Origin: an uncultured Clostridia bacterium
Lineage (GTDB): Bacteria > Bacillota > Clostridia > Christensenellales > UBA1242
Direction: 5' to 3'
NCBI GenBank assembly: GCA_934756675.1
Contig: CAKVLG010000002.1
Location: 339 to 64,338 of the forward strand
Length of the DNA: 64,000 nucleotides
Part shown: piece after piece, positions 1 to 64,000 of the stretch
How the letters are laid out: the number at the start of each line of letters is the position of its first letter
Position numbering within the stretch: position 1 is the stretch's first letter
The notes under the pieces: generated by a model
Database searches by the model: none
Told to the model about the DNA's origin: nothing
Seen by the model: only the letters and a program-made list of their open reading frames with translations
Position numbers and translations under genes: made by a program

Positions 1-1
1 G

Positions 2-1000
2 CCTGAACTTAAAAAACATTTTAGTTCCATTATTTATATTGGTAGTGAAAATGGAATGGAAAAAGATATTATACGGAATAATGCACATATTCCTTATTTT
101 TCCGTGACCACAACAAAATTTGACAGGGTTCATCTGTTATCTAATTTCAAGATTCCATTTTTGCTAAAAAGGGGAATTGAGGAAGCAAAAAACATCTTAC
201 AAACAGAAAAACCTGATATAGTTTTTTCAAAAGGCGGGTACGTGAGTTTACCTGTTGTTTTTGCTGCTAAAAAATTACACATTCCTGTTGTCAGCCACGA
301 AAGTGACCTTACTATGGGGCTTGCAAATAAACTTATGAAAAAATCATGCAACTGCATTTGCACAACCTTTGAATTAACTAGTATAAAGGTGGGAAGCAAA
401 GGTGTGTTTACGGGCTCGCCAGTGCGTGAAGACATGCAAAAGGAAAAGAATTTGTGTAGACAAAAATTACACATAAATTCACCACTTCCAGTGGTATTAA
501 TAACTGGTGGTAGCATGGGGGCACTTGCGATTAATGATTGTGTTAGGTCGGCAATTAATGAACTTACTAAAAGCTATTTTGTGTTACACTTGACTGGCAA
601 AGGTAATATTGATAAAAAGCTTACAAATATACCAGGGTATAGGCAAGTCGAGTTTACAAATGAAATGCCATACTTTATTGGTGCAAGTGATGTGGTGATT
701 TCACGTGCGGGGTCTAACACGATTTTTGAACTAGCGTTATGCAAAAAACCAATGCTACTTATTCCACTTTCAAAAAGAGCTTCACGCGGGGATCAAATAG
801 AAAATGCAAAATATTTTAAGCATATGGGCTATGCAAATGTTTTGCAGCAAGAAGATATGACAAAGCGGTCACTTATTGATGAAATTAATCAGACATATAA
901 AAATAGAGAAGTTTTAATCAAAAAACTTGAAGGCAGTGGGCTTGAAAGCGGCAACAAAAAAATTGTAGATGAAATTTTAAAAACAATAGCAATAAAATAA
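2..1000 (+). CDS. murG: UDP-N-acetylglucosamine--N-acetylmuramyl-(pentapeptide) pyrophosphoryl-undecaprenol N-acetylglucosamine transferase MurG, 5' partial
   Basis: The frame is open from nt 2 (PELKKHFSSIIYIGSENGMEKD...), so the N-terminus lies outside the window. GGSMGA and SRAGSNTIFELA...RGDQIENAKYF motifs and overall collinearity fit family-28 MurG glycosyltransferases. Confidence 0.85.
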   Translation, partial: PELKKHFSSIIYIGSENGMEKDIIRNNAHIPYFSVTTTKFDRVHLLSNFKIPFLLKRGIEEAKNILQTEKPDIVFSKGGYVSLPVVFAAKKLHIPVVSHESDLTMGLANKLMKKSCNCICTTFELTSIKVGSKGVFTGSPVREDMQKEKNLCRQKLHINSPLPVVLITGGSMGALAINDCVRSAINELTKSYFVLHLTGKGNIDKKLTNIPGYRQVEFTNEMPYFIGASDVVISRAGSNTIFELALCKKPMLLIPLSKRASRGDQIENAKYFKHMGYANVLQQEDMTKRSLIDEINQTYKNREVLIKKLEGSGLESGNKKIVDEILKTIAIK

Positions 1001-1057
1001 TAAAAACCTTTGTATGTTAAAATGGCTGTGTGTTAAAATGTAGACAGGAGGTAAACT

Positions 1058-1918
1058 ATGGTTAAAAAAGCGGTTATACTTTGTGGCGGGCTTGCAACCA
1101 GACTGTTGCCAGCAACAAAGGTTATTCCAAAAGAGATTATGCCAATATTAAATAGACCAGCACTAGATTTGATTGTTGAAGATTTAAAAAATTGTGGCAT
1201 AACAGATATTCTTATTATTCTTGGGCGAAATAAAGAATGCCTAGAAAACTATTTTGAACGTAATGTTGAGCTAGAAAATAGACTCGAAGAGACAGGTAAA
1301 AATGAACTAATAAAAGCAATTAATGGTCCATTCGAAAATGTGAACATCTATTTCAAAAGGCAACTCTATGCAAAAGGAACAGCATATGCAATGCTTGGTT
1401 GCGAGAGTTTTGTCGGTGGCGATGATTTTATTTTAATCTTCCCAGACGAATTGTTATTTGGTGAAAGCCAAACAAAACAATTGTTAGAAGAGTTTGAAAA
1501 GACAAAAACATCAACAATTCCACTACAACAAATTCCAATTGAAGATTGTAGTAAATATGGTATGGTTGCTTGCATTGGGAATGGTAAGTCGAGAAAGCTT
1601 ACAAAAATTGTAGAAAAACCAGCAACGCCAGCAGAGTCACCAAGTGATTTATGTAATCTTGGCGGTGGGGTATTTACTAATAAAATCTTTAAATATTTAA
1701 AAAATTGCAAACCACATGGACTTGAACTTTTATACACAGATGCTATTGAAGAGATGATGAAAAAAGAAGGAGTTAATGGATTAATTATTACTGGTGAACG
1801 CCATGATATTGGTAATCCACTTGGGTTTGTTAAAGCAAATATCGCCGCAGCTCTTCACGATAAAAAGCTCGAAAAAGATATGAAAGAATATATTAAAGAG
1901 CTTGCTAAAAATTTATAA
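1058..1918 (+). CDS. galU: UTP--glucose-1-phosphate uridylyltransferase
   Basis: N-terminal KAVILCGGLATRLLPATKVIPKEIMPI sugar-nucleotidyltransferase signature. Length of 286 aa. SD AGGAGG upstream of the ATG. Confidence 0.85.
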   Translation: MVKKAVILCGGLATRLLPATKVIPKEIMPILNRPALDLIVEDLKNCGITDILIILGRNKECLENYFERNVELENRLEETGKNELIKAINGPFENVNIYFKRQLYAKGTAYAMLGCESFVGGDDFILIFPDELLFGESQTKQLLEEFEKTKTSTIPLQQIPIEDCSKYGMVACIGNGKSRKLTKIVEKPATPAESPSDLCNLGGGVFTNKIFKYLKNCKPHGLELLYTDAIEEMMKKEGVNGLIITGERHDIGNPLGFVKANIAAALHDKKLEKDMKEYIKELAKNL

Positions 1919-1930
1919 AAAAACGCAAAA

Positions 1931-1966
1931 ACACCACTTTTAATGTGAAAAAGTGGTGTTTTTTGT
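1931..1966 (+). terminator. Rho-independent terminator after galU
   Basis: 11-bp stem ACACCACTTTT / AAAAGTGGTGT followed by a T-run. Confidence 0.7.
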
Positions 1967-2032
1967 ATATTTTTTGCATATTTTTGTAATTTTATATAAA
2001 ATTGAGAGTAAACCATTTAAACAATAAAATTA

Positions 2033-2061
2033 TTGACAAAACATGCAAATTGTGATAAAAC
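2033..2061 (+). promoter_or_regulatory. Putative sigma-A promoter for tRNA-Arg
   Basis: TTGACA (2033-2038), 17-nt spacer, then TAAAAC (2056-2061), about 10 nt before the tRNA 5' end. Confidence 0.4.
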
Positions 2062-2071
2062 ATACTCATAT

Positions 2072-2148
<77 letters not shown>

Positions 2149-2150
2149 AG

Positions 2151-2189
2151 AAAAAAAGGAAAGTCCTAATACTTTCCTTTTTGTTTTTT
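2151..2189. terminator. Bidirectional terminator between tRNA-Arg and tdk
   Basis: Stem AGGAAAGT / ACTTTCCT flanked by an A-run on the left and a T-run on the right. Confidence 0.7.
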
Positions 2190-2766
2190 ATTTTATATCT
2201 TGGGTTTGGTATTTCTTCCAGCAGGCGTAGCACATTGATTCATAAGATTCGTCGCCGCCAATTTCTATTTCATTGCCAATGGTGGTGACTCTGCCGCCTA
2301 CAATTCTTGCGTTCATTGTTGCTTTGCTTCCACACCTGCAAATGCTTTTGATTTCTGTTATGCTTTCGGCAAGTTCAATCAATCGTTTGCTACCTTCAAA
2401 AAGTTCGCCCTTAAAGTTTTTGAGTAGGCCATAACAAATAACAACAACATCTTTAAGTGTTAAGTCTTTAAGTTCTTCAATTTGTTTGCTGGTGCAAAAT
2501 TGGACTTCATCAACGATTACAACTTTATAATTTTTGTTCATTACATAGTCATACAGATTTTCGGTTTGAGAAAACACTTCGCACTCGCGAGATAAACCGA
2601 TTCTTGAATGAATAATTGGTTTGTCGCCATTATAGTCACGCGTGTCGATGCTTGGTTTGATTAATAAAACATCATATCCTTTTTGGTTATAGTTAAAAGC
2701 GGTGATAAGGGCTTGTGTACTTTTGCTGCAGCCCATTGTTCCATATTTGAAATATAATTTTTTCAC
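2188..2766 (-). CDS. tdk: Thymidine kinase
   Basis: KLYFKYGTMGCSKSTQALI P-loop and C-terminal CxxC...C zinc ribbon (CRCG...CYAC). I moved the start to GTG at 2766 because AAAGGAG lies 7 nt upstream. The longer track ORF (to 2796) has no SD. Confidence 0.88.
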   Translation of the reverse strand: MKKLYFKYGTMGCSKSTQALITAFNYNQKGYDVLLIKPSIDTRDYNGDKPIIHSRIGLSRECEVFSQTENLYDYVMNKNYKVVIVDEVQFCTSKQIEELKDLTLKDVVVICYGLLKNFKGELFEGSKRLIELAESITEIKSICRCGSKATMNARIVGGRVTTIGNEIEIGGDESYESMCYACWKKYQTQDIK

Positions 2767-2954
2767 GTTTTGGCTCCTTTTAGCAAAGTATATCACACAA
2801 ATTTTTTGTAAAAAATAAAAAAAGTAGCAAAAATTAAATTTGTTTAGAATGTATAAAAAAACTAATTAAATATCAAAAAACTAGATTTTTTGTTTGGAAA
2901 AATTTTTGAGTTTTGTTATTCTATATTTATATAGAATTTTAAGGAGGAAAAATA

Positions 2955-5900
2955 ATGAAGAAGAAAATTCTAGCATTTTTTGCTATTATGCTTATTATTA
3001 TGCCATGTTTATTTTTCGCTGCTTGTGGTAAAAAAGACCCAACAGTTACAGGCATAAAAGTTGTTATTAATAGCAAAACTTTTACTGGAACGCAAGAAGA
3101 CCGCACACTCACAATTAATTATGGCGACACACTTACTAACGTTGTTGTAAAATTAATGTATAGTGACAACACGGAACAAAACATTAATATGTCAGAGTTA
3201 ACAGTTACAGATGAGCACGATATTTTAAGTAAAAATATTATTCCTGTTGGTGAATATGTTTTGTCTTTTAAGTATGGTGAATTTGATCCTATCAGTGTTA
3301 CGGTTAAGATTGTTCCAACTACTATAGAAAAACCTACTGAAAAAACTACAAATTTTGTTTATGACGGCACTGCTAAAACCTATTTGCCAGAAGGGTTCGA
3401 TGACCGCCTTATGAGTATATCTGGTAACATTCAAACTAACGCTGGTGAATATACCGCTGTTGTTACAATTAAAAATGAAGATTATGCTTCTTGGAAAGAC
3501 AACACAAAAACTGCTGTTGAATTTAAGTGGAATATTAACAAAAAGGCAATTGCCGTTCCAGAAAAATCTGATAAGACTTACACTTACAGTGGCAGTGAAT
3601 TATCTGTTGAATTATTAAATATCGATAGAGAACTTATGTTAGTTACTGGCGATGAAACTGCTGTTAATGCTGGCAAATACAGCGTTTACGTTGAACTTAA
3701 GAGCAAAACAAACTATTGCTGGAATAGTGGCGCAGATACAATGCGCGATATTACTATTAACTGGGAGATTTTGAAAAGAGAATTACTTGAGCCAACCAAA
3801 GTAAACAAAACTTACACATACACTGGTAGTGAGCAAACTCTTGAATTGCAAGGCTTTGTAGAAAATGCCATGGCAATCGAAAATGGCAAGCAAACAAATG
3901 CTGGCTCGTATACGGCTGTTATTACACTTAAAGATACAATAAACAACAAGTGGATAACAGGTGCAAATAATGTTGAGATTGAGTGGACTATTGAAAAAGC
4001 AATTAGTCCAAAGCCTGCAACGCAACCAAATAGTGTTATTGGTACATACGATGCAAACAAAACTCTTGCTGACTATAGTGCACAATTACTTTCGGGATAT
4101 TCTTGGGTTGATCCAACTGAAGTTCCTATTTGCACAAAACGTGAATATAACGCTTATTATAATGCTGACCCAGAAAACTATGAAGCTTGTCAAGTTAAAG
4201 TTATAGTTGAACTTTCTAAGGCGACTCCAGTTGCTCCAGCTCATGCTGAAATTAATGTTGAATATAAAGAAAATTTAACACTTGCAGATGTAGCAAATAG
4301 ACTTGCTGATGGTTTTAGATTTGCAAATTTAAGCGAAGCAATTACTTATGGAAAAACAGAATATGATGCAATTTATAACCCAGATAAAAACAATTATCTT
4401 GATGTAAACACAACGGTTACAGTCATTTTAACAAAGACCGATATTGATTTTGCAATCACAAGCAATATTTCAAAGGCGTTCGATGCTGAACCTGTTATTG
4501 AGCCACAAACAAACTACACTGGAACAAACGCTGTTACAGTTAAGTATTACGAAAATGATGGTGAAACAGAACTTGCAGCAGCACCTAGTGATGCAGGGTT
4601 ATATAAGGTTAAAGTAACAGTCGCAGGTGACGATAACCACAATGCAACGACAGTTACTGCTGACTTTTATATTAAATATGATTTAAGTGACAGCAGCAAA
4701 GTAAGATATTCAATTACACATGATGAACTCGTATATGACGGCACTCCAAAAACACCGGCAGTTACATACTTACAAGTTTATATTGATGGTAAAACGTATG
4801 ATATATCAGCAGACAACTTTGACGTTACATACGAAAATAACACAGATTATCTTGTTTCTTCTTATATAATTATCACTGGTAAGAACTTAGCAATGAATAG
4901 TGTTAGAAGTGAGTTCACAATCAACCTTCCAACAATAATCGAAAATGTTAAGATTAATAATATAGATGTTGATATTTCTGGCAGTTATAATGGTTTGGCA
5001 ACTTGTAGTTGCGACATGACAGCAGAAAATTTTGTGTTGACTTTTGATGTTAAAGAAACATATAGAAACGATAATATAAGATATATAATTCAAGCAAAAG
5101 ATAAAGTTGGTAATGTTATTGTTTCTACAAGATATATCGAAAACAACACAATCACTCTTCCAAAGGAAACTGCAACATTTTCGATAAGTGCAATAAAGGG
5201 TACTCTTTATAACCAAATTTTCGCAGTTGAAATGAAACTTAATAGCGACAATTTGTCTTCGTATATGTCGTTCCTTGTTCCATATTATTATGTTGAAACA
5301 ATTGATATAAATACTAATCTCAACACTGTTATCGTTAAAGAAAATTACGATGGCAACCTTGCAGAATTAATTGCAAATTATATTAATAATGTAAATGGGC
5401 ATGGATATTGCTCAGTTATAACAGGTTATTCATTTGTTTCAGTTGTTTGTGATAGCAATAACACAGTTGCAACATTCACATTTGCAGACACTGCAACTAA
5501 CAAAACACATGTTATAAATGCTGACATTATTGATGCTAGAGAAGAAATTTGCAATGTTGAATATATTGAACTTTCTGATAACATAAATGACACAACAGAA
5601 TATTTAACTCTAGACGAAAACAACACAATTACCGTTAGAAATTTTAGCTATATGGGTAATTATTTAGATATTAAATTTAATAGCAATGTTTGCCAAATAG
5701 AGTTATTAAATATTAGAATCGAAGACATGAACACGGTTACCGAAACAGTCATGACAATAGAAAATTCTTGTTTTTTCTATCTTTCACAAGAATGTACCAA
5801 TGATGGCATATATACAATCAGAGCTTACTATAAAAGAGTAGATGGTCAAGTTGACAAAGAAACATATAAAGATTTTAAGCTCGATATTACATTCGACAAA

Positions 5901-6626
5901 ACACCACTTGCAGTCATTACATACAATGAAAAAGATTATAAATTATCTCAACAATTAACAGGCGAGATTAAGTATGTAATGGGTGAGAGTGGTCCATCAA
6001 TGTTCTATGTTTATGTTGGCGCACTTACAGAGAATGTTCTTGAATGTCATTTTAAAGTTGCAACACAATTTGAGCTTTATGATGAAAACAAAGTGAAACT
6101 GGCAGATTATGAAAATGTTGTACTTGCAGTTCACACAGACGCAAATGGCGATAAATATAGCATGCTTTATATTATGGCAGAAGGTATGGAAATTCCTTTC
6201 TTTGTATATTACAGGGAAGAAGTAAATAAAATTACCATTACATTTGTTGAAAATGTTACAAAAACTCTCGATGTTCCAGCAAGCAAAGAAGCAATAGAAA
6301 ATAATGCGTTTTATGGTGACTTTGTTGGGGTAGTATCTGACGGTGTGGCTGGTCTTGTTTTGAATTTAACATATGCAGAACTTGGTTTAGATGGAAATGC
6401 GACATCTGTAACTATTTCTGCTATTGATATTCTTACCAATTTTATTGTGATGATTATGAATGGCGAGCAGCAGCCTACTATACTTTATATGGGTAATTCA
6501 ATAACACAGCCTATTGAAGTTGCAATTACTAATGATATGATTAACATGATGCTTGTTGATCCGTCTGCAACTACAAATGAAGAAATGCAACAATCGGCAA
6601 TTGGAATTACCATAATGTTTTCTTAA
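2955..6626 (+). CDS. Large surface lipoprotein with Big_3-like and tandem Ig-like (MBG/YDG-type) repeats
   Basis: Signal peptide plus lipobox (LFFAAC at Cys24). N-terminal domain with the pattern Y-GD-L...YSDNT. Three tandem repeats of about 75 aa with Y-x-G-x...NAG-Y-x-V motifs. Strong SD AAGGAGG. Confidence 0.8.
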   Translation: MKKKILAFFAIMLIIMPCLFFAACGKKDPTVTGIKVVINSKTFTGTQEDRTLTINYGDTLTNVVVKLMYSDNTEQNINMSELTVTDEHDILSKNIIPVGEYVLSFKYGEFDPISVTVKIVPTTIEKPTEKTTNFVYDGTAKTYLPEGFDDRLMSISGNIQTNAGEYTAVVTIKNEDYASWKDNTKTAVEFKWNINKKAIAVPEKSDKTYTYSGSELSVELLNIDRELMLVTGDETAVNAGKYSVYVELKSKTNYCWNSGADTMRDITINWEILKRELLEPTKVNKTYTYTGSEQTLELQGFVENAMAIENGKQTNAGSYTAVITLKDTINNKWITGANNVEIEWTIEKAISPKPATQPNSVIGTYDANKTLADYSAQLLSGYSWVDPTEVPICTKREYNAYYNADPENYEACQVKVIVELSKATPVAPAHAEINVEYKENLTLADVANRLADGFRFANLSEAITYGKTEYDAIYNPDKNNYLDVNTTVTVILTKTDIDFAITSNISKAFDAEPVIEPQTNYTGTNAVTVKYYENDGETELAAAPSDAGLYKVKVTVAGDDNHNATTVTADFYIKYDLSDSSKVRYSITHDELVYDGTPKTPAVTYLQVYIDGKTYDISADNFDVTYENNTDYLVSSYIIITGKNLAMNSVRSEFTINLPTIIENVKINNIDVDISGSYNGLATCSCDMTAENFVLTFDVKETYRNDNIRYIIQAKDKVGNVIVSTRYIENNTITLPKETATFSISAIKGTLYNQIFAVEMKLNSDNLSSYMSFLVPYYYVETIDINTNLNTVIVKENYDGNLAELIANYINNVNGHGYCSVITGYSFVSVVCDSNNTVATFTFADTATNKTHVINADIIDAREEICNVEYIELSDNINDTTEYLTLDENNTITVRNFSYMGNYLDIKFNSNVCQIELLNIRIEDMNTVTETVMTIENSCFFYLSQECTNDGIYTIRAYYKRVDGQVDKETYKDFKLDITFDKTPLAVITYNEKDYKLSQQLTGEIKYVMGESGPSMFYVYVGALTENVLECHFKVATQFELYDENKVKLADYENVVLAVHTDANGDKYSMLYIMAEGMEIPFFVYYREEVNKITITFVENVTKTLDVPASKEAIENNAFYGDFVGVVSDGVAGLVLNLTYAELGLDGNATSVTISAIDILTNFIVMIMNGEQQPTILYMGNSITQPIEVAITNDMINMMLVDPSATTNEEMQQSAIGITIMFS

Positions 6627-6635
6627 TAAAAAACT

Positions 6636-6662
6636 TTCCCCCAAGATTGGGGGATTTTTTAT
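6636..6662 (+). terminator. Rho-independent terminator
   Basis: CCCCCAA / TTGGGGG stem followed by a T-run. Confidence 0.75.
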
Positions 6663-6695
6663 GCGCAAAAACAAATAAAAAGCATATAATAGGGT

Positions 6696-7523
6696 ATGGG
6701 AAATAAGTTTTGTGGGTGCATAACCGCCCTTGTTACACCATTTGACAAAAATAATAAAATTAATTATCAGCAGCTAGCAAAAATGCTCGACTTTCAAATA
6801 AAAAGTGGCGTCAGCGGTGTTGTTATTGCTGGAACGACTGGGGAAGGAAGTTTGCTATCTTGCACCGAAAAGAGTGAGCTTTTGTCATTTGCAATAAAGT
6901 ATATTAACAAGCGAATTCTTTGTATTGCGGGCGTTGCGGCTTGCAAAACAATTGACGCAATAGAGCAAGTAAAAAATGCAACAAATATTGGCGCTGACGC
7001 GTGTTTGGTTGTTTCGCCATATTATGTGAAAGGTACACAAAATGGAATATATAAACACTATAAGCAAATAGCAGAGCTTGGCGGCGGAAAGATAATTATC
7101 TATAATGTTCCAGGGCGAACTGGGGTAAATGTAGAGCCAAAAACAATAATTAAGCTTTCGAAAATTAATAACATTGTTGGGCTCAAGCAGGCAAGTTCTA
7201 ATATTTCTGATTTGCTAGAAATTAAAAGGGGTGTTGGTGAAAATTTTGCAATCTTTTCTGGTGAAGACGGGCTTGTTTTCCCAATGCTTGCATGTGGCGC
7301 TGTTGGGGCTATTAGCGTTGCAAGTAATATTGTTCCACGAAAGGTGCAAAGACTTTGCGACTTGTATTTTTGTGGAGAAATTGCAGCTTCGCGAAAGTTG
7401 CAACTTTCACTTTTGTCGCTTGTGAAAAAGTTGTTTGAAAAGGTTAATCCTGTTCCAGTTAAAAACTTGCTAAACAAACAAAAAATGTTTTTTGTCGGCA
7501 AACCAAGATTGCCGCTATGCTAG
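6696..7523 (+). CDS. dapA: 4-hydroxy-tetrahydrodipicolinate synthase
   Basis: ALVTPF...GVVIAGTTGEG...YNVPGRTG...VGLKQAS motifs, with the Schiff-base Lys context of the DapA/NAL family. Confidence 0.82.
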   Translation: MGNKFCGCITALVTPFDKNNKINYQQLAKMLDFQIKSGVSGVVIAGTTGEGSLLSCTEKSELLSFAIKYINKRILCIAGVAACKTIDAIEQVKNATNIGADACLVVSPYYVKGTQNGIYKHYKQIAELGGGKIIIYNVPGRTGVNVEPKTIIKLSKINNIVGLKQASSNISDLLEIKRGVGENFAIFSGEDGLVFPMLACGAVGAISVASNIVPRKVQRLCDLYFCGEIAASRKLQLSLLSLVKKLFEKVNPVPVKNLLNKQKMFFVGKPRLPLC

Positions 7524-7622
7524 GTAAAATCGCAAGTATAAGTTTTTTGGTTTATAAATTGTTTGCGTTTTAGCTTTGAACTTTGCTATAATAGGGGTAT
7601 AAAAAGGACTAAAGAGGATATT

Positions 7623-9590
7623 ATGGCAGAAACTAAAAAGAAAAGTTATGACGCAAAAGATATTCAAGTTTTGGAAGGGCTTGATGCTGTTAGGTTGCGT
7701 CCAGGTATGTACATTGGTACAACAAGTCAAAAGGGGTTAAACCATTTGCTTTGGGAAATTGTTGATAACGCAATCGACGAAGCGGCAAACGGTTACGCCA
7801 ATCGAATTATTGTAACAATCAACAAAGACAATTCGGCAACTGTTGAGGATAATGGGCGTGGTATTCCTGTTGATATTCACCCAACACTAAAAGTGTCTGC
7901 TGTTCAAGTTGTTTATACAGAACTCCATGCTGGTGGTAAGTTTAACAACGAAAACTATGCATATTCTGGTGGTTTGCATGGCGTTGGTGCAAGTGTTGTT
8001 AATGCTCTTTCAGAATGGTTAAAAGTTGAAGTTTGCAGAAACGGCAAAAAATATGAAATAGAATTCGAAAGTAAAGAAGATTCTAAGGGTAAGGTGCGTG
8101 GCGGCGTGCCTCTTTATCCATTGCGTGAAGTTGGCAAAGCTGTATCTACTGGTACAAAAGTGACATTCAAACCAGATGGCAGAATTTTTGAAACCACAGA
8201 GTTTGATTTCCCAAGCATCAAAAAACGTTTAAAAGAACTTGCGTTTTTAAACAAAGGCATAGAGATTGTTTTAACAGATGACCGTGATGACGAAAAACCA
8301 CTTACATACACATACAAATACGATGGTGGCATTATAGATTTTGTTAAGTATCTAAACGAATCGAAGGCAACACTATATCCAGAACCAATTTATATTTCTG
8401 GAGAAAGTAATGGTGTTAAAGTTGAATGTGCAATTCAACATACAACAGATTATAGCGAAAGTGTGTTCTCGTACGTTAACAACATTCCAACAACAGAAGG
8501 CGGTATGCATGAAGTTGGTTTTAGGAGTGCATTAACAACCGTATTTAACGACAATGCGCGCAAACTTGGTTCGCTTAAAGATAAAGATGCAAACTTGCTT
8601 GGTGACGACTTTAGGGAAGGTTTGACCGCCGTTGTTGTTATACACATGAAGAATGTTCAGTTCGAAGGTCAAACTAAAACCAAGCTTGGCAACCCAGAAG
8701 CAAGACCAGCTGTCGAAAGTGTTGTTAAGTCTAAACTTAATGAATACTTTGGTGGAAGGGGCACTGGCAAAGTGCTCTCTAGTATTATTGACAAAGCTAT
8801 GAGCGCAGCAAAAGTGCGTGAAGCAAGTCGAAAAGCTAAGGAAATGGCTCGTCAAAAGAATAGCATAGATAACTTGACACTTGTTGGTAAGCTTGCAAGC
8901 TGCACAAGTAGAAACTACGTGAATAACGAATTATTTATTGTAGAAGGTGATTCGGCTGGTGGGTCTGCAAAACAAGCGCGCGATAGGCACTTCCAAGCAA
9001 TTTTACCACTACGTGGTAAGCCACTTAATGCAGAGAAAAAGAGAATTGACCAAGTTCTTCAAAATGAAGAATTTAGAACACTTATTTCTGCCCTTGGTGC
9101 TGGCATAGGTGACGATTTTAATGTAAATAACCTTAAATATCACAAAGTAATTATCTTGGCAGATGCCGACCAAGATGGTGCTCATATCAGAGCAATTTTG
9201 CTTACATTCTTTTATAGATACATGCGTGAACTTATCACAGATGGACATGTATACATTGGTATGCCACCACTATATAGGGTTAGCAAGCGTGATGTGCACG
9301 AATATGTTTATTCAGATGCAGAACTTCCAGAAGTAACAGCGCGCATGGGTAAAGGCTATGACATTCAAAGATATAAAGGTCTTGGTGAAATGGATCCAGA
9401 GCAGCTTTGGGCTACAACAATGGACCCAACCGAGCGTACACTTGTTCGCGTTAATATTGATGATGCTGCAGAAGCTGAAAAAATGATAGCAACGCTAATG
9501 GGTGACAATATCGAAGCTAGAAAATCTTATATTCAAGAAAATGCAGATTTTAATAAGGTAGATAACTTTAAAACAAAGAAAGATCAATAG
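7623..9590 (+). CDS. parE: Type IIA topoisomerase subunit B (GyrB/ParE family, probably topoisomerase IV ParE)
   Basis: LEGLDAVRLRPGMYIG, GHKL ATPase, Toprim EGDSAGG and PLRGK motifs. Start set to the ATG at 7623 (SD AAGAGGA). The ParE assignment follows from its ParC-like partner, which has no GyrA box. Confidence 0.6.
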   Translation: MAETKKKSYDAKDIQVLEGLDAVRLRPGMYIGTTSQKGLNHLLWEIVDNAIDEAANGYANRIIVTINKDNSATVEDNGRGIPVDIHPTLKVSAVQVVYTELHAGGKFNNENYAYSGGLHGVGASVVNALSEWLKVEVCRNGKKYEIEFESKEDSKGKVRGGVPLYPLREVGKAVSTGTKVTFKPDGRIFETTEFDFPSIKKRLKELAFLNKGIEIVLTDDRDDEKPLTYTYKYDGGIIDFVKYLNESKATLYPEPIYISGESNGVKVECAIQHTTDYSESVFSYVNNIPTTEGGMHEVGFRSALTTVFNDNARKLGSLKDKDANLLGDDFREGLTAVVVIHMKNVQFEGQTKTKLGNPEARPAVESVVKSKLNEYFGGRGTGKVLSSIIDKAMSAAKVREASRKAKEMARQKNSIDNLTLVGKLASCTSRNYVNNELFIVEGDSAGGSAKQARDRHFQAILPLRGKPLNAEKKRIDQVLQNEEFRTLISALGAGIGDDFNVNNLKYHKVIILADADQDGAHIRAILLTFFYRYMRELITDGHVYIGMPPLYRVSKRDVHEYVYSDAELPEVTARMGKGYDIQRYKGLGEMDPEQLWATTMDPTERTLVRVNIDDAAEAEKMIATLMGDNIEARKSYIQENADFNKVDNFKTKKDQ

Positions 9591-9614
9591 GAAAATACAT
9601 AACGGAGAGAAACT

Positions 9615-12191
9615 ATGAGTGATAATGATGAAATTCTTGGCAGCGGCAACGAAAATTTTGATTTAGGTGCACTTGATACCGAAATCGAAAACCAAGTTCA
9701 AGGTGCAACTGAACAAGAAAAGAAAGAGAATAAAAAGAAACTAAAAGAACAAATCTTAGTTTCGGCAGGTCTTGGTAAAAATGTTTTAGAAAAAAACATT
9801 GATGTTGTTATGCACGAAAGCATGATGCCTTACTCTGAACATGTTATTATGGATAGAGCTCTGCCACGTGTTGAAGATGGTTTAAAACCTTGTCAAAGAC
9901 GTATTTTGTATTCTATGTATGAACTTGGCTTGTCACCAGATAAACCATTTAGAAAATGTGCGAAAATTGTCGGTGATGTTCTTGGACGTTACCACCCACA
10001 TGGTGACTCTTCGGTTTATGGGGCACTTGTGCGTATGGCTCAAGACTTTAACATGAAAGAGTGCTTGGTTGACGGCCATGGTAACTTTGGTTCGATAGAT
10101 GGTGATGGGGCTGCGGCGTATAGATATACCGAAGCGCGACTTTCACCAATAGCACTCGAATTGTTGCGTGATATTGATAAAGATACAGTTCGTTGGCAAC
10201 TTAACTTTGATGATACACTTGAAGAACCAGTTACTTTGCCTTGCAGATTTCCAAACTTGCTTGTAAATGGCGCAAACGGTATTGCAGTTGGCTTGGCAAC
10301 AAACATTCCAACACATAACCTAAACGAAGCAATTAGTGCATGTATTGCACTTATTGATAACCCAGACTTAAGTTTGGAAGAATTGATGAAACACATCAAA
10401 GGTCCAGATTTTCCAACAGGTGGCTACATTATTGCTGGGGAAGAGTTGAAACAAGCGTACAAAACTGGTAAAGGTAAGATTATTTTGCGTGCGCGTATGC
10501 ATGTCGAAGGTAAAGGTGAAGACAAGCAAAACATTGTTATAGACGAAATTCCATATCAAGTTAACAAGGCTGCACTTTTGCAAAAAATTGCTGACTTGCG
10601 TGATTCTAAAAAGGATATACTTGGCGGAATTTATGAAGTTTGCGACGAGTCTGACCGTAATGGTATGCGTGCCGTTATTCGTATTAAAAAAGATGCTGAT
10701 GCAAATAGTATTATCAATTATTTATTGAAGTACACAGACCTTCAAACTTCATTTGGTATTAATATGGTTGTTATTGCAGATGGTAAGCCTCAACAACTTG
10801 GGTTAAAAGAAATTTTAACATATTATGTTAACTATCAACGCGATGTTGTTTATAGAAGAACTAAGTTCGATTTAGATCAGGCAAAAGAACGTCAACATAT
10901 TTTGCAAGGCTTAGTTATAGCTGTTAGAAATATTGATGAAGTTGTTGCAATTATCAAAAAATCTAATTCGTCAAGCGAAGCAAAAGTAAGACTTCGTGAA
11001 CGCTTTGATTTGTCGGATAGGCAAGCTCAAGCAATTCTTGATATGCGTCTTGCTAGACTCACAAGTCTTGAAATTATTAAGCTCGAAACAGAACTTTTGG
11101 AAATTGAAGAATTAATCCGCAAGCTTTCGGTTATCGTGGCTTCAAAAAAGGCACAGTTTGACGTTGTTAAAGATGAGCTTTTGGATATTCGCAAAAAATA
11201 TAAAGAAGCAAGAAAGTCAGAAATTATTGCTTCTGTCGATGAATATTCTGTTACAAGTAGCAACACAACAAGACCAACAGAAAACATTGTTGTTACACTT
11301 GCAGAAAATGGCAACGTTAAAAGTATGACAGCTCGCCATGTTGCTGGTACAAGCCGCGCATGGGCAGATAGGTCTGGTGTTCATGAAGCATACACAGACA
11401 TGTTACAAACAACCACTGCTGCAAACTTGTTATTTATAACAAACCTTGGCAATGTCCACAAAATGGAAGCGGCACTTATTCCAGATTGCAAGTGGCATGA
11501 TAAGGGAATTCCTTTTGAAAAGATTGTTCCAACAATTGCAAAAGGTGAAAAACCAGTCAAGGTTCTTGAACTTCCAGAAGATACAGCTGGAAAACCAGAC
11601 TTATTGTTCTTCACTCGCGATGGTATGATAAAGAAATCTGCCATGAGCGAATATTCTGTTAACAAAACCACATTTGTTGGCGTTAAACTTAAAGAAGGTG
11701 ATGAACTTATTAATGTTGAGCTCGACAAACCAGATACAACACTTTTGTTTATAAGTGAACAAGGCATGGCACTCAATTGCGAAAAGACAGATATTCCACT
11801 TCAAGGTAGAGTTTCTGGTGGCGTTAAAGGTATGATGCTTGGCGATATGGACAAAGTTGTGTTTGTATCGCAAATCGAAAAGAATAGCAATGTTATTCTT
11901 GCTAGCAACACGGCTTATGCTAAATGTGTTATGACTGGCGAAATTGATGTTTTGGCAAGATATAGAAAAGGTGTTAAAATATTTGACTTAAAGGGTGAAA
12001 AGTCTAGCGGTACAAAGGTTGTTGGTGCTGGCTTAAAACTTAATGAAAACACAGATGTTGTGTTTATTATGGAAACGGGCGAAACGGCTTGTTTGCAAGC
12101 AAAAGCAATTTCAGAAGATACACGAACAAGCAAAGGGTCGAAAGTAAGCGTAGAAGATAAGCAAGTATCGAAAATTGTTGTTCGCAACTAA
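9615..12191 (+). CDS. parC: Type IIA topoisomerase subunit A (GyrA/ParC family, probably topoisomerase IV ParC) with an acidic N-terminal extension
   Basis: [24 protein letters not shown] and [11 protein letters not shown] (catalytic Tyr) motifs. The C-terminal beta-pinwheel has no QRRGGKG GyrA box and carries [10 protein letters not shown], which resembles the ParC RWKD motif. SD GGAGAG. Confidence 0.6.
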
Positions 12192-12202
12192 TAAAAAAAT
12201 AA

Positions 12203-12226
12203 AGCGGGTAAACCCCGCTTTTTTAT
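12203..12226 (+). terminator. Rho-independent terminator
   Basis: GCGGG / CCCGC stem followed by TTTTTT. Confidence 0.7.
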
Positions 12227-12275
12227 TTGCTTTTAGTCTTTTATGTTGTTATAATATTTTTATATAAGTAGGAGA

Positions 12276-14192
12276 ATGTCTTTCTTTATGTCTGAATATG
12301 AAGATCCAAATGTAAACAATGAAGGTTCAAATAAAGAAAAGAAACCACAGGTTTCTTCGATTTCCGCTGAAGAATTGGCAGCCGCAATGGGCGTTGATGT
12401 TGAAGATTATAAGTCTGGAAAAACTAATACTCAAAAAATCGAAATTCAACCAATAAAAAGCCAAGAAAAGTCAGTTAGTGAAAAAAACAGAAATAAAGAA
12501 ACTGTTGAGATAGCAGACGAAATAGAAAAAATCATTAAACAAACTGAAAGCTCAGCTGACGCAGAAAAACAAAACAATACTAAAGAAGATCAAACCGAAG
12601 ATGACAAAGAGCTTGAAGACGTTGATTTTGACAATTATTTTAAAAAAATATTAAGAGAAGCGGAACAAGAATCTAACAATGAACAGAGTTCAGCAGCAGA
12701 AGATGGCAGCAGCAATGCTACACAAACTGTAACAAATAATGAACAAACTAATAATGATGTTTCTGGCGAAGACTCTGAAACACCAGTAACAATAGGTGAG
12801 ATTGAAATTAACCCGCAAAGTGAAGAAAAAAATGAGCCACAAATTGAAATTGCAGAAGATCAAAACAACCACCAGGGTGCAAGTGTAGAAACTGAAAGTA
12901 TTTCGCAAGGTGAAACATCTCAAGGTAATAAGTCGGAAGATTTAGTTGCTGGTCAAACTCATGATGATTTGGTTGCGAAAGAAATGCTAGCTGAAGAGCA
13001 AACAGTAACAGAAAATGTGCAGAGTAAGAATGATGAAAATAGTCATGTTAGTGCAATTTCTGCTGAAGAGCTTGCAGCTACAAAAGCTGCTTTAGATAAC
13101 GTTAAAGTTTCGGGTGAACAATATAGTAATGTTACGCCTATTACAGAACAAGAGATTAAAAGTGCAAAAAACACAGAAACTGCTAACAATGATGAAGAAG
13201 ATTATTTATCTGGCGAGAATGGAACGCTAGATGTTCCAGAAGATATGCTCAGCTCAAAGCAAGACAAAGAAGATGAAGAAAAACGTCGCCGAGACGAAGA
13301 AATGCTTTCGAAACTTGATGATGAGACAAGGCGTGAATACGAAGAACTTGCTAAAAAGTATTCGTACAATCCAATTGACGAAAACGATTCAACAGAATTA
13401 AAAACAGAAAATGTTGGTGGATATGATAAAGAATTCGATTTTTCTAAACGTACAGACATTAAAAAAGTATCGTTAAAAGGTAGTAAAAAGCCGCTCATTA
13501 TAACATTAATTGCACTTGCGATTGTTATTGCTTTTGTTTCACCGCTTGTTATTTTATATTTTATGACAAGACAACCTGTTGTCGTTTTAAACTCACTTAC
13601 CATTAGCGAAGATGTTGTTTGGCAATATGGTGGTGATAAACTAGATTTGACGAATGTGTCTTTGCTTGCTTCATATTCAGATGGAACGCAAAAATATATC
13701 TATTGTTCATATGAAAATATCTCTGAAATGTCAGCAAACATTACAGATGAATATATTTTGCCAAACATTGATGGTAGCGTTGTTGTATATTTTGCGCATG
13801 ATGGCAAAAGTGAAAAATTAACAATCAATATAATTAAACTCAATGCTGGCGATATTTCGGGGCATGTGTTTGGAAACAAACAACTAAAAACAAATGAATT
13901 GTTTGATATATCTAATATTTTGTTGTTAAGGGAATATTCGGCTAGTAGTGTTCAAGAGAATTTACCAGGAAGCTTTACAAAAACATTCTCAGCTAGCGAC
14001 TATGAATTGGTAGATTTTGTTATTAGTGATGGCACGTATTCAGAAACGCAAACATATAGCCAAATAAAAACAAGTGGCGGGTTTGTGTTTGACGCTGCTG
14101 GAACATATACTATTACCATTACATATGGTGTTGGAACAAGTAAAATAACAATTACAAGTTTTGAACTTGTTGTAACGGAAGTAACAGAATAA
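12276..14192 (+). CDS. Acidic low-complexity membrane protein with a C-terminal Big_3-like ectodomain (hypothetical)
   Basis: About 400 aa rich in E/D/Q/N/S, one TM helix (LIITLIALAIVIAFVSPLVILYF), then beta-rich domains with the pattern Y-GGD-LDL...YSDGT. The start is uncertain between 12276 and 12288. Confidence 0.7.
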   Translation: MSFFMSEYEDPNVNNEGSNKEKKPQVSSISAEELAAAMGVDVEDYKSGKTNTQKIEIQPIKSQEKSVSEKNRNKETVEIADEIEKIIKQTESSADAEKQNNTKEDQTEDDKELEDVDFDNYFKKILREAEQESNNEQSSAAEDGSSNATQTVTNNEQTNNDVSGEDSETPVTIGEIEINPQSEEKNEPQIEIAEDQNNHQGASVETESISQGETSQGNKSEDLVAGQTHDDLVAKEMLAEEQTVTENVQSKNDENSHVSAISAEELAATKAALDNVKVSGEQYSNVTPITEQEIKSAKNTETANNDEEDYLSGENGTLDVPEDMLSSKQDKEDEEKRRRDEEMLSKLDDETRREYEELAKKYSYNPIDENDSTELKTENVGGYDKEFDFSKRTDIKKVSLKGSKKPLIITLIALAIVIAFVSPLVILYFMTRQPVVVLNSLTISEDVVWQYGGDKLDLTNVSLLASYSDGTQKYIYCSYENISEMSANITDEYILPNIDGSVVVYFAHDGKSEKLTINIIKLNAGDISGHVFGNKQLKTNELFDISNILLLREYSASSVQENLPGSFTKTFSASDYELVDFVISDGTYSETQTYSQIKTSGGFVFDAAGTYTITITYGVGTSKITITSFELVVTEVTE

Positions 14193-14196
14193 AAAG

Positions 14197-14222
14197 TACC
14201 CCCTAAATGGGGTATTTTTTTT
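14197..14222 (+). terminator. Rho-independent terminator
   Basis: TACCCC / GGGGTA stem followed by a T-run. Confidence 0.7.
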
Positions 14223-14353
14223 ATGCACTAAAATGAATAAAACAAAAACCACACTCATAATATATAAAAGGGTTCGACATTTCTCGGAATATATAATACA
14301 ATGAGATTTGCTACAAAATAACCTTAAGTGTATAATAAAGGAGTGGTTACGAG

Positions 14354-15136
14354 ATGAAAATAGTAGCTTTTAAGCTAAAAACAATAAGAATTGCTATCAC
14401 ATTATCGTTAGTGGTTCTGCTTCTCTCGATTTTTACATTAAGCATAAACGCTGAAACTATTTACTTTGGTTACAGTGACAGAAAAGTACCTATCTACAGT
14501 GTTGATACAGGTGATGAAAAACTAGTTGCATTATCCTTTGACGCCGCATGGGGTGCAGACAAAACAAGTGATATCATAAAAATACTAAAAGACAACGATG
14601 TAGGTGGAACGTTTTTCCTTGTTGGTTTTTGGAGCGAAAAATACCAAGACAAAATTAAGGAAATTTCTGATGCTGGGCTTGACATTGGCACGCATTCGAA
14701 TACTCACCCAAAAATGAGTACGCTTTCGGAATCTCAAATTATTTCAGAATTATCAGTTTCTTGTGATTTAATTAAGAACGTAACTGGAAAACCAGTTAGA
14801 TTTTTCAGACCGCCTTATGGGGATTATAATAATCTTTTGCTTCAGTCAGCGTCTGGGCTTGGACTTCAAACAATTCAATGGAGTGTAGACTCGCTCGATT
14901 GGAAAGGTTTGTCAAGCGCACAAATTTTGGCTAGAGTAAAAGCTGGTATACATCCGGGAGCTATTGTGCTTTTCCACAATAACGCCGACCATATTGTCGA
15001 AGCTTTGCCGCAAATTATTGCGTTCTTAAAACAAGAAGGTTATAAATGTGTTAAAATGAGTGATTTAGTTATGCAAAGTGATTACACGATAGATGTTAAC
15101 GGAAAACAAATAAGTACTAAGGGAAATAAAAATTAA
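14354..15136 (+). CDS. Polysaccharide (peptidoglycan) deacetylase, NodB-homology domain
   Basis: LSFDAAWG, GTFFLVG, GTHSNTHP, RPPYG and VLFHN motifs. N-terminal signal or anchor helix. Confidence 0.82.
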   Translation: MKIVAFKLKTIRIAITLSLVVLLLSIFTLSINAETIYFGYSDRKVPIYSVDTGDEKLVALSFDAAWGADKTSDIIKILKDNDVGGTFFLVGFWSEKYQDKIKEISDAGLDIGTHSNTHPKMSTLSESQIISELSVSCDLIKNVTGKPVRFFRPPYGDYNNLLLQSASGLGLQTIQWSVDSLDWKGLSSAQILARVKAGIHPGAIVLFHNNADHIVEALPQIIAFLKQEGYKCVKMSDLVMQSDYTIDVNGKQISTKGNKN

Positions 15137-15160
15137 TTTATATTAACTTGGAGAAATATC

Positions 15161-15853
15161 ATGAGCAACTTCTCAGATAAAAATAACATGGTTATTCTCA
15201 AAGGAAAAATCGTGAATGATCCAGTTTTCTCTCATTCATGCATGGGTGAAAATTTTCAGGAGGTTATTCTTGAAATAGAAAGATTGTCTGGTGAATGTGA
15301 CTATATACCACTCACAATTTCCAGCCGTCTTAACGAAAAAATTACTAAAGGTAAGACTATTGGTGTTTTTGGAAATTTTAGAAGTTATAATAAAATCGAA
15401 AACGGTAAAAGTAAACTTGTTTTAACTGTTTTTGTACGTGAATTTATCAACCCTGACGAGATTGAAAATTCTAATCAAATATCAGTTACGGGGTACATTT
15501 GCAAAACGCCAATTTATCGTACTACGCCTTTTGGTAGGGAAATTTGCGATTTGATAATTGCTGTCAATCGCGGTTACAATAAAAGTGATTACTTGCCTGC
15601 TATTGCGTGGGGAAGAAATGCTAAATTTGTATCAAACAGCGTTGTTGGTGACAAAGTTGAGCTTTGCGGCAGAATTCAAAGTAGAAATTATCAAAAGAAA
15701 CTTGAAGATGGTACTGTTGAAAATAGAACGGCTTATGAAGTGTCTATCACAACTTTATCACTTGCAGAAAACAACCAAGTGTATGAATGTAAATCTCATC
15801 AATTCACGCAAGATGAATATAATCCGGGAGAAGTATGCTTCGTAACTTGTTAA
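15161..15853 (+). CDS. SSB-family protein with two tandem OB folds and no acidic C-terminal tip
   Basis: Two SSB-like units: VILKGKIVNDP...GKTIGVFGNFRSY, and ISVTGYICKTP...AVNR...AWGRNA...GDKVELCGRIQSRNY...RTAYEV. Confidence 0.65.
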   Translation: MSNFSDKNNMVILKGKIVNDPVFSHSCMGENFQEVILEIERLSGECDYIPLTISSRLNEKITKGKTIGVFGNFRSYNKIENGKSKLVLTVFVREFINPDEIENSNQISVTGYICKTPIYRTTPFGREICDLIIAVNRGYNKSDYLPAIAWGRNAKFVSNSVVGDKVELCGRIQSRNYQKKLEDGTVENRTAYEVSITTLSLAENNQVYECKSHQFTQDEYNPGEVCFVTC

Positions 15854-15870
15854 TAATAAATCTTGGTGCT

Positions 15871-15902
15871 AAAAAACAACAGTGAAAACTGTTGTTTTTT
15901 TC
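15871..15902 (+). terminator. Rho-independent terminator
   Basis: AACAACAG / CTGTTGTT stem followed by a T-run. Confidence 0.75.
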
Positions 15903-15908
15903 TTTTAA

Positions 15909-15937
15909 TTGACAAACAATTTTGTGTGTGCTAGACT
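15909..15937 (+). promoter_or_regulatory. Putative sigma-A promoter for gltX
   Basis: TTGACA, 17-nt spacer, TGC-TAGACT (extended -10). Confidence 0.5.
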
Positions 15938-15956
15938 TAGCAAAAGAGGTAGTAAA

Positions 15957-17414
15957 ATGGATAAAAATGTAAGAACTAGATTTGCTCCAAGTCCAACAGG
16001 ATTTATGCATGTTGGCAATTTGCGTACAGCACTTTACGCTTATTTATATGCAAAGCACGAAGGTGGCAAATTTATTTTAAGAATAGAAGATACAGACCAA
16101 AAACGCTATGTAGAAGGCGCAACCGATGTTATTTATAACACGCTTAAAACAACAGGCATGAACTGGGACGAAGGTCCAGATATTGGCGGAAATTATGGTT
16201 CGTATGTCCAAAGTGAAAGAAAAGATTTATATAAAAAATATGCCGAAGAACTTGTTAAAACGGGTCATGCATATTATTGTTTTTGTGCTGGAACGCATGA
16301 AGAACACGAAAGTGAGTCTGATGAAGAACATACAACTTATGGATACAATAGAAAATGTCGCAACTTATCGCCAGAAGAAGTTAAAGCAAAACTGAAAAGT
16401 GGTGAAAGTTATGTTATTAGGCAAAAAATTCCACTAGAAGGCACAACAACTTTCCACGATGAAGTGTATGGTGATATAACAGTGAATAATGACACACTGG
16501 ACGACCAAATCTTGTTAAAGAGTGACGGACTTCCAACATATAACTTTGCTAACGTTGTTGATGACCACTTGATGAAAATTTCACACGTTATGCGTGGTAG
16601 AGAATATATTTCATCAACTCCAAAATATCAATTGTTATATGAGGCATTTGGTTGGACTCCACCAAAGACTGTTCACTTGTCTTTGATCATGGGGCAAAAT
16701 CCAGACGGAACAATCTCTAAACTTTCAAAAAGACATGGATCAACAACCTTCGATAAGTTAATGGCTGATGGATATTTGCAAGAAGCTGTCATTAATTATA
16801 TAGCTCTTCTTGGTTGGAGTCCAAAAGATGACAGGGAATTCTTTACGCTAGAAGAAATGGCAGAAGTCTTTTCAATTGATGGTATCGTAAAAAGTAATGC
16901 CGTGTTTGACTATAACAAGCTTGCTTGGATGAATAGTGAATATATAAAGAAAATGCCATTTGATAAATTCGTGGCATATGCAAAAGACTTTATTGATAAT
17001 TCAAATAAATATGTTGCTGGTCACAAAGAGCTTGCTTGCAGTTTAGCACAATCTCGTATCAATAAATTCTCAGATATCAATGATTTGTTTAAATTCTTGG
17101 AAGAATATAACGATTTTAATTTGGAAATGCTTTGCAACAAAAAAAATAAAGTTACAATAGAAGGAGCAAAACTTGCACTTATTGATTTGATTCCAGAACT
17201 CGAAAATTTACAAACTTGGAACTGTGAAGAAATTAATAACTTACTTATGAATTATGCAACAGAAAAACAAGTTAAAGTTGGCTATCCAATGTGGGTGATA
17301 AGAATAGCTGCAACAGCTAGTACGGTTACTCCTGGCGGTGCAGGTGAGATGCTTGAACTACTCGGTAAAGATGAAACAATCAAGAGATTAAAAGCAACTT
17401 TAAATAGATTATAA
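15957..17414 (+). CDS. gltX: Glutamate--tRNA ligase
   Basis: RFAPSPTGFMHVGNLRTALY (HIGH region) and KLSKRHG (KMSKS). Start set to the ATG at 15957 (SD AAGAGG), because the track ORF start at 15909 lies in the promoter. Confidence 0.88.
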   Translation: MDKNVRTRFAPSPTGFMHVGNLRTALYAYLYAKHEGGKFILRIEDTDQKRYVEGATDVIYNTLKTTGMNWDEGPDIGGNYGSYVQSERKDLYKKYAEELVKTGHAYYCFCAGTHEEHESESDEEHTTYGYNRKCRNLSPEEVKAKLKSGESYVIRQKIPLEGTTTFHDEVYGDITVNNDTLDDQILLKSDGLPTYNFANVVDDHLMKISHVMRGREYISSTPKYQLLYEAFGWTPPKTVHLSLIMGQNPDGTISKLSKRHGSTTFDKLMADGYLQEAVINYIALLGWSPKDDREFFTLEEMAEVFSIDGIVKSNAVFDYNKLAWMNSEYIKKMPFDKFVAYAKDFIDNSNKYVAGHKELACSLAQSRINKFSDINDLFKFLEEYNDFNLEMLCNKKNKVTIEGAKLALIDLIPELENLQTWNCEEINNLLMNYATEKQVKVGYPMWVIRIAATASTVTPGGAGEMLELLGKDETIKRLKATLNRL

Positions 17415-17440
17415 AATATTATTAATTGCAAAAATAAACT

Positions 17441-17469
17441 AAAAAACCACCAATTTTGGTGGTTTTTTC
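17441..17469. terminator. Bidirectional terminator
   Basis: ACCACCAA / TTGGTGGT stem flanked by A- and T-runs, between convergent genes. Confidence 0.7.
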
Positions 17470-17506
17470 ATGTTTATAATCAAAATTTTGCGGTTTTTAT
17501 AAAAAT

Positions 17507-18001
17507 TTACAATTGTATAATTTGAAGTCCTTTTTTCTTTGCTATGTTAACAGTGTTGGCTGTTCCGCCAACATGTGAAAGCAAATAACATACCAAAACA
17601 GAAGAGTTCTCGACCATATATTTGTTGCGAATAATGGTGCAACCGTTAAAATATTCACCATTGCTGGCGATATAAATATCGTCACAATTTTTAAGAATTT
17701 TGCTATACAATTCCTTATTCTTTTCGGTATAATACATAGATTGCTTTTTGTAAGGCAAGCATGCGATGATTTTTATATTATATCCTTGATTTTTTAGGTT
17801 GTTTAGAATTTCTGCTGCATATAAATCAAAGCCTTCTGCCATACCATTATAAAATGTATTATAGCCATTATTAATTAAACTTAGAATTGTTGTTTTTAGT
17901 TTTTCTTTTAACTCTTTGCATTGTTTGTGGTTTTCATTATAGCCCCAAATTAATGATTTTGGTCGGTGTCCAGAAAAACATACACTTTTAAATTTATCCA
18001 A
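17507..18001 (-). CDS. SLOG-fold protein, YpsA/DUF1273 family
   Basis: N-terminal CFSGHRP signature, then GYNTFYNGMAEGFDL. TTG start with SD GGAG 6 nt upstream. Confidence 0.7.
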   Translation of the reverse strand: MDKFKSVCFSGHRPKSLIWGYNENHKQCKELKEKLKTTILSLINNGYNTFYNGMAEGFDLYAAEILNNLKNQGYNIKIIACLPYKKQSMYYTEKNKELYSKILKNCDDIYIASNGEYFNGCTIIRNKYMVENSSVLVCYLLSHVGGTANTVNIAKKKGLQIIQL

Positions 18002-18225
18002 ATTTTACTCCATTTTTATATAATTTTACATTAAAATTGCGTTTGTTTTGCGTTTTTTTGTAAAAACTTAAAACGTCTGCACTTGCCATGTATTTACAGA
18101 TATAATAATATCAATTATTGCAGAAAATGGCAAACGATTTTTTGTTTTTACCAAAATTGTAAATGACTTAAATTTGTTTGCTGTAATTTTTTATTTATGA
18201 TAATATATTTTTATAGGGGGATATT

Positions 18226-20481
18226 ATGAAACAAGTAGATAGTGTTTTAGTTGAACTTGAAAATGAATTTGGGGATTGGTTTAATCATGATAAATTTGTC
18301 GCACCAAAGATGACAAATAAACTATACCCATATACAAATATTTTTTCGCCAATAAAGGTTAACAAACTCGAGATTAAAAACCGTCTTGTTATGGGGCCAA
18401 TGGGTAACGTTAACATGGCTGATGAAACGGGTAGACCTAGCGAAAAAATGATAAAATATTTTGAAGAGAGAGCGAAAGGTGGTGTTGGTCTTATTACCAC
18501 TGGTCTTATTCCAACAACATATGGAATTGATAGTTCGATTATCGAGCGTGATAAACTTTCTTATTTTCCACGTATCGATAGAAGCCGTACTAATCTTGTT
18601 GGTTGGCGTAACCTAGCTTATGCTGTTCATAACCATGGCTCTAAGATATTTATTCAATTGACAGCTGGCCTTGGCAGAGTTGGTAACCCAGAATGTTTGG
18701 TTAATCAATTAAAGTTGCCAGTTTCAGCAAGTTGGAATCCAAACTATTATATTCCAGCAATTCCTTGCAAAAGGCTTAGCGATTGCCAAATAAATAAGAT
18801 AATTAAAAAGACTGGTCAAGCAGCGGCTGATGCAAAGGCTTGCGGGCTTGATGGTGTTTATTTGCATGGACATGAAGGATATTTGATTGAGCAACTTACA
18901 AACCCTGCGTTCAACCGTAGAAAGTTTGGTAAGTATGCAAATTACCAACGCTTTGGTATTGATATGGTAAAATCAATTCGTGAGCGTTGTGGTGACAAGT
19001 ATCCAATTATGTATCGTATCGATTTGTCACTTATGCTTAATGCTACATACGGAAACCGTATGTGCAAGGTTAAGTCGCTTAAAAAGTTTAGAAACGAGCG
19101 TAGCATTGCTGAAACACTTGATTATATGAAAAACCTTGTTAAGGCTGGCGTTGATATGTTTGACGTTGACCTTGGTTGTTATGATAACTGGTGGCTTCCG
19201 CATCCACCTGCAACAATGCCATCTGGCTGTTTCCTTGAAATTAGTAAGATTGCAAAAGATTATTTTGAGCACAACAATATTCGTTCGAATGCTGGCGAAG
19301 AAGTGCCTATTGTTGCTGTTGGTAAACTTGGCTATCCTGATCTTGCAGAACAAGCACTTATTGATGGCAAGTGTGATATGATTATGCTTGCAAGACCATT
19401 GCTTGCAGATAGTGAATGGCCAAATAAAGTGTACGCAAATAAGGTTAGTGAGATTAGGCCATGTATCGGTTGCCATGAAGCATGCATAAAAGAATTTGTT
19501 GAAGGTGGACACCCACAATGTGCTGTTTGCCCAACCACAACATTTGAAAGTGAACTTGGCAATATTCAAAAGGCTGCAACAATTAAAAAGGTGGCAGTTA
19601 TTGGAGCAGGGCCTGCTGGTGTTGTTGCTAGCAAAACATTGCTTGCACGTGGTCACAATGTAGATTTGTACGAAGCATCTGGCAGAATAGGTGGCACGCT
19701 TATTGCTGCATCTGTTCCAAAATTCAAGTATGAACTTGCAAACTATGTTGAGTATTTAAAGAATGAAGTTGCCAAAATGAAGAAAGATAAAAACTTTAAA
19801 CTTATTTACGAAAAGGCAACAGAAGAAAATTTAAATGGTAAATATGATGTAATTGTTTTTGCAACAGGTTCTTATATGGGTCAACTTCCAATTGCTGGAG
19901 TTGTTCAAAAACATGTAAAAACAACTGTTGAAGCATTGCTTGATCCAAAATGCTTTGAAAAAGCAGACAATATTGTTATAATCGGTGGTGGCGATGCCGG
20001 TTGTGAAGTGGCTTATTATTTGGCTTGTGAGCACAAGAAAAATGTTTCTATCGTTGAACTTTCACCAAATCTAATGGCAACAACTTGCACGGCAAACCGT
20101 GGACATATTATTCATTATCTCGAAAAGTATGGCGTGCATGTATATAACTGTGCTAGCGTTACAAAAATCAATGATGACAATGTAGAAATCATGAAAAATG
20201 TTAGCAAGACAGTTCCAAACCCATTTAACACTTGGACTCCAATACTTCCAGAGAACATCAAAAATCCACTTGCAAAACCAATAAAAAAGGATATGCGAGC
20301 TATGAGCTTGCCAGCTGACCTTGTTATTGTTGGTGTTGGTACACGTTCGAATAATGAACTCTATAAGGCTGCGCTTCAAAACCACTTTGCAAATGAAGTG
20401 TATGCTGTTGGCGATGCAAATGCTTGCGGAAAAGTATTTACCGCTGTTAAATCGGCATACAACAAATGTATTAATATTTAG
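18226..20481 (+). CDS. OYE-type FMN oxidoreductase fused to an FAD/NAD(P) domain (2-enoate / 2,4-dienoyl-CoA reductase family)
   Basis: NRLVMGPMGN and GHEGYLIEQ TIM-barrel motifs, Cys cluster CIGCHEACI...C..C, and two Rossmann GxGxxG motifs (VIGAGPAG, IIGGGDAG). Confidence 0.78.
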   Translation: MKQVDSVLVELENEFGDWFNHDKFVAPKMTNKLYPYTNIFSPIKVNKLEIKNRLVMGPMGNVNMADETGRPSEKMIKYFEERAKGGVGLITTGLIPTTYGIDSSIIERDKLSYFPRIDRSRTNLVGWRNLAYAVHNHGSKIFIQLTAGLGRVGNPECLVNQLKLPVSASWNPNYYIPAIPCKRLSDCQINKIIKKTGQAAADAKACGLDGVYLHGHEGYLIEQLTNPAFNRRKFGKYANYQRFGIDMVKSIRERCGDKYPIMYRIDLSLMLNATYGNRMCKVKSLKKFRNERSIAETLDYMKNLVKAGVDMFDVDLGCYDNWWLPHPPATMPSGCFLEISKIAKDYFEHNNIRSNAGEEVPIVAVGKLGYPDLAEQALIDGKCDMIMLARPLLADSEWPNKVYANKVSEIRPCIGCHEACIKEFVEGGHPQCAVCPTTTFESELGNIQKAATIKKVAVIGAGPAGVVASKTLLARGHNVDLYEASGRIGGTLIAASVPKFKYELANYVEYLKNEVAKMKKDKNFKLIYEKATEENLNGKYDVIVFATGSYMGQLPIAGVVQKHVKTTVEALLDPKCFEKADNIVIIGGGDAGCEVAYYLACEHKKNVSIVELSPNLMATTCTANRGHIIHYLEKYGVHVYNCASVTKINDDNVEIMKNVSKTVPNPFNTWTPILPENIKNPLAKPIKKDMRAMSLPADLVIVGVGTRSNNELYKAALQNHFANEVYAVGDANACGKVFTAVKSAYNKCINI

Positions 20482-20493
20482 GCAAATCTAAAA

Positions 20494-21405
20494 ATGCACG
20501 AAATAATAAAAATGTTTAGAGATGAATTTCCGTATATCGACAGAGAAGAAAAAACTATACTGGAAATTTTGAAAAATAAAAACAATCATCTTATAGAAAA
20601 AAGAGATAACAGCAATAACTTAATTGCTGTTTCTCTTGTGAATAAAAATGCTATATTATTCTTTTGTGTGGATAAAAAATATCGTAATAACGGAATTGGG
20701 TCAGAGCTATTAAAGGAAAGTGAAAATTTTATTAAAAATGAAGGATTTAGCAATGTTGTCGTTGGAGTTGGTTTTAGTTATATAATGCCGGGTGTACCAA
20801 CAAGCAAAAAATATTACGATTCTGTTAATGAATGCTTGGCAAAAGAAGTCAATGATAAAGCTAGCACTTTTTTTGAAAGGCGAGGCTACACACATTCTTG
20901 GGATTGTAATTGTTTTGACATGAAAATGAAACTTAGCGACTTTAAGTTTAAATGCACAATAAATGACACTATAAATAACGTGAAATATAGGTGGGCAACA
21001 AAAGAAGATTTGAATAAAATTGTCGATTGTGCCGATGATGCTTGCCAGTACCAAGACGAAAAATTTTCTAAGTATTACAAAAATGACAAATTATATTTAA
21101 AAACAAGCAATCAGAAAGTTCTTGTTGCAGAAAAAGAAGGCGATATTGTGGGGTGTATTATAGTTTCTAACCAGGTTGAGACGAAGGGGCTGGGTAATGT
21201 TGGTTGCACATGTGTAAGGTTTTCGGAAACGCACCAAGGAATAGGTAGCAATTTGGTTATGTTTGGCACAAGATATCTTTGTGATATTGGGTTAGAAAAG
21301 GCGAGTCTTGGGTATACATATTCTGGGCTTGATAAAATGTATGGTAATGCTGGTTACAAAATTAGTTGTTACTATATGATGGCAACTAAAAACCTTGATA
21401 GATAA
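20494..21405 (+). CDS. Two-domain GNAT-family N-acetyltransferase
   Basis: Motif A YRNNGIGSELL in the first half and a second GNAT-like core (HQGIGSNLV) in the second half. No clear SD. Confidence 0.65.
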   Translation: MHEIIKMFRDEFPYIDREEKTILEILKNKNNHLIEKRDNSNNLIAVSLVNKNAILFFCVDKKYRNNGIGSELLKESENFIKNEGFSNVVVGVGFSYIMPGVPTSKKYYDSVNECLAKEVNDKASTFFERRGYTHSWDCNCFDMKMKLSDFKFKCTINDTINNVKYRWATKEDLNKIVDCADDACQYQDEKFSKYYKNDKLYLKTSNQKVLVAEKEGDIVGCIIVSNQVETKGLGNVGCTCVRFSETHQGIGSNLVMFGTRYLCDIGLEKASLGYTYSGLDKMYGNAGYKISCYYMMATKNLDR

Positions 21406-21440
21406 AAATTGACAAATAAAAAAGATATTTATAGTACAAT

Positions 21441-21471
21441 AAAAACCACCAGTTTTACTGGTGGATTTTTA
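21441..21471. terminator. Bidirectional terminator
   Basis: CCACCAGT / ACTGGTGG stem between convergent genes. Confidence 0.7.
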
Positions 21472-21496
21472 TTTGCATAATATTAAAATTTATATT

Positions 21497-22102
21497 CTAG
21501 TCTATAAATTCGTTTGTTGAGTCTAAGAAAACTTTTGGTTCTGGGCATTTTGATAGGAAAGAACCATATCTAGAATAAAATTCTTTATTTTCGTTTGTTT
21601 CGTTGTTTTTTGTGTAGCCAAGACCGGACAATCTTGAAAGATTGATTGTTTCGCTAGTTGCAGAGTTAAGGTGATTGCTTGTGCTAATATACAATTCTGT
21701 AACCCCACTTTGATAAGCAAGATCTTCCGCGTGACGAATAAGTGCTTCAAATTCAGACTTAGACATGTGGTGAATGTTGTATTCGGCTTGTGGTTTAGAT
21801 ACGATATGACGGATTAATCCATAACGAGCATTATTGTTGTGTTTGTCTGGGTGAGAAATGCAAAGTTCGAGCTTGCCAACAACAATGTTTTCGCAGTCTT
21901 CACCAATATATGCTGCAGTAATAATAAAAGCTGTTGTATCTTTCTTACCAAAATTAGTGTCTAGGCTGGCACATGTTGTAAAGATATTTCCGTCTTCGTT
22001 TTTGTGTATATGAAAAAGCTCGTCTGTTCTAGAATTTTTCATACGTCTTATGTAATTTTTTGCTTTAATTGATTTTATTTTTTTTGATAATATATTGTTC
22101 AT
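21497..22102 (-). CDS. Hypothetical protein, degenerate GNAT-like paralog (third in the array)
   Basis: Start set to the ATG at 22102 (SD GGAG 7 nt upstream, 4 nt after the preceding stop). Architecture is similar to the two upstream genes. Confidence 0.5.
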   Translation of the reverse strand: MNNILSKKIKSIKAKNYIRRMKNSRTDELFHIHKNEDGNIFTTCASLDTNFGKKDTTAFIITAAYIGEDCENIVVGKLELCISHPDKHNNNARYGLIRHIVSKPQAEYNIHHMSKSEFEALIRHAEDLAYQSGVTELYISTSNHLNSATSETINLSRLSGLGYTKNNETNENKEFYSRYGSFLSKCPEPKVFLDSTNEFID

Positions 22103-22106
22103 TTTT

Positions 22107-22754
22107 TTACTCCATTTCACTTATCTCACCAATTAGGGAAGAATCGATGTGTTCTTTGGCTTTTTCACTATCGAACAATGTAATTCTTCTCATAAACAAG
22201 CGTGGTGCGTCTTCGCCGTCTATTATATCATAAGTTAGGTTTTGACAACCATTTTTTTTATAAAAATTTATGTTTGCATCTACTTTTTTTGTCGGATCTG
22301 TTTTGCTTGGCAAAAATCTGTTGCTTGCATAAAGATATAGTGAGTCAAATCCGCGGTCACAGGCAAGACCACAAAGAAAAGTAAATATCGTTGAACCGAC
22401 ATCTTTGTCGCGATATTCTTGTTCAATGTAAATTGTAGATAGGTAATAAATAACTGGGCGATAATTGTTTTTGTTGTATTGTTCGCCAGTTGTTATTCGT
22501 GCAATTTGTTTAAAAATTGGCTCGCCAGTTTCTTCATCTTTTACTATTGTATAACATTTGAAAGTTGAGTATGTGTCGGTTTTATTTAATTGTTTGCGAT
22601 CCTCAATAATAACAAAATGTTCGTTGTGTTTTGTCTTTAAAATCGAGCCACAAAGCGTGCCGTCATAATTAACTAAACTCTCATAGAAAAATTTTTTTAT
22701 TGTGGCATTGTCGAATTCGTCTTCGCTGCCAACAAATAATGTTTTAGTTTGCAT
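22107..22754 (-). CDS. GNAT-like acetyltransferase-fold protein (second in the array)
   Basis: IYIEQEYRDKDVGSTIFTFL...FYKKNGC resembles GNAT motifs A and B. The start is uncertain between the ATG at 22754 and the TTG at 22796. Confidence 0.55.
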   Translation of the reverse strand: MQTKTLFVGSEDEFDNATIKKFFYESLVNYDGTLCGSILKTKHNEHFVIIEDRKQLNKTDTYSTFKCYTIVKDEETGEPIFKQIARITTGEQYNKNNYRPVIYYLSTIYIEQEYRDKDVGSTIFTFLCGLACDRGFDSLYLYASNRFLPSKTDPTKKVDANINFYKKNGCQNLTYDIIDGEDAPRLFMRRITLFDSEKAKEHIDSSLIGEISEME

Positions 22755-23430
22755 CTGCAATTGTCTCACTTTGATATCTTTCAAGTTTGTTTGCAATAAC
22801 AGAGCTGATTGCTTTTGATTCGTTTTCTATTTTGTTTCCAGATTGAAGTTTGTTAATAGCTCTGCCATATACTCTTGTTTGGTCACCTTGTTTTGTTTTG
22901 TATGTGCCCATAGTTTTAAAGCCGCAACTATTGAAAAATAATTCTGTTCTGTCTTGAGCATTTTCTTCGTCAAATTTGCCTTTGCATGTTTTGAAAGATA
23001 TGATAGGATCCTTTGGTGCATAGGCTAAAATATATTTGTAACCTTGCTTTTGTGCAAGTTCACGAGCGACCGATACCATGCGGGTGGCATAGTGATTGCC
23101 GCGATATAAATAATCGAGTTCAAGATTGATTATCGAAAGAACATCTTTGTCTTTTGTAGAAGAACGTAAGTTCATTTTTCCAAGTTCTTTTACAAAATAA
23201 CCTTCAGTAGCACTCTTTCTTATTGTGCAGACAGAAATAGTGGCAGCGTAACCTTTTTGAAACATTTGCTCGCTTATAAATAGCATAGCTATTTCTTTGT
23301 TTTTATTAAAAAACACATAAGAGCCGCTACGTGATCCTGAACTAATTGTTTCTAAAGGTTTTTGCCTTAAAGAATTTAATAGGAGCTTGTAGGCTCCTGC
23401 TGTATTATATTCGGTATTTGCAATTTTCAT
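22744..23430 (-). CDS. GNAT-like acetyltransferase-fold protein (first in the array)
   Basis: LELDYLYRGNHYATRMVSVARELAQKQGY...FFNSCGF. SD AAGGAGA. Confidence 0.55.
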   Translation of the reverse strand: MKIANTEYNTAGAYKLLLNSLRQKPLETISSGSRSGSYVFFNKNKEIAMLFISEQMFQKGYAATISVCTIRKSATEGYFVKELGKMNLRSSTKDKDVLSIINLELDYLYRGNHYATRMVSVARELAQKQGYKYILAYAPKDPIISFKTCKGKFDEENAQDRTELFFNSCGFKTMGTYKTKQGDQTRVYGRAINKLQSGNKIENESKAISSVIANKLERYQSETIADAN

Positions 23431-23543
23431 GTCTTTTCTCCTTGGGCGTTTTGCAGAAAGATTATAACACGCAAAAATTACTTTTTCAAGGGGGTTCCAA
23501 AATTTTATGTCTAACTTTTTTGAATATTGTTAATAATAACTAT

Positions 23544-24053
23544 ATGAAAAGATTACTTTATTTTACTATTGTGTTTTTTGTGATTGGGGCGATATTGTTT
23601 TTCGCGCTCTATGCAAAAGAAACAAAAGTGATGTATGAAGAAGAGTTTGCTGTTAATGCGGAAGAGTTTGATATAGATAAAAATCTTATTATGGCAGTTG
23701 CGAAAACAGAAAGTGGGTTTGACGCAAAAGCAAAAAGTAGGGCGGGTGCTGTTGGTGTGATGCAGCTTATGCCAAGCACTGCAAAGTGGGTTTCTGATGA
23801 ACTTGGTATTGATTATTCAGAAGAAAAACTTGTAGATCCAAAGGTGAATATTAAGCTCGGTTCTTATTATCTTTCGCATTTAATAAAAAAATATAAAGAC
23901 ACCGTTTATGCTTTAGCATGTTATAATGCTGGCGAAAATATTGTGAAGAATTGGGGCTCGCCCGGAAGTTTAAAAATAGACGATATTAAGTATGTTGAAA
24001 CTCAAAATTTTGTTAAAAAAGTGCTATCTCAAAAACAAAAATATGATAAATAA
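23544..24053 (+). CDS. Membrane-anchored lytic transglycosylase (SLT domain)
   Basis: AKTESGF...GVMQLMP...CYNAG motifs. Start moved to the ATG at 23544 (MKRLLYFTIVFF anchor), because the track N-terminal extension overlaps the divergent gene. Confidence 0.8.
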   Translation: MKRLLYFTIVFFVIGAILFFALYAKETKVMYEEEFAVNAEEFDIDKNLIMAVAKTESGFDAKAKSRAGAVGVMQLMPSTAKWVSDELGIDYSEEKLVDPKVNIKLGSYYLSHLIKKYKDTVYALACYNAGENIVKNWGSPGSLKIDDIKYVETQNFVKKVLSQKQKYDK

Positions 24054-24312
24054 AAAACTTCATTTTTGCAATAAAAGTGTAAAATGTTGCAAAAATAACA
24101 CCATTTTTCACATAAATAATTAGTATTTTGCGTTTTTTATAAAAATACACATTGCGAAAAATAAGGCTAGAGTGACATTGAATAGTAGGTTACAAGTGGC
24201 TATTTTTAGTGCTTGTTTTTTTATTGTTTTTTACATATAGACATAATTTTTCTAGACTGGTGTTGAAACATTTTGACCTAAAAACCCACAAAATATAATG
24301 TGACAATTATGC

Positions 24313-24341
24313 TTGCATATTAATTTTTGTTGTGCTATAAT
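24313..24341 (+). promoter_or_regulatory. Putative sigma-A promoter of the 337-aa / 2283-aa operon
   Basis: TTGCAT, 17-nt spacer, TGC-TATAAT (extended -10), 27 nt upstream of the ATG. Confidence 0.55.
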
Positions 24342-24367
24342 CCTTATATAAAATATAAGGGGACTAT

Positions 24368-25381
24368 ATGAATAGACCTAAGCCACAAATTAATGTTACA
24401 GAGAAAGAAGAGATTTCTGAAAATGAAATCTCTGTTTCTTGTGATGAAAAGTTAAGTGATGATGGACTGTTTTCTGAGACAGCTGTTGCCTTAGATAAGA
24501 CCCCAAAAAAGAAAAGTGTTTTTTTAACAAAAACCTTTATGGTTAACATTTTTGTCGTACTTGCTCTCGCTATTTTTACAGGCGTTCAAGTAGGTCTTTT
24601 TTATCTTGACACCTTTGTTAAATCTTATGCTCCGCCAACTGTTGAAGAACAGACTTTGCGTGACGATACATTGGCAATCTACAACGCAAGCGTTGGAAAA
24701 TCTCCACTTGATGTTGGCGCTGTGAATGCTGCCATTGTTGCAGATTATATTTTGACAAACTCTACTTGTGTTGAAAAGACGACAATAGGTACAATCGTTG
24801 CTATGGGTGTAAAACAACAAATGGCTGCTAGTAAGAAAAGAGTTGGTAATCGTATTTTTTCTGAAAAGATATCTACTGGTGTTATTAGTGTTGGTAACCG
24901 TTTTTATCATACACTAGAAAGTGACCTTTTTGAATTTTATTCTGGCACAAACGTTACAATAACTGGCGCTACTTGGCCTAGTTCACCAAGCTACACTTGG
25001 AATTACGACACGTACATTGAGCATTTTAGAAGTAAGCCAGAATACTTTATCAATTATATAATTTCAAGCAAGACTGTTCAAGCGTCTTCAATTTCTTCGC
25101 TTCCTAATGGCAACTTTTTAATCTCGCTTGATCTTGACACCGTTTATAGTGTTCTAAATTATTGCTATGAAATTCGTGAAACTTCTGGTTCTACAAAATT
25201 TCCAAACTTTAAGGCTGTGCATCTCGATATGATTATTGACAGCAGTTACAAAGTTATTGAACTTAAAGTGGAAGAAAATTATGACGTTGCAGTTGTTCAA
25301 CTTGGTGGTGGGTATGTAGATACTCATGCTTCCATTGTCGATAAATTTTCTTACAAGGGGGTAGTGATTGATGAAGCGTAA
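24368..25381 (+). CDS. Hypothetical single-pass membrane protein (cytoplasmic N-terminus, beta-rich ectodomain)
   Basis: SD AAGGGG. TM helix FMVNIFVVLALAIFTGVQVGLFYL. The 3' end overlaps the next gene by 11 nt. Confidence 0.7.
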   Translation: MNRPKPQINVTEKEEISENEISVSCDEKLSDDGLFSETAVALDKTPKKKSVFLTKTFMVNIFVVLALAIFTGVQVGLFYLDTFVKSYAPPTVEEQTLRDDTLAIYNASVGKSPLDVGAVNAAIVADYILTNSTCVEKTTIGTIVAMGVKQQMAASKKRVGNRIFSEKISTGVISVGNRFYHTLESDLFEFYSGTNVTITGATWPSSPSYTWNYDTYIEHFRSKPEYFINYIISSKTVQASSISSLPNGNFLISLDLDTVYSVLNYCYEIRETSGSTKFPNFKAVHLDMIIDSSYKVIELKVEENYDVAVVQLGGGYVDTHASIVDKFSYKGVVIDEA

Positions 25382-28300
25382 ACATAAAAAGCTCAAAAAG
25401 ACCTTTCTTGTGTATGTCTTAACATTTTTGGTTGTTACATTTTGTAGCGCTTTTTTAACAGTTACCGTTAACTACGACAGCTACTTTTTAAATAACTCAT
25501 CACTATTCCTTTCTAACACTCAAGAGACAGGTGACTCTTCGGCACTCTCTAGCACTGTCGCCAGTCTTATGAGTATGCGTGGCGGTGTTGTTAATGTTGT
25601 TATGGCTGCTGGTAACGAAGCGGGCGACACACTCGACGTCGATGCTAGCATAAAACTTAGAATGCAAGGCGGAATAGAAAATATTGAAGTTGGCGCTGAT
25701 GTTATTTTGTATTTCAATAACGAACCATTTAGCATTTCTGCTACTTATATTGGTGGTTGGCTATATCTCAGTGTTAATGACAGTAATTTTAAAATGCAGG
25801 TTAATAGCTTAGCACAAAGTGTCCAATCGATACTTGGGCTTATTGGTATGAACATGGGCGATGCTGGCAGCCTTGGAAGTATGTTCGATATGAATGCACT
25901 TATGGGGCTTGCGTCTGACATGAAAGAAGTTGCTACAGATTTTGGTACAAAAATGGAAATTTCTAGCGACAATGTTAACGTTTCTATGAACGTTGATAAT
26001 GACTTTATGTTAAAGTCTATCGATATTGCAAATGTTAGCGTTGGCGATTATTTTGCTCATGGCGAAATTGTTATGTCAGATATTAACTCTAGCAACATTT
26101 CAATCGAACCAGCAAGTAATGAAAATGAATATAACGATGTTACACCAGCAATAAGGCTTATTAATGGTATAATGTCTATCCCAACGGGTGACTTTTCGGC
26201 ATCTGTTGTTTCTAACCTTGGGTTTGAATCTAAGTTTGATGTTTTGTATGACATGAGCGCGCAAGGCGGGAAAATTAGTACTCGTGCTGGTCAAATCGAT
26301 TTTGATACATATATTATTCGCAACAATGTTTACTTCAATTCTGGCAATGCTCGCATTAAGGTTGAAGATTTAAAGACGTATGATTTCACAAAAATATTGT
26401 TTGAGATTTTGGAAAAAGTCGGCGTAAACTCTAGCAGTGACATAAAAAGTCAACTTGACTTATCTAAGATTAGTGACATAAATTTCTCTGAAATTGACCT
26501 TGGAAAATTCTTTGATTTGATAAGTGTTGACGATGACAAACTAACAATCTCAGCTTACGGCAAAAACTTTAATTTCGAATTTGATGGCGATAGAATTAAA
26601 AAGTTTTATATTGACAATTTAGTATCGATTAATTTCGACTACTCAGCAACAGAACTAGTATTCGAAAACTATGGCTATGTTGCAATTAGTGATATGGAAT
26701 GGGTGATTAAACCAATCACCGAATTTTTGACTACCAAAAAAATGAGCTTTGATATTTATGCAAATATCGATGGCGAAGACTATGAGCTCAATGTTCGTCT
26801 TGATTTTATAGAAAAAAATGCTATTGAAATTATTGGCGAGTTGTTTGGCAAAAGCTTTGATATAATCGTTGACGAGCAATATATTTTACTTAACATCGGT
26901 GGCGAAAGAACAAAAATAGACAAGTCGAGATTGACTGAAACAATTTTGGAACTTGCAGACAAGTATGCGTTTAGCAAAGAAATTAATTTCTCGTTTGATT
27001 TAAATACAGTTATAAATAGCTTACTCCAATTAACATACGCCGACCAAAACAGCTTGACGTTTGAAAATAACGATTTTGAAATCTCTTATAGTGCAGCTGG
27101 CACAATTTCACTTATTGGCAATCTTCTTGGCAAAAACGTTAATATACTTCTAATTAAAGAAGACAGCGCGCGCGATGTTCGTTATTATAACCACAACCAA
27201 TTTGCGGACTTTATGTTCACAAGTGATTTAGCAAAGAATACTAAGAAATATATAGAAAGCAGAGAATATAACATAGATTTATCTGCTAGGATTGACGGCA
27301 AAGATGTTACCGCTGATGTTTATGCAAATCTTAACGATAATTATTATGCGGCAAGGGTAACTTATAGCGGCGAAACAATTTCTGTAATCTCTGATAATGA
27401 CACATATTATATTGCTTATAGGCAATTTAAGTTCTTTGGTAGCATGGAAAATGCTATGAATATGCTTGCTGGGTTCTTGGCAGAGCAAAACGGCAACGAC
27501 AAATTTGCATCTTTTGTTTCTGACTTAATGCTCAGTATCAAAGATAAATATGCTGGCACAGATATATTAAAACTTCTCACAGAAACTCGAATTGGCAAGA
27601 TCAAAATCACAGACAACGTGTTTGAACTTAACATGATTAAGTTTGCTGGTCTTGAAGATCTTTTCGACCTAGAAAAACTAACAATTGGTCTTGAGATTGA
27701 AAATAAAAACATTCACAAGATTTATGCAAGTTATGGTGACATGAATGCAAGCATTTTAATTAAAAATGAGCAAGTTCAACGCTTAACAGATAGTGAAAAA
27801 CAATCATACACCGTTGACCTTGACAAGCTTGTTCGTGTTGGCAAAAATGTTTATGACTACGCTAAAAATGGCGAATATATTTTGCAAGTTGATATAACTT
27901 ACGATAACTATAGCATCAGCGGAAAAGTTGCCGTTATTGACAATGAAATTAAAACAGATTTATTAGTTGTGGCAGGGGAATATGAAATCGGCTTAAAACT
28001 TATAGATAAAATGCTTTATGTCAACTTCGAAAACCTTGCAATTAGTGCTAAACTTGGCGATGCAGATAAGATTATTGCTCTTCTTGAAAAGCTAGGTATA
28101 GACACAAACAAGATTAAGGAAACATTGAATGGCATTAAGCCAGAACTTCCAGAAATCAACGATAAAACACTTGTAGACATGCTTGCGAAAGTTGATTTGG
28201 ATAAATTTATCTTCTCTTGCAGCGACCAAACTTATATTCTTGGTTATGGCGATTATAAGCTTATAGTTTCAAGCGAAAACGACATGATAACTGGCGTAAG

Positions 28301-31300
28301 CACTAATATGCGCGGTGTCAATGCAAACATTCAACTTATTGATGATTTTGCAATTGATTTGACTGGCGAATACTTGTCGCTTGAAAACTTGTTGTCACTC
28401 GCTGAAAATGAAATTGAATATATAAAATCAAAAGATTACGCATTTGAAATAAGACTTATTTATGGTGACTATGATATATTTGGTCACTTGTACTATGGCG
28501 ATAGCGGTTGGTCTGCCGAGCTCGAAACTTTTGTTTCTGGTAAATTATTAAAAATCAAAATTATTCAAAAGAATATATATATTGATTTCGATGGCTTCAA
28601 ACTTAAAGCAGACAAAGATAGCTATGTTGAAGTTATGCAAATGGCTGAAAAATATGTCGGCATAAAACTTCCAGATTTAAACAATTTGTCAGTAGATAGT
28701 GTTTTAGATTTATACAATCAAATCAAAGCTAAGCTCGAAGAGTTTGGTGTGACGATTCCAGCTTTGAGTAAAGACAATTTAAAGAAAAACGACACAAATA
28801 TCAATGATGTTTTATCAAAACTCTATATTGATAAAATGTCTGGTGGCTACAAAGTAACTTATGACGGGGTAGAAGTTGTTGTTTTGGAAAATGACAACAA
28901 GCTTTCTTCGCTTGAAATAATAGCAAATGGCTTGCAATTATATATCCAAAAAACAACAAGCAAAGATGTTGACATAAACGATAAATATCTCGATGGCACA
29001 AAGCTTTTGCAAGTGTTCGATAAAACAATAAAGACAATCGAATCTAAATCGATGTCTGGTACAATTTCTGTCGACTTTGTGTTCGAAAATATTGTTCATC
29101 AAGCAAACATTTTATATAATATCAACTTTGAAAATCTAGACGATATAAGAGCAAAACTTGAAGTCGAATTTAAAGGCTTGACGGCAGAAATTGTTTATAT
29201 TAACAAAATGATTTACTTTGATGTTGTTGGACTTAAGTTCCAAGCGGGGCTAAGCGATTATGATAATATTGCCGAGTTCGTGAAGTCTAGGTTTGGCATT
29301 GATATTAGCCTAGATGAATTAAAAGGTAAATCTCTTAACGACTTGCATTTTGACTTTGTTGAAAATGCCGAATTTAATGATGATTATGTAATTTTCAACT
29401 TCAAAAATGACCTTAACCTAAGGCTTGATTATAATGGCGACAAGATAAAACAATGCAACTTTAGCCAGGGTACAACAAATGCTAAAATTTCGCTTGTTCC
29501 AATGCAAAAAATAACTATTGACGAAGTTGCATCAAACAAATATTTGTCTTATACAAAATTGTTTGATTTGGCAGATAGCGTTCGCGACTTTATAAATAGC
29601 AGGCAATTTAACGTCAACGCAAAAGCTCTTGTTTATGAAGATGTAAACAAAATCCGTTATAATGTTGACATTGGTTTAGCAATTGATGCACTTATCAGCG
29701 GCAACATTCAAGCTCTTGGCAACGCTTCTGTTTATGACGGAAATGGTAAGCCACTCTACACAAATGTTCGCGCAGCTCTCGAAGATCAAAAGATTTATGT
29801 AGATTTCGATGGTCTAAGGCTTTCGATCAGTCAAGATAAATTGCGTGAAATTATGGTTATCGCACTAAGTGCACTTGGCATTGACACAAGTTCAATTCCA
29901 TGGCTTGGCGCAGTTGATGATGACATGAAATTTGTTCCAGATAACCTTAAGAACTTTATGCCAGTTATGAACTTTGATACTCTTGGCATGTTGCGTATTA
30001 TTAAGTCGATGAATATCACTGGCAACCATTTCGAGATTGTTCTCGACGGTGCACTTGTCGTAAACGGCGCTGAAAAGGACATGAGAGTTGCAATCGACTT
30101 TGCTGGCAACAAAATCAACAAACTTAAACTGTACAACATCTATTCTGGCGTTTCACAAACCGAATATTTTGATTTAACAATCAACTTTAACGAGTTTGAA
30201 GGCGTTGAACAAATCGAAAAAGTTAACGATAAAGGTCGCGGATTTATCGACATTTCAGACTCTAGCGAACTTATCAGAGCGTTTATCAATACTTCAGAAC
30301 TTGATAATTATACATTGAATGGTAAAATTAAATTCAACATTTCAAACTTCAGCATGAACGCACCAATCTCAATCACTGTTAAAAACTTGCCAAACGGCAA
30401 AACAGTTGCTCAAATTTCTGTTAAAGAAATTCCTATGATTGCGGGCGTCAATGGTTCGTTTGCGGGCGACCGTGAATTCAATGTCTATATGTATGACGAC
30501 ATTGTTTATCTATATAGAGTTGATGACGAAAACCACTTGTTCTTCCGTGAAAAGGTAGAAAAGAAACTTGCGCTCACAATAGATCAATTCATGGGCGATA
30601 TACTCAAATATATTTGTGAATTTGGTCTTGGTTTTAAAGAAGGCGGCTTGATAATGAATGCTATTAACAAAGCACTCAATAACAAACGTCCAGATAATGA
30701 GCCAATTGATATGAGTAATGTATTGCTTGGCTATAACAAAGAAGGTAGCAATGCACACAAACTTATCTTGAACATGAAGGAAATTGCCTATAACGATGAC
30801 CTAGACACCATGATTGTTACACTCTACACAATCAACAATGCAATAACTGGCAACAAGGATTACTTGTATAAACTTGCATTTGCATTAAACATTGATGTTG
30901 GCATAAACATGTCCCTCACAACAGACGATTTGACTCTTGATTATGCAAACAAAAATGCCAATGTAAACGCAGCCCTTGATTATATCAACGGTTATGGATA
31001 CAAGATTGGCGAATGCTATAAGATTAGTGATGGCAAAGCAAACCTTGAATCTAACATTCAATACACAGCTAACTTCTATGATGGTTCAAACATGGTAAGG
31101 TCGGGCAAATATAACGCTAAGCAAACACTTGACCTTTCAGCTATAACAAGACCAGACGGTGTTGTTAATGGAATAAAATATTCATATACATTTAGTGGTT
31201 GGTATCTTGATGCTAATTTCGAAACATTGGCACCTAGCACAATGCCAACGCATGACATCAATTTGTACGCTAAGTTCGAAAGAACGGCGTGGAGATATGT

Positions 31301-32222
31301 ATCGTTCGACACGCAAGACGAGTCGCAAACGCTTGACGATATATATGCTCCAGTTGGCACAACATTTGTTTTACCAACACTTAAAAACAAGTTTGTTAAC
31401 CAAGCAAGAAAGACTTATGAATACGCCTTTGATTATTGGACTCTTAATGGCGAAAGGGTAGCAAGTGGTGTTGTTTATAACCAAAGCGAAACACTTGTTG
31501 CGATATATAAACTTATTGCTGTCACAGACCAAAAGTTTGTGTTAACAATTGTTTCTGGCGGCAAGGTGGCTATTAAAACAAGAATAATAATGAACTCAGC
31601 CTTTGATCCATATACTCATGACGGAGTATTAAGCACAACATTGTTCTATAGCGATGATAGCTTCAAAAACCAAGTTTTGGAATTTATTATGCCAGAAAGC
31701 GACTTAACAATTTATGCTAGAAATAAGTATACAATTTCGTTTACAGATGCATACGGCTTAACAATTGCTAGCGTAACAGAATACGAAGGCAACACTGTAA
31801 GCCTTGAAACATTGAGCAAATCATATACAGATAATGGCAAACAAGAAAAACGCGTGTTCTATAAGTTCAATGGATACATATATAATAACACGCTATACAC
31901 AGATTCAATAACCATGATGCATGGTGGCGGAACGCTTGCTACATCGTGGTCAGAGAGCTACAAATATTACTACACTGTTTCGTTTAATATAAAAACAGCA
32001 ACAGGACGACATGTGTATTACTATGGTGGTGCTCCAAACTCATATAGGGTGCTTGAAGGCGAAAAAATTAACGCGCCTACAAGTGGACCAACATGTTACT
32101 ATATCTTGTTCAAAAAGAGATATTTGACCTTCAAAGGTTGGACACTTAATGGCAATACTGTTACACAATCTACAACAATGCCTAGTGGTGGGGATATTGT
32201 GTTGAAGGCAGTATGGAACTAG
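25371..32222 (+). CDS. Giant N-terminally anchored surface protein: about 8 repeated modules of roughly 190 aa plus C-terminal Listeria-Bacteroides (InlB B / Flg_new-type) repeats
   Basis: ATG at 25371 (SD GGGGG 9 nt upstream), whereas the track starts at the TTG at 25368. TM helix TFLVYVLTFLVVTFCSAFLTV. Recurrent motifs are x-Y/F-I-x-S-K/R-x-Y and iY-v/i-dFdG-x-k-l-k-a. The C-terminus has FSGWY, FDYWT, FNGYIY and FKGWT repeats. Confidence 0.8.
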   Translation: MKRKHKKLKKTFLVYVLTFLVVTFCSAFLTVTVNYDSYFLNNSSLFLSNTQETGDSSALSSTVASLMSMRGGVVNVVMAAGNEAGDTLDVDASIKLRMQGGIENIEVGADVILYFNNEPFSISATYIGGWLYLSVNDSNFKMQVNSLAQSVQSILGLIGMNMGDAGSLGSMFDMNALMGLASDMKEVATDFGTKMEISSDNVNVSMNVDNDFMLKSIDIANVSVGDYFAHGEIVMSDINSSNISIEPASNENEYNDVTPAIRLINGIMSIPTGDFSASVVSNLGFESKFDVLYDMSAQGGKISTRAGQIDFDTYIIRNNVYFNSGNARIKVEDLKTYDFTKILFEILEKVGVNSSSDIKSQLDLSKISDINFSEIDLGKFFDLISVDDDKLTISAYGKNFNFEFDGDRIKKFYIDNLVSINFDYSATELVFENYGYVAISDMEWVIKPITEFLTTKKMSFDIYANIDGEDYELNVRLDFIEKNAIEIIGELFGKSFDIIVDEQYILLNIGGERTKIDKSRLTETILELADKYAFSKEINFSFDLNTVINSLLQLTYADQNSLTFENNDFEISYSAAGTISLIGNLLGKNVNILLIKEDSARDVRYYNHNQFADFMFTSDLAKNTKKYIESREYNIDLSARIDGKDVTADVYANLNDNYYAARVTYSGETISVISDNDTYYIAYRQFKFFGSMENAMNMLAGFLAEQNGNDKFASFVSDLMLSIKDKYAGTDILKLLTETRIGKIKITDNVFELNMIKFAGLEDLFDLEKLTIGLEIENKNIHKIYASYGDMNASILIKNEQVQRLTDSEKQSYTVDLDKLVRVGKNVYDYAKNGEYILQVDITYDNYSISGKVAVIDNEIKTDLLVVAGEYEIGLKLIDKMLYVNFENLAISAKLGDADKIIALLEKLGIDTNKIKETLNGIKPELPEINDKTLVDMLAKVDLDKFIFSCSDQTYILGYGDYKLIVSSENDMITGVSTNMRGVNANIQLIDDFAIDLTGEYLSLENLLSLAENEIEYIKSKDYAFEIRLIYGDYDIFGHLYYGDSGWSAELETFVSGKLLKIKIIQKNIYIDFDGFKLKADKDSYVEVMQMAEKYVGIKLPDLNNLSVDSVLDLYNQIKAKLEEFGVTIPALSKDNLKKNDTNINDVLSKLYIDKMSGGYKVTYDGVEVVVLENDNKLSSLEIIANGLQLYIQKTTSKDVDINDKYLDGTKLLQVFDKTIKTIESKSMSGTISVDFVFENIVHQANILYNINFENLDDIRAKLEVEFKGLTAEIVYINKMIYFDVVGLKFQAGLSDYDNIAEFVKSRFGIDISLDELKGKSLNDLHFDFVENAEFNDDYVIFNFKNDLNLRLDYNGDKIKQCNFSQGTTNAKISLVPMQKITIDEVASNKYLSYTKLFDLADSVRDFINSRQFNVNAKALVYEDVNKIRYNVDIGLAIDALISGNIQALGNASVYDGNGKPLYTNVRAALEDQKIYVDFDGLRLSISQDKLREIMVIALSALGIDTSSIPWLGAVDDDMKFVPDNLKNFMPVMNFDTLGMLRIIKSMNITGNHFEIVLDGALVVNGAEKDMRVAIDFAGNKINKLKLYNIYSGVSQTEYFDLTINFNEFEGVEQIEKVNDKGRGFIDISDSSELIRAFINTSELDNYTLNGKIKFNISNFSMNAPISITVKNLPNGKTVAQISVKEIPMIAGVNGSFAGDREFNVYMYDDIVYLYRVDDENHLFFREKVEKKLALTIDQFMGDILKYICEFGLGFKEGGLIMNAINKALNNKRPDNEPIDMSNVLLGYNKEGSNAHKLILNMKEIAYNDDLDTMIVTLYTINNAITGNKDYLYKLAFALNIDVGINMSLTTDDLTLDYANKNANVNAALDYINGYGYKIGECYKISDGKANLESNIQYTANFYDGSNMVRSGKYNAKQTLDLSAITRPDGVVNGIKYSYTFSGWYLDANFETLAPSTMPTHDINLYAKFERTAWRYVSFDTQDESQTLDDIYAPVGTTFVLPTLKNKFVNQARKTYEYAFDYWTLNGERVASGVVYNQSETLVAIYKLIAVTDQKFVLTIVSGGKVAIKTRIIMNSAFDPYTHDGVLSTTLFYSDDSFKNQVLEFIMPESDLTIYARNKYTISFTDAYGLTIASVTEYEGNTVSLETLSKSYTDNGKQEKRVFYKFNGYIYNNTLYTDSITMMHGGGTLATSWSESYKYYYTVSFNIKTATGRHVYYYGGAPNSYRVLEGEKINAPTSGPTCYYILFKKRYLTFKGWTLNGNTVTQSTTMPSGGDIVLKAVWN

Positions 32223-32265
32223 TTTTCGCGGCAAAATTTTGCATTCTAGTTCAGAAATTAAAAAA

Positions 32266-32317
32266 AGCTCAGACAGTTATGTACGTTTAAGTACACGTCT
32301 GCCTGAGATTTTTTTAT
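32266..32317 (+). terminator. Rho-independent terminator after the giant gene
   Basis: Long stem CTCAGACAG...CTGCCTGAG with an inner GTAC/GTAC pairing, followed by TTTTTTT. Confidence 0.65.
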
Positions 32318-32360
32318 TTCTTTCTATAAAACTTCTTCGCTTTCTGCACCTGTGCCTTGC

Positions 32361-32495
32361 TTCAGAATACGCCGCACCTTGACTTTCTTTACTCGTCTTT
32401 CACTTAAACAAGAACGCGGATAGGAAACCCTTATCCGCAACCTTGTTTAAGCAAAATCCATCGTAAATCTAAGTCAATCTGCTGCTTTATACTAC
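32361..32495. repeat. Long imperfect hairpin made of two inverted copies of a roughly 35-nt repeat
   Basis: Core stems CTTAAACAAG / CTTGTTTAAG and GCGGATAGG / CCTTATCCGC, extended outward by GACTT/AAGTC, TTTAC/GTAAA and GCCGCA../..TGCTGC pairings. Confidence 0.7.
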
Positions 32496-32545
32496 ACAAT
32501 GTATTTTTTGTTAACATTGTATTAAGTTGCCACTCATCTATAGTC

Positions 32546-32693
32546 CCTGTCATCTTGAGCAAGGCGGTAGCCGCGTCGAAAAATCTCCTTTGTACATTTA
32601 ATTCTGTAAATTTATTAATCAGTTTTTTATTTACATTGTGCGTAGCATGAAGTAGATCTTTCGATTCCGCGTTGCTCCGCTCAAGATGACAGG
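32546..32693. repeat. 148-nt MITE/REP-like element with perfect 15-bp terminal inverted repeats
   Basis: CCTGTCATCTTGAGC at 32546-32560 and GCTCAAGATGACAGG at 32679-32693. The sub-terminal TCGAAAAATCT and AGATCTTTCGA segments are also complementary. Confidence 0.75.
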
Positions 32694-32750
32694 AACTGTG
32701 AGCTGAAAACTACTACAGTGCAAGCTTAAAAGTTGTCTCGCATTCATTAT

Positions 32751-32809
32751 GATCAAAATGACAGGGTGGGGTAATCGAAGGTTTGTGTTGCTCCGTTTAA
32801 GATGACGAG
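32751..32809. repeat. Two further partial copies of the same repeat family
   Basis: GATCAAAATGACAGG and TCGAAGGTTTGTGTTGCTCCGTTTAAGATGACGAG resemble the right arm ...TCGATTCCGCGTTGCTCCGCTCAAGATGACAGG. Confidence 0.6.
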
Positions 32810-32857
32810 CGTTGGTGGTCTGGTGCTATAAAAAATATTTATATTGTGTTTTATTGT

Positions 32858-32885
32858 TTGATTTTTTTGATTTGTTTGCTATAAT
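32858..32885 (+). promoter_or_regulatory. Putative sigma-A promoter placed for a leaderless transcript
   Basis: TTGATT, 16-nt spacer, TGC-TATAAT. The -10 box ends 7 nt before the ATG at 32893 and no SD is present. Confidence 0.45.
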
Positions 32886-32892
32886 ACAAATT

Positions 32893-33450
32893 ATGACTTT
32901 AACTTATATTTTATCGCAAGTGTTTGTTTTAATCGCTGTTTTATTCTTTTGTTCAACGTATTTTACAAAGAATCGTACGGTTATTTTGATTTGCAGAATT
33001 TTTTGTGCGATGTCGTATGTGGTTGTATATATTTTGCTTGGCGCATACACTGGTGTGGCTATTAATGTTATTTCTGTTATGCAAATTATTGTTTTTTATT
33101 TTTTCAATAAAAAAGACAAGCATGTGCCACTATATTTATTTATAATTTTTGAGGCTATGTATTTTGCTGCAAGTGTTATAACTTGGAGCGGATGGGTGTC
33201 TGTTTTAATGATGGTTGGTAGCATGGTAGATTTTTACACCATTTGGCAAACGGACATAAAGGTCTATCGTTTGGTTGGTGTTTTGCCTAGCGTTTTGTTC
33301 ATTGGTTATGACATTGCGTATCGTTCGTATGTGTCTGTTGGGTTCGATGCGGTTGTTCTAATTATAAAAATCATTAGCGTAATTAACATTTTTAAGCGAC
33401 CAAAACCACAAGCCAATCAAGACGAAATTAAACAAACCCCCTTGCAATAA
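32893..33450 (+). CDS. YgjV-like multi-pass inner membrane protein
   Basis: About 185 aa with 5-6 TM helices. The N-terminal pattern ILSQVFVLIAVLFFCSTYFTKNRT...LLGAYTGVAINVIS is collinear with E. coli YgjV as I recall it. The track start (TTG at 32812) was rejected. Confidence 0.5.
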   Translation: MTLTYILSQVFVLIAVLFFCSTYFTKNRTVILICRIFCAMSYVVVYILLGAYTGVAINVISVMQIIVFYFFNKKDKHVPLYLFIIFEAMYFAASVITWSGWVSVLMMVGSMVDFYTIWQTDIKVYRLVGVLPSVLFIGYDIAYRSYVSVGFDAVVLIIKIISVINIFKRPKPQANQDEIKQTPLQ

Positions 33451-33487
33451 ATGCGTTTTGTGATATAATAAACATAGGAAATATTTT

Positions 33488-34642
33488 ATGGAACAAACAA
33501 TAAAAAGTCTTTTGATAGAAAAATATGGTTTTTCGGAAGCTGAGGCAGACAAGGTTATTCGCATTTCGCGTATGCGTGATGCCGAACTTGTTGGTGACAA
33601 ACTTGACAAAATTTTTAAATTTCTTGACATAGGGTCAGACAAAAATACTCAAAAATCTATTATTACCAGGTGGCCACAAGTGTTAAACACAAGTGTGGAA
33701 GCTTTTGCAAGCAAGGCAGAGTTTTATAGCAATGAATATGGCATCAACAAAACAAAGTTTGCTAAAATGGCTTGCAGAAATTTCTCTGTTATCAACTCTA
33801 GCGAAAAGAAAGTAAAAGAGATAGAAAAATACTATACCGAAAAGTGGCACATGACAAAGGAAGAGTTTGTTAAAAAAATGTTGCGTGTGCCAGCGCTTGT
33901 TGGGTTTCCGCCAAGCACAATAGATAGCAGATTTAACACTTTGAAAGAAGAATATGACATGCAAGAATACGAGTTCGAAAAAATGGTTAAAAGTGCTTCG
34001 AACTTTCCAGTTATGAGTGTGGAAGATATCCATGACTTGCAAGAATTTTACGCACGCGAATTTGGAATAACAAAAGGCGATTTCCGCAGAATGCTTATGT
34101 CAATTAAGCCACTTACTTATGGAACTAATAAAGTGTTAAACGGATATAAAAAAATCGCTGAAAAACACGATATTTCGGCTGAAGAGTATGGCAGCATGCT
34201 TGTTAAATGTCCAACACTTTTGGGGTTTAGCCCTGCAATGATAGATGCTAAATTCAAAAAGTATGCAGAGCTTGGCATTGACGATGAGAGCCTTGTGCAC
34301 TATCCAAGGGCACTTGTTCCAAACCCAGACTGTTTGAAAATGCGATATATGTTCGGCAAAATTCATGGTTTGTCTGATACCGACTTTTTGAATCGCGGTT
34401 TTATGTGTAGCGAGAAACGACTTTTTGCAAGGTCGATGTACATGCGAGAAGTTGGTTTGTCTAAGAGTTATTTGTATTACAGCGAAGGTAAGTTCTTAAA
34501 GCGCACTGGTGTTAGCAGCAAAACGCTTGAAAAAGAAAATCAATATACAAGTGCCGTGAAAAAAGCTATTTGCGAAAGATATAACAATATATTTGGCACC
34601 AATGTTGAATTAACAGAAGGGGAACTAAATTATGAAAGTTAG
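33488..34642 (+). CDS. Helical-repeat protein resembling the mTERF family (hypothetical)
   Basis: Recurrent units of about 30-35 aa of the type G-[FI]-[ST]-x3-[FI]-x2-[MI]-[LI]-x2-x-P-x-[LV]-[LV]-x-[FT]-[SP]-x3-[IL]-x3-[FL], for example WPQVLNTSVEAFASKAEFY, VPALVGFPPSTIDSRFNTL and CPTLLGFSPAMIDAKFKKY. Confidence 0.45.
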   Translation: MEQTIKSLLIEKYGFSEAEADKVIRISRMRDAELVGDKLDKIFKFLDIGSDKNTQKSIITRWPQVLNTSVEAFASKAEFYSNEYGINKTKFAKMACRNFSVINSSEKKVKEIEKYYTEKWHMTKEEFVKKMLRVPALVGFPPSTIDSRFNTLKEEYDMQEYEFEKMVKSASNFPVMSVEDIHDLQEFYAREFGITKGDFRRMLMSIKPLTYGTNKVLNGYKKIAEKHDISAEEYGSMLVKCPTLLGFSPAMIDAKFKKYAELGIDDESLVHYPRALVPNPDCLKMRYMFGKIHGLSDTDFLNRGFMCSEKRLFARSMYMREVGLSKSYLYYSEGKFLKRTGVSSKTLEKENQYTSAVKKAICERYNNIFGTNVELTEGELNYES

Positions 34643-34913
34643 TTTAATTGATTATTTGGAATCGCTTGGGCTTACGCGACTAGATATTAATCAACTTGCA
34701 TTTTCGTCTGGCGAACTTGCAGACATTGACGAAGCGAATGCAATTTTAAACATAAAAACGCTTGTTGAGTTTGGTTATCCACAAGATGATGTGGGCGATT
34801 TTGTACTTATTAACCCTGGATTTATGCTTTATTCTAACGATACGCTAAAAAAGATTCTTTCCAGTCTTGACGATGTAGAAGAAACGTTAAAAAATGATCC
34901 TTTTGCAATATAA
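34632..34913 (+). CDS. Small mTERF-like repeat protein (hypothetical), translationally coupled to the preceding gene
   Basis: LESLGLTRLDINQL...LVEFGYPQDDVGDFVLINPGFMLYSNDTLKK. It overlaps the upstream stop by 11 nt. SD GAAGGGGA. Confidence 0.4.
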   Translation: MKVSLIDYLESLGLTRLDINQLAFSSGELADIDEANAILNIKTLVEFGYPQDDVGDFVLINPGFMLYSNDTLKKILSSLDDVEETLKNDPFAI

Positions 34914-34948
34914 AAAGATGCTAGTTACTTGCTAGCATCTTTTTTTAT
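34912..34948. terminator. Bidirectional terminator
   Basis: 10-bp stem AAGATGCTAG / CTAGCATCTT with flanking A- and T-runs, between convergent genes. Confidence 0.75.
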
Positions 34949-34949
34949 T

Positions 34950-35783
34950 TTAATTGTTCCAAATATCGTCAAAGGTTTTAAGCTTAGACTTTTTCATAAT
35001 TCCACCAACAATATTGCCACTTGTTTGTGGTGCAAGTTTATAAAATATGTTTAAAAATTTTGCATCAATACCAATTATTGCTCTTTTGCGTTTTTTTGCA
35101 ATGACTTTTACTATCTTTTTTGCCATTTTATTGAGTTTCATACAAAAATGGTCGATGAATTTTTGGTCGCAAGCTTCAATAATGTCTTTTTGATTGTCTT
35201 TGTTAACAAATAGATTTGTTTTTACAAAGCCTGGCATAATGGTGGAAACAAAAACTTTGTGATTGAGTTCCACGCTTAGTGTTTCGCTAAAAGTTTTTAG
35301 TGCAGATTTACTTGCGGCATATATCGAAACACCTGGCATGCACGACAGAGCACCAGCACTGCTAATATTGATGATTGCGGGCGAATTTGATTGTTTTAAA
35401 AGAGGTAAAAGTTCACGCATGCCATATGTTGCTGAGAAAAAGTTGGTAGCAAAAACCTGGGCGGTTTTTTCTTCGGTTGTGTGATAAAAATTATCGAATG
35501 GGGGCATTGTGCCGGCGTTGTTAATTAAAATATCAATTTTAAAGTCGCTTGAAATTAGGTAAGCATGTAAGTTTTTCCAGTTTTCGCTTTTGCTGACGTC
35601 CATTACATAATAACTGAAAAGTGGGGAATTAAGTTCGCTTGCAAAAGATTCTAGGTTTGCTTTTGTACGTGCAAGCCCTAAAACTTTGCAGTTGTATTTT
35701 TGTATAAGAATTTTTGTTATCTCTTTGCCAATTCCGCTAGAAGCGCCAGAAATGACAACATTTTTATTAAAAAGCCAGTTCAT
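34950..35783 (-). CDS. Short-chain dehydrogenase/reductase (SDR)
   Basis: ISGASSGIGKE, NNAG and YAASKSAL (YxxxK) motifs. Start set to the ATG at 35783 (SD GGAG), because the track extension runs into the tRNA gene. Confidence 0.82.
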   Translation of the reverse strand: MNWLFNKNVVISGASSGIGKEITKILIQKYNCKVLGLARTKANLESFASELNSPLFSYYVMDVSKSENWKNLHAYLISSDFKIDILINNAGTMPPFDNFYHTTEEKTAQVFATNFFSATYGMRELLPLLKQSNSPAIINISSAGALSCMPGVSIYAASKSALKTFSETLSVELNHKVFVSTIMPGFVKTNLFVNKDNQKDIIEACDQKFIDHFCMKLNKMAKKIVKVIAKKRKRAIIGIDAKFLNIFYKLAPQTSGNIVGGIMKKSKLKTFDDIWNN

Positions 35784-35831
35784 TTGCTTTTCTCCTAATA
35801 AAAAAACCACACCAGTTTTGGTGCGGCAATT

Positions 35832-35917
35832 TGGTGCGAGGGAAGAGACTCGAACTCTCACGACTGTTCATCACTCGCCCCTTAAACGAGCGCGTCTACC
35901 GGTTCCGCCACCCTCGC
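35832..35917 (-). tRNA. tRNA-Leu, anticodon reads AAG (type II, long variable arm)
   Basis: Hand fold. Acceptor GCGAGGG/CCCTCGC, D-arm GCG-GAACCGGTAGA-CGC, anticodon stem CTCGT/GCGAG with 7-nt loop TTAAGGG (U33, A34-A35-G36, G37), 14-nt variable arm, T-arm GAGAG-TTCGAGT-CTCTT, encoded CCA. Confidence 0.75.
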
Positions 35918-35985
35918 ATATTTCGGTGGAACTTAATTATTATAGCTTAAAAAAGAATATTTGTAAAGAGTTTTTTATCAAGTTT

Positions 35986-36342
35986 CTAAATTTTTACTTT
36001 TTTAATCTGCAAGACAACAAGGCCATATTTGTGAATTTCTTCCGCACTAAAAAATTGAAGACAAAAATCTTCTATTTGGTCAGCTGTGAGTTTTGGACTA
36101 AAACCACAATCTTCTTTCTTTATGTTATGAAACAACTCTACAAAAGTTTTGAAGTAGAATAGGTTTTCAACTTTGCATGAAACTTTTTTGGTTTGGTCTT
36201 CGCGGTCAATAAAGGTAACAATATTACCAACTTTAATTTTTTGGCGTTTTAAGTCATTAACTCGAATTTCAAAGGTCTTTTCGCCAGTTGCAACAAGTTT
36301 AAAAATATCGCTTTGCAAATGCATTTCAAAAATATCGTCCAT
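35986..36342 (-). CDS. ASCH (PUA-like) domain protein
   Basis: LVATGEKTFEIRVNDLKRQKIKVGNIVTF matches the ASCH G-x-K-T-x-E-x-R...GD pattern. Start set to the ATG at 36342 (SD AGAGGTG). Confidence 0.6.
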   Translation of the reverse strand: MDDIFEMHLQSDIFKLVATGEKTFEIRVNDLKRQKIKVGNIVTFIDREDQTKKVSCKVENLFYFKTFVELFHNIKKEDCGFSPKLTADQIEDFCLQFFSAEEIHKYGLVVLQIKKVKI

Positions 36343-36458
36343 ACAACACCTCTTTTTTTGTATTATAACAAAAACATGACAAATTGCAAAATATATTTGA
36401 TAAAATTGTAAACTTTGTTGCAATTTTTTAAGCGGTATGCTAAAATAACACTATGCAT

Positions 36459-36544
36459 GCCGGTGTGGCGGAATGGCAGACGCAGCAGACTCAAAATCTG
36501 CCGAGGGAAACTTCATGTCGGTTCGACCCCGACCACCGGCACCA
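36459..36544 (+). tRNA. tRNA-Leu (anticodon CAA)
   Basis: Acceptor GCCGGTG/CACCGGC, anticodon stem GCAGA/TCTGC with loop CTCAAAA, long variable arm, T-arm TCGG-TTCGACC-CCGA, encoded CCA. Confidence 0.88.
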
Positions 36545-36546
36545 AA

Positions 36547-36577
36547 AGGTCAAACTTTTAAGTTTGGCTTTTTTTAT
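36547..36577 (+). terminator. Rho-independent terminator after tRNA-Leu(CAA)
   Basis: GTCAAACTT / AAGTTTGGC stem followed by TTTTTTT. Confidence 0.65.
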
Positions 36578-36634
36578 TTCTTTGCATCTTGCGGAATGCT
36601 TGCCTGTGTGATATAATTGAAGTAGGAGAATATT

Positions 36635-37288
36635 ATGGGAATTTTAGATATGTTTAGGCGTAAAACACAAAAGATGCCAGTTGGTAAAGTTGAAAAGGTA
36701 GTTGTTGCAGAAGCTCAAAAAAAGAACGAGATAAAAACCGAAAAACAAAAACCAAACCGCATCAGGCTTGTTTATGTTGCAATTGGCAAATATTTGTCTT
36801 ATGACACAAGCGAAATTAGAACAGGTGAAACATATAACATTACAAGTGAGTTTGTTTTGCCAAGTGGAATGAGCATGAAAGATGCATGCAAGGTTGTATC
36901 ATATCTTTCTGAAAAAGTTGAACGCGAAGATAATTTAGACGAGGCGTCACCAAGCAGCGTTGCAAAGGTTAGCAACATTTTGGAGCAATATGGCTTTAAG
37001 AAGGTGGAAAACTGCCCACATGGTAGATTTCATAGAACAAAAGACGTTCATGGAAACTTCTTATCATCTTTCTCGACATTCGAAGATGTTGATGAACAAA
37101 TCAAAGTTGATGATGTATTAGCCGAAAAACCTGGCGTTGTTGATTTGTTTACCGTTGGTGGTGACTTCCGCTTGTTTACGCGCACACCAATGGACAAAAG
37201 ATATTTCGAATGGTTCACGCCAAGAGTTAAAAGAGAAGAAATCGAAAAGATTTATGCGAACATTGGCGAAGACATTAGTGAGTTTTAA
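36635..37288 (+). CDS. Hypothetical protein
   Basis: SD AGGAG 6 nt upstream, own terminator, no motif I recognise. Confidence 0.6.
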   Translation: MGILDMFRRKTQKMPVGKVEKVVVAEAQKKNEIKTEKQKPNRIRLVYVAIGKYLSYDTSEIRTGETYNITSEFVLPSGMSMKDACKVVSYLSEKVEREDNLDEASPSSVAKVSNILEQYGFKKVENCPHGRFHRTKDVHGNFLSSFSTFEDVDEQIKVDDVLAEKPGVVDLFTVGGDFRLFTRTPMDKRYFEWFTPRVKREEIEKIYANIGEDISEF

Positions 37289-37312
37289 TAATTTATCTTA
37301 GTATTAATAGCA

Positions 37313-37348
37313 ATAAAAAAAACACTAGTATATCTGGTGTTTTTTTTG
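37313..37348 (+). terminator. Rho-independent terminator
   Basis: AACACTAG / CTGGTGTT stem followed by a T-run. Confidence 0.6.
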
Positions 37349-37435
37349 TGCGGTTTTTCTGGTATTTTGTATTGCGTTTTCGGGTATTGACTTTGCATTT
37401 TTGTGTGGTATAATAATGCCTGTTAGGAGATTATT

Positions 37436-38017
37436 ATGAGAATTAGTTTTGGTCAATTTCAAAGACAAACTTTTATTGAAGAGATTAAAAATTATAAAAA
37501 ATATTTAATGAGTGAACCTTTAAAGAAATTTAGAGACGACATGATAAATGAAATAGATGAAAATTGGAAAAAGTTTGAAGCAGAGAACAAGGGCATGGAT
37601 TTTTATGAGTTCGAAGCTGAAGCTGATGAAGTTAGGTTTCAAAACAGCATGAAATCGCTTATGTGTTACAGATTGTATTCATCACTTTACCAAAACATTT
37701 TTTCTATTTGGGAACTTCAAGTGCAAGACAGTTACACACCTGTGAAACTTGATTATAACGACAAAATCACAGAGTTTAAAACTGTTGTAAATGTGTTGAA
37801 GCATGGTAGCGGCAGGTCGTATGATTATTTAAAAAGAATTGACTCTAAATACTTGCAAGAACCAAAAGAATTTCCATACTTATTGCCAAATGTTCATTCG
37901 GGTAGAACGCTTAATTTGGAGTTTAAAGATTTGCCAGAGTTTTGTGATACGCTTATAAAAGCGTGGGAAGATATCGACAGAGAAAAACGTGCCGAAGAGC
38001 TTGAACCAAACGCATAG
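37436..38017 (+). CDS. Hypothetical protein
   Basis: SD AGGAG 6 nt upstream, predicted helical, no confident motif. Confidence 0.6.
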   Translation: MRISFGQFQRQTFIEEIKNYKKYLMSEPLKKFRDDMINEIDENWKKFEAENKGMDFYEFEAEADEVRFQNSMKSLMCYRLYSSLYQNIFSIWELQVQDSYTPVKLDYNDKITEFKTVVNVLKHGSGRSYDYLKRIDSKYLQEPKEFPYLLPNVHSGRTLNLEFKDLPEFCDTLIKAWEDIDREKRAEELEPNA

Positions 38018-38036
38018 AAATTGAATAAATATTAAC

Positions 38037-38067
38037 GAAAAAAGACCCACATTTGGGGGTCTTTTTT
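38037..38067. terminator. Bidirectional terminator
   Basis: AAGACCC / GGGTCTT stem with flanking A- and T-runs, between convergent genes. Confidence 0.7.
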
Positions 38068-39837
38068 CTATTCTGTTTTATATAGATTGTTATATTGCTC
38101 GCAATTTTTCATAAGGTATTTGTGCGTGCCTTCGGCTATTATTTTATGATTATCCATAAAGATAATCTTGTCAGCATTATGAATTGTTGTTAGTCTGTGG
38201 GCAACAATAATAATCGTGTGTGTAGTCGAAAGGTTGTTTATAACTTTTTGAATTTTTGCTTGGTTTTCATTGTCGAGCGAAGATGTGGATTCGTCAAACA
38301 TAATGACTTTTGCATTGCTGAGTAACGCTCTTGCAATTGCAAGCCTTTGTCTTTGACCACCAGAAAGGTTAATACCATTTTCACCAATAAGTGTGTCGTA
38401 ACCATCTTTGCAAGTAACGATAAAGTCGTCAAGTTCGGCTTTTTTGCATGCGGCAACGATTTCTTTCTCTGAGGCATCTGGTTTAACTAGTTGCAAATTG
38501 CCCTTAAATGTCATATTGAAAATATATGGCGTTTGTTGAATGTATGCAATGTTGTTGCGAATCGAGTTTTTAGATAGCTCTTGAATGTTTACACCGTCAA
38601 ATAAAATTTCGCCACTTGTTACATTATAGAATTTTGAAATAAGTGAAAGGGTAGTGCTTTTTCCGCAACCTGTTTTACCAACAAATGCGGTAATTTTGTT
38701 TGCTTCAATATCAAATGAAACATCGTCTAGTACTTTTGAAGAATCGCCATAACTAAATGATACGTTTTTAAACGATATATTGCCAGTAACATCTAAATCG
38801 CGAGTTCCAAATGTTTCTTGTGGAAACTTTTCTTTATCAAACAAATCCATCATACGTGAAGCGGAAGTTTCGATGTCGCCAAACTCTTCACTAATCGAGA
38901 AGACATTACTAAAAAGCATGTTTATCCAGCCACGCATTTGCCAAACATATAGCATTGCACCGACTGAATAGTATCCCGTTTTACCAAACCAAACAATAAG
39001 TAATAAAAATATAAAGTTATTAAATGCAAAACTGAAAAAGTTTGTTGGCAAGATACGGCGAAGTGCCCATTTTCTGATCTTGTATTTGTTTGAAAAATAT
39101 TCGTTTTGTTTATCGTAATAGCTTTTTGAAACATTATCTTGCATGTTAAGACCTTTTACGTCTTGTGCACCGCGAATGCCTTCCATAACAATGTTTTGTG
39201 ATTGGTCATTAATCTCGCGGTTCTTTTTATAGAGTGCGTTGCGTTTTGGAATTAGGAACTTATAGTCTATACACTTTATAAAATAAAACAAACATGTGAC
39301 GAGTGAAAGAATCGGGGCAGTGGTGAATAGAACAATTGTGTAGGCAATACTCTTTACAATTATACGTACTTTTTCGAGAATGCGGGTAAAACAACCTGTA
39401 ACAGTTGCAGAGTCATTTATTCTTGAAACAAAATAGCTGGTTTGATTGCCCTTAAAACATTCTGGCGAAAGAGTTGAGATATAGTTGTATAGCGAATTCT
39501 TTGTTTTAATCAATAAGTTGTTATTAAACTTTTCGTCTAGTATGCCGTTGACATAGTCGAAAACATAATCAAGAATATGCATAACAAACATCGCAATTGC
39601 AAAATGTATTAGGTTTGTCCAGGCGGAAGTAGTTATACAAAACAATATGTTCTTTAAAATAATTGCTTCTAATGTTGCTACTATTGTACTTATGCAATAA
39701 ATAAAAATAAGTAGGGCAAAGGTCTTTTTATCGAAATCTATAAGTTTAAGAGCTCTTTTTGTATTCTTTAAACCTTTAACTTTTTTGATATCTTCTTTTG
39801 ATACATTAAATATACTATCTTTTTCTTTTGTTTTCAT
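38068..39837 (-). CDS. ABC exporter, fused permease/ATPase (type I exporter, MsbA/bacteriocin-exporter-like)
   Basis: Six-TM N-terminal half. Walker A GKTGCGKST, signature LSGGQRQRLAIARAL, Walker B IMFDESTSSLD. The start is uncertain between the ATG at 39837 and the GTG at 39864, and neither has a good SD. Confidence 0.8.
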   Translation of the reverse strand: MKTKEKDSIFNVSKEDIKKVKGLKNTKRALKLIDFDKKTFALLIFIYCISTIVATLEAIILKNILFCITTSAWTNLIHFAIAMFVMHILDYVFDYVNGILDEKFNNNLLIKTKNSLYNYISTLSPECFKGNQTSYFVSRINDSATVTGCFTRILEKVRIIVKSIAYTIVLFTTAPILSLVTCLFYFIKCIDYKFLIPKRNALYKKNREINDQSQNIVMEGIRGAQDVKGLNMQDNVSKSYYDKQNEYFSNKYKIRKWALRRILPTNFFSFAFNNFIFLLLIVWFGKTGYYSVGAMLYVWQMRGWINMLFSNVFSISEEFGDIETSASRMMDLFDKEKFPQETFGTRDLDVTGNISFKNVSFSYGDSSKVLDDVSFDIEANKITAFVGKTGCGKSTTLSLISKFYNVTSGEILFDGVNIQELSKNSIRNNIAYIQQTPYIFNMTFKGNLQLVKPDASEKEIVAACKKAELDDFIVTCKDGYDTLIGENGINLSGGQRQRLAIARALLSNAKVIMFDESTSSLDNENQAKIQKVINNLSTTHTIIIVAHRLTTIHNADKIIFMDNHKIIAEGTHKYLMKNCEQYNNLYKTE

Positions 39838-39930
39838 GGGGTCATTATACAACAAAAAACTCACCGTGTAAATAGGCTGCGGGTTTAGTTTGTGTTATTT
39901 TATAAAAAATCAATTATGCCTTTAAATTTG

Positions 39931-39959
39931 TTTACCTAGACAAAAAGATTTGTTATAAT
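39931..39959 (+). promoter_or_regulatory. Putative sigma-A promoter
   Basis: TTTACC, 17-nt spacer, TGT-TATAAT (extended -10). Confidence 0.5.
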
Positions 39960-39987
39960 GATTATAATAAGAATTATGGAGAAAAGT

Positions 39988-40683
39988 ATGGATAAATCTT
40001 ATAAAAATAGAATCTATAATAGAATTACATACATTTGCATTTGTTTGCTTTTGCTTGTAACTATGGCTATGCCCATGCTTAGCTTGGACCTTACTATTGG
40101 TGCAAATACAAAAGATGTTTGTAATTCGGTAACACCAGTGATGGTTATGCGTGTTGGTCTTTCAGACAAAGCAAAGGTTGACGAGATGTATGTGGCTCAC
40201 ACTGCAAAAGTGCGTGAGTTTGTCCGAGTTCAACAAGAAGCTGGCAAAACTACAGAAGAAATTGAAAAGATGCTCCTTACAAATAAAGACAATAACATGG
40301 CTTATTTAATTAATATGTATCGTACAGAAGCTGCACCTGTTAAGAACTTTTCAATTGTATTGCTATTTACTTATATATTTGTTGGCATTTTGCTTGCTAT
40401 GCTTTGTATTGCTTGTTTTATTGATAAACCAGGGCTTGATATTGCAAATATTATTGTAACATTTATTATGGCAATTCTTGCTATAGTTTCGCTCACATTC
40501 TCACTTGTACTCAAATCTGGTGAGCTTCAAGTTTATACTGGTAATGGGGAACTTGGCACTTATGTATTTGCATTAGCAGCTGTTGCGCTTGCCGTTGTTG
40601 AGGTTGTTCAATTCTTTATTGGCAGACGTGATAGAAAGGTTAAGGAATCTGATATTATTAAACCATTTGTGGAGGAAAAGTAA
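39988..40683 (+). CDS. Hypothetical 4-TM membrane protein (paralog A)
   Basis: Start set to the ATG at 39988 (SD GGAG 6 nt upstream), because the track start at 39958 lies inside the -10 box. Layout is TM1, a soluble loop of about 95 aa, then three TM helices. Confidence 0.65.
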   Translation: MDKSYKNRIYNRITYICICLLLLVTMAMPMLSLDLTIGANTKDVCNSVTPVMVMRVGLSDKAKVDEMYVAHTAKVREFVRVQQEAGKTTEEIEKMLLTNKDNNMAYLINMYRTEAAPVKNFSIVLLFTYIFVGILLAMLCIACFIDKPGLDIANIIVTFIMAILAIVSLTFSLVLKSGELQVYTGNGELGTYVFALAAVALAVVEVVQFFIGRRDRKVKESDIIKPFVEEK

Positions 40684-41385
40684 ATGGAAAAACGTACAAG
40701 TTTAGTTTCTAGAATTTTTACATGGGTGTTGCTTGCACTTGTTGTGCTTGCAATGTTTGTTCCAGTATTTACAGTTAAAGCAGAAGTTTCGGTTGGTTCT
40801 AGCAAAGAAACAGTCTTTTCTGCAAATGTTTCGACACTTGATGTTTTGTCTGTCGCTTTTATGAGTGATGAACAAAAACAAGATGAACTCAACAAGCTAT
40901 CTAAACAACGTTTAGAAGATATTGCAAAAGTAGTAGCTAACGGCGATGCAGAAGAAAATGCTGTTAAAAAAGTAAACGGATATAGTTATATGGGTAAATA
41001 TGCATTGCTCAATTATTTTGGTAGCGAAACAGATGAAAAAGCTCTTGGTATTGATACAAAAACTTGGTTAATACTTGCAGCTGTTGTTGAAATATTGTTG
41101 CTTGTGTGCGTTGCGCTCGACTTATTTTTCTCTTATATGTGTATGCAATATGACAATGTCAGTCTTCCAAGACTTGTTAAATCTTTTGGATTTTTAATTC
41201 TTGTATTTGGAGTTGGTTTGATGGCAATTTATATGTTCACATTAAGAGCAAAAGTTCTGTCTGTTTCGGTAACAACTGTTATGAATGTTTTAGCTTACAT
41301 ATTTGCTGGTATTTGCGTATTCTTGCCAATATACGAATGTATGGTGTTTAAACGCAGAAAATCTTATATGAAGAAAAGAAAATAA
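40684..41385 (+). CDS. Hypothetical 4-TM membrane protein (paralog B)
   Basis: The ATG immediately follows the TAA stop of paralog A. Same topology and size. Confidence 0.65.
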   Translation: MEKRTSLVSRIFTWVLLALVVLAMFVPVFTVKAEVSVGSSKETVFSANVSTLDVLSVAFMSDEQKQDELNKLSKQRLEDIAKVVANGDAEENAVKKVNGYSYMGKYALLNYFGSETDEKALGIDTKTWLILAAVVEILLLVCVALDLFFSYMCMQYDNVSLPRLVKSFGFLILVFGVGLMAIYMFTLRAKVLSVSVTTVMNVLAYIFAGICVFLPIYECMVFKRRKSYMKKRK

Positions 41386-41412
41386 AAAGCGGGGCTAGCC
41401 CCGCTTAATTAT
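41386..41412 (+). terminator. Probable terminator (weak T-run)
   Basis: AAGCGGGG / CCCCGCTT stem. Confidence 0.5.
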
Positions 41413-41460
41413 TATTGACTAAAAATTGTCTTTCACGTTAATAATTACTACGGAGATTTT

Positions 41461-43989
41461 ATGGATAATAACAACTTGATAATTGTTGATGGTAACAGTA
41501 TCTTTTATAGATCATTTTACGCTTTGCCTTTGCTCAAAAACAACAAGGGTGAGCCTTGCAATGCTATTTATGGGTTTATGATTGAACTGGTTAAAATCAT
41601 ACAAACATTTAAGCCAAAATACTTAGCTGTAGCGTTTGATAAAACGCGTTCCAAGGAAAGAACAGCTCTTTATAGCGAATACAAGGCAAACCGCAAAAAA
41701 GCACCCGCAGAACTGTTGAGCCAACTTGGACTTATTGGTAGTGTGCTTGACGTTGTAAAAGTTCCACACTTTGCTATACCAGATTTTGAAGGTGACGATG
41801 TTGTTGGTACGCTTGCAAAAAAGTTTGAAGATAAGTGTAATACATATATAATTTCAAGCGACCGCGATTTGTTCCAGTTAATTAGTGACAAGACGCATAT
41901 GCTTTATGTTCGAAAAGGTATATCTGAAACAATTGAACTCACACCAAACGTTTTGAAAGAAAAGTTCGGTTTTTTGCCAAAACACGTTGTTGACATAAAA
42001 GCACTGGCAGGTGACACGTCAGATAATATTCCTGGCATTGCTGGCATTGGCGAAAAGAGTGCAGAAGAATTGGTTGTTAAGTTTGACACAATCGAAAATA
42101 TCATCGCTCACATTGATGAAATAAAACCAAGGCAAAAAGCAGCACTAGAAGGTAAAGAAAATGTGTGGCAGATGTGTAGAAAACTTGCAACAATAAAAAT
42201 TGATGTTCCGCTTGGCGATGTTAAGCTCGAAGATTTATTGTATGAATTTCCATTCAACAATGCAACAAAAGAACTGTTTGTTGATTTTGGGTTTAAAACT
42301 CTTACAAACAAACCAGAACTATTTTCGTCTGGTAATAAAGATGTAAATCTTGAAATGAAAGAAGAAGCACCACTTGTTATAGAAGAGGTTAATAGTGCAC
42401 AAAAACTAGATAAAATCATATCGCAAATAAAAGAAAACAAAGAGTGTAGTGTTTATGAGAGTGACGACTACATCATGTTAAACGTGAAAAATGATTTGTA
42501 TAAAATTGCAGAAGGTAATTATGTATTGTGTGAAAAAATCGCAAAATTTGTGCTAAAAGACTGTAAAATCAATAAAATTTTGATAGATAACAAAGTTTTT
42601 TACAATTTTGCAAAAAAATATGGTGGCACTTTATCGTTGCCATATTTCGATTTAATGATAGCAGATCACTTGTCTAGTGGCAAGGTTGTTAAAAGTGTTG
42701 AAGACTTTGTTTCTAAAAATTCTTCACCAAGTAGAATTATTAGTGATATGCCTAAATTGGCAAAAACATTAGAGCAAAAAATAAAAGATGAAAAAGTTGA
42801 TAAACTTTTCTATGATGTCGAAACACCACTTTCACTTTTGCTTAATGAAATGAGTGATGCCGGATTCAAAGTAAAAACAACAACATTAATTGCTTTAAAT
42901 GAAAAGTTGAATAGTGAAGCAAAAATGCTTGAATCTGAAATTTATAAACTTTGTGGTGGCGAGTTTAATATTCGTTCACCGCGTCAACTTGCAAGCGTGT
43001 TATATGAAAAACTTGGGTTGCCTGGTAACAAAAAAGGTTCTACTAAATCTGATATTTTAGACGAACTTGCAGACAGACATCCCGTGATTCCACTTTTACA
43101 ACAATACAGAAAAATAATGAAATTTATCGGTACGTATCTCGAGGGTTTTATTCCTTATGTTTCAGAAGATGGTTTTGTGCACACAAAATTTAATCAAACA
43201 CTAACAAATACTGGTAGGCTTTCGTCTAGCGAACCAAACATGCAAAATATTCCTATTCGCGGCGAAGGGTCAGAAGAACTTAGAACCATGTTTTGCGCTA
43301 GGAGTAGCGGAAACGTGCTTGTTGATGGTGACTATTCGCAAATTGAACTAAGATTACTTGCAGCATTTTCTGGCGACCCATTGATGATTGATGCTTTTAA
43401 TAGAGGGTGTGATATTCACACTGAAACTGCATCTGAAGTGTTTGGCGTGCCAAAGACACTTGTAACAACACAAATGCGTCGAATAGCAAAAGTTGTAAAT
43501 TTTGGTATTATTTATGGTATTAGTGGTTTTGGCTTGGCGCAAGACTTAAAGATTAATCCAAAAGAAGCTAAAAATTATATAGATTCATTTTTTGAAAAAC
43601 ACCCAAAAGTAAAAGAATATATGTCTTCTGTGGTTGAAAAAACAAAACAGACTGGCAAGGCATATACTATGCTTGGCAGATTTAGAAATATGGACGCTGA
43701 AATCAACTCACATAATTACCTAATTCGTTCTAGCGCCGAAAGGGCAGCAGAAAACATGCCGCTTCAAGGTTCGGCAGCAGATATCATTAAACTTGCAATG
43801 ATAAATGTTGATAAGACATTAAAGAAAAATAACTTAAAAGCAAAACTTATTTCGCAAATTCATGATGAGTTGATTGTCGATTGTCCAAAAGAAGAAGAGG
43901 AACTTGTAAAACAAATCATGCATCAAGAAATGGAAAACGTTGTAAAATTGCAGGTACCATTAATTGTTGATATTAGTGCAAAATATTAA
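41461..43989 (+). CDS. polA: DNA polymerase I
   Basis: 5'-nuclease N-terminus (IVDGNSIFYRSFYALP, GDTSDNIPG). Polymerase motifs DYSQIELR, RRIAKVVNFGIIYG and QIHDELIV. The central region has no obvious DxE 3'-5' exonuclease motif. Confidence 0.9.
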   Translation: MDNNNLIIVDGNSIFYRSFYALPLLKNNKGEPCNAIYGFMIELVKIIQTFKPKYLAVAFDKTRSKERTALYSEYKANRKKAPAELLSQLGLIGSVLDVVKVPHFAIPDFEGDDVVGTLAKKFEDKCNTYIISSDRDLFQLISDKTHMLYVRKGISETIELTPNVLKEKFGFLPKHVVDIKALAGDTSDNIPGIAGIGEKSAEELVVKFDTIENIIAHIDEIKPRQKAALEGKENVWQMCRKLATIKIDVPLGDVKLEDLLYEFPFNNATKELFVDFGFKTLTNKPELFSSGNKDVNLEMKEEAPLVIEEVNSAQKLDKIISQIKENKECSVYESDDYIMLNVKNDLYKIAEGNYVLCEKIAKFVLKDCKINKILIDNKVFYNFAKKYGGTLSLPYFDLMIADHLSSGKVVKSVEDFVSKNSSPSRIISDMPKLAKTLEQKIKDEKVDKLFYDVETPLSLLLNEMSDAGFKVKTTTLIALNEKLNSEAKMLESEIYKLCGGEFNIRSPRQLASVLYEKLGLPGNKKGSTKSDILDELADRHPVIPLLQQYRKIMKFIGTYLEGFIPYVSEDGFVHTKFNQTLTNTGRLSSSEPNMQNIPIRGEGSEELRTMFCARSSGNVLVDGDYSQIELRLLAAFSGDPLMIDAFNRGCDIHTETASEVFGVPKTLVTTQMRRIAKVVNFGIIYGISGFGLAQDLKINPKEAKNYIDSFFEKHPKVKEYMSSVVEKTKQTGKAYTMLGRFRNMDAEINSHNYLIRSSAERAAENMPLQGSAADIIKLAMINVDKTLKKNNLKAKLISQIHDELIVDCPKEEEELVKQIMHQEMENVVKLQVPLIVDISAKY

Positions 43990-44013
43990 GCTTAACGTTG
44001 GTTAAGCTTTTTT
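43988..44013 (+). terminator. Rho-independent terminator
   Basis: AAGCTTAAC / GTTAAGCTT stem followed by TTTT. Confidence 0.7.
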
Positions 44014-44107
44014 GATTCTACATTTATATATTCAATGTAGAAAACTATTTGCGATTTTGTTTTTAATTTGGTATAATAAATGTTGTAAAGTGACAAAAGG
44101 AGAATTT

Positions 44108-44980
44108 ATGAGCGTTTTATTTACAGATACCGATTGCGAAATGGACTGGAGAGATGTTGAAAAATATAATATTCACGTAATGGGCATGCCTTATATTCTA
44201 GATGGTGAAGAAAAAGTTTATGACATGGGTAAGGATGAAGAAGTAATTCATCATTTTTACAAAAGAGTAAAAGAAGGGGCTATGCCATTGACAGCGGCAC
44301 TTAACCCAAATGATTATGTTAATTATTTTGAACCTATTTTTGCAGCAGGGGAAGATATTTTTTATATTCATTTTTCAAATGAACTTTCAGGAACATTCAA
44401 ATATATGCAAATGGCTCTTGAGCAACTGAAAGAAAAATATCCAGAAAGAAAGGTAACAACTTTCGACACAAAGAGTATTTGCCTTGGTGCGGGTATTCAA
44501 GTATTAGAGGCTGCAAAATTGAAGGCTAATGGTGCAACAGATGAAGAGATACTTGCTTTTCTCGAAAATTTTTCAAAACATATTTGTACAACATTTATGG
44601 TAGATAGCTTATCACATTTGCGTCGTGGTGGCAGAATTTCATCTGCTGCAGCTGTTATCGGTGGTTTGCTTAACATTAAGCCTATATTACACTTAACAGA
44701 CGATGGTAAAATTGTTAAAGTCGGTGCAGGCAATGGCGTTAAAAAGACTATTAATATCATGGCTAACACATTTAAACAAAACTATTTGCCAGATAATGAA
44801 TATTCAGTTTATATTGTTGATGCTGAAAATGGTAATGTTGCAGATAGCTTAGCAAATGCAATACGACCATATATTAAAAATAAAAATGTTAAAATCGAAA
44901 GATTATTAATTGGACCAGTTATAGGTACACATTGTGGACCTGGCTCGGTTGGTCTTATTTATTATTCTGCAAAAAGATAA
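44108..44980 (+). CDS. DegV-family fatty-acid-binding protein
   Basis: SLSHLRRGGRISSAAAVIGGLLNIKPIL hallmark. Start set to the ATG at 44108 (SD AAAGGAG). Confidence 0.85.
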   Translation: MSVLFTDTDCEMDWRDVEKYNIHVMGMPYILDGEEKVYDMGKDEEVIHHFYKRVKEGAMPLTAALNPNDYVNYFEPIFAAGEDIFYIHFSNELSGTFKYMQMALEQLKEKYPERKVTTFDTKSICLGAGIQVLEAAKLKANGATDEEILAFLENFSKHICTTFMVDSLSHLRRGGRISSAAAVIGGLLNIKPILHLTDDGKIVKVGAGNGVKKTINIMANTFKQNYLPDNEYSVYIVDAENGNVADSLANAIRPYIKNKNVKIERLLIGPVIGTHCGPGSVGLIYYSAKR

Positions 44981-44989
44981 TAGAGAAAT

Positions 44990-45020
44990 AAAAAACACAC
45001 TATTGCGGTGTGTTTTTTTT
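44990..45020 (+). terminator. Rho-independent terminator after the degV-like gene
   Basis: ACACAC / GTGTGT stem followed by a T8 run. Confidence 0.7.
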
Positions 45021-45046
45021 GCTGTCAATATTAACAAATAAATAAG

Positions 45047-45078
45047 GAAAAAAAGAACTTCAAACGAAGTTCTTTTTT
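45047..45078 (-). terminator. Terminator for the minus-strand giant-gene operon
   Basis: AGAACTTC / GAAGTTCT stem with a T-run on the minus strand. Confidence 0.7.
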
Positions 45079-45093
45079 AAGCCATAAAATAAT

Positions 45094-46911
45094 TTAGTCT
45101 TTATTCAAGCGTTTACGAGTAATTAAAATTATTGCTAAAAATGCAAGGTTAACAATAACTAGCACCGCGCCAACAATTTGGAGCATCGACCAAGAATCGG
45201 TCTGCAAGTCAGAATAGAGAACATAGCCTCTAAGTTCGTTGCCTTCGCTATCGTTAACTAACACTTCTACAAAATCACTGTCGTATCTTCTTGCATGCAA
45301 AACTTTACATCTAGCATTCTTGCCAATTTCGGCAATTACATCACTGTTTATATCTGCATTTTTATATACTTTTGTTGCAGCTTTTGTGTAAGCGTTTGTC
45401 AAAACTAGGTTATAGTTTAGGTATTCGCCACTAATTCTGTCACGCAAGATAAATCCCAGTTTGCCATTTACTTTAACAAGCATATAACTTCTGCCATCGA
45501 AAACAGAATCGCATAGGGTAGAAACAATTTCCACTCTGTCGTCCATAGAGATTTTAGCGATTATTTCGTTTTGCGAACCGCTACCAGCAACCAAACTTGG
45601 CGCAGCATAAAGATTTGTATCGTCAATCACATAGACATGCTTATGTTTATACTCAGTAGCTGTTTTTGGAGAAAGGTTTGCACTATCAACAAATCCAAAA
45701 TAATTGGTTTTTCCATCAACCGCAAAAATATAACTTAAGCCAAAGTCTTCGTCATTTATTGATGGGATACAATATAAAGCAACATCTGTTCCGGCTGTTA
45801 ATTGTTTACCAGTTTTTGAATATGGCAATTGGTAACAAACCGTGTCGCTTGTGAGCGTGAAATATGCAAGCTCTGTGAGTGGACTAATTTCATTTTTATA
45901 GCCGTCAAAGTTTTTATATTCGTTTGTTTGTGTTGCATTTAATACTTCGCTTTCGTAGCTAAGAGTGTAACTTTGCGCAACAAAAACATCACCGTCTAAT
46001 AAAACGATAATTTCGTTACCGTTAGAGCTAATATCAAGTGCCGTTCCAATTTCTTGACTGCTAGCAAAAATTGCAGCAGGGCGGGTGATACCGCCACCAT
46101 CATCAATAATTGTGAATTTGAAAAATGATAAATTGTTTTTAGACTGAGCAGCAATAAATATCTCGTTATTCAAGGTTACAGTTAGCGAATTTATATAACC
46201 TTCGCCAAGAGTAAGTGTTGTCCATGTGTCGATTTCTTCGATAGTTTGTGGATTGAATGTGAATGTGTAGAACGAACTTTTAGATTGAATAATCATTTGT
46301 AAGCTCGTTTCAGAATTAATACGAATTATGCTTGCTGTTTCGAGCCCAGCAGAAATACTAGACAAGAAATCAGGTTTAAATGTAATTTCGTGTTTTCTTT
46401 CTATTGCAAAAGTTGAGTTGTTAATAAAAAGTACTAATAGGTTAGTGGTATTCACGTCTTTTGGAACTAAAACGACATAAATGTCGCCATTAGAATTTTC
46501 GATTGCAGAAATACCTTTATAATCAGAAAATGCGTCAAAATTAATAGAATTTACAAGTGTTTTTTGCGTCAATGTTTCACTATTATAAATTTTTAGCGTG
46601 TTAGAAAGTAATATTAAATTATTGTTTGTTGAATATATACCAGTCACGTTGTCCGCATGGATAAGTGAATAGCCTTCAAACTCAGTCATATTTTTATCTA
46701 TAACCTTTATTGCTTTGTCTAGATTGTCGTACACGAAAATCGATTTATCATTCGAAGCAACAATTTGTGCATCGCGAATAAAAAGATTTGCACCTGGCAA
46801 ACTGCCAGAAGCTTCGGCATAGCAAGTAGATTTAGTCGCAAAAGGAAATAACGCTAAGACACTTAGCGATAAACACAAGACAAAAAATAATATAAATTTT
46901 GATTTTTTCAT
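45094..46911 (-). CDS. Type I membrane protein: signal peptide, beta-rich (propeller-like) domain, three SH3b-like domains, C-terminal TM anchor
   Basis: Start at the ATG at 46911 (MKKSKFILFF..., SD AAGGA). C-terminal helix MLQIVGAVLVIVNLAFLAIILI followed by RKR. SH3b-like units end in GFVDSANL, GFILRDRI and GYVLYSDL. Confidence 0.75.
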   Translation of the reverse strand: MKKSKFILFFVLCLSLSVLALFPFATKSTCYAEASGSLPGANLFIRDAQIVASNDKSIFVYDNLDKAIKVIDKNMTEFEGYSLIHADNVTGIYSTNNNLILLSNTLKIYNSETLTQKTLVNSINFDAFSDYKGISAIENSNGDIYVVLVPKDVNTTNLLVLFINNSTFAIERKHEITFKPDFLSSISAGLETASIIRINSETSLQMIIQSKSSFYTFTFNPQTIEEIDTWTTLTLGEGYINSLTVTLNNEIFIAAQSKNNLSFFKFTIIDDGGGITRPAAIFASSQEIGTALDISSNGNEIIVLLDGDVFVAQSYTLSYESEVLNATQTNEYKNFDGYKNEISPLTELAYFTLTSDTVCYQLPYSKTGKQLTAGTDVALYCIPSINDEDFGLSYIFAVDGKTNYFGFVDSANLSPKTATEYKHKHVYVIDDTNLYAAPSLVAGSGSQNEIIAKISMDDRVEIVSTLCDSVFDGRSYMLVKVNGKLGFILRDRISGEYLNYNLVLTNAYTKAATKVYKNADINSDVIAEIGKNARCKVLHARRYDSDFVEVLVNDSEGNELRGYVLYSDLQTDSWSMLQIVGAVLVIVNLAFLAIILITRKRLNKD

Positions 46912-47003
46912 ATTGTTCCTTTTAATTGTAATAAAAAGCATAGTAGATTGTCAAGAAAATAAACATTTTAGGGAAGGGGAATACCCCCTTCTCTAATTGT
47001 TTA

Positions 47004-50000
47004 TTAGAACATGAATCCGTTACGAAGAGGACTGTTATTTGGCATAGAGTTAATAACTTTATCAGCAACCAAATAACAACCTGCAATAACAACACCAGCA
47101 ATACCAAATGTTACAACTGTTAAAATGGCAGAACCAGCGATTGCTACAACACCAATAGCACCAGAACCAACAGGCAAAGCTTGCCAACTACTGTTACCAT
47201 AGTAGATGTGCTGGTTACCATTGAGTGAAACATTAAGATCACAAGGAGATTCCGCTGTATTAAACGCTTCAACATCTGCCATGTAGTTAGCGTGGAACGA
47301 AAGTTCGTTTGCAATAGCACCGGTCTTTGACGTATCTGATGTAAAGATGTTACCCATGATTTCTGAGAAACCATAGTTCTTATCCATACGTGAAGCATCC
47401 AAGTGACCAGAAGTATCAACCGAGTGAGTGTCGAGTCTATTTCTAGTGCTAAATGATACGCATTTAACACTCTTTAGGTAAGAATAACCCTTGCTTGCCC
47501 ACCAGAGAATGTCGCCAACATGATCGATAGTAAAGTATGGTACAGGGAAGATGCCTACCATTTTAAAGTGCATTATAGGCATCCAAACCTCTTGCCATGC
47601 TTCGTTATATTGTGATCTCTTGTGAACTTTTATTGTTGCAGTAATATTAACTGAATCGTTAACAGTGTAGGTGAGATTGAGCATGTCGATATAGGAATCC
47701 ATGTAGCCTTTAATGTTAAGACCTGAATTAAAGTTACTACCACTATGTATTTGATTTTTTATTTCTTTATAGAATTGAATGATGTTGTATTGATCATATA
47801 CAAAGTAGTTATTAAGATCACTATCGTTTTTGAAGTTTGTACCAAACATGATATTGAAGAATGAGTAGAGGTTTTTAACATTCCTTATTCTTGTTTTACC
47901 AAGACTATTTTTGAAGCCAGCAAAGTTAACTTTTCCAGTTGAATGATATTCTGCCACTGGGTTAGTTGCATAGTTTGTGATGTATGTTAAAAGACCAGTC
48001 AAGAACAAATATGTTTGAGTATAAAGCGTTTCTAAGGTTTCGTTTGAATTATCGTATTTTTGTTCAATATTCCAGAATTCATTCCAACCAACCCAACCTT
48101 TATCACTAATAATATTAGTGTTATTTTGGAAGTAGGTTAGAAGTGAATTTTTGCAACCCTTAGATAGTTTTATATAATCGGTAGTTGTTGGATGTTCGGC
48201 ATTTGAATAATACTCATTTAGTAGATATTCAAGCGTATCAACAAATGGTTTAACATTTCGAACAACAGTGAAGTAATAGTTATCGAAGTTTGTCATTAAT
48301 ACGTCATACGATGAAATAAATTGTGCTGTACTCTTAAAGATATCTCTGCTAAATACAGGAATTTTGGCTGTTGTTTTGCCATCTTTTGTAACAGCGCCAT
48401 TGTATGTTTGAAGTGTTTTAAATGTTCCGTCCAAACTTCTATGGGTATCTTTGTCGGCATAATTGCCGTTTTCATAATCAACTCTGTTACCACCAGTTGA
48501 TTTATTTTCAGTTTCACCAGCACCAGAATAGGTGACAGATGAAGTGATTTGTTGAACTGTGTATAGGTAATTTAAGTTAACTATTAAATTAAGGTTCTTT
48601 GGAGCATCGTTTGTTTCACTTAGGTTTTGATAGAAACCAGTGATAAATGCCGTCGATGTTGTTAAGCTATTAAGGTCAGGTATATTTTTACCAGCTTTAT
48701 AGAACTCTTCGGCATAAAGTGTGTTGTGATCCATATCGTCTGCATAAAGTTCCATAACACCAGTTTGCGCACAATCTAGCACGCCTTCGTTTAGTTGATT
48801 TTGAACTTTGATGATAGGGAATGTACCATTTTCACTAATAAGAAGTATTTTTACTCTTATTGTTTTTGTTTCAAAGTCGACATAAAGTTTTACGCGTTTT
48901 TGCGCATCGTTGCCATACTCGTTGATATCTTTAATGTTGCTGTTAATACCAAGTTGAATTAGACCAGGTTTTAACATATATATCATGTTGTTAAATGAAC
49001 ATGTAAGCTTATTATCGAGATTAGAAGTATTGGCTGGCATTACGTAATTTAGCATTTGCGATAGCTGAGTATTACCATAGAACGATGTGATATTATACAC
49101 TTTTACTTGACCAGATGTAGATTTCGCATTGAACAAGCCGTCCTCGGTTTCGCTGTAAGCGACATAAGGAATAGAATTGCCATCAAGATCTTTTACTTTG
49201 TTACCGTTCTTGTAGAGAAGAACTTTGCTAGTTATGCTCTTTTCAAGGTCAAGGGCACCAAGAGGAATACGTGCTGGAACGATTAATTGATTACCATTTG
49301 TATCTTGTTTTGTGTATACATATGGGTTACCTTGTTTTGGATATCCACTTCCATCAAGATCGGTATTAGGTGTTATAGTAATTCTGTCTTCTCCATTCAT
49401 TATATAGCCGCGTTTAATTTGGTTAACTTTATCGGTGTATGCAATGAATGAGGTAGTGCTATTACTATCTGCACCATTGATTACCGAACCTTCCATTTCT
49501 GCAATTCTAAGTTCTACAACATATGTTTGAACGATATAGAACGCATTGATTGAAACGTCATCTTTGAGCCTATAGAGTTTTAGGTAGTTAACTTTGTTTA
49601 ACTTGCCTTCATCACCAATTTTAATAACTTTGTTATATAAGAATTTCGCGTCGTTTGTGTTATATAGCGTTGTGACTTCTTTAAGTGAAAAATCGTGACC
49701 AAGTGTTCCACTATACGTGCCGCTGTCAGTAGCGTAGTCACTGTTAAGATTTTCTTTTGCAAGTTTATCGAGTGTATTGTTGGAAGTCCAGCTGATTACA
49801 TTTATACCAACGCCTTTTGTATCGACAAGCTTGCGGTTATTCAAGAAGTCGTTACTTTTTGCGGTTAGGTAACCATTGTATCCAATGAAGTTGAAACCAG
49901 GGTAAGCTTCTACCTGAGAGTATGCGTTAGAACCAACTTCAACAATAAGTGTACCATGAACTGTACCGATGTTTACGTTGTTGTCATAAACTCTATCTGG

Positions 50001-53000
50001 TGGAAGAATAACAGGTTGGTCATTATCGTCCATCACCATCGAGCCGTCTGCTGCTTTTTGAATTTCAGCTTCAACGTTGCGTACTTCAACAACAACTGAT
50101 TTAGCTTCATAAAGAGCAACAACAATGCAATCGAATAATGGGTTAATTGTTATTGTGTAATCTGTTATAATGTCAGTATTTTCTTCTTTAACCTCATTAT
50201 AAAGCTTTCCGTCAATGCCCCTTACTTGGGTTAGGGTATAAAGTGTGTTTGCATAGTCAACTTTGCCAGTTGTTGAGTTAAGAACTTCATTGTTACTGAT
50301 GTTAGCTATATAGTTTGTGAGTGGCTTATAGTAACCATTGCTCAAATAGAAGAATCCTTTGAAGAATAAGTAGTCAATGTTTCTAGCTGTGAAGGTTACA
50401 GTTGTAGACATTTTTTCGAAGCCTTCAATGATATTTCCATCTACATCTTTAATTTGTTTGCCAGAATTGTGAGTAGAATTAGCTACTGTAACAAATTGAT
50501 TTTTCTTAATTAAATCTGTGTATGCGTTGTAAATTAAAGATTGTCTGTAGTCTAATTTTATGTTAGCTAGTGTACCATTTTTAACTTTGGCTGTGTTTAC
50601 AGTACTTGCATCATTTTCGCCAAGAGCTGCTAGTCGATCTCTTAGAGAAGGTTGTTCTTTGCCAGAAGAATCTTTGAACTTAGAATCTGTTGTACGCCAC
50701 TTGATGTTCTTTGTAATTTCGAGATTGTTGCCTTTCTCGTCTTTCAAGATTTTGAAGTAGTTTTCTTCTAAGTTCTTGGTTAGCATTGCCATATCGCTAA
50801 CTACTACGTGGTTGAAGTAGGTGATAAAGCTTGCGTTGTATGTATTGTTTTGTAGTGCTTTAGTATAATATTGAATTAATTTAGAAATTGTATCTTCTGT
50901 GTCGAACTTGCTGATGTATTCGTTTTCTTTATAGTATTCGTATGTGATTTTTTTACCACCAGGAAGTGCGAAAGCACTGATACCACTATAGATTTGCAAT
51001 TCTTCATTAGATTTATAATTTTTATCAATGATAATTTTTAATGTTCTTGCTTTTAAAATAATACTTAAAGTTGCATTGCCCCAAGAATCGTTTTCCAAAT
51101 CAGAATAGAGAGCATAACCAATAATAGTATTACCGTCGCCATCTACGACCATAATTTTAACAAAATCACTGCTAACTATTTTACCGAATAAGAGTTGAAT
51201 GTTAGTGCCTGCTGCAATTTCTGCAACAACATTACTGCTATTATCCGCTTTTTCATACACTTTCGTTATATTCTTTGTGGTTGCAACATGTTCAACTTGT
51301 TTTTTAGTAGCCGTTCTGAATGTCATACTAAAGTACTTGTATTGATATTCGCCATTTTCATATGAGAAAGCAGTGTAGTCATAAGCTTTTTGAGCTTTAT
51401 CGTCTTTGAATTCATAGCTGTAACCATGACGAGCAGTAGCAATTGTTACAAAGTATTCACGGTCACGTTCTTTGTTGAAGTCTGCAGATATCTTTGTGTG
51501 GTTTTCGAGCGTGTATTCGTGTTGATAGATGTACCAGTTGTCTTCACCATTTGTTGTGTTGATGAAATTGAGTATGTCTATCGAGTTAGAAAGTCCAGTT
51601 ACATCTTTACTTATTGCTTTTATAACAAGACCATTTGCTCTTATTGTAGAACGAACAATTGTACCAGGTTCGAAGTATGGGTATGAAACAATATCTTTCC
51701 AGCCATCAGCTGCTCTAACTTCAAGTGAAGATGTGTATGTGTTAGAGTCGCCAGCATTTGTGCCCTCTAGCGGATTAATTTCGTTACCAATTTCATAGAG
51801 TGAAGTAGTTCTAGCATAGATTGTTGTATCTGCCTTGATGTCTGCGGTGTTAAGAGTTAAGGTTTTGTTGTATCTTTGATCAGGTTGATATAATCTGTCA
51901 ATCTTGTCATTGTTGCCATTTACAAAGTATGTAAATCTCAATCTATTTCCTTCGCCAAGGTCAAGGTCATAAACTGTGCCATTAGTTAATACATTATTAT
52001 GACCTACAAATTTTTCTGAAATAGAAACCTTAAATTCAAATGATTGGTTAATAGGGTATCTAAATGTTAAAGATTCTTCGTCATACTTAATCTTTTTGCC
52101 ATCGATATCGCTAGCAACAAAATTGTTAGCATCGGTGTTCAAAATCGCACCATCTTCATATCTCATAGCTACATAAACAAGAACTGCGGCAAAGTTAGCA
52201 TACAATGTATAGTTCTTATTGTCAGGAGATGTACCTACATTTGTAGCATTGCCAGCATCTGTGTCTTCGTTAAATAACAAGCCATCAGAAAGAATAATTG
52301 AATCATTTGTTGTTAGATAAACAATGTTTTCCGCTGAAATATCACTGTTATTTGTATAGCCAAGAAGTTTGAAGTCTTTTAATCCGGTCTTATCTTCGAA
52401 TACTCTGACTGCGAGTATCTTTGATAAGTGGAATGTTTTTATTTCGAATACGATTTCGGTATTAGATCTAGCTGTAGAGTTAAGTGTAACAGTTTTATAT
52501 TCACCATAGCCACCGCTCTTCATTGTATATTCATCAATTTGAGCTTTGATATTGCTTGTGTCCAAATCAAACTCGTTATCGACATGAACAATAAGTTGAT
52601 ATGTAATAAATTTAGAATATTTTGTGAAGATTTGGTAAACGTCGAATGAATAATTAACAGCTATTGGAATAGTGAACAAGAGAGCCGAACCATTTATGTC
52701 GCGGTCAAGTCCGTTATATGTGTAAGAAACATATTCTTCAGACGCTGTGTCAAATATAGTTCTCATTGTAGAGCCTGCATTTGAAGAGTCTAAAATTTCT
52801 TTAATTTTGCTCTCGGTTACGTTGCCACTTGCAAGTAAGGTACTTGTAGTATGCATGTCAGCGCCGTTCCAAGTTGTCGATTTATCTCTGTCTGTCTCTG
52901 TGAAGTAATAGAAGTACTTTTCTTGTTTAGCATCAGATGAGTTAACAGGTTTTGATGTAAACGAAATGCTACCAATTCTTACAAAGTAAGGAATGATATA

Positions 53001-56000
53001 AATATCTTCGGTAGTTTTAAGTGTTGTTATTATTGAACTAATAGCGTTGTTTACTGAAGTCCCGAATGATGAGTTGTTATAGTTGTCTGCACTAAATATA
53101 TAAATTACATCATTTGATGAAGTCAGAAGTGAGTATGACCTTTCACTTTGCTTTCTTATCATTATGTGGCTAATAGCATAGCCTTCATTCGCTGTGATAT
53201 ATATTTTTGTGAGTATATCGCTATTTTTTACAGCACTTACAGAACCGTTGAGTTCGTTAGAATATTCGTTACCAACAATAACATTAAACTTATCGGCATA
53301 ATTAATTTCGATTGTGTTGTCTGCTATCGCTGCATCTCTTTGAATTAATTGATACATCGAAGAATAACGAATGTTATTTGTAGCATCTTTACCTTCTAGG
53401 TCTTTAAATTCTGTAAATAAGTAGGTTATTTCTTCGCCATTAACATTGATGTTTGTTAAGTGGTTATTTAGCGAGTCGCGTTTTGTTACAAAGAATGTGA
53501 TAATTCCATGTAAGTTAAGCGTAAACGTGATAGGTGAAGAACTGTTTAGCGTTACAACTGTTGAACTGTTATTGTCTTTTGTGAATAAGTTTTTGTAGAT
53601 AACAGTGTATTCAGCATTACCATTTAATGTAATTGTGTAGTTAACTGAAGAGTAAGTGTTTTCGGTACGTTCGAGATTTGTGTTAGATTTTACATTTGTT
53701 ACGGTAATGTCTGTATAAACATTGTCGACAAGTTTATATTTAACATCAAATGCAAAACGTACAATAGTGTTTTCATAAATTTTGTTATCGGTTGTAGATG
53801 ATTTAATTTCATCAAACTTAGTTACAGGAACAGCGTCGCTCTTATCGTTTGTGAAACCAGAGAACGTAGTTGAATCAATTGCGTAAGAACCAACTAACAT
53901 CGAAAATTTAATTATATTGTCTGAGCCTACAGAATAGTTAATATAACTTGAATACGAAGTAATTAATGAATTGATGTCATCTACACTATAGTAATAATTA
54001 TTTGTGGTGATATCAAATCTAAAGTTTTTGTTTGTAAGTTTACTATCATAAGATACTTTGTATTCTATGTTATAGATGCGAACAAACCTTGCCGTTGCGT
54101 TACTTACATCACGAGAAGTAAATGAATAGTTGTAGTTGTTCGAAAGTTTAACATAAGTCGATGGACGACTGCTGTTACGGATTTCTTGGTACCAACCAAT
54201 GAACTTGTATTCATTTGAGTTGTAAGTAAATTTGTTGTTACTTAGATTTGTTGGAGCTTTGCTTGCATCTAGAACCGTTGTGCCGGTGTGATCAATCAAT
54301 TCATATTTCTTCACTAAGTCGTAAGAATAGGTGGTTTTATCTCTGTATTTGAAAATAAATTTCAAATCGCGGTCGGCAACAAACGAATATGTATTGTTGT
54401 AGGTATATACAGATGTTGATGTAGAAGATTGTTCGCCATCATAAATGTAGTTGCCTTGGAATTTATATTCGCCAAGTTTATCATTAGCATTAAGTGTGAT
54501 ATATGTACCAAATGGAATGGTATATGTTTTAACTAAGACTTTTTGATTTGTGTCAAACTCTACGTTTTTGTCAATTGAATAATTTGTTACTTTATATTTA
54601 ATTTTTAAAGCATCTAAGTATTCGCTTGGTTTAATATAATCATCTACTTCTTGTTGAATGTTTGTATCATTAACAGCTAAACGGATTTCGATATTAATGT
54701 TTTTTGCATATCTAGCTTCGATTATCACATTTTTGTGTAAATCAGAATGATAGATTGTGTAAGTCAAAGTCAGGTTTTTGTTACCACTATTAGAAATATA
54801 AGTTCCGTTTACAAACCAACCAATAAAGTAGTATCCGCCAACATCTGTAGCAGTAGCTGTTATGTCGTAGTTAGTCTTATTGCTACTTGGGCCAAATTCT
54901 TTTTCTGTGTAGAAGTTTGTTACACCGTCAGGGATAATCTTGTCGTTGGCGTCGCAGGTGATAGTGATAGGATCAGAGGATACAATTGTTTCGTCACTAT
55001 AGTCGTTAATAAACTGGGTGACAGTGTTAATTGCATATTGTTTGTAATACCTTGCTTCATAGATAACAGCATTATTACCTGAATATTCTTCGTTAAGTAC
55101 GTCGGTAAATTGATAGTGATATGTGTCAGAAACTCGGATTGTTGTGTCACCGATAGTTCTGTACCAACCGTCGAAGTAATATCCGTCATACGATTCGGCA
55201 ACTAATAAAATCTTAGATTTTGCAGCGATTATAAAGTTTACAGACGACTTTGTTCCAAGAAGTTTTGGTTCGCTGTTCTTTATTACATCTGTTGCACTAG
55301 AGAATTTGTTATCTTTTGCAGATTCTAGTATTATAGATGAATAGTGAATTTTGAAGTTGTCGTTTGTTGAATCGCTATAATCAACGTTTCTTTTAACTGT
55401 GATGTTTCTTGTTGAAATATACTTAGCAACAGCTAGTGAAGAAACTTTGTCATGATAACTGAGTTGACGCATTGTGTAACTATATTCAGAAGCAGATGGG
55501 TTAGTTAGTTCGTTTGTTGTACTAACAAGTTCGCCATTGATGTACCAACCAATAAATGTATAACCAACCATTTTTCTAGCTACAAGTTTTGGCCCTTCGC
55601 CATTTGGCCCTTCGCCAGTTGTTGATAAGCTTTCGTAACGAATGTTGATTTGGTTTAATACTTGGTTTGACGTGTTTTTGTCTGCACCGTTGTATGTTAC
55701 AGATACAGGTTCTTGACCGTTCTGGTTATAAACTTCGTCAGTTTCTACGCTAACAGTCAAGTTATTAACTCCCACAAGTTTAACGTTAGTTGAGAAGTCG
55801 CCACGAACTATGTAATTTGTATATGTTTCTGTGTATTTGTCGTCAATTAGTGTTGTGAGCGACAATGGACGAAATTGACCATCAATATTTTCTACAGTCA
55901 TTCCAGCTTTAACTTTAAATGTAAACGACTTTTTATCTTTAAGTGCGTCAGAAATAATCATTTTGGTTTGTACGCCATACAAGTCGGTGTAGGTGACGAT

Positions 56001-59000
56001 GTATTTAAAGTTTTTATAGATGTCTTGAACTGACTTATCTTCGTTACGCAAGTTAATGTCAAAATAAATTTCGTAATTTTCATATTTTGTGTGAATACTA
56101 ATGAGTTTTGTGTTATCACTTGCTTTAATAGAATAACTCTTAGAATATGTGTAGAATGGGTCACTACTATTCGAGTTAGAATTAACTCTTGTACCAATGT
56201 AATAATTTTTATTGCTGTCAGGGTCTTGGAGTTTAGCGTTTACTATTGTTCCAGCAGGTACATATACACTGTCGTTAGCATTTAATGTTGCTGTTGTTGT
56301 CTTCCAATTTTCGCTGAGATATTTTAGTTTAAGAGCATTAGAAACTAAAGATAAAGAGTCGCCACTACCAGACAGTGTTGAAATATGTTGGATATTAACA
56401 GCTTTCACTAAGTCGAAAATAACTGTTGTATCTTCACTAACATTTTTAATTTCAACGTAATTATTTGTGTTCTGCAAAAGTTTATTGTTAACTTTTACAT
56501 ATACGCAGAAGTATTGTCTGTTGATAGTGAATGAAGGAACATAAAGTTTAACATTTGCACCCTTCACAAAATACAAAGTTTTGTTTTCTTTTTCTTTTTC
56601 GGTATTGTTTATAAAGTTGTTTACTTCAATGTTACTGTGATTATGAGAGTTATATGTAACACTTAAATTGAATCTTAGGTTCGTAGATGTGCCGTTGAGA
56701 TCGCGGTCGTCATATAGAAGGTCGGAAATGGTGAATTCGTAAGTGTCAGAATAATTAATTGTGATTGTTACATCGCTATTGATTGATTCTGTAGATTCAA
56801 TAGGCTTAAATTCTATGCGTTTATTCCAATCTTCTTTTGTAATGAAGTACTTGTCATCATTAGATTTCATAGTTCCAGTTTTACCACCAGTTAATGTTAA
56901 ACTTGTTGGGTAATAGTGGATGAGTGGGGTAACACCAAGTTCAAGTGTTGTGCCACGCATTTTGTAGATATCTGTGCCGATTGTTGCAATTGTTTCAATG
57001 TTATAAGTTCTGCTTTGACTATTATTTGTTCTTGCAATTGATGTATTAAATAAGTCGTAATAACCAGCGCCATTAAAGTTATCGGCATTTTTAATTGTAA
57101 CCTTATATGCTTTAACGAATTTTGCATAATAGCTTGTCGTTAAGTTATATATAGTTGCTTCGTTGTTGTTTGAAATAAAGTTATTGTCTTTATCGAACCA
57201 ACCAGCAAATATATACACTTTACCGCCCATTACAAATGACAAATTATCTAGATATAGTGAGCCAGTTGTTTCTACGCCGTTTGATGTACCAAAATAGAAT
57301 TCTGAGTTCTTTTCAGAACCGTCATCACGATATGAGCTACCATTATAAATAATTAATGAGCCGTTATTGTTGTGAGATGCTGCATTCTTATCGAACCACC
57401 TTATACCATTATAAGAAAGGTAAATGTTTGGAGCACTCGAATTATTAACTTTTGTAAGAGCGTTAGAATTGTAAGTTTCTGCTGTCTTAATGTTAATCTC
57501 TACGGTGTTTTGCGTTTCGATATATGCCTTTAAGTGATATAGCAAGTTGTCATCGCGGAGAGCAAACTTGTTATCGTCATTAAGGTAAGTAAACATTTTA
57601 TCATCGTTATCATTTGCATCATATTTATATTTAATTGCAAAGTTTACAAATCCACCTTTGGTTGTATGCAAACCGCTAATGGATGCGGTATCTTCGTCCA
57701 TGTAGTTATTGATATAGAATGCATGGAATTGAGTTGTAGTTGTGTTTTTAATCTTATATGAAATTGTAGGAGCTTCTGCATCTATATCGAAATAGCCAAA
57801 GAATGTTAGGTTGTTAGAAGCCAAAGAATGAACGATTTTACAATTTGTATCATCGAGAGCCGAAAGTTTGAATTGGTTTTTAGTAACAATTGTCTTCTTG
57901 CAGTCAACTGAAGTTAGGTAAGTTTTGTTATCACCAGCACGAGCAAATTTAACATCAACAGGGTACTCGTTTGAAGAGTCTATTGTGAAGTTTGCAATGT
58001 CTACATACACAGCAATAATTCGTTTCATACGAAGAGTGAAGTTGATGATTTTGTCGGTTGTTAATTCTTTATTGTTCTCGTATATGTTGAATTGTGTCAT
58101 GTCGAGTGTAACATGTGCAACATCGTTATATGCAAGATATGTTAAGTCGTTTTTAGTGTCACGGGTAATAAAACCGCCACCATCGTTCTTTTCAATCTCT
58201 TTGCCTTTGTAATCGAAGATTTGTTTACAATAGATTTCAAAGTCATTGTCGATTACGTTTTTGCCGTTTGCATCAACCATAACAGTACCATCGGCGTTGG
58301 CTTTGTATTTATCGAATAAGATACCACGCGATGTGTCAAACTCAAATCTAGCACCACCAGCAGGTGAAATTGTCATGTTGATTTGTTGGTCAGCAGCAAT
58401 TTTACCAGAGATTGTACCAATGTCACCATTTATTTCAACATTAAATGGAGTGCCATCGATCTGCGTGCAATTCATTGTAACGTTTACAAGTGACGCGTCA
58501 AATGTAAAGCTGATATTTTTAACCTTTTTGAATAGGGAAACAATGCTTGTGTCTGCGGTCATATGTGTTACATAAGGACGGTTCATGTCGGTAGACATCA
58601 ATACAAAGTCTGACCATTCACGAACAATCTTCTTTATGCCACCGCCAACATCAATCGTTTTTTCGTTACATTTTGCTTCGTACCAACCCATGAAGTAAAT
58701 ACCTTTGTCTTCAAGTTCTTTAAGGTAATCTTCCATGGTTCCATTTACAAGTAGACCTTCGAACAATACAAGTGTATTTTCAACCATCGAAAGGTCACCA
58801 GTTTGGGTGGTTATAGCGTTGCCACTACTATCTAGTGGACTATTAATTCCATATTTTTTGGTAAAGCTCATTTTACCAATATTGCTTGCATTTGGATAGA
58901 AAATTGGGGTAGATAAGTTTACTTCGTCTATACCATCAATGAATGTTTTTCCATTCATACCACCAGAGGTATAGATTGTACCTGAGAGTGATGGAGGATT

Positions 59001-62000
59001 TGGACCATATTGGGTTGCACCAGATTTATCTTCGCCTTCAATAACAACAGATTGAATATTAAGCATATATATTCTTAAACCTGTTAAGTTGAAGTAGTTG
59101 ATGAAACCACCAACAAATGGACCAACATATTTATAGTTTGTTATATGTGAGTTTCTGATAATGTATTTTACGCATTCATAGATTGCGTTCATATCAGAAA
59201 CCGCTCTTTTGCCAGGCTCAGGGTCAGCGATAGCTACACTGTTACTACCAAACAAGTCATTGATTTCTTCGTAACCTTCAGCTCTATTAGCTGGCTTGTA
59301 ACCTTTTACCACTTTTGTAGAAACACCAGCAACAAAGAATGCATGGTCGTTTTTAACTTGTTTGCTCAACTCTTGAAGGATAGCTTCGACTGAAGTATAG
59401 TTTGCAGTTGCCACTTGAACTTTGTTATAAGCTTCTTTTGTAATTCTATCACCAAGAACGCTACTTACTATTCTCCACTCTTTAAGGTTGAATGCACCTT
59501 TTGAAGCGTTGAGTGTGATGTAGTCAGAAACGTATTTGCCATTGTTATCGATAAGGTTAAAGTATTGTGAGTAGTATTCATATGTTTTAGCCTTACCAGC
59601 CATAATGTCAGAAACAATAGATTGTGCACGGTATGGGTGACGAACTAGGTGAGCGTTGTCGTTGTATGTTGTGTCCATTGCAACGTTTGTTTCTTGACGG
59701 TTGGCATCTGTACCAACGTTAATGTTTCTGTCGAATGTGATTTTAAAGATGTAATAGAAGAAGTCTACTTTGTCTTCAATAGAACCTTCTACGTTCTTTT
59801 TAACATATTCGTCTGTTGGACTGACGATAGGTTCAACGTTAAATTGAGTCGAACCATAGCCGAGCGTATGAATGTTAAACTCTTGACCACGTGCTACACG
59901 AACAATAAATATTGCTGTAGTGTTTGTGTCAAAGTACATGTTTTTGTTAACAAGGTCACCGTTTGATTCGTGAGAGATCCAATAAGTTGCACCATTAGAT
60001 GGGGCAATATGGTCGAGTAATGTACTATAAACATTTCCGCCGTGGTAGTTGCCAGCAATGTTAATTATGCTTTTGAGTTCAGCTTGTTTATCAGAGCCAC
60101 CAGAACTACGTGAGTTTTTGTTGTATAGGTATAATTTTTCGCCGTATGTGTTTATATTTTGAGTCGTTTTATCTGTGGCGGTTAAATCGTTACCATATTC
60201 GTCAGTACGAACAAATAGAGTAGAGCGGTCGTTGTTTATTGCGTCTGTGTTGTAGTAATAGATATCGAGAACTGTGATGCCAGATTCGGTATCAGAAGCT
60301 TCTGCCACAGTATTGAGCTTGTAGTTTTCGATGAATTTTGCAACAAAACGCATATTAGAGTGAAGTCTAGAAATTGTAATTGTGTTGCCGTCAACATAAA
60401 TATTTCCGTTTTCGCGGATACGGTAATATCTGTTAAACATTACACCATTTACATTATAAGACTTGTCTGGGCCTTTGAATGCAACAATATTATCGAAGTT
60501 TGTAATGCCACGACTTGTGTCTATTGCACTATAGCGTTTGTTATAAGCAGCTGTATCATTTTTAATGGTATAAGCACGGTCAGCAAGTTCATAGTAGGTG
60601 AGTGTATAAACATCAAGTGTTCTGCCACCACCAACAGGCTTTGTGAATTCTGCATCGTAGTAATATTCGCCATACAATGAGTTTTCATAAACTTGAACAT
60701 ATCGGTTGTTTTGATTTATGAATGTTCCACGAACTTTGTTTAGCATATTATTTGGAACAATTGCTTCTTTGTTATGGTCTTTGTCGTAATAGAATTTAGG
60801 GTAAACATATTCACCGTTAACTACTTCAACTTTGCCCTTAGAGAAAGTTGTGATGTAGTAATATTTATCTTCTGCACTGTTGTAAATAGCAGGGATATAT
60901 TCATCTGTATAAGTACTTGTAGCATCTGTTAATTTTTTATTGTCTAGAATCCATGTGCCAGATTTTTCGTCGTAGTGTGCCATGTACCAACCTTCGAAAC
61001 GGTAACCATAGTCTGGTGATGCAGTCATGATTACGCGAGTGTCGCGGTCGAAGTATGCGCTCTTGTATTTAAGCAATGTGTTAATATTGCCGTCTGCATC
61101 TTGATATAATTCACCAGCGAGCAAGTTATTTACATTGTTAGAATAATAACCGTCGCCACTTAAAACTGACTTGATTGTTGGAACAAATGTAAATGTCTTA
61201 TCGAATGCACCAGCAAACATGTCGCCTTTTTTAATGTCAGCTACTGATAAACGTTTAGATTGATAAGCTGAAGCTATTGTTTGTATCGAAACAGAGTAGA
61301 GTTTGTTTGATGTGTAATCAAGATAGGCAAACATGCCAACAGAATTTAAGTTATTTTCAATGTTTTGCTGAACAGAGTCTGTTAAGAAGTTTGTGTTATA
61401 ACTATATGAAAGATACTTAGATGTTTCACTACTTGTGTCGGTATAATAGAAAGTTTTTGTAGTGCTAATTTCGCTGTATGAATATGGAGAGTATCCAGTT
61501 GTTTCGTTATATGTGGCAGTTCTCGAAATCGTTTGATAACGTAATTTGTAACCAAGAGATGTTATCTCTATAGGGAGAACCCAAACGTCGTTTGTGAAAG
61601 TATAGTTACTACCGCTCTTATTAACAATTGGAGCAGAGTCGTTTGTGTCGCTATTTAACAACATTAAGTTTTCATTGTTTACAATATTGAAACTGTTGCC
61701 GTCATAATAGAAGTAAAGATAAGAGTTACCAGTGTCAACTTTGAATATCGTGTAATGGTCTTTATAAGCAAATTGTGGTTCATAAACCCAACGAGTTGGA
61801 TGGTTGTTTTCATCATAGTTTGTAGCAACCCAACCAGATTCAGACATGCTAGTAAGTCCAGGGAAGACAACATATGGTGTAACTTCGATTTCAGAATAGA
61901 AGTAACCATATTTGTTACCAAATTGTGTCTTGTAATATTCGAAGACATACATTTGGTAATCTCTTTGTGTGTCTGCGTTAATACTTTGACCATTCTTAAA

Positions 62001-64000
62001 TCTGTATGTAACATTACCACCAAGGTTATTAGAACCGTCGATGATTTGTGTACCAGCAGAGATTGTTAATACACGTTCGTAAACTGGCATGCACAAGTAA
62101 TAACCAGCATATTTTGATTCGAATTGAAGAACTGCGCCAGTGTTAGCGTAGTTGCCATTAGCATCGTAAGTTAATTCGTTATTTAGATAGATAATTTCGC
62201 TGTTATATCTTGTGTAGATCATCCAGTGAGAGAATCTATAGATAAAGTTTTGTGAGTAATTGTCTGAATTTGTGCGGACAATTGGTGTTGCAATAAGCAT
62301 GGCAGTTTCTTTTCCACTAATAAAGAATGGGTCGCTGCTGTCGTATGCGTTGATTGCAGAGATACGGTCAAATGGCCAATAGCCAAGCATATCTTTTGAT
62401 GATGTGTTGAATGCAATGTTTGCTCTATATACGTTTACCACACCAGCAATCAACACTCTTGAATAATCGTAAACACCAGAAGAATAGGTAGTAGAACCTG
62501 CTGCAATACCTTCTAGTCCTTTGCAGACCGTGTTGTCGTCTGTGTAATCACCAGATGTAAAGTAAAGTGTACCATCTTTACCTTGTTCATAAGCATGAAT
62601 ATCATAGATAGGCAAGTCTTCCATTTTGTTCTCATTCGATTGCCAAATAATTGCATTATCTTGAGTGAGCTTAACAAGCATGTCAGAGCCCTTGTAATTA
62701 ATCATGTAATAAACAAGCTTGTTGTATTTACCAGTTGATGTTTTGCTATCGTTAAAGTAAATATTGTTATCACCTTCGTTAATACCAACACTTTGAATGT
62801 TAAGTGGTGCACCACCGTTATACATTGCAAAGTATTGATAAGATGAATCCATATACCTTTCGGTTTCTGGAAGTGAGTTATATGTTGCTTTATCAACTTG
62901 ATAGTACGCAACGATTGATTTAAATGAAGACTTTTCGATTACATAATATACATTATCAATATAATCATTATTCATAAGGTTGGTCAACGTATCGCGGAAT
63001 GTATATGATGAGAAGTCTAAGATTAAGTCAGAATCGTTTGTCTTTATTTTTGTACCAAGAACTTCAACATAATAAGCTGGTTCAATGCGAAGTGAAAGGT
63101 TAATAATTGCTTCTTCTGTTGCTAAGTGTCTTACAGAATAATAGAGAACAGGGTTAGGGTAAGGTGGGCCATCAAGCAATGATACACCAGGCATACCTTC
63201 GATAACTGAATTTTTTTGCGTGTAGTCAAGTGAATAATAGTGGTTGAAAGCACCGTCAACAGCACCAATTGTGTTGCTGCTATGAATGTCGTTGATTTGG
63301 CTAACTTGATTGCCGTTATCACGTATATACTTAATTAGGTCAGTGAACGTTGGGTAATATTGAGCGTTCTTTGGGTCGTTTGTTGCAATATATTTACCAA
63401 GAACAGTGATAAGCGATTGATCAGAAAGCATAGCAGTTCTAGTTAATAAATTGCTTGAATTTTCTTGTTCATAAACATTTCTTGTTGCTTTGACTGTGTA
63501 CATTACACCAGCATCGCGAAGGATAGTGTAGTATGTAGAGTCTTTAAAGTAGCAAAGTTTTCCGTCGTATATAACAGCGTCTACTGTTTTGCTACCAATA
63601 GTAGCTTTAAGTGTAAGCGTCCCAGCGGTAGCGTCATAACTTTCCTCAACAGTAAGAGTGAAACTTGAGCCGCTTAAACCAAGAACTTTAAACAGTTTAG
63701 CTTCGTCACTTTTCTCACCAGCGGATTTGAGTGTTGTGGTGTAAGTATTTACTATCCTATTGTAATAATATGAATCTTTGAAGTTAAGACCATATCTAAT
63801 AGGGAACACTCTTGTTGATTCGTCGCTCCCTTTTTGGAAAGCTTGAACAACATTAATAACTGAATTATCTGTAGATTTTGTAATTGTGAATGACAATTTT
63901 TGATTGTAATGGATTTCTTCCATCAAATATTGTTCAAAGAGTGCAAGGACAGAGTTGAGGTCGGCATTGTCACTTAATAGTGGCAATATATTTTTGCCTT
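47004..64000 (-). CDS. Giant surface protein of more than 5660 aa (5' end outside the window) with at least 7 InlB B / Flg_new-type repeats, an internal SH3b-like module and a C-terminal glycine-zipper hydrophobic anchor
   Basis: One uninterrupted frame of about 17 kb. The track start codon (63984-63986) is TTG and the frame stays open to nt 64000. [FY]-x-G-W-[YF] repeats lie between about 54.1 and 61.0 kb. The protein ends ...GSGAIGVVAIAGSAILTVVTFGIAGVVIAGCYLV.... Confidence 0.85.
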   Translation of the reverse strand, partial: GKNILPLLSDNADLNSVLALFEQYLMEEIHYNQKLSFTITKSTDNSVINVVQAFQKGSDESTRVFPIRYGLNFKDSYYYNRIVNTYTTTLKSAGEKSDEAKLFKVLGLSGSSFTLTVEESYDATAGTLTLKATIGSKTVDAVIYDGKLCYFKDSTYYTILRDAGVMYTVKATRNVYEQENSSNLLTRTAMLSDQSLITVLGKYIATNDPKNAQYYPTFTDLIKYIRDNGNQVSQINDIHSSNTIGAVDGAFNHYYSLDYTQKNSVIEGMPGVSLLDGPPYPNPVLYYSVRHLATEEAIINLSLRIEPAYYVEVLGTKIKTNDSDLILDFSSYTFRDTLTNLMNNDYIDNVYYVIEKSSFKSIVAYYQVDKATYNSLPETERYMDSSYQYFAMYNGGAPLNIQSVGINEGDNNIYFNDSKTSTGKYNKLVYYMINYKGSDMLVKLTQDNAIIWQSNENKMEDLPIYDIHAYEQGKDGTLYFTSGDYTDDNTVCKGLEGIAAGSTTYSSGVYDYSRVLIAGVVNVYRANIAFNTSSKDMLGYWPFDRISAINAYDSSDPFFISGKETAMLIATPIVRTNSDNYSQNFIYRFSHWMIYTRYNSEIIYLNNELTYDANGNYANTGAVLQFESKYAGYYLCMPVYERVLTISAGTQIIDGSNNLGGNVTYRFKNGQSINADTQRDYQMYVFEYYKTQFGNKYGYFYSEIEVTPYVVFPGLTSMSESGWVATNYDENNHPTRWVYEPQFAYKDHYTIFKVDTGNSYLYFYYDGNSFNIVNNENLMLLNSDTNDSAPIVNKSGSNYTFTNDVWVLPIEITSLGYKLRYQTISRTATYNETTGYSPYSYSEISTTKTFYYTDTSSETSKYLSYSYNTNFLTDSVQQNIENNLNSVGMFAYLDYTSNKLYSVSIQTIASAYQSKRLSVADIKKGDMFAGAFDKTFTFVPTIKSVLSGDGYYSNNVNNLLAGELYQDADGNINTLLKYKSAYFDRDTRVIMTASPDYGYRFEGWYMAHYDEKSGTWILDNKKLTDATSTYTDEYIPAIYNSAEDKYYYITTFSKGKVEVVNGEYVYPKFYYDKDHNKEAIVPNNMLNKVRGTFINQNNRYVQVYENSLYGEYYYDAEFTKPVGGGRTLDVYTLTYYELADRAYTIKNDTAAYNKRYSAIDTSRGITNFDNIVAFKGPDKSYNVNGVMFNRYYRIRENGNIYVDGNTITISRLHSNMRFVAKFIENYKLNTVAEASDTESGITVLDIYYYNTDAINNDRSTLFVRTDEYGNDLTATDKTTQNINTYGEKLYLYNKNSRSSGGSDKQAELKSIINIAGNYHGGNVYSTLLDHIAPSNGATYWISHESNGDLVNKNMYFDTNTTAIFIVRVARGQEFNIHTLGYGSTQFNVEPIVSPTDEYVKKNVEGSIEDKVDFFYYIFKITFDRNINVGTDANRQETNVAMDTTYNDNAHLVRHPYRAQSIVSDIMAGKAKTYEYYSQYFNLIDNNGKYVSDYITLNASKGAFNLKEWRIVSSVLGDRITKEAYNKVQVATANYTSVEAILQELSKQVKNDHAFFVAGVSTKVVKGYKPANRAEGYEEINDLFGSNSVAIADPEPGKRAVSDMNAIYECVKYIIRNSHITNYKYVGPFVGGFINYFNLTGLRIYMLNIQSVVIEGEDKSGATQYGPNPPSLSGTIYTSGGMNGKTFIDGIDEVNLSTPIFYPNASNIGKMSFTKKYGINSPLDSSGNAITTQTGDLSMVENTLVLFEGLLVNGTMEDYLKELEDKGIYFMGWYEAKCNEKTIDVGGGIKKIVREWSDFVLMSTDMNRPYVTHMTADTSIVSLFKKVKNISFTFDASLVNVTMNCTQIDGTPFNVEINGDIGTISGKIAADQQINMTISPAGGARFEFDTSRGILFDKYKANADGTVMVDANGKNVIDNDFEIYCKQIFDYKGKEIEKNDGGGFITRDTKNDLTYLAYNDVAHVTLDMTQFNIYENNKELTTDKIINFTLRMKRIIAVYVDIANFTIDSSNEYPVDVKFARAGDNKTYLTSVDCKKTIVTKNQFKLSALDDTNCKIVHSLASNNLTFFGYFDIDAEAPTISYKIKNTTTTQFHAFYINNYMDEDTASISGLHTTKGGFVNFAIKYKYDANDNDDKMFTYLNDDNKFALRDDNLLYHLKAYIETQNTVEINIKTAETYNSNALTKVNNSSAPNIYLSYNGIRWFDKNAASHNNNGSLIIYNGSSYRDDGSEKNSEFYFGTSNGVETTGSLYLDNLSFVMGGKVYIFAGWFDKDNNFISNNNEATIYNLTTSYYAKFVKAYKVTIKNADNFNGAGYYDLFNTSIARTNNSQSRTYNIETIATIGTDIYKMRGTTLELGVTPLIHYYPTSLTLTGGKTGTMKSNDDKYFITKEDWNKRIEFKPIESTESINSDVTITINYSDTYEFTISDLLYDDRDLNGTSTNLRFNLSVTYNSHNHSNIEVNNFINNTEKEKENKTLYFVKGANVKLYVPSFTINRQYFCVYVKVNNKLLQNTNNYVEIKNVSEDTTVIFDLVKAVNIQHISTLSGSGDSLSLVSNALKLKYLSENWKTTTATLNANDSVYVPAGTIVNAKLQDPDSNKNYYIGTRVNSNSNSSDPFYTYSKSYSIKASDNTKLISIHTKYENYEIYFDINLRNEDKSVQDIYKNFKYIVTYTDLYGVQTKMIISDALKDKKSFTFKVKAGMTVENIDGQFRPLSLTTLIDDKYTETYTNYIVRGDFSTNVKLVGVNNLTVSVETDEVYNQNGQEPVSVTYNGADKNTSNQVLNQINIRYESLSTTGEGPNGEGPKLVARKMVGYTFIGWYINGELVSTTNELTNPSASEYSYTMRQLSYHDKVSSLAVAKYISTRNITVKRNVDYSDSTNDNFKIHYSSIILESAKDNKFSSATDVIKNSEPKLLGTKSSVNFIIAAKSKILLVAESYDGYYFDGWYRTIGDTTIRVSDTYHYQFTDVLNEEYSGNNAVIYEARYYKQYAINTVTQFINDYSDETIVSSDPITITCDANDKIIPDGVTNFYTEKEFGPSSNKTNYDITATATDVGGYYFIGWFVNGTYISNSGNKNLTLTYTIYHSDLHKNVIIEARYAKNINIEIRLAVNDTNIQQEVDDYIKPSEYLDALKIKYKVTNYSIDKNVEFDTNQKVLVKTYTIPFGTYITLNANDKLGEYKFQGNYIYDGEQSSTSTSVYTYNNTYSFVADRDLKFIFKYRDKTTYSYDLVKKYELIDHTGTTVLDASKAPTNLSNNKFTYNSNEYKFIGWYQEIRNSSRPSTYVKLSNNYNYSFTSRDVSNATARFVRIYNIEYKVSYDSKLTNKNFRFDITTNNYYYSVDDINSLITSYSSYINYSVGSDNIIKFSMLVGSYAIDSTTFSGFTNDKSDAVPVTKFDEIKSSTTDNKIYENTIVRFAFDVKYKLVDNVYTDITVTNVKSNTNLERTENTYSSVNYTITLNGNAEYTVIYKNLFTKDNNSSTVVTLNSSSPITFTLNLHGIITFFVTKRDSLNNHLTNINVNGEEITYLFTEFKDLEGKDATNNIRYSSMYQLIQRDAAIADNTIEINYADKFNVIVGNEYSNELNGSVSAVKNSDILTKIYITANEGYAISHIMIRKQSERSYSLLTSSNDVIYIFSADNYNNSSFGTSVNNAISSIITTLKTTEDIYIIPYFVRIGSISFTSKPVNSSDAKQEKYFYYFTETDRDKSTTWNGADMHTTSTLLASGNVTESKIKEILDSSNAGSTMRTIFDTASEEYVSYTYNGLDRDINGSALLFTIPIAVNYSFDVYQIFTKYSKFITYQLIVHVDNEFDLDTSNIKAQIDEYTMKSGGYGEYKTVTLNSTARSNTEIVFEIKTFHLSKILAVRVFEDKTGLKDFKLLGYTNNSDISAENIVYLTTNDSIILSDGLLFNEDTDAGNATNVGTSPDNKNYTLYANFAAVLVYVAMRYEDGAILNTDANNFVASDIDGKKIKYDEESLTFRYPINQSFEFKVSISEKFVGHNNVLTNGTVYDLDLGEGNRLRFTYFVNGNNDKIDRLYQPDQRYNKTLTLNTADIKADTTIYARTTSLYEIGNEINPLEGTNAGDSNTYTSSLEVRAADGWKDIVSYPYFEPGTIVRSTIRANGLVIKAISKDVTGLSNSIDILNFINTTNGEDNWYIYQHEYTLENHTKISADFNKERDREYFVTIATARHGYSYEFKDDKAQKAYDYTAFSYENGEYQYKYFSMTFRTATKKQVEHVATTKNITKVYEKADNSSNVVAEIAAGTNIQLLFGKIVSSDFVKIMVVDGDGNTIIGYALYSDLENDSWGNATLSIILKARTLKIIIDKNYKSNEELQIYSGISAFALPGGKKITYEYYKENEYISKFDTEDTISKLIQYYTKALQNNTYNASFITYFNHVVVSDMAMLTKNLEENYFKILKDEKGNNLEITKNIKWRTTDSKFKDSSGKEQPSLRDRLAALGENDASTVNTAKVKNGTLANIKLDYRQSLIYNAYTDLIKKNQFVTVANSTHNSGKQIKDVDGNIIEGFEKMSTTVTFTARNIDYLFFKGFFYLSNGYYKPLTNYIANISNNEVLNSTTGKVDYANTLYTLTQVRGIDGKLYNEVKEENTDIITDYTITINPLFDCIVVALYEAKSVVVEVRNVEAEIQKAADGSMVMDDNDQPVILPPDRVYDNNVNIGTVHGTLIVEVGSNAYSQVEAYPGFNFIGYNGYLTAKSNDFLNNRKLVDTKGVGINVISWTSNNTLDKLAKENLNSDYATDSGTYSGTLGHDFSLKEVTTLYNTNDAKFLYNKVIKIGDEGKLNKVNYLKLYRLKDDVSINAFYIVQTYVVELRIAEMEGSVINGADSNSTTSFIAYTDKVNQIKRGYIMNGEDRITITPNTDLDGSGYPKQGNPYVYTKQDTNGNQLIVPARIPLGALDLEKSITSKVLLYKNGNKVKDLDGNSIPYVAYSETEDGLFNAKSTSGQVKVYNITSFYGNTQLSQMLNYVMPANTSNLDNKLTCSFNNMIYMLKPGLIQLGINSNIKDINEYGNDAQKRVKLYVDFETKTIRVKILLISENGTFPIIKVQNQLNEGVLDCAQTGVMELYADDMDHNTLYAEEFYKAGKNIPDLNSLTTSTAFITGFYQNLSETNDAPKNLNLIVNLNYLYTVQQITSSVTYSGAGETENKSTGGNRVDYENGNYADKDTHRSLDGTFKTLQTYNGAVTKDGKTTAKIPVFSRDIFKSTAQFISSYDVLMTNFDNYYFTVVRNVKPFVDTLEYLLNEYYSNAEHPTTTDYIKLSKGCKNSLLTYFQNNTNIISDKGWVGWNEFWNIEQKYDNSNETLETLYTQTYLFLTGLLTYITNYATNPVAEYHSTGKVNFAGFKNSLGKTRIRNVKNLYSFFNIMFGTNFKNDSDLNNYFVYDQYNIIQFYKEIKNQIHSGSNFNSGLNIKGYMDSYIDMLNLTYTVNDSVNITATIKVHKRSQYNEAWQEVWMPIMHFKMVGIFPVPYFTIDHVGDILWWASKGYSYLKSVKCVSFSTRNRLDTHSVDTSGHLDASRMDKNYGFSEIMGNIFTSDTSKTGAIANELSFHANYMADVEAFNTAESPCDLNVSLNGNQHIYYGNSSWQALPVGSGAIGVVAIAGSAILTVVTFGIAGVVIAGCYLVADKVINSMPNNSPLRNGFMF

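Follow-up and report, generated by a model that had tools for sequence, protein, structure and literature searches.

A gene pair of uncultured Clostridia encoding a giant protein of tandem, putatively LolA-like modules and a small membrane partner: a possible surface fibre

Background

Giant surface proteins shape the attachment and spacing of gut bacteria and their interaction with hosts and food particles. In Gram-positive bacteria the periscope surface proteins, which include SasG, the Rib/alpha-like proteins and the SHIRT-repeat proteins, form stalks of variable length, and adhesins typically carry varied heads. The AsmA-like proteins, TamB and YhdP are bridge proteins of diderm bacteria. 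Known members of the LolA/LolB/RseB/LppX-LprG superfamily have a single domain and serve as periplasmic or lipoprotein carriers or as sensors. Those of the LolA fold bind acyl chains, and cargo is passed from LolA to LolB mouth to mouth (PMC13078400, and otherwise established knowledge).

The locus described here lies in a 64,000-nucleotide stretch of DNA from an uncultured Clostridia bacterium, the whole of which is referred to below as the window. It carries a conserved gene pair, so far unannotated, that would add a variant to the giant surface proteins. We tentatively propose, as a quite possible but by no means secure reading, that the pair is a self-contained cassette with which uncultured (gut) Clostridia build a membrane-rooted extracellular fibre.

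Results and discussion

Organization of the gene pair

Two overlapping genes on the forward strand lie behind an extended -10 promoter, in agreement with a preliminary description of this DNA that had proposed a two-gene envelope operon with an 11-nt overlap and placed the promoter at bp 24313 to 24341. The small partner gene (bp 24368 to 25381) encodes 337 aa, and the giant gene (bp 25371 to 32222) encodes 2283 aa counted from the ATG at 25371. An alternative TTG start at 25368 would give 2284 aa, but the ATG fits the 2283-aa length of the nearest protein in the databases. The overlap runs from this ATG to the stop of the small gene at 25381, and an AAGGGGG ribosome-binding site is found within the 3' end of the small gene. 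The promoter-like site, also on the forward strand, was read directly from the sequence as TTGCAT (bp 24313 to 24318), a 17-nt spacer and TGcTATAAT (bp 24333 to 24341); it was not in the consensus-scan listing because its -35 element fits only three of six positions. A terminator-like hairpin (bp 32416 to 32438, forward strand) is located 3' of the pair. The second giant ORF of the window (5660 aa) was checked for the module described below, and none was found.

Hydropathy analysis gave exactly one hydrophobic segment in each protein, preceded in both by positive residues. In the giant this is the single N-terminal TM helix that had been predicted for it (bp 25404 to 25472, forward strand; aa about 13-35), and a Lys/Arg-rich stretch stands before it. 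Neither a lipobox nor a family-wide conserved Cys was found at the N-terminus of the giant. Small-x-small motifs leave room for cleavage of this segment as a signal peptide in some members, but its strong conservation speaks for its being retained: the N-terminus and TM segment, 65% identical to the homologue P0005, are better conserved than any other part of the giant. The features of a sortase (LPXTG) adhesin were absent, as no [LIVS]PX[TSA]G motif occurs anywhere in the giant, there is no C-terminal hydrophobic tail, and the sole hydrophobic segment is N-terminal.

Repeat architecture of the giant protein

Self-BLAST of the whole giant returned the identity match only. When 120-aa chunks were searched against the whole protein, offsets gathered near multiples of ~190 aa (187, 198, 205, 212, 386-406, 551-603 and 780 aa; best E values 6e-6 and 5e-5). 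An iterated HMM placed eight modules of ~190 aa that tile aa 59-1604 without gaps. A control HMM built from just two distant homologues matched all eight module positions, seven of which scored higher than any of 200 shuffles (top shuffle score 8.1 bits). The about eight ~190-aa modules proposed earlier were thereby recovered, with significant internal periodicity at multiples of about 190 aa. Identity between modules within the protein is 17-25%, and no tandem repeat was found in the giant gene at the DNA level.

All modules are encoded on the forward strand. Module 1 (bp 25542 to 26144; aa 59-259) is membrane-proximal and conserved, with 49% identity to P0005. Modules 2-4 (bp 26145 to 27827; aa 260-442, 443-617 and 618-820) are one-to-one orthologous with modules 2-4 of the homologue P0002, module 5 (bp 27828 to 28388; aa 821-1007) is of an expandable type, and modules 6-8 (bp 28389 to 30179; aa 1008-1212, 1213-1397 and 1398-1604) complete the canonical array. 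The recurrence had originally been drawn to about aa 1720; the periodicity held, but the canonical array stops at aa 1604. Likewise, the module-opening motifs at aa 626, 829, 1016, 1221 and 1406 were retained, while the sixth (AFINTSELDNY, aa 1638) falls in a divergent ninth module. That the module is not a named domain was borne out, as no sequence match was obtained in Pfam, NCBIfam or the PDB, and scanning each module separately against Pfam at E <= 10 gave scattered noise only.

The ninth, terminal module (bp 30180 to 31067, forward strand; aa 1605-1900) is 51% identical to its P0005 counterpart. Alignment to the module profile with hhalign was colinear over 166 columns (E = 6.5e-4), with a probability of only 28%, and the terminal module had no Pfam or PDB sequence match. 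It is followed by a region of Flg_new (Listeria-Bacteroides) repeats (bp 31068 to 32219, forward strand; aa about 1901-2284), comprising roughly five repeats of ~75 aa with internal chunk-BLAST offsets of 88, 149-152 and 313 aa. The Flg_new tail suggested earlier on was verified: PF09479 reached 33.7 bits in two stretches (cut-off 27) in a search restricted to the C-terminal 373 aa (aa 1912-2284), as compared with 25.1 bits, under the cut-off, on the whole giant, and TIGR02543 scored 36 bits on the whole giant against a cut-off of 20.95.

Predicted fold of the module and of the small partner

An AF2 model of modules 5 and 6 (pLDDT 83, pTM 0.68) gave each module an initial helix and six strands, then three or four helices and finally five strands. 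Direct coupling analysis (DCA) of 1,172 module copies recovered the hairpins b1-b2, b2-b3, b3-b4, b4-b5, b5-b6, b9-b10 and b10-b11. Helices H0 (N-terminal) and H1 (central) were coupled to strands in both halves of the sheet (b1, b4, b6 and b3, b5 in the first; b9, b10 and b7, b9 in the second), as would be expected if they packed onto the sheet like the LolA plug. The model and the independent coevolution agree in topology, and the module is accordingly modelled as a helix-plugged, 11-strand antiparallel sheet.

In a Foldseek search of the PDB with the two-module query, LolA (2w7q and 9gtx) and RseB (2v43) were matched with probability 1.0 and TMt of 0.27-0.32. These were the only geometrically sensible matches of the modelled module; the resemblance is weak (TM about 0.3) and so does not fix the function. 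A match to a well-characterised family, by which the preliminary description would have been refuted, is suggested at the level of fold only. The top Foldseek matches were beta sliding clamps (E about 1e-5), which were rejected on a TM of about 0.1 and an rmsd of 26-28 A and are read as a 3Di pattern of repeated helix-plus-meander units in a different fold. A viral structure library gave no match with TM > 0.18. Neither window protein matched a LolA-clan Pfam family (LolA, LolB, MucB_RseB, LppX_LprAFG and others) even at E <= 10, and one distant family member had a sub-threshold LppX_LprAFG match (E = 0.0067).

The small protein consists of a variable, presumably cytoplasmic tail (aa 1-53), a TM segment (about 54-84) and a conserved ectodomain (about 90-337). 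Its AF2 model (pLDDT 78.5, pTM 0.71) matched LolA, RseB, LolB and EPDR1 in Foldseek at E = 6e-5 to 1e-3, with probabilities that reached 1.0; TMt was 0.36-0.44, under the usual TM 0.5 line, with an rmsd of 6.7-11 A. The ectodomain is therefore described as LolA/RseB-like, as far as the model goes. No Pfam family was assigned to the small protein, no profile-profile similarity to the module was detected, and no credible match emerged when the profiles of the partner, the module and the terminal module were searched against PDB sequences. The small protein is 59-66% identical to its orthologues over the alignment and 67-71% in local BLASTP alignments, far higher than the 35-40% of the giant.

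That both proteins are modelled with a LolA-like fold would suit a carrier of hydrophobic ligands, an observation that runs counter to a fibre, as does the lack of any homologue of known function. It is unlikely, in our estimation, that the modules and the partner form a hydrophobic-cargo relay binding the acyl chains of lipoproteins, lipoteichoic-acid anchors, glycolipids or other lipids, in which the membrane-anchored partner would load from the bilayer and the module chain would store cargo or hand it outward through the wall. Such a relay would be in keeping with the LolA, LolB, RseB, EPDR1 and LmcA-type structural matches of the two proteins, the sub-threshold LppX_LprAFG match, the acyl-chain binding of known members of the fold, the strong conservation of the partner, and the existence of a separate orthologue for each module position. 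It is weakened by the low TM-scores of module and partner and by the missing sequence-profile link to LolA-clan families. In addition, the coevolution of H0 and H1 with both sheet halves suggests a filled cavity, there is no conserved interface between modules able to pass cargo, a number of modules that ranges from 2 to 17 would be odd for a defined relay, and the hosts, assumed to be monoderm Clostridia, would have no second membrane to supply. A narrower version, in which trafficking of lipids or lipoproteins in a monoderm depends on a LolA-like loader feeding acylated cargo to a covalently linked chain of carrier modules, a "bucket brigade" that keeps its cargo in store or carries it across the thick wall to the cell surface, appears quite improbable. 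If a carrier function were true, the pair would show how a monoderm enclosed in a wall moves hydrophobic molecules outward.

Coupling between successive modules

Coevolution between modules was analysed on 988 non-overlapping pairs of adjacent modules. The best inter-module coupling ranked 86th, and the inter-module couplings were scattered and formed no strand ladder, while intramodule hairpins scored up to 2.4 in the same paired-module matrix. The modules appear autonomous, without ladder-like coupling to their neighbours. An envelope-spanning scaffold or conduit had been suggested in the preliminary description; a scaffold is compatible with these findings, whereas a continuous groove or conduit is unsupported, since coevolving contacts between successive modules are absent and none of the top 85 couplings is between modules. 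For the nine-module giant, a fibre rather than a conduit is most likely.

The same data bear on whether the giant is an analogue of AsmA, TamB or YhdP, that is, a bridge-like lipid transfer protein in which an anchor is joined to a continuous beta-groove spanning the envelope. Its N-terminal TM anchor, its very long beta-rich body and its sub-repeats, in which five or six strands give way to crossing helices, would fit such a protein. A bridge is nevertheless very improbable: adjacent modules lack the coevolving strand pairing that a continuous beta-groove entails, the helices within a module are coupled to strands of both sheet halves, the length of the protein is highly variable, and the hosts are presumed monoderm. 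Furthermore, the window proteins had no AsmA or DUF490 Pfam match, and no TamB or VPS13-type structure was among the top 50 PDB matches of the two-module query.

Family, gene pairing and length variation

An exhaustive profile search recovered 531 representative proteins with the module at E <= 1e-3, where each representative is a cluster at 50% identity in the library searched. The 153 members examined are 1,065-6,215 aa in length and mostly share the same architecture, with an N-terminal TM helix in 133 and 2-17 modules each. The terminal module is present in 133 of 149 family tails, and about 90-110 also match the Flg_new region of the window. None of the members checked carried a name or Pfam family for the module, and the literature on tandem LolA-like domains and on giant LolA-like proteins of Gram-positive bacteria yielded no description of the family. 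The sole Pfam domain that recurs across members is Flg_new. This uniformity of the distal payload is a point counter to a fibre.

The small gene lies immediately upstream of the giant on the same strand at 11 of 11 loci, six of which had been found via the giant alone. A metagenome scan with the partner alignment gave no match, and one with the narrower terminal-module alignment gave seven loci. Other neighbouring genes vary between loci, and none for an S-layer, a capsule or sporulation accompanies the pair consistently. In the window's clade the gene directly upstream of the pair encodes a membrane-anchored SLT lytic transglycosylase; it was set aside as a functional partner, being adjacent in that clade only and missing in others.

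Four homologues (P0002 to P0005), 35-40% identical to the window protein, were compared with it module by module. The window protein and P0005 have 8 modules each, P0004 has 10, P0003 has 11 and P0002 has 12. The change among the five is due entirely to duplication of module type 5, present once in the window protein and in P0005 and in three, four and five copies in P0004, P0003 and P0002, respectively; one pair of copies, in P0003, is 82% identical. Both ends of the giant are conserved and the middle is variable: against P0005, modules 2-6 are only 26-36% identical, and identity rises to 44% in module 7 and 50% in module 8. Every module position has its own orthologue across the homologues, which hints at position-specific roles beyond those of a passive spacer.

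We consider it rather unlikely, though worth weighing, that the giant is a non-adhesive spacer or scaffold which sets a distance or organizes an outer layer (a capsule, an S-layer, or an intercellular or spore gap), with a Flg_new tip that binds a self component and not a foreign surface. The variable number of modules would suit this role, as would a payload that is uniform where the heads of adhesins vary, modules that are position-specific, ancient and about 20% identical within one protein, and the SLT gene beside the pair in the window's clade. Against it stand the absence of that gene and of all other neighbours from other clades and the inconsistent linkage of S-layer, capsule and sporulation genes. 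On present data a spacer or scaffold and the proposed fibre cannot be separated.

Proposed membrane-rooted surface fibre

In the fibre that we propose, both proteins would insert through their one TM helix with the N-terminus in the cytoplasm. The giant would then reach outward as a chain of nine modules, each folding on its own into a helix-plugged antiparallel beta-sheet with a LolA-like topology, ended by about five Flg_new repeats exposed at or beyond the surface of the cell wall. At roughly 4 nm per module, such a fibre would measure tens of nm in total. Its base would be the conserved TM helix and module 1, which the small partner may hold, assemble or regulate, its LolA-like ectodomain being placed at the same face of the membrane. 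The poorly conserved middle modules would make up the shaft, the length of which may have been tuned in evolution by duplication of the fifth module type. Conserved modules 7 and 8, the terminal module and the Flg_new repeats would form the working end, with a presumed adhesive or binding role.

The LolA-like half-barrel is not known to build stalks, and here it is paired with a LolA-like membrane partner. If the fibre is true, it would be a new building block, and an N-terminally rooted two-component design, in Gram-positive surface architecture. The module and the partner merit family definitions, which would allow hundreds of giant genes now listed as "hypothetical" in gut metagenomes to be annotated.

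Comparison with known systems

With the LolA/LolB/RseB/LppX-LprG superfamily of unclosed beta-barrels the modules share, in model and coevolution, an N-terminal helix, an 11-strand (6+5) antiparallel meander and helices coupled to the sheet in the manner of a plug, and Foldseek probabilities reach 1.0 for module and partner ectodomain alike. They differ in showing no sequence-profile similarity and a TM of just 0.27-0.44, and in that nine copies (2-17 in the family) are fused into a membrane-anchored chain in a presumed monoderm. AsmA, TamB and YhdP resemble the giant in that a TM segment at the N-terminus anchors an extracytoplasmic body of great length that is rich in beta structure, but the giant is of variable length and has no evidence of a continuous groove, no Pfam match and no outer-membrane partner. 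Like InlB B-repeat/Flg_new proteins (PF09479, TIGR02543), the giant carries these repeats above curated cut-offs, in its C-terminal roughly 380 aa; unlike in those proteins, there is no LRR, GW or LPXTG, and the repeats cap an array of undescribed modules.

The periscope proteins are alike in their long tandem array of folded domains between an anchor and a distal domain, and in a repeat number that differs among relatives through tandem duplication (8, 8, 10, 11 and 12 here). Their domain is an Ig-like sandwich, whereas that of the giant is modelled as alpha/beta and LolA-like, and the repeats of the giant are ancient and divergent (17-25%), without the near-identical DNA repeats that allow rapid change in length. 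Finally, where periscope proteins are anchored by a C-terminal LPXTG, the giant is anchored by an N-terminal TM helix and is accompanied by an obligatory, dedicated partner gene (11/11 loci).

Gene pair and genomic surroundings

The two genes lie on the forward strand, with the small gene at 24368-25381 encoding 337 aa, and the giant gene at 25368-32222 encoding 2284 aa if read from a TTG, or 2283 aa from the ATG at 25371. The start codon of the giant gene falls within the 3' end of the small gene, giving an 11-nt overlap, and an AAGGGGG site lies 9 nt upstream of the ATG. Direct reading of the sequence upstream of the small gene revealed an AAGGGG ribosome-binding site and a promoter-like site on the same strand, made up of TTGCAT (24313-24318), a 17-nt spacer, and TGcTATAAT (24333-24341). 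This site (24313-24341) was absent from the output of a consensus scan because its -35 element matches only 3 of 6 positions. A terminator scan placed a terminator-like hairpin downstream of the pair (32416-32438, forward strand). The scan also marked, on both strands, an inverted repeat with perfectly matching 9-bp arms (AGAGATTTC…GAAATCTCT) within the 5' part of the small gene (24409-24433); this is probably a chance match. Both proteins contain a single hydrophobic segment (small protein, approximately aa 50-82; giant, approximately aa 12-36), which in each case follows a Lys/Arg-rich stretch. Neither an LPXTG motif nor a C-terminal hydrophobic tail was found in a motif and hydropathy check of the whole giant protein.

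The flanking genes of the window are chromosomal housekeeping genes (MurG, GyrB/A, DHDPS, GluRS, PolA, DegV). A membrane-anchored SLT lytic transglycosylase (23544-24053, forward; E = 1.8e-31) is located 314 nt upstream of the pair, an arrangement repeated in the homologous locus L001 and not in other clades. Downstream is a 384-aa protein (33488-34642, forward) that matches PF02536 (mTERF; E = 2.9e-16), a family seldom found in bacteria; in L001 and L002 its gene and YgjV keep their synteny on the downstream side of the pair. Three successive, partly overlapping ORFs of 207-229 aa (21497-23430, reverse) correspond in position to three genes of L001, one of them GNAT-like. Two further forward-strand ORFs gave no Pfam family match: one of 1223 aa (2955-6626), whose N-terminus (…FFAACGKK…) resembles a signal peptide or that of a lipoprotein, and one of 638 aa (12276-14192). 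Another giant ORF (47004-63986, reverse) encodes 5660 aa and has a hydrophobic anchor at its C-terminus; it contains no 190-aa module, and its single Pfam match is a sub-threshold one to Flg_new_2.

Module array of the giant protein

The preliminary description had reported a module recurring about every 190 aa, and this was borne out by three analyses. Alignment offsets in a chunked self-BLAST of the giant clustered at multiples of approximately 190 aa (best E values 6e-6 and 5e-5). An HMM built from five seed segments, and iterated over homologues until convergence, covered aa 59-1604 without gaps with eight modules: aa 59-259, 260-442, 443-617, 618-820, 821-1007, 1008-1212, 1213-1397, and 1398-1604. 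A control HMM made from two distant homologues alone recovered all eight positions, seven of which outscored the best of 200 shuffles. The six motifs originally listed map to aa 626, 829, 1016, 1221, 1406, and 1638, the sixth lying in the terminal module; the array boundaries given there are hereby corrected. Since the modules share only 17-25% pairwise identity, and no tandem repeat was found in the giant gene at the DNA level, the array is ancient.

The segment following the array (aa 1605-1900) is common to 133 of 149 family tails. Beginning at the opening helix, its profile aligned colinearly with 166 columns of the module profile, with E = 6.5e-4 and a probability of just 28%, and with moderate confidence we read it as a divergent ninth, or terminal, module. 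By profile scores, the remainder (aa ~1901-2284) is an Flg_new repeat region, with TIGR02543 giving 36 bits on the giant and PF09479 giving 33.7 bits when the region was scanned by itself; internal offsets suggest about five copies of ~75 aa.

Comparison with homologous giants localised the variation. Modules 1-4 and 6-8 have single best counterparts in modules 1-4 and 10-12 of P0002, while module 5 is represented once in P0005, by three copies in P0004, by four in P0003, including a pair with 82% identity, and by five in P0002. Identity to P0005 is 65% in the N-terminus and TM helix, 49% in module 1, 26-36% in modules 2-6, 44% in module 7, 50% in module 8, 51% in the terminal module, and 37% in the Flg_new region. 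These values and the module 5 copy numbers indicate a conserved base and distal end with a variable, expandable middle.

Family and small partner protein

A word-indexed search of 5.8 billion sequences yielded no more than six giants and fourteen of the small proteins. With the module profile, an exhaustive search recovered 531 representative proteins at E <= 1e-3, of which 185 passed E <= 1e-30; the best 150 were 667-6,215 aa long. The 153 members analysed (1,065-6,215 aa) carry 2-17 modules, with a mode of 7, the first usually starting at aa 50-70. An N-terminal TM helix is present in 133 of them, and no Pfam domain other than Flg_new recurs. In a subgroup including P0106, P0146, P0154, P0117, and P0127, an additional 300-550 aa separate the TM helix from the first module, and tails reach 2,372 aa and total lengths 6,215 aa. 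None of ten members looked up had a name, and literature searches turned up no account of the family.

In all 11 loci with the 5' end of the giant gene on the contig, a small-protein homologue is encoded directly upstream on the same strand; for six of these loci, retrieval relied on the giant's terminal module and made no use of the small protein. No other neighbour was conserved among the loci compared. The genes for the SLT transglycosylase, YgjV, and mTERF are found with the pair in the window's clade only; in another clade the pair is flanked by an IS200-like/HTH protein on the upstream side and by an AATase-like protein on the downstream side, and further loci differ again. In a second clade a conserved cytoplasmic protein of ~255 aa precedes the pair (L004 9237-9995, L005 9215-9991, L006 9249-10004), with stop and start codons overlapping or abutting. 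It has no Pfam match and, by eye, an IS200-like N-terminus and a DnaA-C/HTH-like C-terminus, and may be a regulator.

The small protein is 67-71% identical to its closest homologues, versus 35-40% for the giant, with invariant motifs including YF(I/L)NYI(I/V)SSxT and TS(G/N)S. It matched no Pfam family, and profile comparison revealed no similarity to the module. An AlphaFold2 model built from 14 sequences (pLDDT 78.5, pTM 0.71) shows a disordered tail at aa 1-53, missing in a second clade, then a long TM helix at aa 54-84 and finally a beta-rich ectodomain modelled with confidence, for which Foldseek returned LolA from four genera, RseB, LolB, EPDR1, and S. aureus SAOUHSC_02783 (probability up to 1.0, TMt 0.36-0.44). 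The module family is undescribed and widespread, and its obligatory partner appears LolA-like.

Module fold and proposed function

Pfam, NCBIfam, and PDB sequence searches with every module gave no match, even at E <= 10. AlphaFold2, run on modules 5 and 6 from 27 aligned module pairs (pLDDT 83, pTM 0.68), predicted for each module an N-terminal helix, six antiparallel strands, 3-4 helices, and five further strands. As an independent check, mean-field DCA was carried out on 1,172 module copies from the 153 members. The majority of the 120 top couplings join adjacent model strands (b1-b2, b2-b3, b3-b4, b4-b5, b5-b6, b9-b10, and b10-b11). The N-terminal helix is coupled to b1, b4, b6, b9, and b10, and the central helix to b3, b5, b7, and b9; coupling to both predicted sheet halves is consistent with plug-like packing of the helices onto the sheet. 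The top-ranked Foldseek matches of the module in the PDB, sliding clamps, were discarded on geometry (TM ~0.1, rmsd 26-28 Å). The sensible matches were LolA (2w7q, 9gtx) and RseB (2v43), for which TMt was just 0.27-0.32 at a probability of 1.0. A Pfam match to LppX_LprAFG, below threshold, was seen in one family member. The predicted topology therefore appears LolA-like, a weak resemblance at the fold level only. Such folds suggest a role in carrying or relaying acylated molecules, which we regard as improbable.

DCA of 988 adjacent module pairs gave strong intramodule hairpins (scores up to 2.4); inter-module couplings were absent from the top 85, and the best were scattered without a strand ladder, although power was limited, with 360 columns against 955 effective sequences, and module interfaces may differ by position. 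Combined with the couplings of the helices to the sheet, these results favour autonomous domains on a string over a continuous sheet with an open groove. It had been speculated that the giant acts as a scaffold or conduit; the former is compatible with these data, and the latter is not supported. An AsmA-like lipid bridge is very unlikely, and a non-adhesive spacer or scaffold is slightly more plausible than the acyl carrier, if still doubtful. The best-supported reading, which we infer tentatively, is that the pair forms a membrane-rooted, length-tunable extracellular fibre. The TM helix and module 1, working together with the small partner, would constitute its base, and the conserved distal modules and Flg_new repeats its working end. 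The giant would then be an undescribed variant of the giant repetitive surface proteins, differing in being built of LolA-like modules and in having an obligatory LolA-like partner.

Follow-up and report, generated by a model that had tools for sequence, protein, structure and literature searches.

Within the window, a 64,000-nucleotide stretch of DNA from an uncultured Clostridia bacterium, a giant surface-protein gene is separated from a YgjV-family gene by a spacer of ~600-670 nt, of which ~610 nt (32223-32835) consist of dispersed repeats. The giant gene encodes 2284 amino acids and ends in a TAG stop codon on the plus strand (32220-32222), and the next base is the start of module T (T1 subtype, 32223-32329). 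Module A (32330-32535) follows as a long imperfect hairpin of ~200 nt with copies elsewhere in the genome. It is succeeded by module B (32542-32697), a MITE-like element with inverted ends, and by module C (32698-32809), which comprises a small hairpin (AACTGTG...CAGT) and two right-end half copies of the B end motif. The series closes with module D (32810-32835), a truncated linker (GTTGGTGGTCTGGTGCTATAAAAAAT) that also occurs after B-type ends in several other clusters. A promoter-like site for the YgjV-family gene (32858-32885, plus strand; TTGATT, 16 nt, TG-n-TATAAT) lies outside the repeats and is kept in all strains compared. The ATG at 32893, behind this conserved promoter, is the likely start of the gene. 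Gene callers vary in where they begin it, at a TTG in module D (211 aa), at ATG 32893 (185 aa) or further downstream (146 aa), and in one strain the gene is called at 250 aa; the open reading frame region extends over 32812-33450.

Repeat families of the spacer

The spacer is a mosaic of small dispersed repeats that are non-coding, form hairpins and adjoin one another end to end. By BLAST and nhmmer, no fewer than three unrelated families (T, A and B/C) can be told apart, and the copies of each form a separate set. An earlier note on this DNA had described about six copies of one ~35-nt family, but the arms of A and B have only the octamer AACGCGGA in common. The local alignment score of the two arms is equalled by 113 of 5000 shuffles, and the octamer is missing from most other B copies. 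The individual inverted and direct repeats reported in that note were all found where it had placed them. Its limits for the block (32330-32810) must be moved outward to 32223, directly 3' of the stop codon, and to ~32835. What it called the giant-gene terminator, ahead of the block, is itself one of the repeats (module T). As it had also observed, the block has no open reading frame of 60 aa or more, the longest being 47, 43 and 41 aa. The "visibly higher" GC content is indeed raised, but only slightly (0.39-0.43 compared to a genome mean of 0.345).

The genome that was searched with the block by BLAST and nhmmer comprises 1,025,498 bases in 14 contigs, is 97.7% complete and has ~34.5% GC. 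The modules recur in other intergenic clusters, so they are not absent elsewhere, and all of their copies fall within ~14 such clusters of 300-1100 nt. These clusters typically span the end of one gene to the promoter of the next. From the cluster lengths, the repeats can be roughly estimated to make up ~0.7% of the genome. One cluster (C8:49317-50414) is situated directly downstream of the 23S-5S rRNA genes, with an adjoining region at L012:1941-3112 (G000 C8:50461-51632). T-type elements thus follow RNA genes as well.

When folded as DNA, modules T, A and B are far more stable than shuffled sequences (z = -4.5, -6.4 and -6.5, respectively), and none of the 200 shuffles used for such scores folded as well as the native sequence. 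Module C, or the last 130 nt of the block, does not fold as a whole (z = +1.5). The BIME/MITE-like architecture proposed in the earlier note is borne out by hairpin-forming units that stand head-to-head and tail-to-tail, are dispersed in the genome and vary between strains.

Module T and its stop-codon junctions

A full T copy is a ~128-nt palindrome with TTTTCGCGGCAAAATTTTG and CAAAATTTTGCCGCGAAAA at its two ends. Some 20 nt separate these ends from an A-run on the left and a T-run on the right, which enclose a stem in which an inner hairpin is nested. The copy in the window has the left inverted end (TTTTCGCGGCAAAATTTTG at 32223-32241) and the A-run, nested hairpin and T-run (about 32253-32321). 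Its right inverted end is missing because module A abuts there. There are ~18 copies of T in the genome by nhmmer. Those at C2:124401, C4:32055, C4:44202, C4:69370 and C10:722 are 93-95% identical, and weaker ones occur besides. Three subtypes can be distinguished by compensated changes that affect the two stems and also the inverted ends, and the latter measure 16-19 nt in full copies such as C2:124411-124538.

The succession of A-run, hairpin and T-run in the window copy looks like a two-way terminator. Its stem CTCAGACAG...CTGCCTGAG lies between A7 and T7 and is located 31 nt 3' of the stop codon, as in an intrinsic terminator. A simple terminator scanner missed this stem because of the nested inner hairpin. 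With this configuration, module T probably supplies the predicted transcription terminator of the giant gene.

At no fewer than nine loci (a count that is to be read as at least nine), a T end abuts or overlaps the TAA or TAG of the upstream gene. A TAG is followed directly by TTTTCGCGGC in the window and at C6:40993, a TAA by TTTTCTCGGC at C2:124410, and a TAA by TTTAACG 3' of the L32 gene (C10). In the junction T-TAA-GGCTCAAATTT, the stop codon lies inside the T end. Two T copies with readable flanks have TAA on both sides, namely C2:124408-124541 (TAA at 124408 and 124539) and the copy after the L32 gene on C10. This flanking TAA suggests, but does not prove, a target duplication; the flanks of the other T copies are unreadable, since further repeats adjoin them. 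A clean candidate for a target-site duplication is seen in these two T copies only, and none is seen for A, B and C, because they abut one another. If the TAA duplication is real, it would let an insertion at a stop codon leave the gene intact. T-type elements appear to settle on or beside TAA and TAG stop codons, possibly duplicating TAA, and this one repeat family would provide terminators exactly at stop codons.

The invariant part of T is the tip of its hairpin (ACAGTYAYNTAC-loop-GTANRYNCCTG), not its ends. A search of 185,579 species genomes for the paired T ends as an exact pattern returned no match. The tip pattern ACAGTTAYRTAC-N4-10-GTAYRCGCCTGC was found at 70 loci in ~20 named gut and rumen MAGs, and the hosts include Ructibacterium, Ca. 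Caccopulliclostridium, 'Christensenella sp. UBA4636' and unnamed Clostridia. A looser form of the pattern is present in 16 of 151 family genomes at 1-25 copies each, and its reversed control gives no match in any of them. The arms next to the tip comprise 44 different 8-mers among 71 loci. They are nonetheless complementary, with 7.2 of 8 positions paired compared to 4.2 if each arm is matched with one from another locus. A dif/Xer-like site in the tip was also considered and set aside, as no 11-6-11 match could be recognized by eye.

While its arms vary, the T tip keeps an unpaired asymmetric 3x3 internal loop (T-T/C-A opposite C-G/T-C), as would be expected for a recognised structure. This loop could indicate that the repeats are host-selected protein-binding or insulator cassettes, for which mTERF-like proteins, one of them encoded 650 nt downstream, would be one candidate binder. 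Genes of the mTERF family are present here; across the family they occur in 28 of 151 genomes, compared to none of 14 well-known control genomes. However, only 6 of the 16 T-tip genomes have an mTERF match, a lack of consistent co-occurrence for which mTERF was rejected as a partner of T. The T-rich genomes G014, G027, G107 and G136 (5-12 copies) are among those without a match, and the module content at the site is not kept between strains. Host-selected cassettes are the most doubtful of the explanations considered here, and we regard them as very unlikely.

This bacterium encodes mTERF-family proteins (Pfam mTERF) at 33488-34642 of the window and at G000 C2:99074-99559. The family that carries mTERF consists of ~1-Mb gut Clostridia, and the presence of mTERF among them does not track T-type repeats.

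A different account of the tip is conceivable, although unlikely. T could belong to a wide, undescribed superfamily of palindromes in gut and rumen Clostridia, in which a structure-recognising enzyme outside the known transposase families moves ready-made terminators, and A, B and C would then be passengers at the same hot-spots. A superfamily of this type would point to an enzyme that acts on single-stranded DNA or RNA. It is the part of these observations that could lead to a new mobilising enzyme.

Modules A to D and the possibility of an RNA gene

Module A forms a long imperfect hairpin (32371-32485). Its hairpin arms (32398-32422 and 32432-32456) and outer arms (32371-32385 and 32471-32485) together make up a hairpin of ~135 nt, with apical stems at 32403-32412/32442-32451 and 32416-32424/32429-32438. 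Folded as RNA, a 206-nt stretch of this module scores z = -6.1 on the plus strand and z = -7.9 on the minus strand. Three further copies (C4:31751-31950, C4:43727-43929 and C9:26239-26424) are 90-95% identical over ~200 nt and 93-98% identical over the central 135 nt. A diverged copy (C1:37198-37309) is 78% identical, and a 43-nt A tip is found twice on C13 with 100% identity. The tally for the genome is four full copies and three partial or diverged ones. In comparison with the diverged C1 copy, both partners have changed in six base pairs of the hairpin without loss of pairing.

These features raise the possibility that A is a multi-copy small-RNA gene of ~230 nt on the minus strand that is ended by the two-way terminator of T, with the other modules being incidental. 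The favorable minus-strand fold, the near identity of the hairpin in all four copies and the six base pairs maintained by double changes agree with this idea, and T comes after A on the minus strand in two of the four loci. However, the other two loci have no terminator after A, and no promoter-like site was found on either strand of A, where the best -35/-10 candidates are 14 nt apart. A has no Rfam family, and a strain whose flanks are 99% identical retains no more than 40 nt of it. By BLAST, neither A nor B was found in 60 relatives, and both are found in this species only. We think it quite improbable that A is a gene of this kind.

An Rfam 15 search of the window modules gave no family match, even at E up to 10, so that the block is not reclassified as a known RNA. 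The best Rfam hit in the block is Rhino_CRE, at 21 bits (gathering score 45, E = 0.35). In 13 other clusters, nothing was found on the repeats at E <= 0.1. A promoter scan found no promoter-like site inside the block, and the sites it reported were outside the repeats or weak. The suggestion of the earlier note that the block could be one or more structured RNAs thus finds no support, given that there is no Rfam match and no internal promoter-like site and that A is lost in one strain. Pairing in the A and T hairpins is maintained through double substitutions, which shows that structure is under selection, as it would also be in a functional RNA. Setting aside the terminator role of T, the repeats are most likely neutral or selfish DNA and not genes for dedicated RNAs.

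Some relatives of A are associated with tRNA genes. The diverged C1 copy and the two C13 tip copies occur in small units directly downstream of tRNA-Glu(CUC) and tRNA-Cys. There are two tandem 296-nt units at tRNA-Cys (L010:1306-2019; G000 C13:2898-3611) and one unit of ~330 nt at tRNA-Glu(CUC) (L006:1443-1849; G000 C1:37140-37546). Each of these closes with a second copy of the 3'-terminal 24-29 nt of its tRNA (duplicated stretches of 24 and 29 nt), and a terminator follows. A 164-nt unit of the same design, but with unrelated sequence, is found at tRNA-Thr(CGT) (C3:83826). From their arrangement, the tRNA-linked units look like miniature integrated elements or att scars.

CIMEs are integrative elements that retain only the att sites. 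The A-like units at tRNA-Cys and tRNA-Glu resemble them in being bounded by a duplicated tRNA 3' end and in having no recombinase gene, but they are only ~300 nt long, and the A copy of the window is not at a tRNA gene. Because the tRNA-linked units bear the signature of tRNA 3'-end integration, the ancestor of A may have been the attachment region of such an integrative element. This suggests that A is a hairpin cassette, possibly with such an ancestry. It is an internal long hairpin without inverted ends, and it lacks the inverted repeats of a MITE.

A more far-reaching proposal is that the block, or at least A, is a scar of site-specific integrative elements (CIME-like att arms) that was later recombined into other spacers. 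The A-like sequence in units with duplicated tRNA ends and the similarly designed unit at a third tRNA both speak for this origin, as do remnants of tyrosine recombinase genes in the genome, where there are three matches, two of them fragments. Against it, the four high-identity A copies, including that of the window, have no adjoining tRNA fragment. There is also no integrase gene beside any unit, and T and B have inverted ends and no att-like direct repeats. The chance that the block originated as such a scar is slim. A sub-threshold Rfam match to Gut-1 RNA (L006:1321-1389; G000 C1:37018-37086, minus strand; 43 bits, gathering score 50, E = 2.6e-5) lies a short way past the tRNA-Glu-linked unit and does not overlap the repeat modules.

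Module B corresponds to the 148-nt element of the earlier note. Its ends (32542-32560 and 32679-32697) are 19 nt long and 95% complementary, and they include the perfect 15-mers that delimit that element. The inverted ends (C)AGTCCCTGTCATCTTGAGC and GCTCAAGATGACAGGAACT enclose an AT-rich centre, and the sub-terminal pair TCGAAAAATCT and AGATCTTTCGA is complementary at 10 of 11 positions. Members of the family have ends of the form (CAGTR)CCTGTCATCTTGAGC and an AT-rich centre; their sub-terminal stem is variable, and a TCGAAAGATCTAC box is conserved. Variants of 145 nt and 245 nt have the same ends, and the longer one carries an insert of ~100 nt. There are ~8 paired elements in the genome. Allowing up to three mismatches, the 15-nt end motif occurs at 38 sites, ~26 of which are within clusters. 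The end motif CYGTCATYTTGAGC is present 11 times in this genome compared to 0-2 times per genome in 150 family relatives. The reversed control pattern has no match here, one match in one relative and no other. In JGI metagenomes, a B-arm 30-mer and an A 21-mer returned no matches except for one chance match within an unrelated gene.

Additional right-arm copies of B lie at 32753-32765 (92%) and 32787-32809 (77-90%), and the half copies of the B end motif in module C span 32751-32765 and 32795-32809. Stretches homologous to C are found at C1:5839-5986, C4:43936-44058, C1:68416-68499 and C1:99942-100052. The D linker (GGTGGTCTGGTGCTA...) is located 3' of B-type ends in other clusters too. B and C are probably non-autonomous MITE-like elements that would be recognised through their ~20-nt inverted ends. 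Two other ideas about B were discarded. No tRNA of this genome matches the TTCGATT-like motifs that might have derived the B arms from a tRNA 3' half, and a hammerhead-like core in the ~100-nt insert of long B has no Rfam ribozyme match at those loci.

Strain variation, possible movement and related systems

Contigs from other strains were reached through the YgjV protein cluster. The block copies are unlikely to be assembly artefacts because five independent assemblies contain the block. Contigs L060, L063 and L064, with flanks 98.3-100% identical, have the same T-A-B-C chain with few substitutions, and L059 and L066 differ in single arms. Contig L065, with flanks 98.6-99.0% identical, has a spacer of 739 nt in which the T subtypes and the B variant are different ones and only 40 nt of A are left. 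In every strain the variable region has identical limits, namely the first base 3' of the stop codon and, towards ygjV, the sequence GGTGCTATAAAAAAT that precedes the promoter. The module set at this site differs between strains of the species. In L065, the difference is a wholesale exchange of modules rather than a clean insertion compared to an empty site, so homologous recombination could explain it without transposition.

In G001, which represents the sister species and is the sole further genome of the genus, proteins are 40-43% identical to those here, and ygjV and the mTERF-like gene are neighbours as in the window. Its upstream gene ends 85 nt before ygjV, and this 85-nt spacer holds only a simple terminator and a promoter. 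The converse situation also exists: G001 has a T-type element 3' of a gene whose orthologue here has a plain terminator.

The spacer is most likely an accretion hot-spot at which hairpin-forming, non-autonomous repeats pile up and are exchanged among strains. In the mechanism that we propose, T would settle on TAA or TAG and would give the giant gene its terminator, and B and C would be mobilised as non-autonomous elements by means of their ~20-nt inverted ends. The modules might then be spread or reshuffled either by an enzyme that is supplied in trans and is absent from the assembly or by recombination or gene conversion among the copies.

Searches for DDE_Tnp_1 (IS4/IS5), DDE_3 (IS630), rve (IS3-type), Y1_Tnp (RAYT/IS200) and the TnpB zinc-ribbon gave no match in the 97.7%-complete assembly, which signifies absence from the assembly only, as IS copies can drop out of MAGs. 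The same search for Y1_Tnp (PF01797) found 0 in this genome compared to matches in 6 of 14 control genomes. A longer element that shares the ends of the modules was not seen in the genome. In a six-frame search, a 518-aa open reading frame (L147:1004-2985; G000 C1:245664-247645) has a weak RVT_1 match of 32 bits. On either side of it is an 84-nt direct repeat (82% identity between the two), and the pair resembles duplicated gene 3' ends. This reverse transcriptase-like frame was dismissed as a link to retro-elements, as a Pfam hmmscan of the whole frame gave nothing.

The modules share most, but not all, of the characteristics of MITEs. They are non-coding, shorter than ~300 bp and dispersed in several copies (T is ~128 nt with ~18 copies, and B is 145 or 245 nt). 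Terminal inverted repeats are present in B and T. Presence and absence at the same site among strains or species is seen in L065, in the 85-nt spacer of G001 and in the T-type element of G001. A parent IS or a trans-acting transposase is missing from the assembly. Overall, the modules are probably undescribed members of the MITE, REP/BIME or BOX/SPRITE kind of repeat.

ERIC/IRU elements of enterobacteria and Correia elements of Neisseria are intergenic, imperfect palindromes of ~100-150 nt over their whole length with inverted ends. Correia elements cause a duplication of TA, and transcripts can end or start in them. T is similar to both in size and build, but it differs from them in sequence and host phylum and in having copies directly on stop codons. 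In addition, the part of the T family that is conserved across genera is the hairpin tip and not the ends.

The closest known systems are the enterobacterial REP/BIME mosaics and the pneumococcal BOX/RUP/SPRITE trio. Like the modules described here, the REP, BIME and REPIN sequences of Proteobacteria are extragenic hairpin units in alternating orientation that belong to lineage-specific families, and they form mosaics with other short motifs mostly just 3' of genes (PMC2817692, PMC3116915, PMC3733652). REPs are 20-40 nt long, usually exist in more than 100 copies, have GTAG or CGTC at the head and are accompanied by a RAYT gene (PMC2817692, PMC3116915, PMC3733652). In contrast, the modules here measure 107-250 nt and have about 7-26 copies, no module end starts with GTAG or CGTC, and there is no Y1_Tnp/RAYT gene in the genome. 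They therefore lack the defining features of REP-RAYT systems.

The BOX, RUP and SPRITE repeats of Streptococcus pneumoniae offer a parallel in which several unrelated families of less than 200-250 bp coexist in one small Firmicute genome and are rare or absent in related species (PMC3049150). The modular build of the repeats here recalls boxA-B-C, and SPRITE is like T in being terminator-like and enriched directly after coding sequences (PMC3049150). For SPRITE, too, neither a matching IS nor a target duplication has been established (PMC3049150). Its inverted ends are only AAAA/TTTT (PMC3049150), whereas T has 19-nt ends and a nested hairpin. There is no sequence similarity between the pneumococcal repeats and the modules, which pile up in a few hot-spots and are not singly scattered.

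In annotation, the window spacer and ~13 similar ones should be treated neither as small-RNA genes nor as regulatory regions. Even in a streamlined 1-Mb gut Clostridia genome without a recognisable transposase, several small-repeat families are still turning over among strains, and the hot-spots could be used as strain-typing markers for this uncultured organism. Several short-read assemblies of the species (L059, L061, L062 and L066) break within the block upstream of ygjV. Because several public contigs end within it, the repeat block explains these assembly breaks.

Follow-up and report, generated by a model that had tools for sequence, protein, structure and literature searches.

The DNA analysed here, a stretch of 64,000 nucleotides that we call the window, carries genes for MurG, DapA, Tdk, GyrB/A, SSB, GltX and PolA, and its host is therefore a cellular, walled organism. 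The last 17 kb of the window hold the 3′ part of one giant gene on the minus strand, with a shorter partner gene downstream. The features of the locus are listed below in minus-strand order, with residues (aa) numbered from the first full codon of the giant in the window.

47004..64000, minus strand: giant coding sequence, 3′ part; 5,664 sense codons, colinear with the orthologues P0001 and P0003
61839..63281, minus strand: most conserved family core, aa ~240-720; three-way identity about 0.5-0.6
59499..61121, minus strand: second conserved region, aa ~960-1500, which holds the first GW module; 50% and 46% identity in alignment A3
60846..61082, minus strand: GW (InlB-B-repeat-like) module 1, aa 973-1051, RFEGWY
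49299..59498, minus strand: fast-evolving, non-repetitive body, aa ~1500-4900; three-way identity about 0.1-0.25
58503..58793, minus strand: GW module 2, aa 1736-1832, YFMGWY
57090..57287, minus strand: GW module 3, aa 2238-2303, FAGWF
55392..55652, minus strand: GW module 4, aa 2783-2869, FIGWY
55020..55259, minus strand: GW module 5, aa 2914-2993, FDGWY
54681..54893, minus strand: GW module 6, aa 3036-3106, FIGWF; AF2 model with pLDDT 85
54057..54287, minus strand: GW module 7, aa 3238-3314, FIGWY
50856..51362, minus strand: insertion found in the window lineage only, aa 4213-4381; not in P0001 or P0003
47181..49190, minus strand: membrane-proximal C-terminal module, aa ~4937-5606; moderately conserved
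47052..47180, minus strand: Gly/Ala-rich hydrophobic anchor, aa 5607-5649; ~40 aa here
47007..47051, minus strand: C-terminal tail, 15 aa, with the family motif PNN[ST]xLRxxFxF
46968..46996, no strand assigned: 12-bp GC-rich hairpin directly 3′ of the giant stop, with a T-rich minus-strand tract after it
46925..46954, minus strand: sigma-70-type promoter-like site for the partner gene, TTGACA-18-TACAAT, 11/12 positions
45094..46911, minus strand: partner gene, 605 aa from ATG 46911, with an AAAGGA ribosome-binding site; orthologues syntenic in the related loci L161 and L163

The first full codon of the giant lies at 63998-63996 and its TAA stop at 47004-47006, with a second TAA directly behind. 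Translation of 47004-63998 on the minus strand, in register with the stop, gave 5,664 residues and one terminal stop, so the single uninterrupted frame reported in a preliminary description of this DNA holds, with no internal stop. The start listed for this frame is TTG 63986; the upstream in-frame codons (G-K-N-I) contain no stop, and the frame is thus open at the window edge. Chance is excluded as its source because the remaining five frames of the same 17 kb contain 260-676 stops, their longest open runs reaching 49-153 codons. Relative synonymous codon usage (RSCU) of the giant correlated with that of eight housekeeping genes in the window at r=0.88, compared with 0.38 and 0.44 for two shifted frames, and was uniform and native to the genome. 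The frame is coding, native to its host genome and contiguous. Recoding of TGA was considered, since the window lacks TGA stops, and was rejected: the giant has no in-frame TGA, every Trp codon is TGG, and the housekeeping genes are full-length under code 11.

An exhaustive HMMER search of 1.84 billion representatives with the C-terminal 1,200 aa of the giant returned only P0001 (E=7e-106, matched by query residues 473-1181, that is, giant aa 4937-5645) and P0002, whose 90% cluster contains the full-length P0003. The two full-length orthologues come from other metagenomes and measure 6,800 aa (P0001) and 7,144 aa (P0003). Giant aa 185-4212 aligned with P0001 1692-5543 at 34% identity, and aa 4382-5664 with P0001 5581-6800 at 28% identity. 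As far as these sequences show, the family is very small, with three members found and synteny conserved, and it may have further members, the exhaustive search having covered the C-terminal 1,200 aa. Word-seeded searches of 5.8 billion clusters with aa 1-1200, 1201-3500 and 3401-5664 returned no homologue; they were false negatives, as the recovery of P0001 by exhaustive HMMER demonstrated, and were for that reason not counted toward orphan status. That such a search overlooked a 34%-identical, 6,800-aa orthologue three times is a methods point in its own right. Scans of genomes, metagenomes and IMG/VR based on the giant found no relative; as the 8-mer patterns used were window-specific, this excludes near-identical relatives only. 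In PolA-anchored scans of genomes and metagenomes (best identities 44% and 42%), 0 of 160 loci carried a relative of the giant and none held a frame of 1,500 aa or more. Conserved regions of the giant gave no tblastn match in phage and plasmid collections, and an exact look-up of the partner protein returned no record.

Because colinearity with the orthologues places the start of the fragment near their residue 1,500-1,700, about 1,500-1,700 N-terminal residues would lie beyond nt 64000, where the preliminary description had already placed the N-terminus, and the full-length giant would measure roughly 7,200-7,350 aa. The N-termini of P0001 and P0003 have a K-rich n-region, an h-region and LTFGG-C (M..KKSNKFKRLL-(h-region)-LTFGG-C), which is a lipoprotein-type signal peptide; it is visible in the orthologues alone, the window fragment beginning downstream of the N-terminus.

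Conservation is unevenly distributed along the giant. The core is 57% and 55% identical to the orthologues (alignment A1) and contains neither a known domain nor a conserved catalytic-type motif. An AF2 model of the core from the three-sequence alignment reached a pLDDT of 30.5 and was discarded. Between the window and L161, identities were 61% for PolA, 71% for DegV, 40% for the partner and 34% for the giant; between L161 and L163, they were 85% for DegV, 45% for the partner and 38% for the giant. By these identities, the giant diverges much faster than the neighbouring housekeeping genes. The core of the lineage-specific insertion (aa 4239-4306, nt 51081-51284) and the partner's SH3b domain share 48.5% identity across 68 aa (E=2e-13), yet the insertion has no direct Pfam SH3_3 match, so it is SH3b-like by transitive homology only.

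Exactly seven [FY]xGW[YF] motifs occur in the giant, at aa 1001, 1769, 2264, 2815, 2942, 3058 and 3266. They are the same seven signatures that had been listed from the sequence, against an expectation of 0.02 and a maximum of 2 in 2,000 shuffles. P0001 and P0003 have seven GW modules each, in orthologous positions. On giant aa 981-1006, PF18998 scored 24.3 bits (gathering score 23.6). The modules share the signature [FY]xGW[YF] ... A[KR][FY] with PF18998 and PF09479 but diverge from both: among 21 aligned GW copies (20 from the three giants and one from the 2,284-aa ORF of the window), 6 matched Flg_new_2 (PF18998; best E=1.3e-6) and 4 matched Flg_new (PF09479; best E=9.5e-8) at E<0.1. Judged by signature and profile matches, the GW motifs of the giant mark genuine but divergent InlB-B-repeat/Flg_new modules. 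They total ~557 of 5,664 residues, and because this is only about 10% of the giant they do not characterise it; the Flg_new repeats proposed earlier are thus real, but the protein cannot be described by them. The AF2 model of module 6 has four strands (pLDDT 85, pTM 0.68), and its best Foldseek match in the PDB had E=0.45, with none at E<=0.001.

The giant is rich in N (10.0%), T (9.3%), S (8.1%) and Y (8.0%), as the preliminary description had said. Cys accounts for 0.25-0.32% of the three giants versus 0.6-2.8% of cytoplasmic proteins of the window, and the net charge of the giants lies between -120 and -325; this low Cys content and strong negative charge point to a protein that is probably extracellular. 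Invariant positions in the family include only 2 Cys but 20 of 34 Trp, and the family alignment has no conserved HExxH, GxSxG or CxxC. Outside the GW modules, the giant had no match in Pfam, NCBIfam, PDB, PHROG or PADLOC. Sequence searches of the PDB with single sequences and three profiles gave no match. Catalytic families were absent in Pfam and NCBIfam, and SLH and Choline_bind repeats were absent at E<=5 when the giant was cut into 650-aa pieces; an isolated Choline_bind_1 match (E=0.088), confined to one GW copy, can be put down to noise. Pfam, NCBIfam and pattern searches thus bear out the reported lack of catalytic, LPXTG, S-layer-homology and choline-binding motifs. Nor does the giant belong, as a typical member, to any adhesin family already characterised. 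No adhesive or ligand-binding domain was found in Pfam, NCBIfam or PDB, three-sequence profiles included. BLASTP self-comparison gave no off-diagonal matches in any of the three giants, and all-versus-all profile-sequence and hhalign comparisons of the giant recovered the seven GW modules and nothing else. A long tandem array of homologous stalk domains is absent from the family, which is acidic, Cys-poor, N/T/S/Y-rich and essentially non-repetitive.

All three giants finish with a hydrophobic stretch followed by a non-basic tail of 15-19 aa with the motif PNN[ST]xLRxxFxF, which reads PNNSPLRNGFMF in the window giant (nt 47007-47042). The stretch measures 56-57 aa in the orthologues versus ~40 aa here and could form one or two membrane spans. 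No LPXTG-like [LIS]Px[TSA][GNSA] occurs anywhere in the giant, and the C-terminal ~120 aa of the three giants gave only noise against NCBIfam ‘-CTERM’ type models (E>=0.013, far under cut-offs). This conserved hydrophobic C-terminus without LPXTG agrees with the initial assignment of a membrane anchor in place of a wall-sorting signal. A separate observation concerns the lipobox of the orthologues: if used, it would tether both ends of the giant, a poor fit to a simple stalk with a distal tip.

Downstream of the giant, the hairpin and T-rich tract look like an intrinsic terminator. The partner protein consists of a signal peptide, ~480 aa without a recognised fold, an SH3_3 domain (nt ~45205-45375), a C-terminal TM segment (nt ~45106-45195) that the SH3b domain directly abuts, and a basic tail. 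Against a cut-off of 27, SH3_3 (PF08239) scored 27.0 bits in the window, 52.8 in L161 and 31.5 in L163. The partner, like the giant, had no match in PHROG or PADLOC. The window shares with the P0001 and P0003 loci the ~600-aa SH3b membrane protein, DegV and PolA, and in each of the three lineages chromosomal DegV, PolA and ABC genes flank the giant on its 3′ side. In L161 and L163, the immediate 5′ neighbours of the giant are genes for an SU10-like major capsid protein, a P22/SU10 portal and TerL, together with a TerS-like gene and one phrog_36/sigma-like gene; identity between the two loci is 76-87%. An extended -10 promoter of sigma-A-like type, common to both, precedes the giant there.

We consider it moderately probable (about 60%) that the giant is an envelope protein of ~7,200-7,350 aa, fibre- or adhesin-like, tethered to the membrane and exposed on the surface, which diversifies rapidly and works with an SH3b partner. 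Judging from the orthologues, a lipoprotein-type signal peptide would direct it to Sec for export; its C-terminal hydrophobic segment, possibly along with an N-terminal lipid, would hold it in the cytoplasmic membrane. It would display a very long, mostly beta-rich, non-enzymatic ectodomain, which would extend to the order of 200-300 nm if built of ~100-aa modules, and would act in binding or adhesion, as a fibre or a coat. The picture of a beta-rich modular fibre is inferred from composition and the model of one 71-aa module, the core having yielded no usable model. A conserved N-terminal ‘working’ part (the core, fragment aa 240-720) would be borne on a rapidly diversifying body, on which hosts, phages or competitors may exert the pressure to diversify. 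To go by its family name, the SH3b membrane protein that is conserved alongside would fasten the whole to the wall or envelope, and in the window lineage a copy of its SH3b module appears to have been inserted into the giant itself. A more daring version of this reading, which we regard as rather doubtful, is an undescribed mode of mounting: ~7,000 unique residues tethered at both ends (N-terminally by a lipid, C-terminally by a Gly/Ala-rich hairpin), with the PNN[ST]xLRxxFxF tail as a new recognition or sorting motif and the giant and its partner as a dedicated two-component surface system. Under such an arrangement, the partner might recognise the tail through its SH3b domain, which lies next to the membrane.

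Several other explanations were weighed. That the long frame is an artefact, whether of chimeric or faulty assembly of the contig or of sequencing errors that joined several genes, might be suspected from the apparently metagenome-type assembly, the missing 5′ end and the frequent assembly sensitivity of giant ORFs. The giant is, however, colinear with two independent orthologues over ~5,300 of its 5,664 residues, the 6,800-aa frame of P0001 was identical from two assembly pipelines (ENA and Logan), codon usage is uniform and native, and flanking synteny is kept. The earlier worry about repeat-driven mis-assembly does not apply, because beyond its seven short GW modules the giant has no detectable repeats that could mislead an assembler. 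An artefact is thus hardly credible, and the window frame is best explained as the 3′ four-fifths of a single, real chromosomal gene in an uncultured, low-GC, Clostridia-like bacterium. An origin from a prophage or phage, in which the giant might for example exclude superinfection, mask receptors or form a fibre, is suggested by the head-packaging module and phage-type sigma-like regulator immediately upstream in both relatives. These phage genes, though, are encoded on the other strand and point away from the giant. The giant itself has the sigma-A-like promoter described above in L161 and L163, and chromosomal genes on its 3′ side in all three lineages. Neither the giant nor its partner matches a PHROG family, and no relative appeared in 50,697 phage genomes or IMG/VR, where the pattern scans were window-specific; we therefore hold a phage origin to be improbable.

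The size and secretion of the giant, the GxxxG-like spacing in its Gly/Ala-rich C-terminal segment and the small membrane protein gene directly downstream would also suit contact-dependent or polymorphic toxin delivery, with the glycine-zipper-like C-terminus as a membrane-inserting effector and the downstream gene as immunity or helper. This is very improbable: the C-terminus is conserved across three members and not polymorphic, no toxin, Rhs, LXG, DUF4176-level or PADLOC match was found, and the downstream product is a 600-aa exported SH3b protein rather than a small cytoplasmic or integral immunity protein. A role as a structural part of the envelope rather than an adhesin, such as a coat, corset or spore/exosporium-type protein, tethered through lipid and TM segment, that gives the cell shape or protection, deserves more weight but is still unlikely. 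Possible tethering at both ends (orthologue lipobox and C-terminal anchor), the strongly conserved N-terminal half, the associated SH3b protein and the lack of a recognisable ligand-binding tip all fit such a role. By contrast, divergence as fast as that of the central body is commoner on exposed surfaces with an interaction or antigenic role, InlB-B-repeat/Flg_new modules typically occur in host-associated adhesin-like proteins, and the giant has no SLH or S-layer families.

Staphylococcal Ebh/Embp are giant Gram-positive surface proteins in which a C-terminal membrane-spanning segment replaces sortase anchoring, and they are made of many FIVAR/GA-type helical repeats. The window giant resembles them in general architecture, as a probable giant surface protein with a C-terminal membrane anchor; it differs in that no FIVAR/GA-type families were detected and its composition points to beta structure. 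In gut Clostridia, Listeria-Bacteroides-repeat proteins of 10,000-30,000 aa are known, and proteins elsewhere reach 85,804 aa (bioRxiv 10.1101/2023.11.21.568195). To place the giant among the very largest bacterial proteins was thus an overstatement; it is large, not record-breaking. The giants of West-Roberts et al. share with it a gut-type Clostridia-like host, very large size, predicted extracellular location, Flg_new-type modules and a presumed role in cell-surface binding (bioRxiv 10.1101/2023.11.21.568195). Whereas repeated domains dominate those proteins of 10,000-30,000 aa, the window giant (~7,000 aa) has seven dispersed Flg_new-like copies (~10%), and its remainder is unique and without domain matches. 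Giant1-5 of Apilactobacillus kunkeei (PMC12863079) are similar in size (3,000-8,000 aa), Sec signal, about 10% Asn, absence of LPXTG, narrow phyletic distribution, rapid diversification and an SH3b-like wall-binding element, with no detectable sequence similarity to the window giant family. They have long imperfect-repeat arrays and DUF5776/SH3b-like ends, whereas the family described here is repeat-free, has a hydrophobic anchor and conserved tail, and leaves SH3b to the partner gene, the window lineage alone having a further copy inside the giant.

Amplified repeat arrays are the usual explanation for giant bacterial surface proteins. A ~7,000-aa giant with almost no duplication, ~90% of its length without recognisable domains and two detectable relatives misfits that explanation, which prompts one to ask by what route the gene originated and what maintains it. 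The ~480-aa core, the anchor-plus-tail motif and the obligate-looking SH3b partner gene offer handles on the surface biology of an uncultured gut Clostridia-like lineage.

The giant protein is encoded on the minus strand by a single frame, 47004-63998, which in the register of the stop at 47004-47006 comprises 5,664 residues and one stop only, the terminal one. Upstream of the mechanical ORF start, TTG 63986, four more in-frame codons (G-K-N-I) are open; the frame thus continues past the window edge, as the preliminary description had stated. Over this 17 kb, each of the remaining five frames contained 260-676 stops, and its longest open stretch was 49-153 codons. RSCU of the giant gene correlated with that of eight window housekeeping genes at r=0.88, compared with 0.38 and 0.44 for shifted frames. 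The giant gene is a real, native coding sequence. In it, TGA never occurs in frame and each of the 34 Trp codons is TGG. The claimed richness in N (10.0%), T (9.3%), S (8.1%) and Y (8.0%) was borne out, as were the at least seven [FY]xGW[YF] motifs: we found seven, at aa 1001, 1769, 2264, 2815, 2942, 3058 and 3266, against 0.02 expected from shuffling. The C-terminus, described as a membrane anchor and not a wall-sorting signal, consists of a hydrophobic stretch (aa 5607-5649) and a 15-aa tail, and the protein contains no LPXTG-like motif. Its placing among the very largest bacterial proteins did not stand: the giant is large, but proteins of 10,000-85,804 aa have been reported (bioRxiv 10.1101/2023.11.21.568195).

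An exhaustive HMMER search with the C-terminal 1,200 aa against 1.84 billion representatives returned two matches, P0001 (6,800 aa, E=7e-106) and the 236-aa fragment P0002, in whose 90% cluster sits the full-length P0003 (7,144 aa); the rarity of the family refers to this C-terminal query only. Three word-seeded searches (5.8 billion clusters) covering the whole fragment returned nothing, and in light of P0001 and P0002 these results were therefore false negatives. Word-seeded searching thus failed three times to retrieve an orthologue that is colinear, 34% identical and shares many exact 5-8-mers with the query; for long, compositionally biased queries, "no hit" from such a search does not equal orphan status.

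Giant aa 185-4212 aligned with P0001 1692-5543 at 34% identity over 4,200 columns, and aa 4382-5664 with P0001 5581-6800 at 28%; P0003 was colinear with the giant too. The first ~175 residues of the fragment were too diverged for reliable placement and were smeared by the global aligner. From this colinearity, we estimate that ~1,500-1,700 residues are missing and that the full-length giant would be about 7,200-7,350 aa.

P0001 (locus L161) lies on a 94-kb ENA scaffold and, in identical form, on a Logan contig; P0003 (locus L163) lies on a 35-kb ENA scaffold. Gene order in both is as in the window: the giant, then a ~600-aa SH3_3/TM protein (the partner), then ABC/DegV/PolA genes.

Features 3' of the giant gene in the window, in order from its stop to the partner ATG
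47004 end, minus strand: giant stop TAATAA
46968-46996: 12-bp GC-rich hairpin with T-rich tail, directly 3' of the giant stop
46954-46925: promoter-like site TTGACA-18-TACAAT, between hairpin and partner gene
ATG 46911: partner gene, 605 aa, with an AAAGGA ribosome-binding site ahead; signal peptide, ~480 aa of unknown fold, SH3_3 domain, C-terminal TM, basic tail

Protein identities between loci
Window vs L161: PolA 60.6%, DegV 71%, partner 40%, giant 34%
L161 vs L163: DegV 85%, partner 45%, giant 38%, terminase 82%, portal 76%

Inheritance of the giant and its partner is vertical and in place, but both diverge much faster than the genes around them. Conservation along the giant was uneven.

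Conservation along the window giant
aa ~240-720: core, three-way identity about 0.5-0.6 (57% and 55% to the two orthologues in the core alignment)
aa ~960-1500: second conserved region
aa ~1500-4900: body, three-way identity just 0.1-0.25
last ~700-1,000 aa: moderately conserved

When P0001 is compared with P0003, conservation is higher over the N-terminal ~3,400 aa (45-81%), and 3,400-5,800 is the most variable stretch (about 30%). An element before the giant gene is also conserved between these two loci (L161:9777-10000, L163:7375-7785); its GC-rich hairpin, extended -10-like TG(C/A)TAAAAT and conserved AT-rich leader (…TAGTGTTATATATAAAGTATTATATATA…) suggest a putative conserved promoter and 5' UTR.

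BLASTP self-comparison gave no off-diagonal matches at E<=1e-3 for the giant, P0001 or P0003. Window-wise HMMs run against the giant sequence, and hhalign comparison of 36 three-sequence profiles all against all (630 pairs), linked only the regions of the GW modules, the seven InlB-B-repeat/Flg_new-type segments that carry the [FY]xGW[YF] motif. Thus, about 90% of the ~7,000-aa giant is unique sequence.

Pfam searches with both halves of the giant identified only Flg_new_2, at the threshold (24.3 bits, threshold 23.6) and in weaker, sub-threshold matches to this family, and NCBIfam searches with both halves identified nothing. Searching the giant as 650-aa pieces at E<=5 added only noise; PDB sequence searches, PHROGs and PADLOC gave no match. 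We built a profile on the seven GW segments and iterated it once; it detected exactly seven modules in the giant, their seven positional equivalents in each orthologue, and a further copy in the window's other large orphan ORF, 25368-32222. Among 21 aligned copies (20 from the giants and one from this ORF), six matched Flg_new_2 (best E=1.3e-6) and four matched Flg_new (best E=9.5e-8). AF2 produced a confident four-stranded model from this alignment (pLDDT 85, pTM 0.68), for which Foldseek found no significant neighbour in the PDB (best E=0.45). Taking these results together, the GW modules are genuine but divergent InlB-B-repeat-type units; they account for some 557 residues, or about 10% of the fragment. 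The AF2 model of the conserved core reached a pLDDT of 30.5, and we therefore draw no fold-level inference for it.

Both orthologues begin with a lipoprotein-type signal (K-rich n-region, h-region, LTFGG-C), the called start of P0003 being 17 codons too short. The C-termini of all three giants share the sequence W-x-A-[LV]-P-V-G, then a hydrophobic stretch rich in Gly/Ala (40 aa in the window giant, 56-57 aa in P0001 and P0003) and finally the tail PNN[ST]xLRxxFxF, which occurred only at these three C-termini among all sequence examined and matched no curated sorting-signal model. The hydrophobic stretch may make either a single span or a hairpin. If the lipobox is used, both ends of the giant would be tethered.

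Within the window, the sole paralogous link is that between giant aa 4239-4306 and the C-terminal domain of the partner (48.5% identity, E=2e-13). The partner domain reached the SH3_3 gathering score in all three lineages (27.0, 52.8 and 31.5 bits); Pfam did not directly recognise the giant's copy. The alignment extends to the ...DSW junction preceding the partner's TM segment. Giant aa 4213-4381 have no counterpart in P0001 or P0003, and the SH3b-like segment is nearer to the window partner than to the relatives' partners. The simplest reading would be lineage-specific copying of the partner gene's 3' part into the giant.

Cys makes up 0.25-0.32% of the giants vs 0.6-2.8% of the window's cytoplasmic proteins, and the giants have a strong net negative charge. 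HExxH is absent from them, and neither GxSxG nor CxxC is conserved; two Cys and 20 of 34 Trp are invariant. Together with the N/T/S/Y richness, the orthologues' signal peptide and the InlB-B-repeat-type modules, these features point to an exported, non-enzymatic structural or binding protein. We interpret the giant as a surface fibre or coat protein of giant size that is tethered to the membrane, and we infer its export route, topology, dimensions and binding. The conserved N-terminal part may carry a conserved function, probably binding; the central body would diversify under external pressure, and the SH3b partner would couple the giant to the envelope.

A structural coat, as opposed to adhesion, is a live alternative. 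Three results together leave essentially no room for mis-assembly of the frame: it is colinear with the orthologues, it lacks repeats, and two assembly pipelines recovered its orthologous counterpart. Delivery of a toxin is disfavoured, as the C-terminus is conserved and toxin or immunity features are absent. An origin from a phage element deserves mention, since in L161 and L163 the giant is bordered on its 5' side by an SU10/P22-like head module together with a phage-type sigma-like regulator; however, these phage genes lie on the strand opposite to the giant, giant and partner match no PHROG family and no phage genome in the collections searched, and in all three lineages the DNA 3' of the giant is chromosomal.

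The phage head-packaging module directly upstream of the giant gene (L161:1-9776, L163:1-7374, opposite strand) encodes an SU10-like capsid protein, a P22/SU10 portal, TerL, a TerS-like gene product and the regulator. At 76-87% identity between the two loci, it is about as conserved as DegV, and it may represent a prophage that has been conserved or domesticated.

Ebh/Embp are among the closest known kinds of giant. The Clostridia gut giants with Listeria-Bacteroides repeats (bioRxiv 10.1101/2023.11.21.568195) and A. kunkeei Giant1-5 (PMC12863079) also belong here. All share with our protein size class, export, rapid evolution and wall/SH3b association or TM anchoring, but it differs from them in having no repeat arrays, an anchor-plus-tail C-terminus and an SH3b partner as a separate protein. 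Described giant surface proteins are repeat arrays (PMC12863079; bioRxiv 10.1101/2023.11.21.568195), and unique sequence is the main departure from them.

The window is a low-GC (about 34%) chromosome piece of a cell-walled bacterium, encoding MurG, a GalU-type nucleotidyltransferase, thymidine kinase, DapA, GyrB/GyrA-type topoisomerase subunits, SSB, GltX, an ABC exporter, DegV and PolA; tRNAs were the only RNA families found in it. The best PolA identities were 44% (185,579 species genomes) and 42% (JGI metagenomes), although the scan patterns may miss closer relatives; the best matches were all from uncultured gut Clostridia-type MAGs. We accordingly place the host no more finely than Clostridia-like Bacillota. 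GC skew of the plus strand is positive across 1-64000, and the majority of genes lie on plus, with giant and partner on minus; if the skew marks the leading strand, the 17+ kb giant gene would be transcribed head-on to replication. TAA/TAG/TGA stops numbered 24/8/0 in 32 window ORFs, 14/4/0 in L161 and 11/1/1 in L163, which suggests strong TGA avoidance in this lineage. Recoding of TGA is not indicated, since translation with code 11 gives full-length housekeeping genes.

The second large orphan ORF (25368-32222, plus strand, 2,284 aa), whose start is overlapped by ORF 24368-25381 (+), has an N-terminal TM/signal segment and one Flg_new-like module towards its C-terminal end (aa ~1922-1975; 25.1 bits, sub-threshold); it has no other Pfam domain and, outside that module, no similarity to the giant. 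ORFs 2955-6626 (+) and 12276-14192 (+) have no Pfam match; the 1,223-aa orphan has a lipoprotein-type signal (…LFFAAC) and the 638-aa orphan a single, internal TM segment. Orphan envelope proteins seem to be plentiful in this genome. ARAGORN called a tRNA-Leu(aag) at 35832-35917 (-) that overlaps the 5' end of an SDR ORF (34950-35861) and that Rfam did not report at gathering score; probably it is a false positive or else the SDR start is miscalled. Three consecutive, slightly overlapping ORFs without Pfam match (21497-23430, minus strand; 207, 229 and 228 aa) adjoin a tandem-GNAT protein (20494-21405) and might be paralogues of one another, as candidates only. A 384-aa protein (33488-34642, plus strand) matches the mTERF family at a score far over the cut-off (59.7 bits, threshold 23.1; two stretches). 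This family is mainly known from eukaryote organelles, and the protein is therefore unusual in a bacterium.
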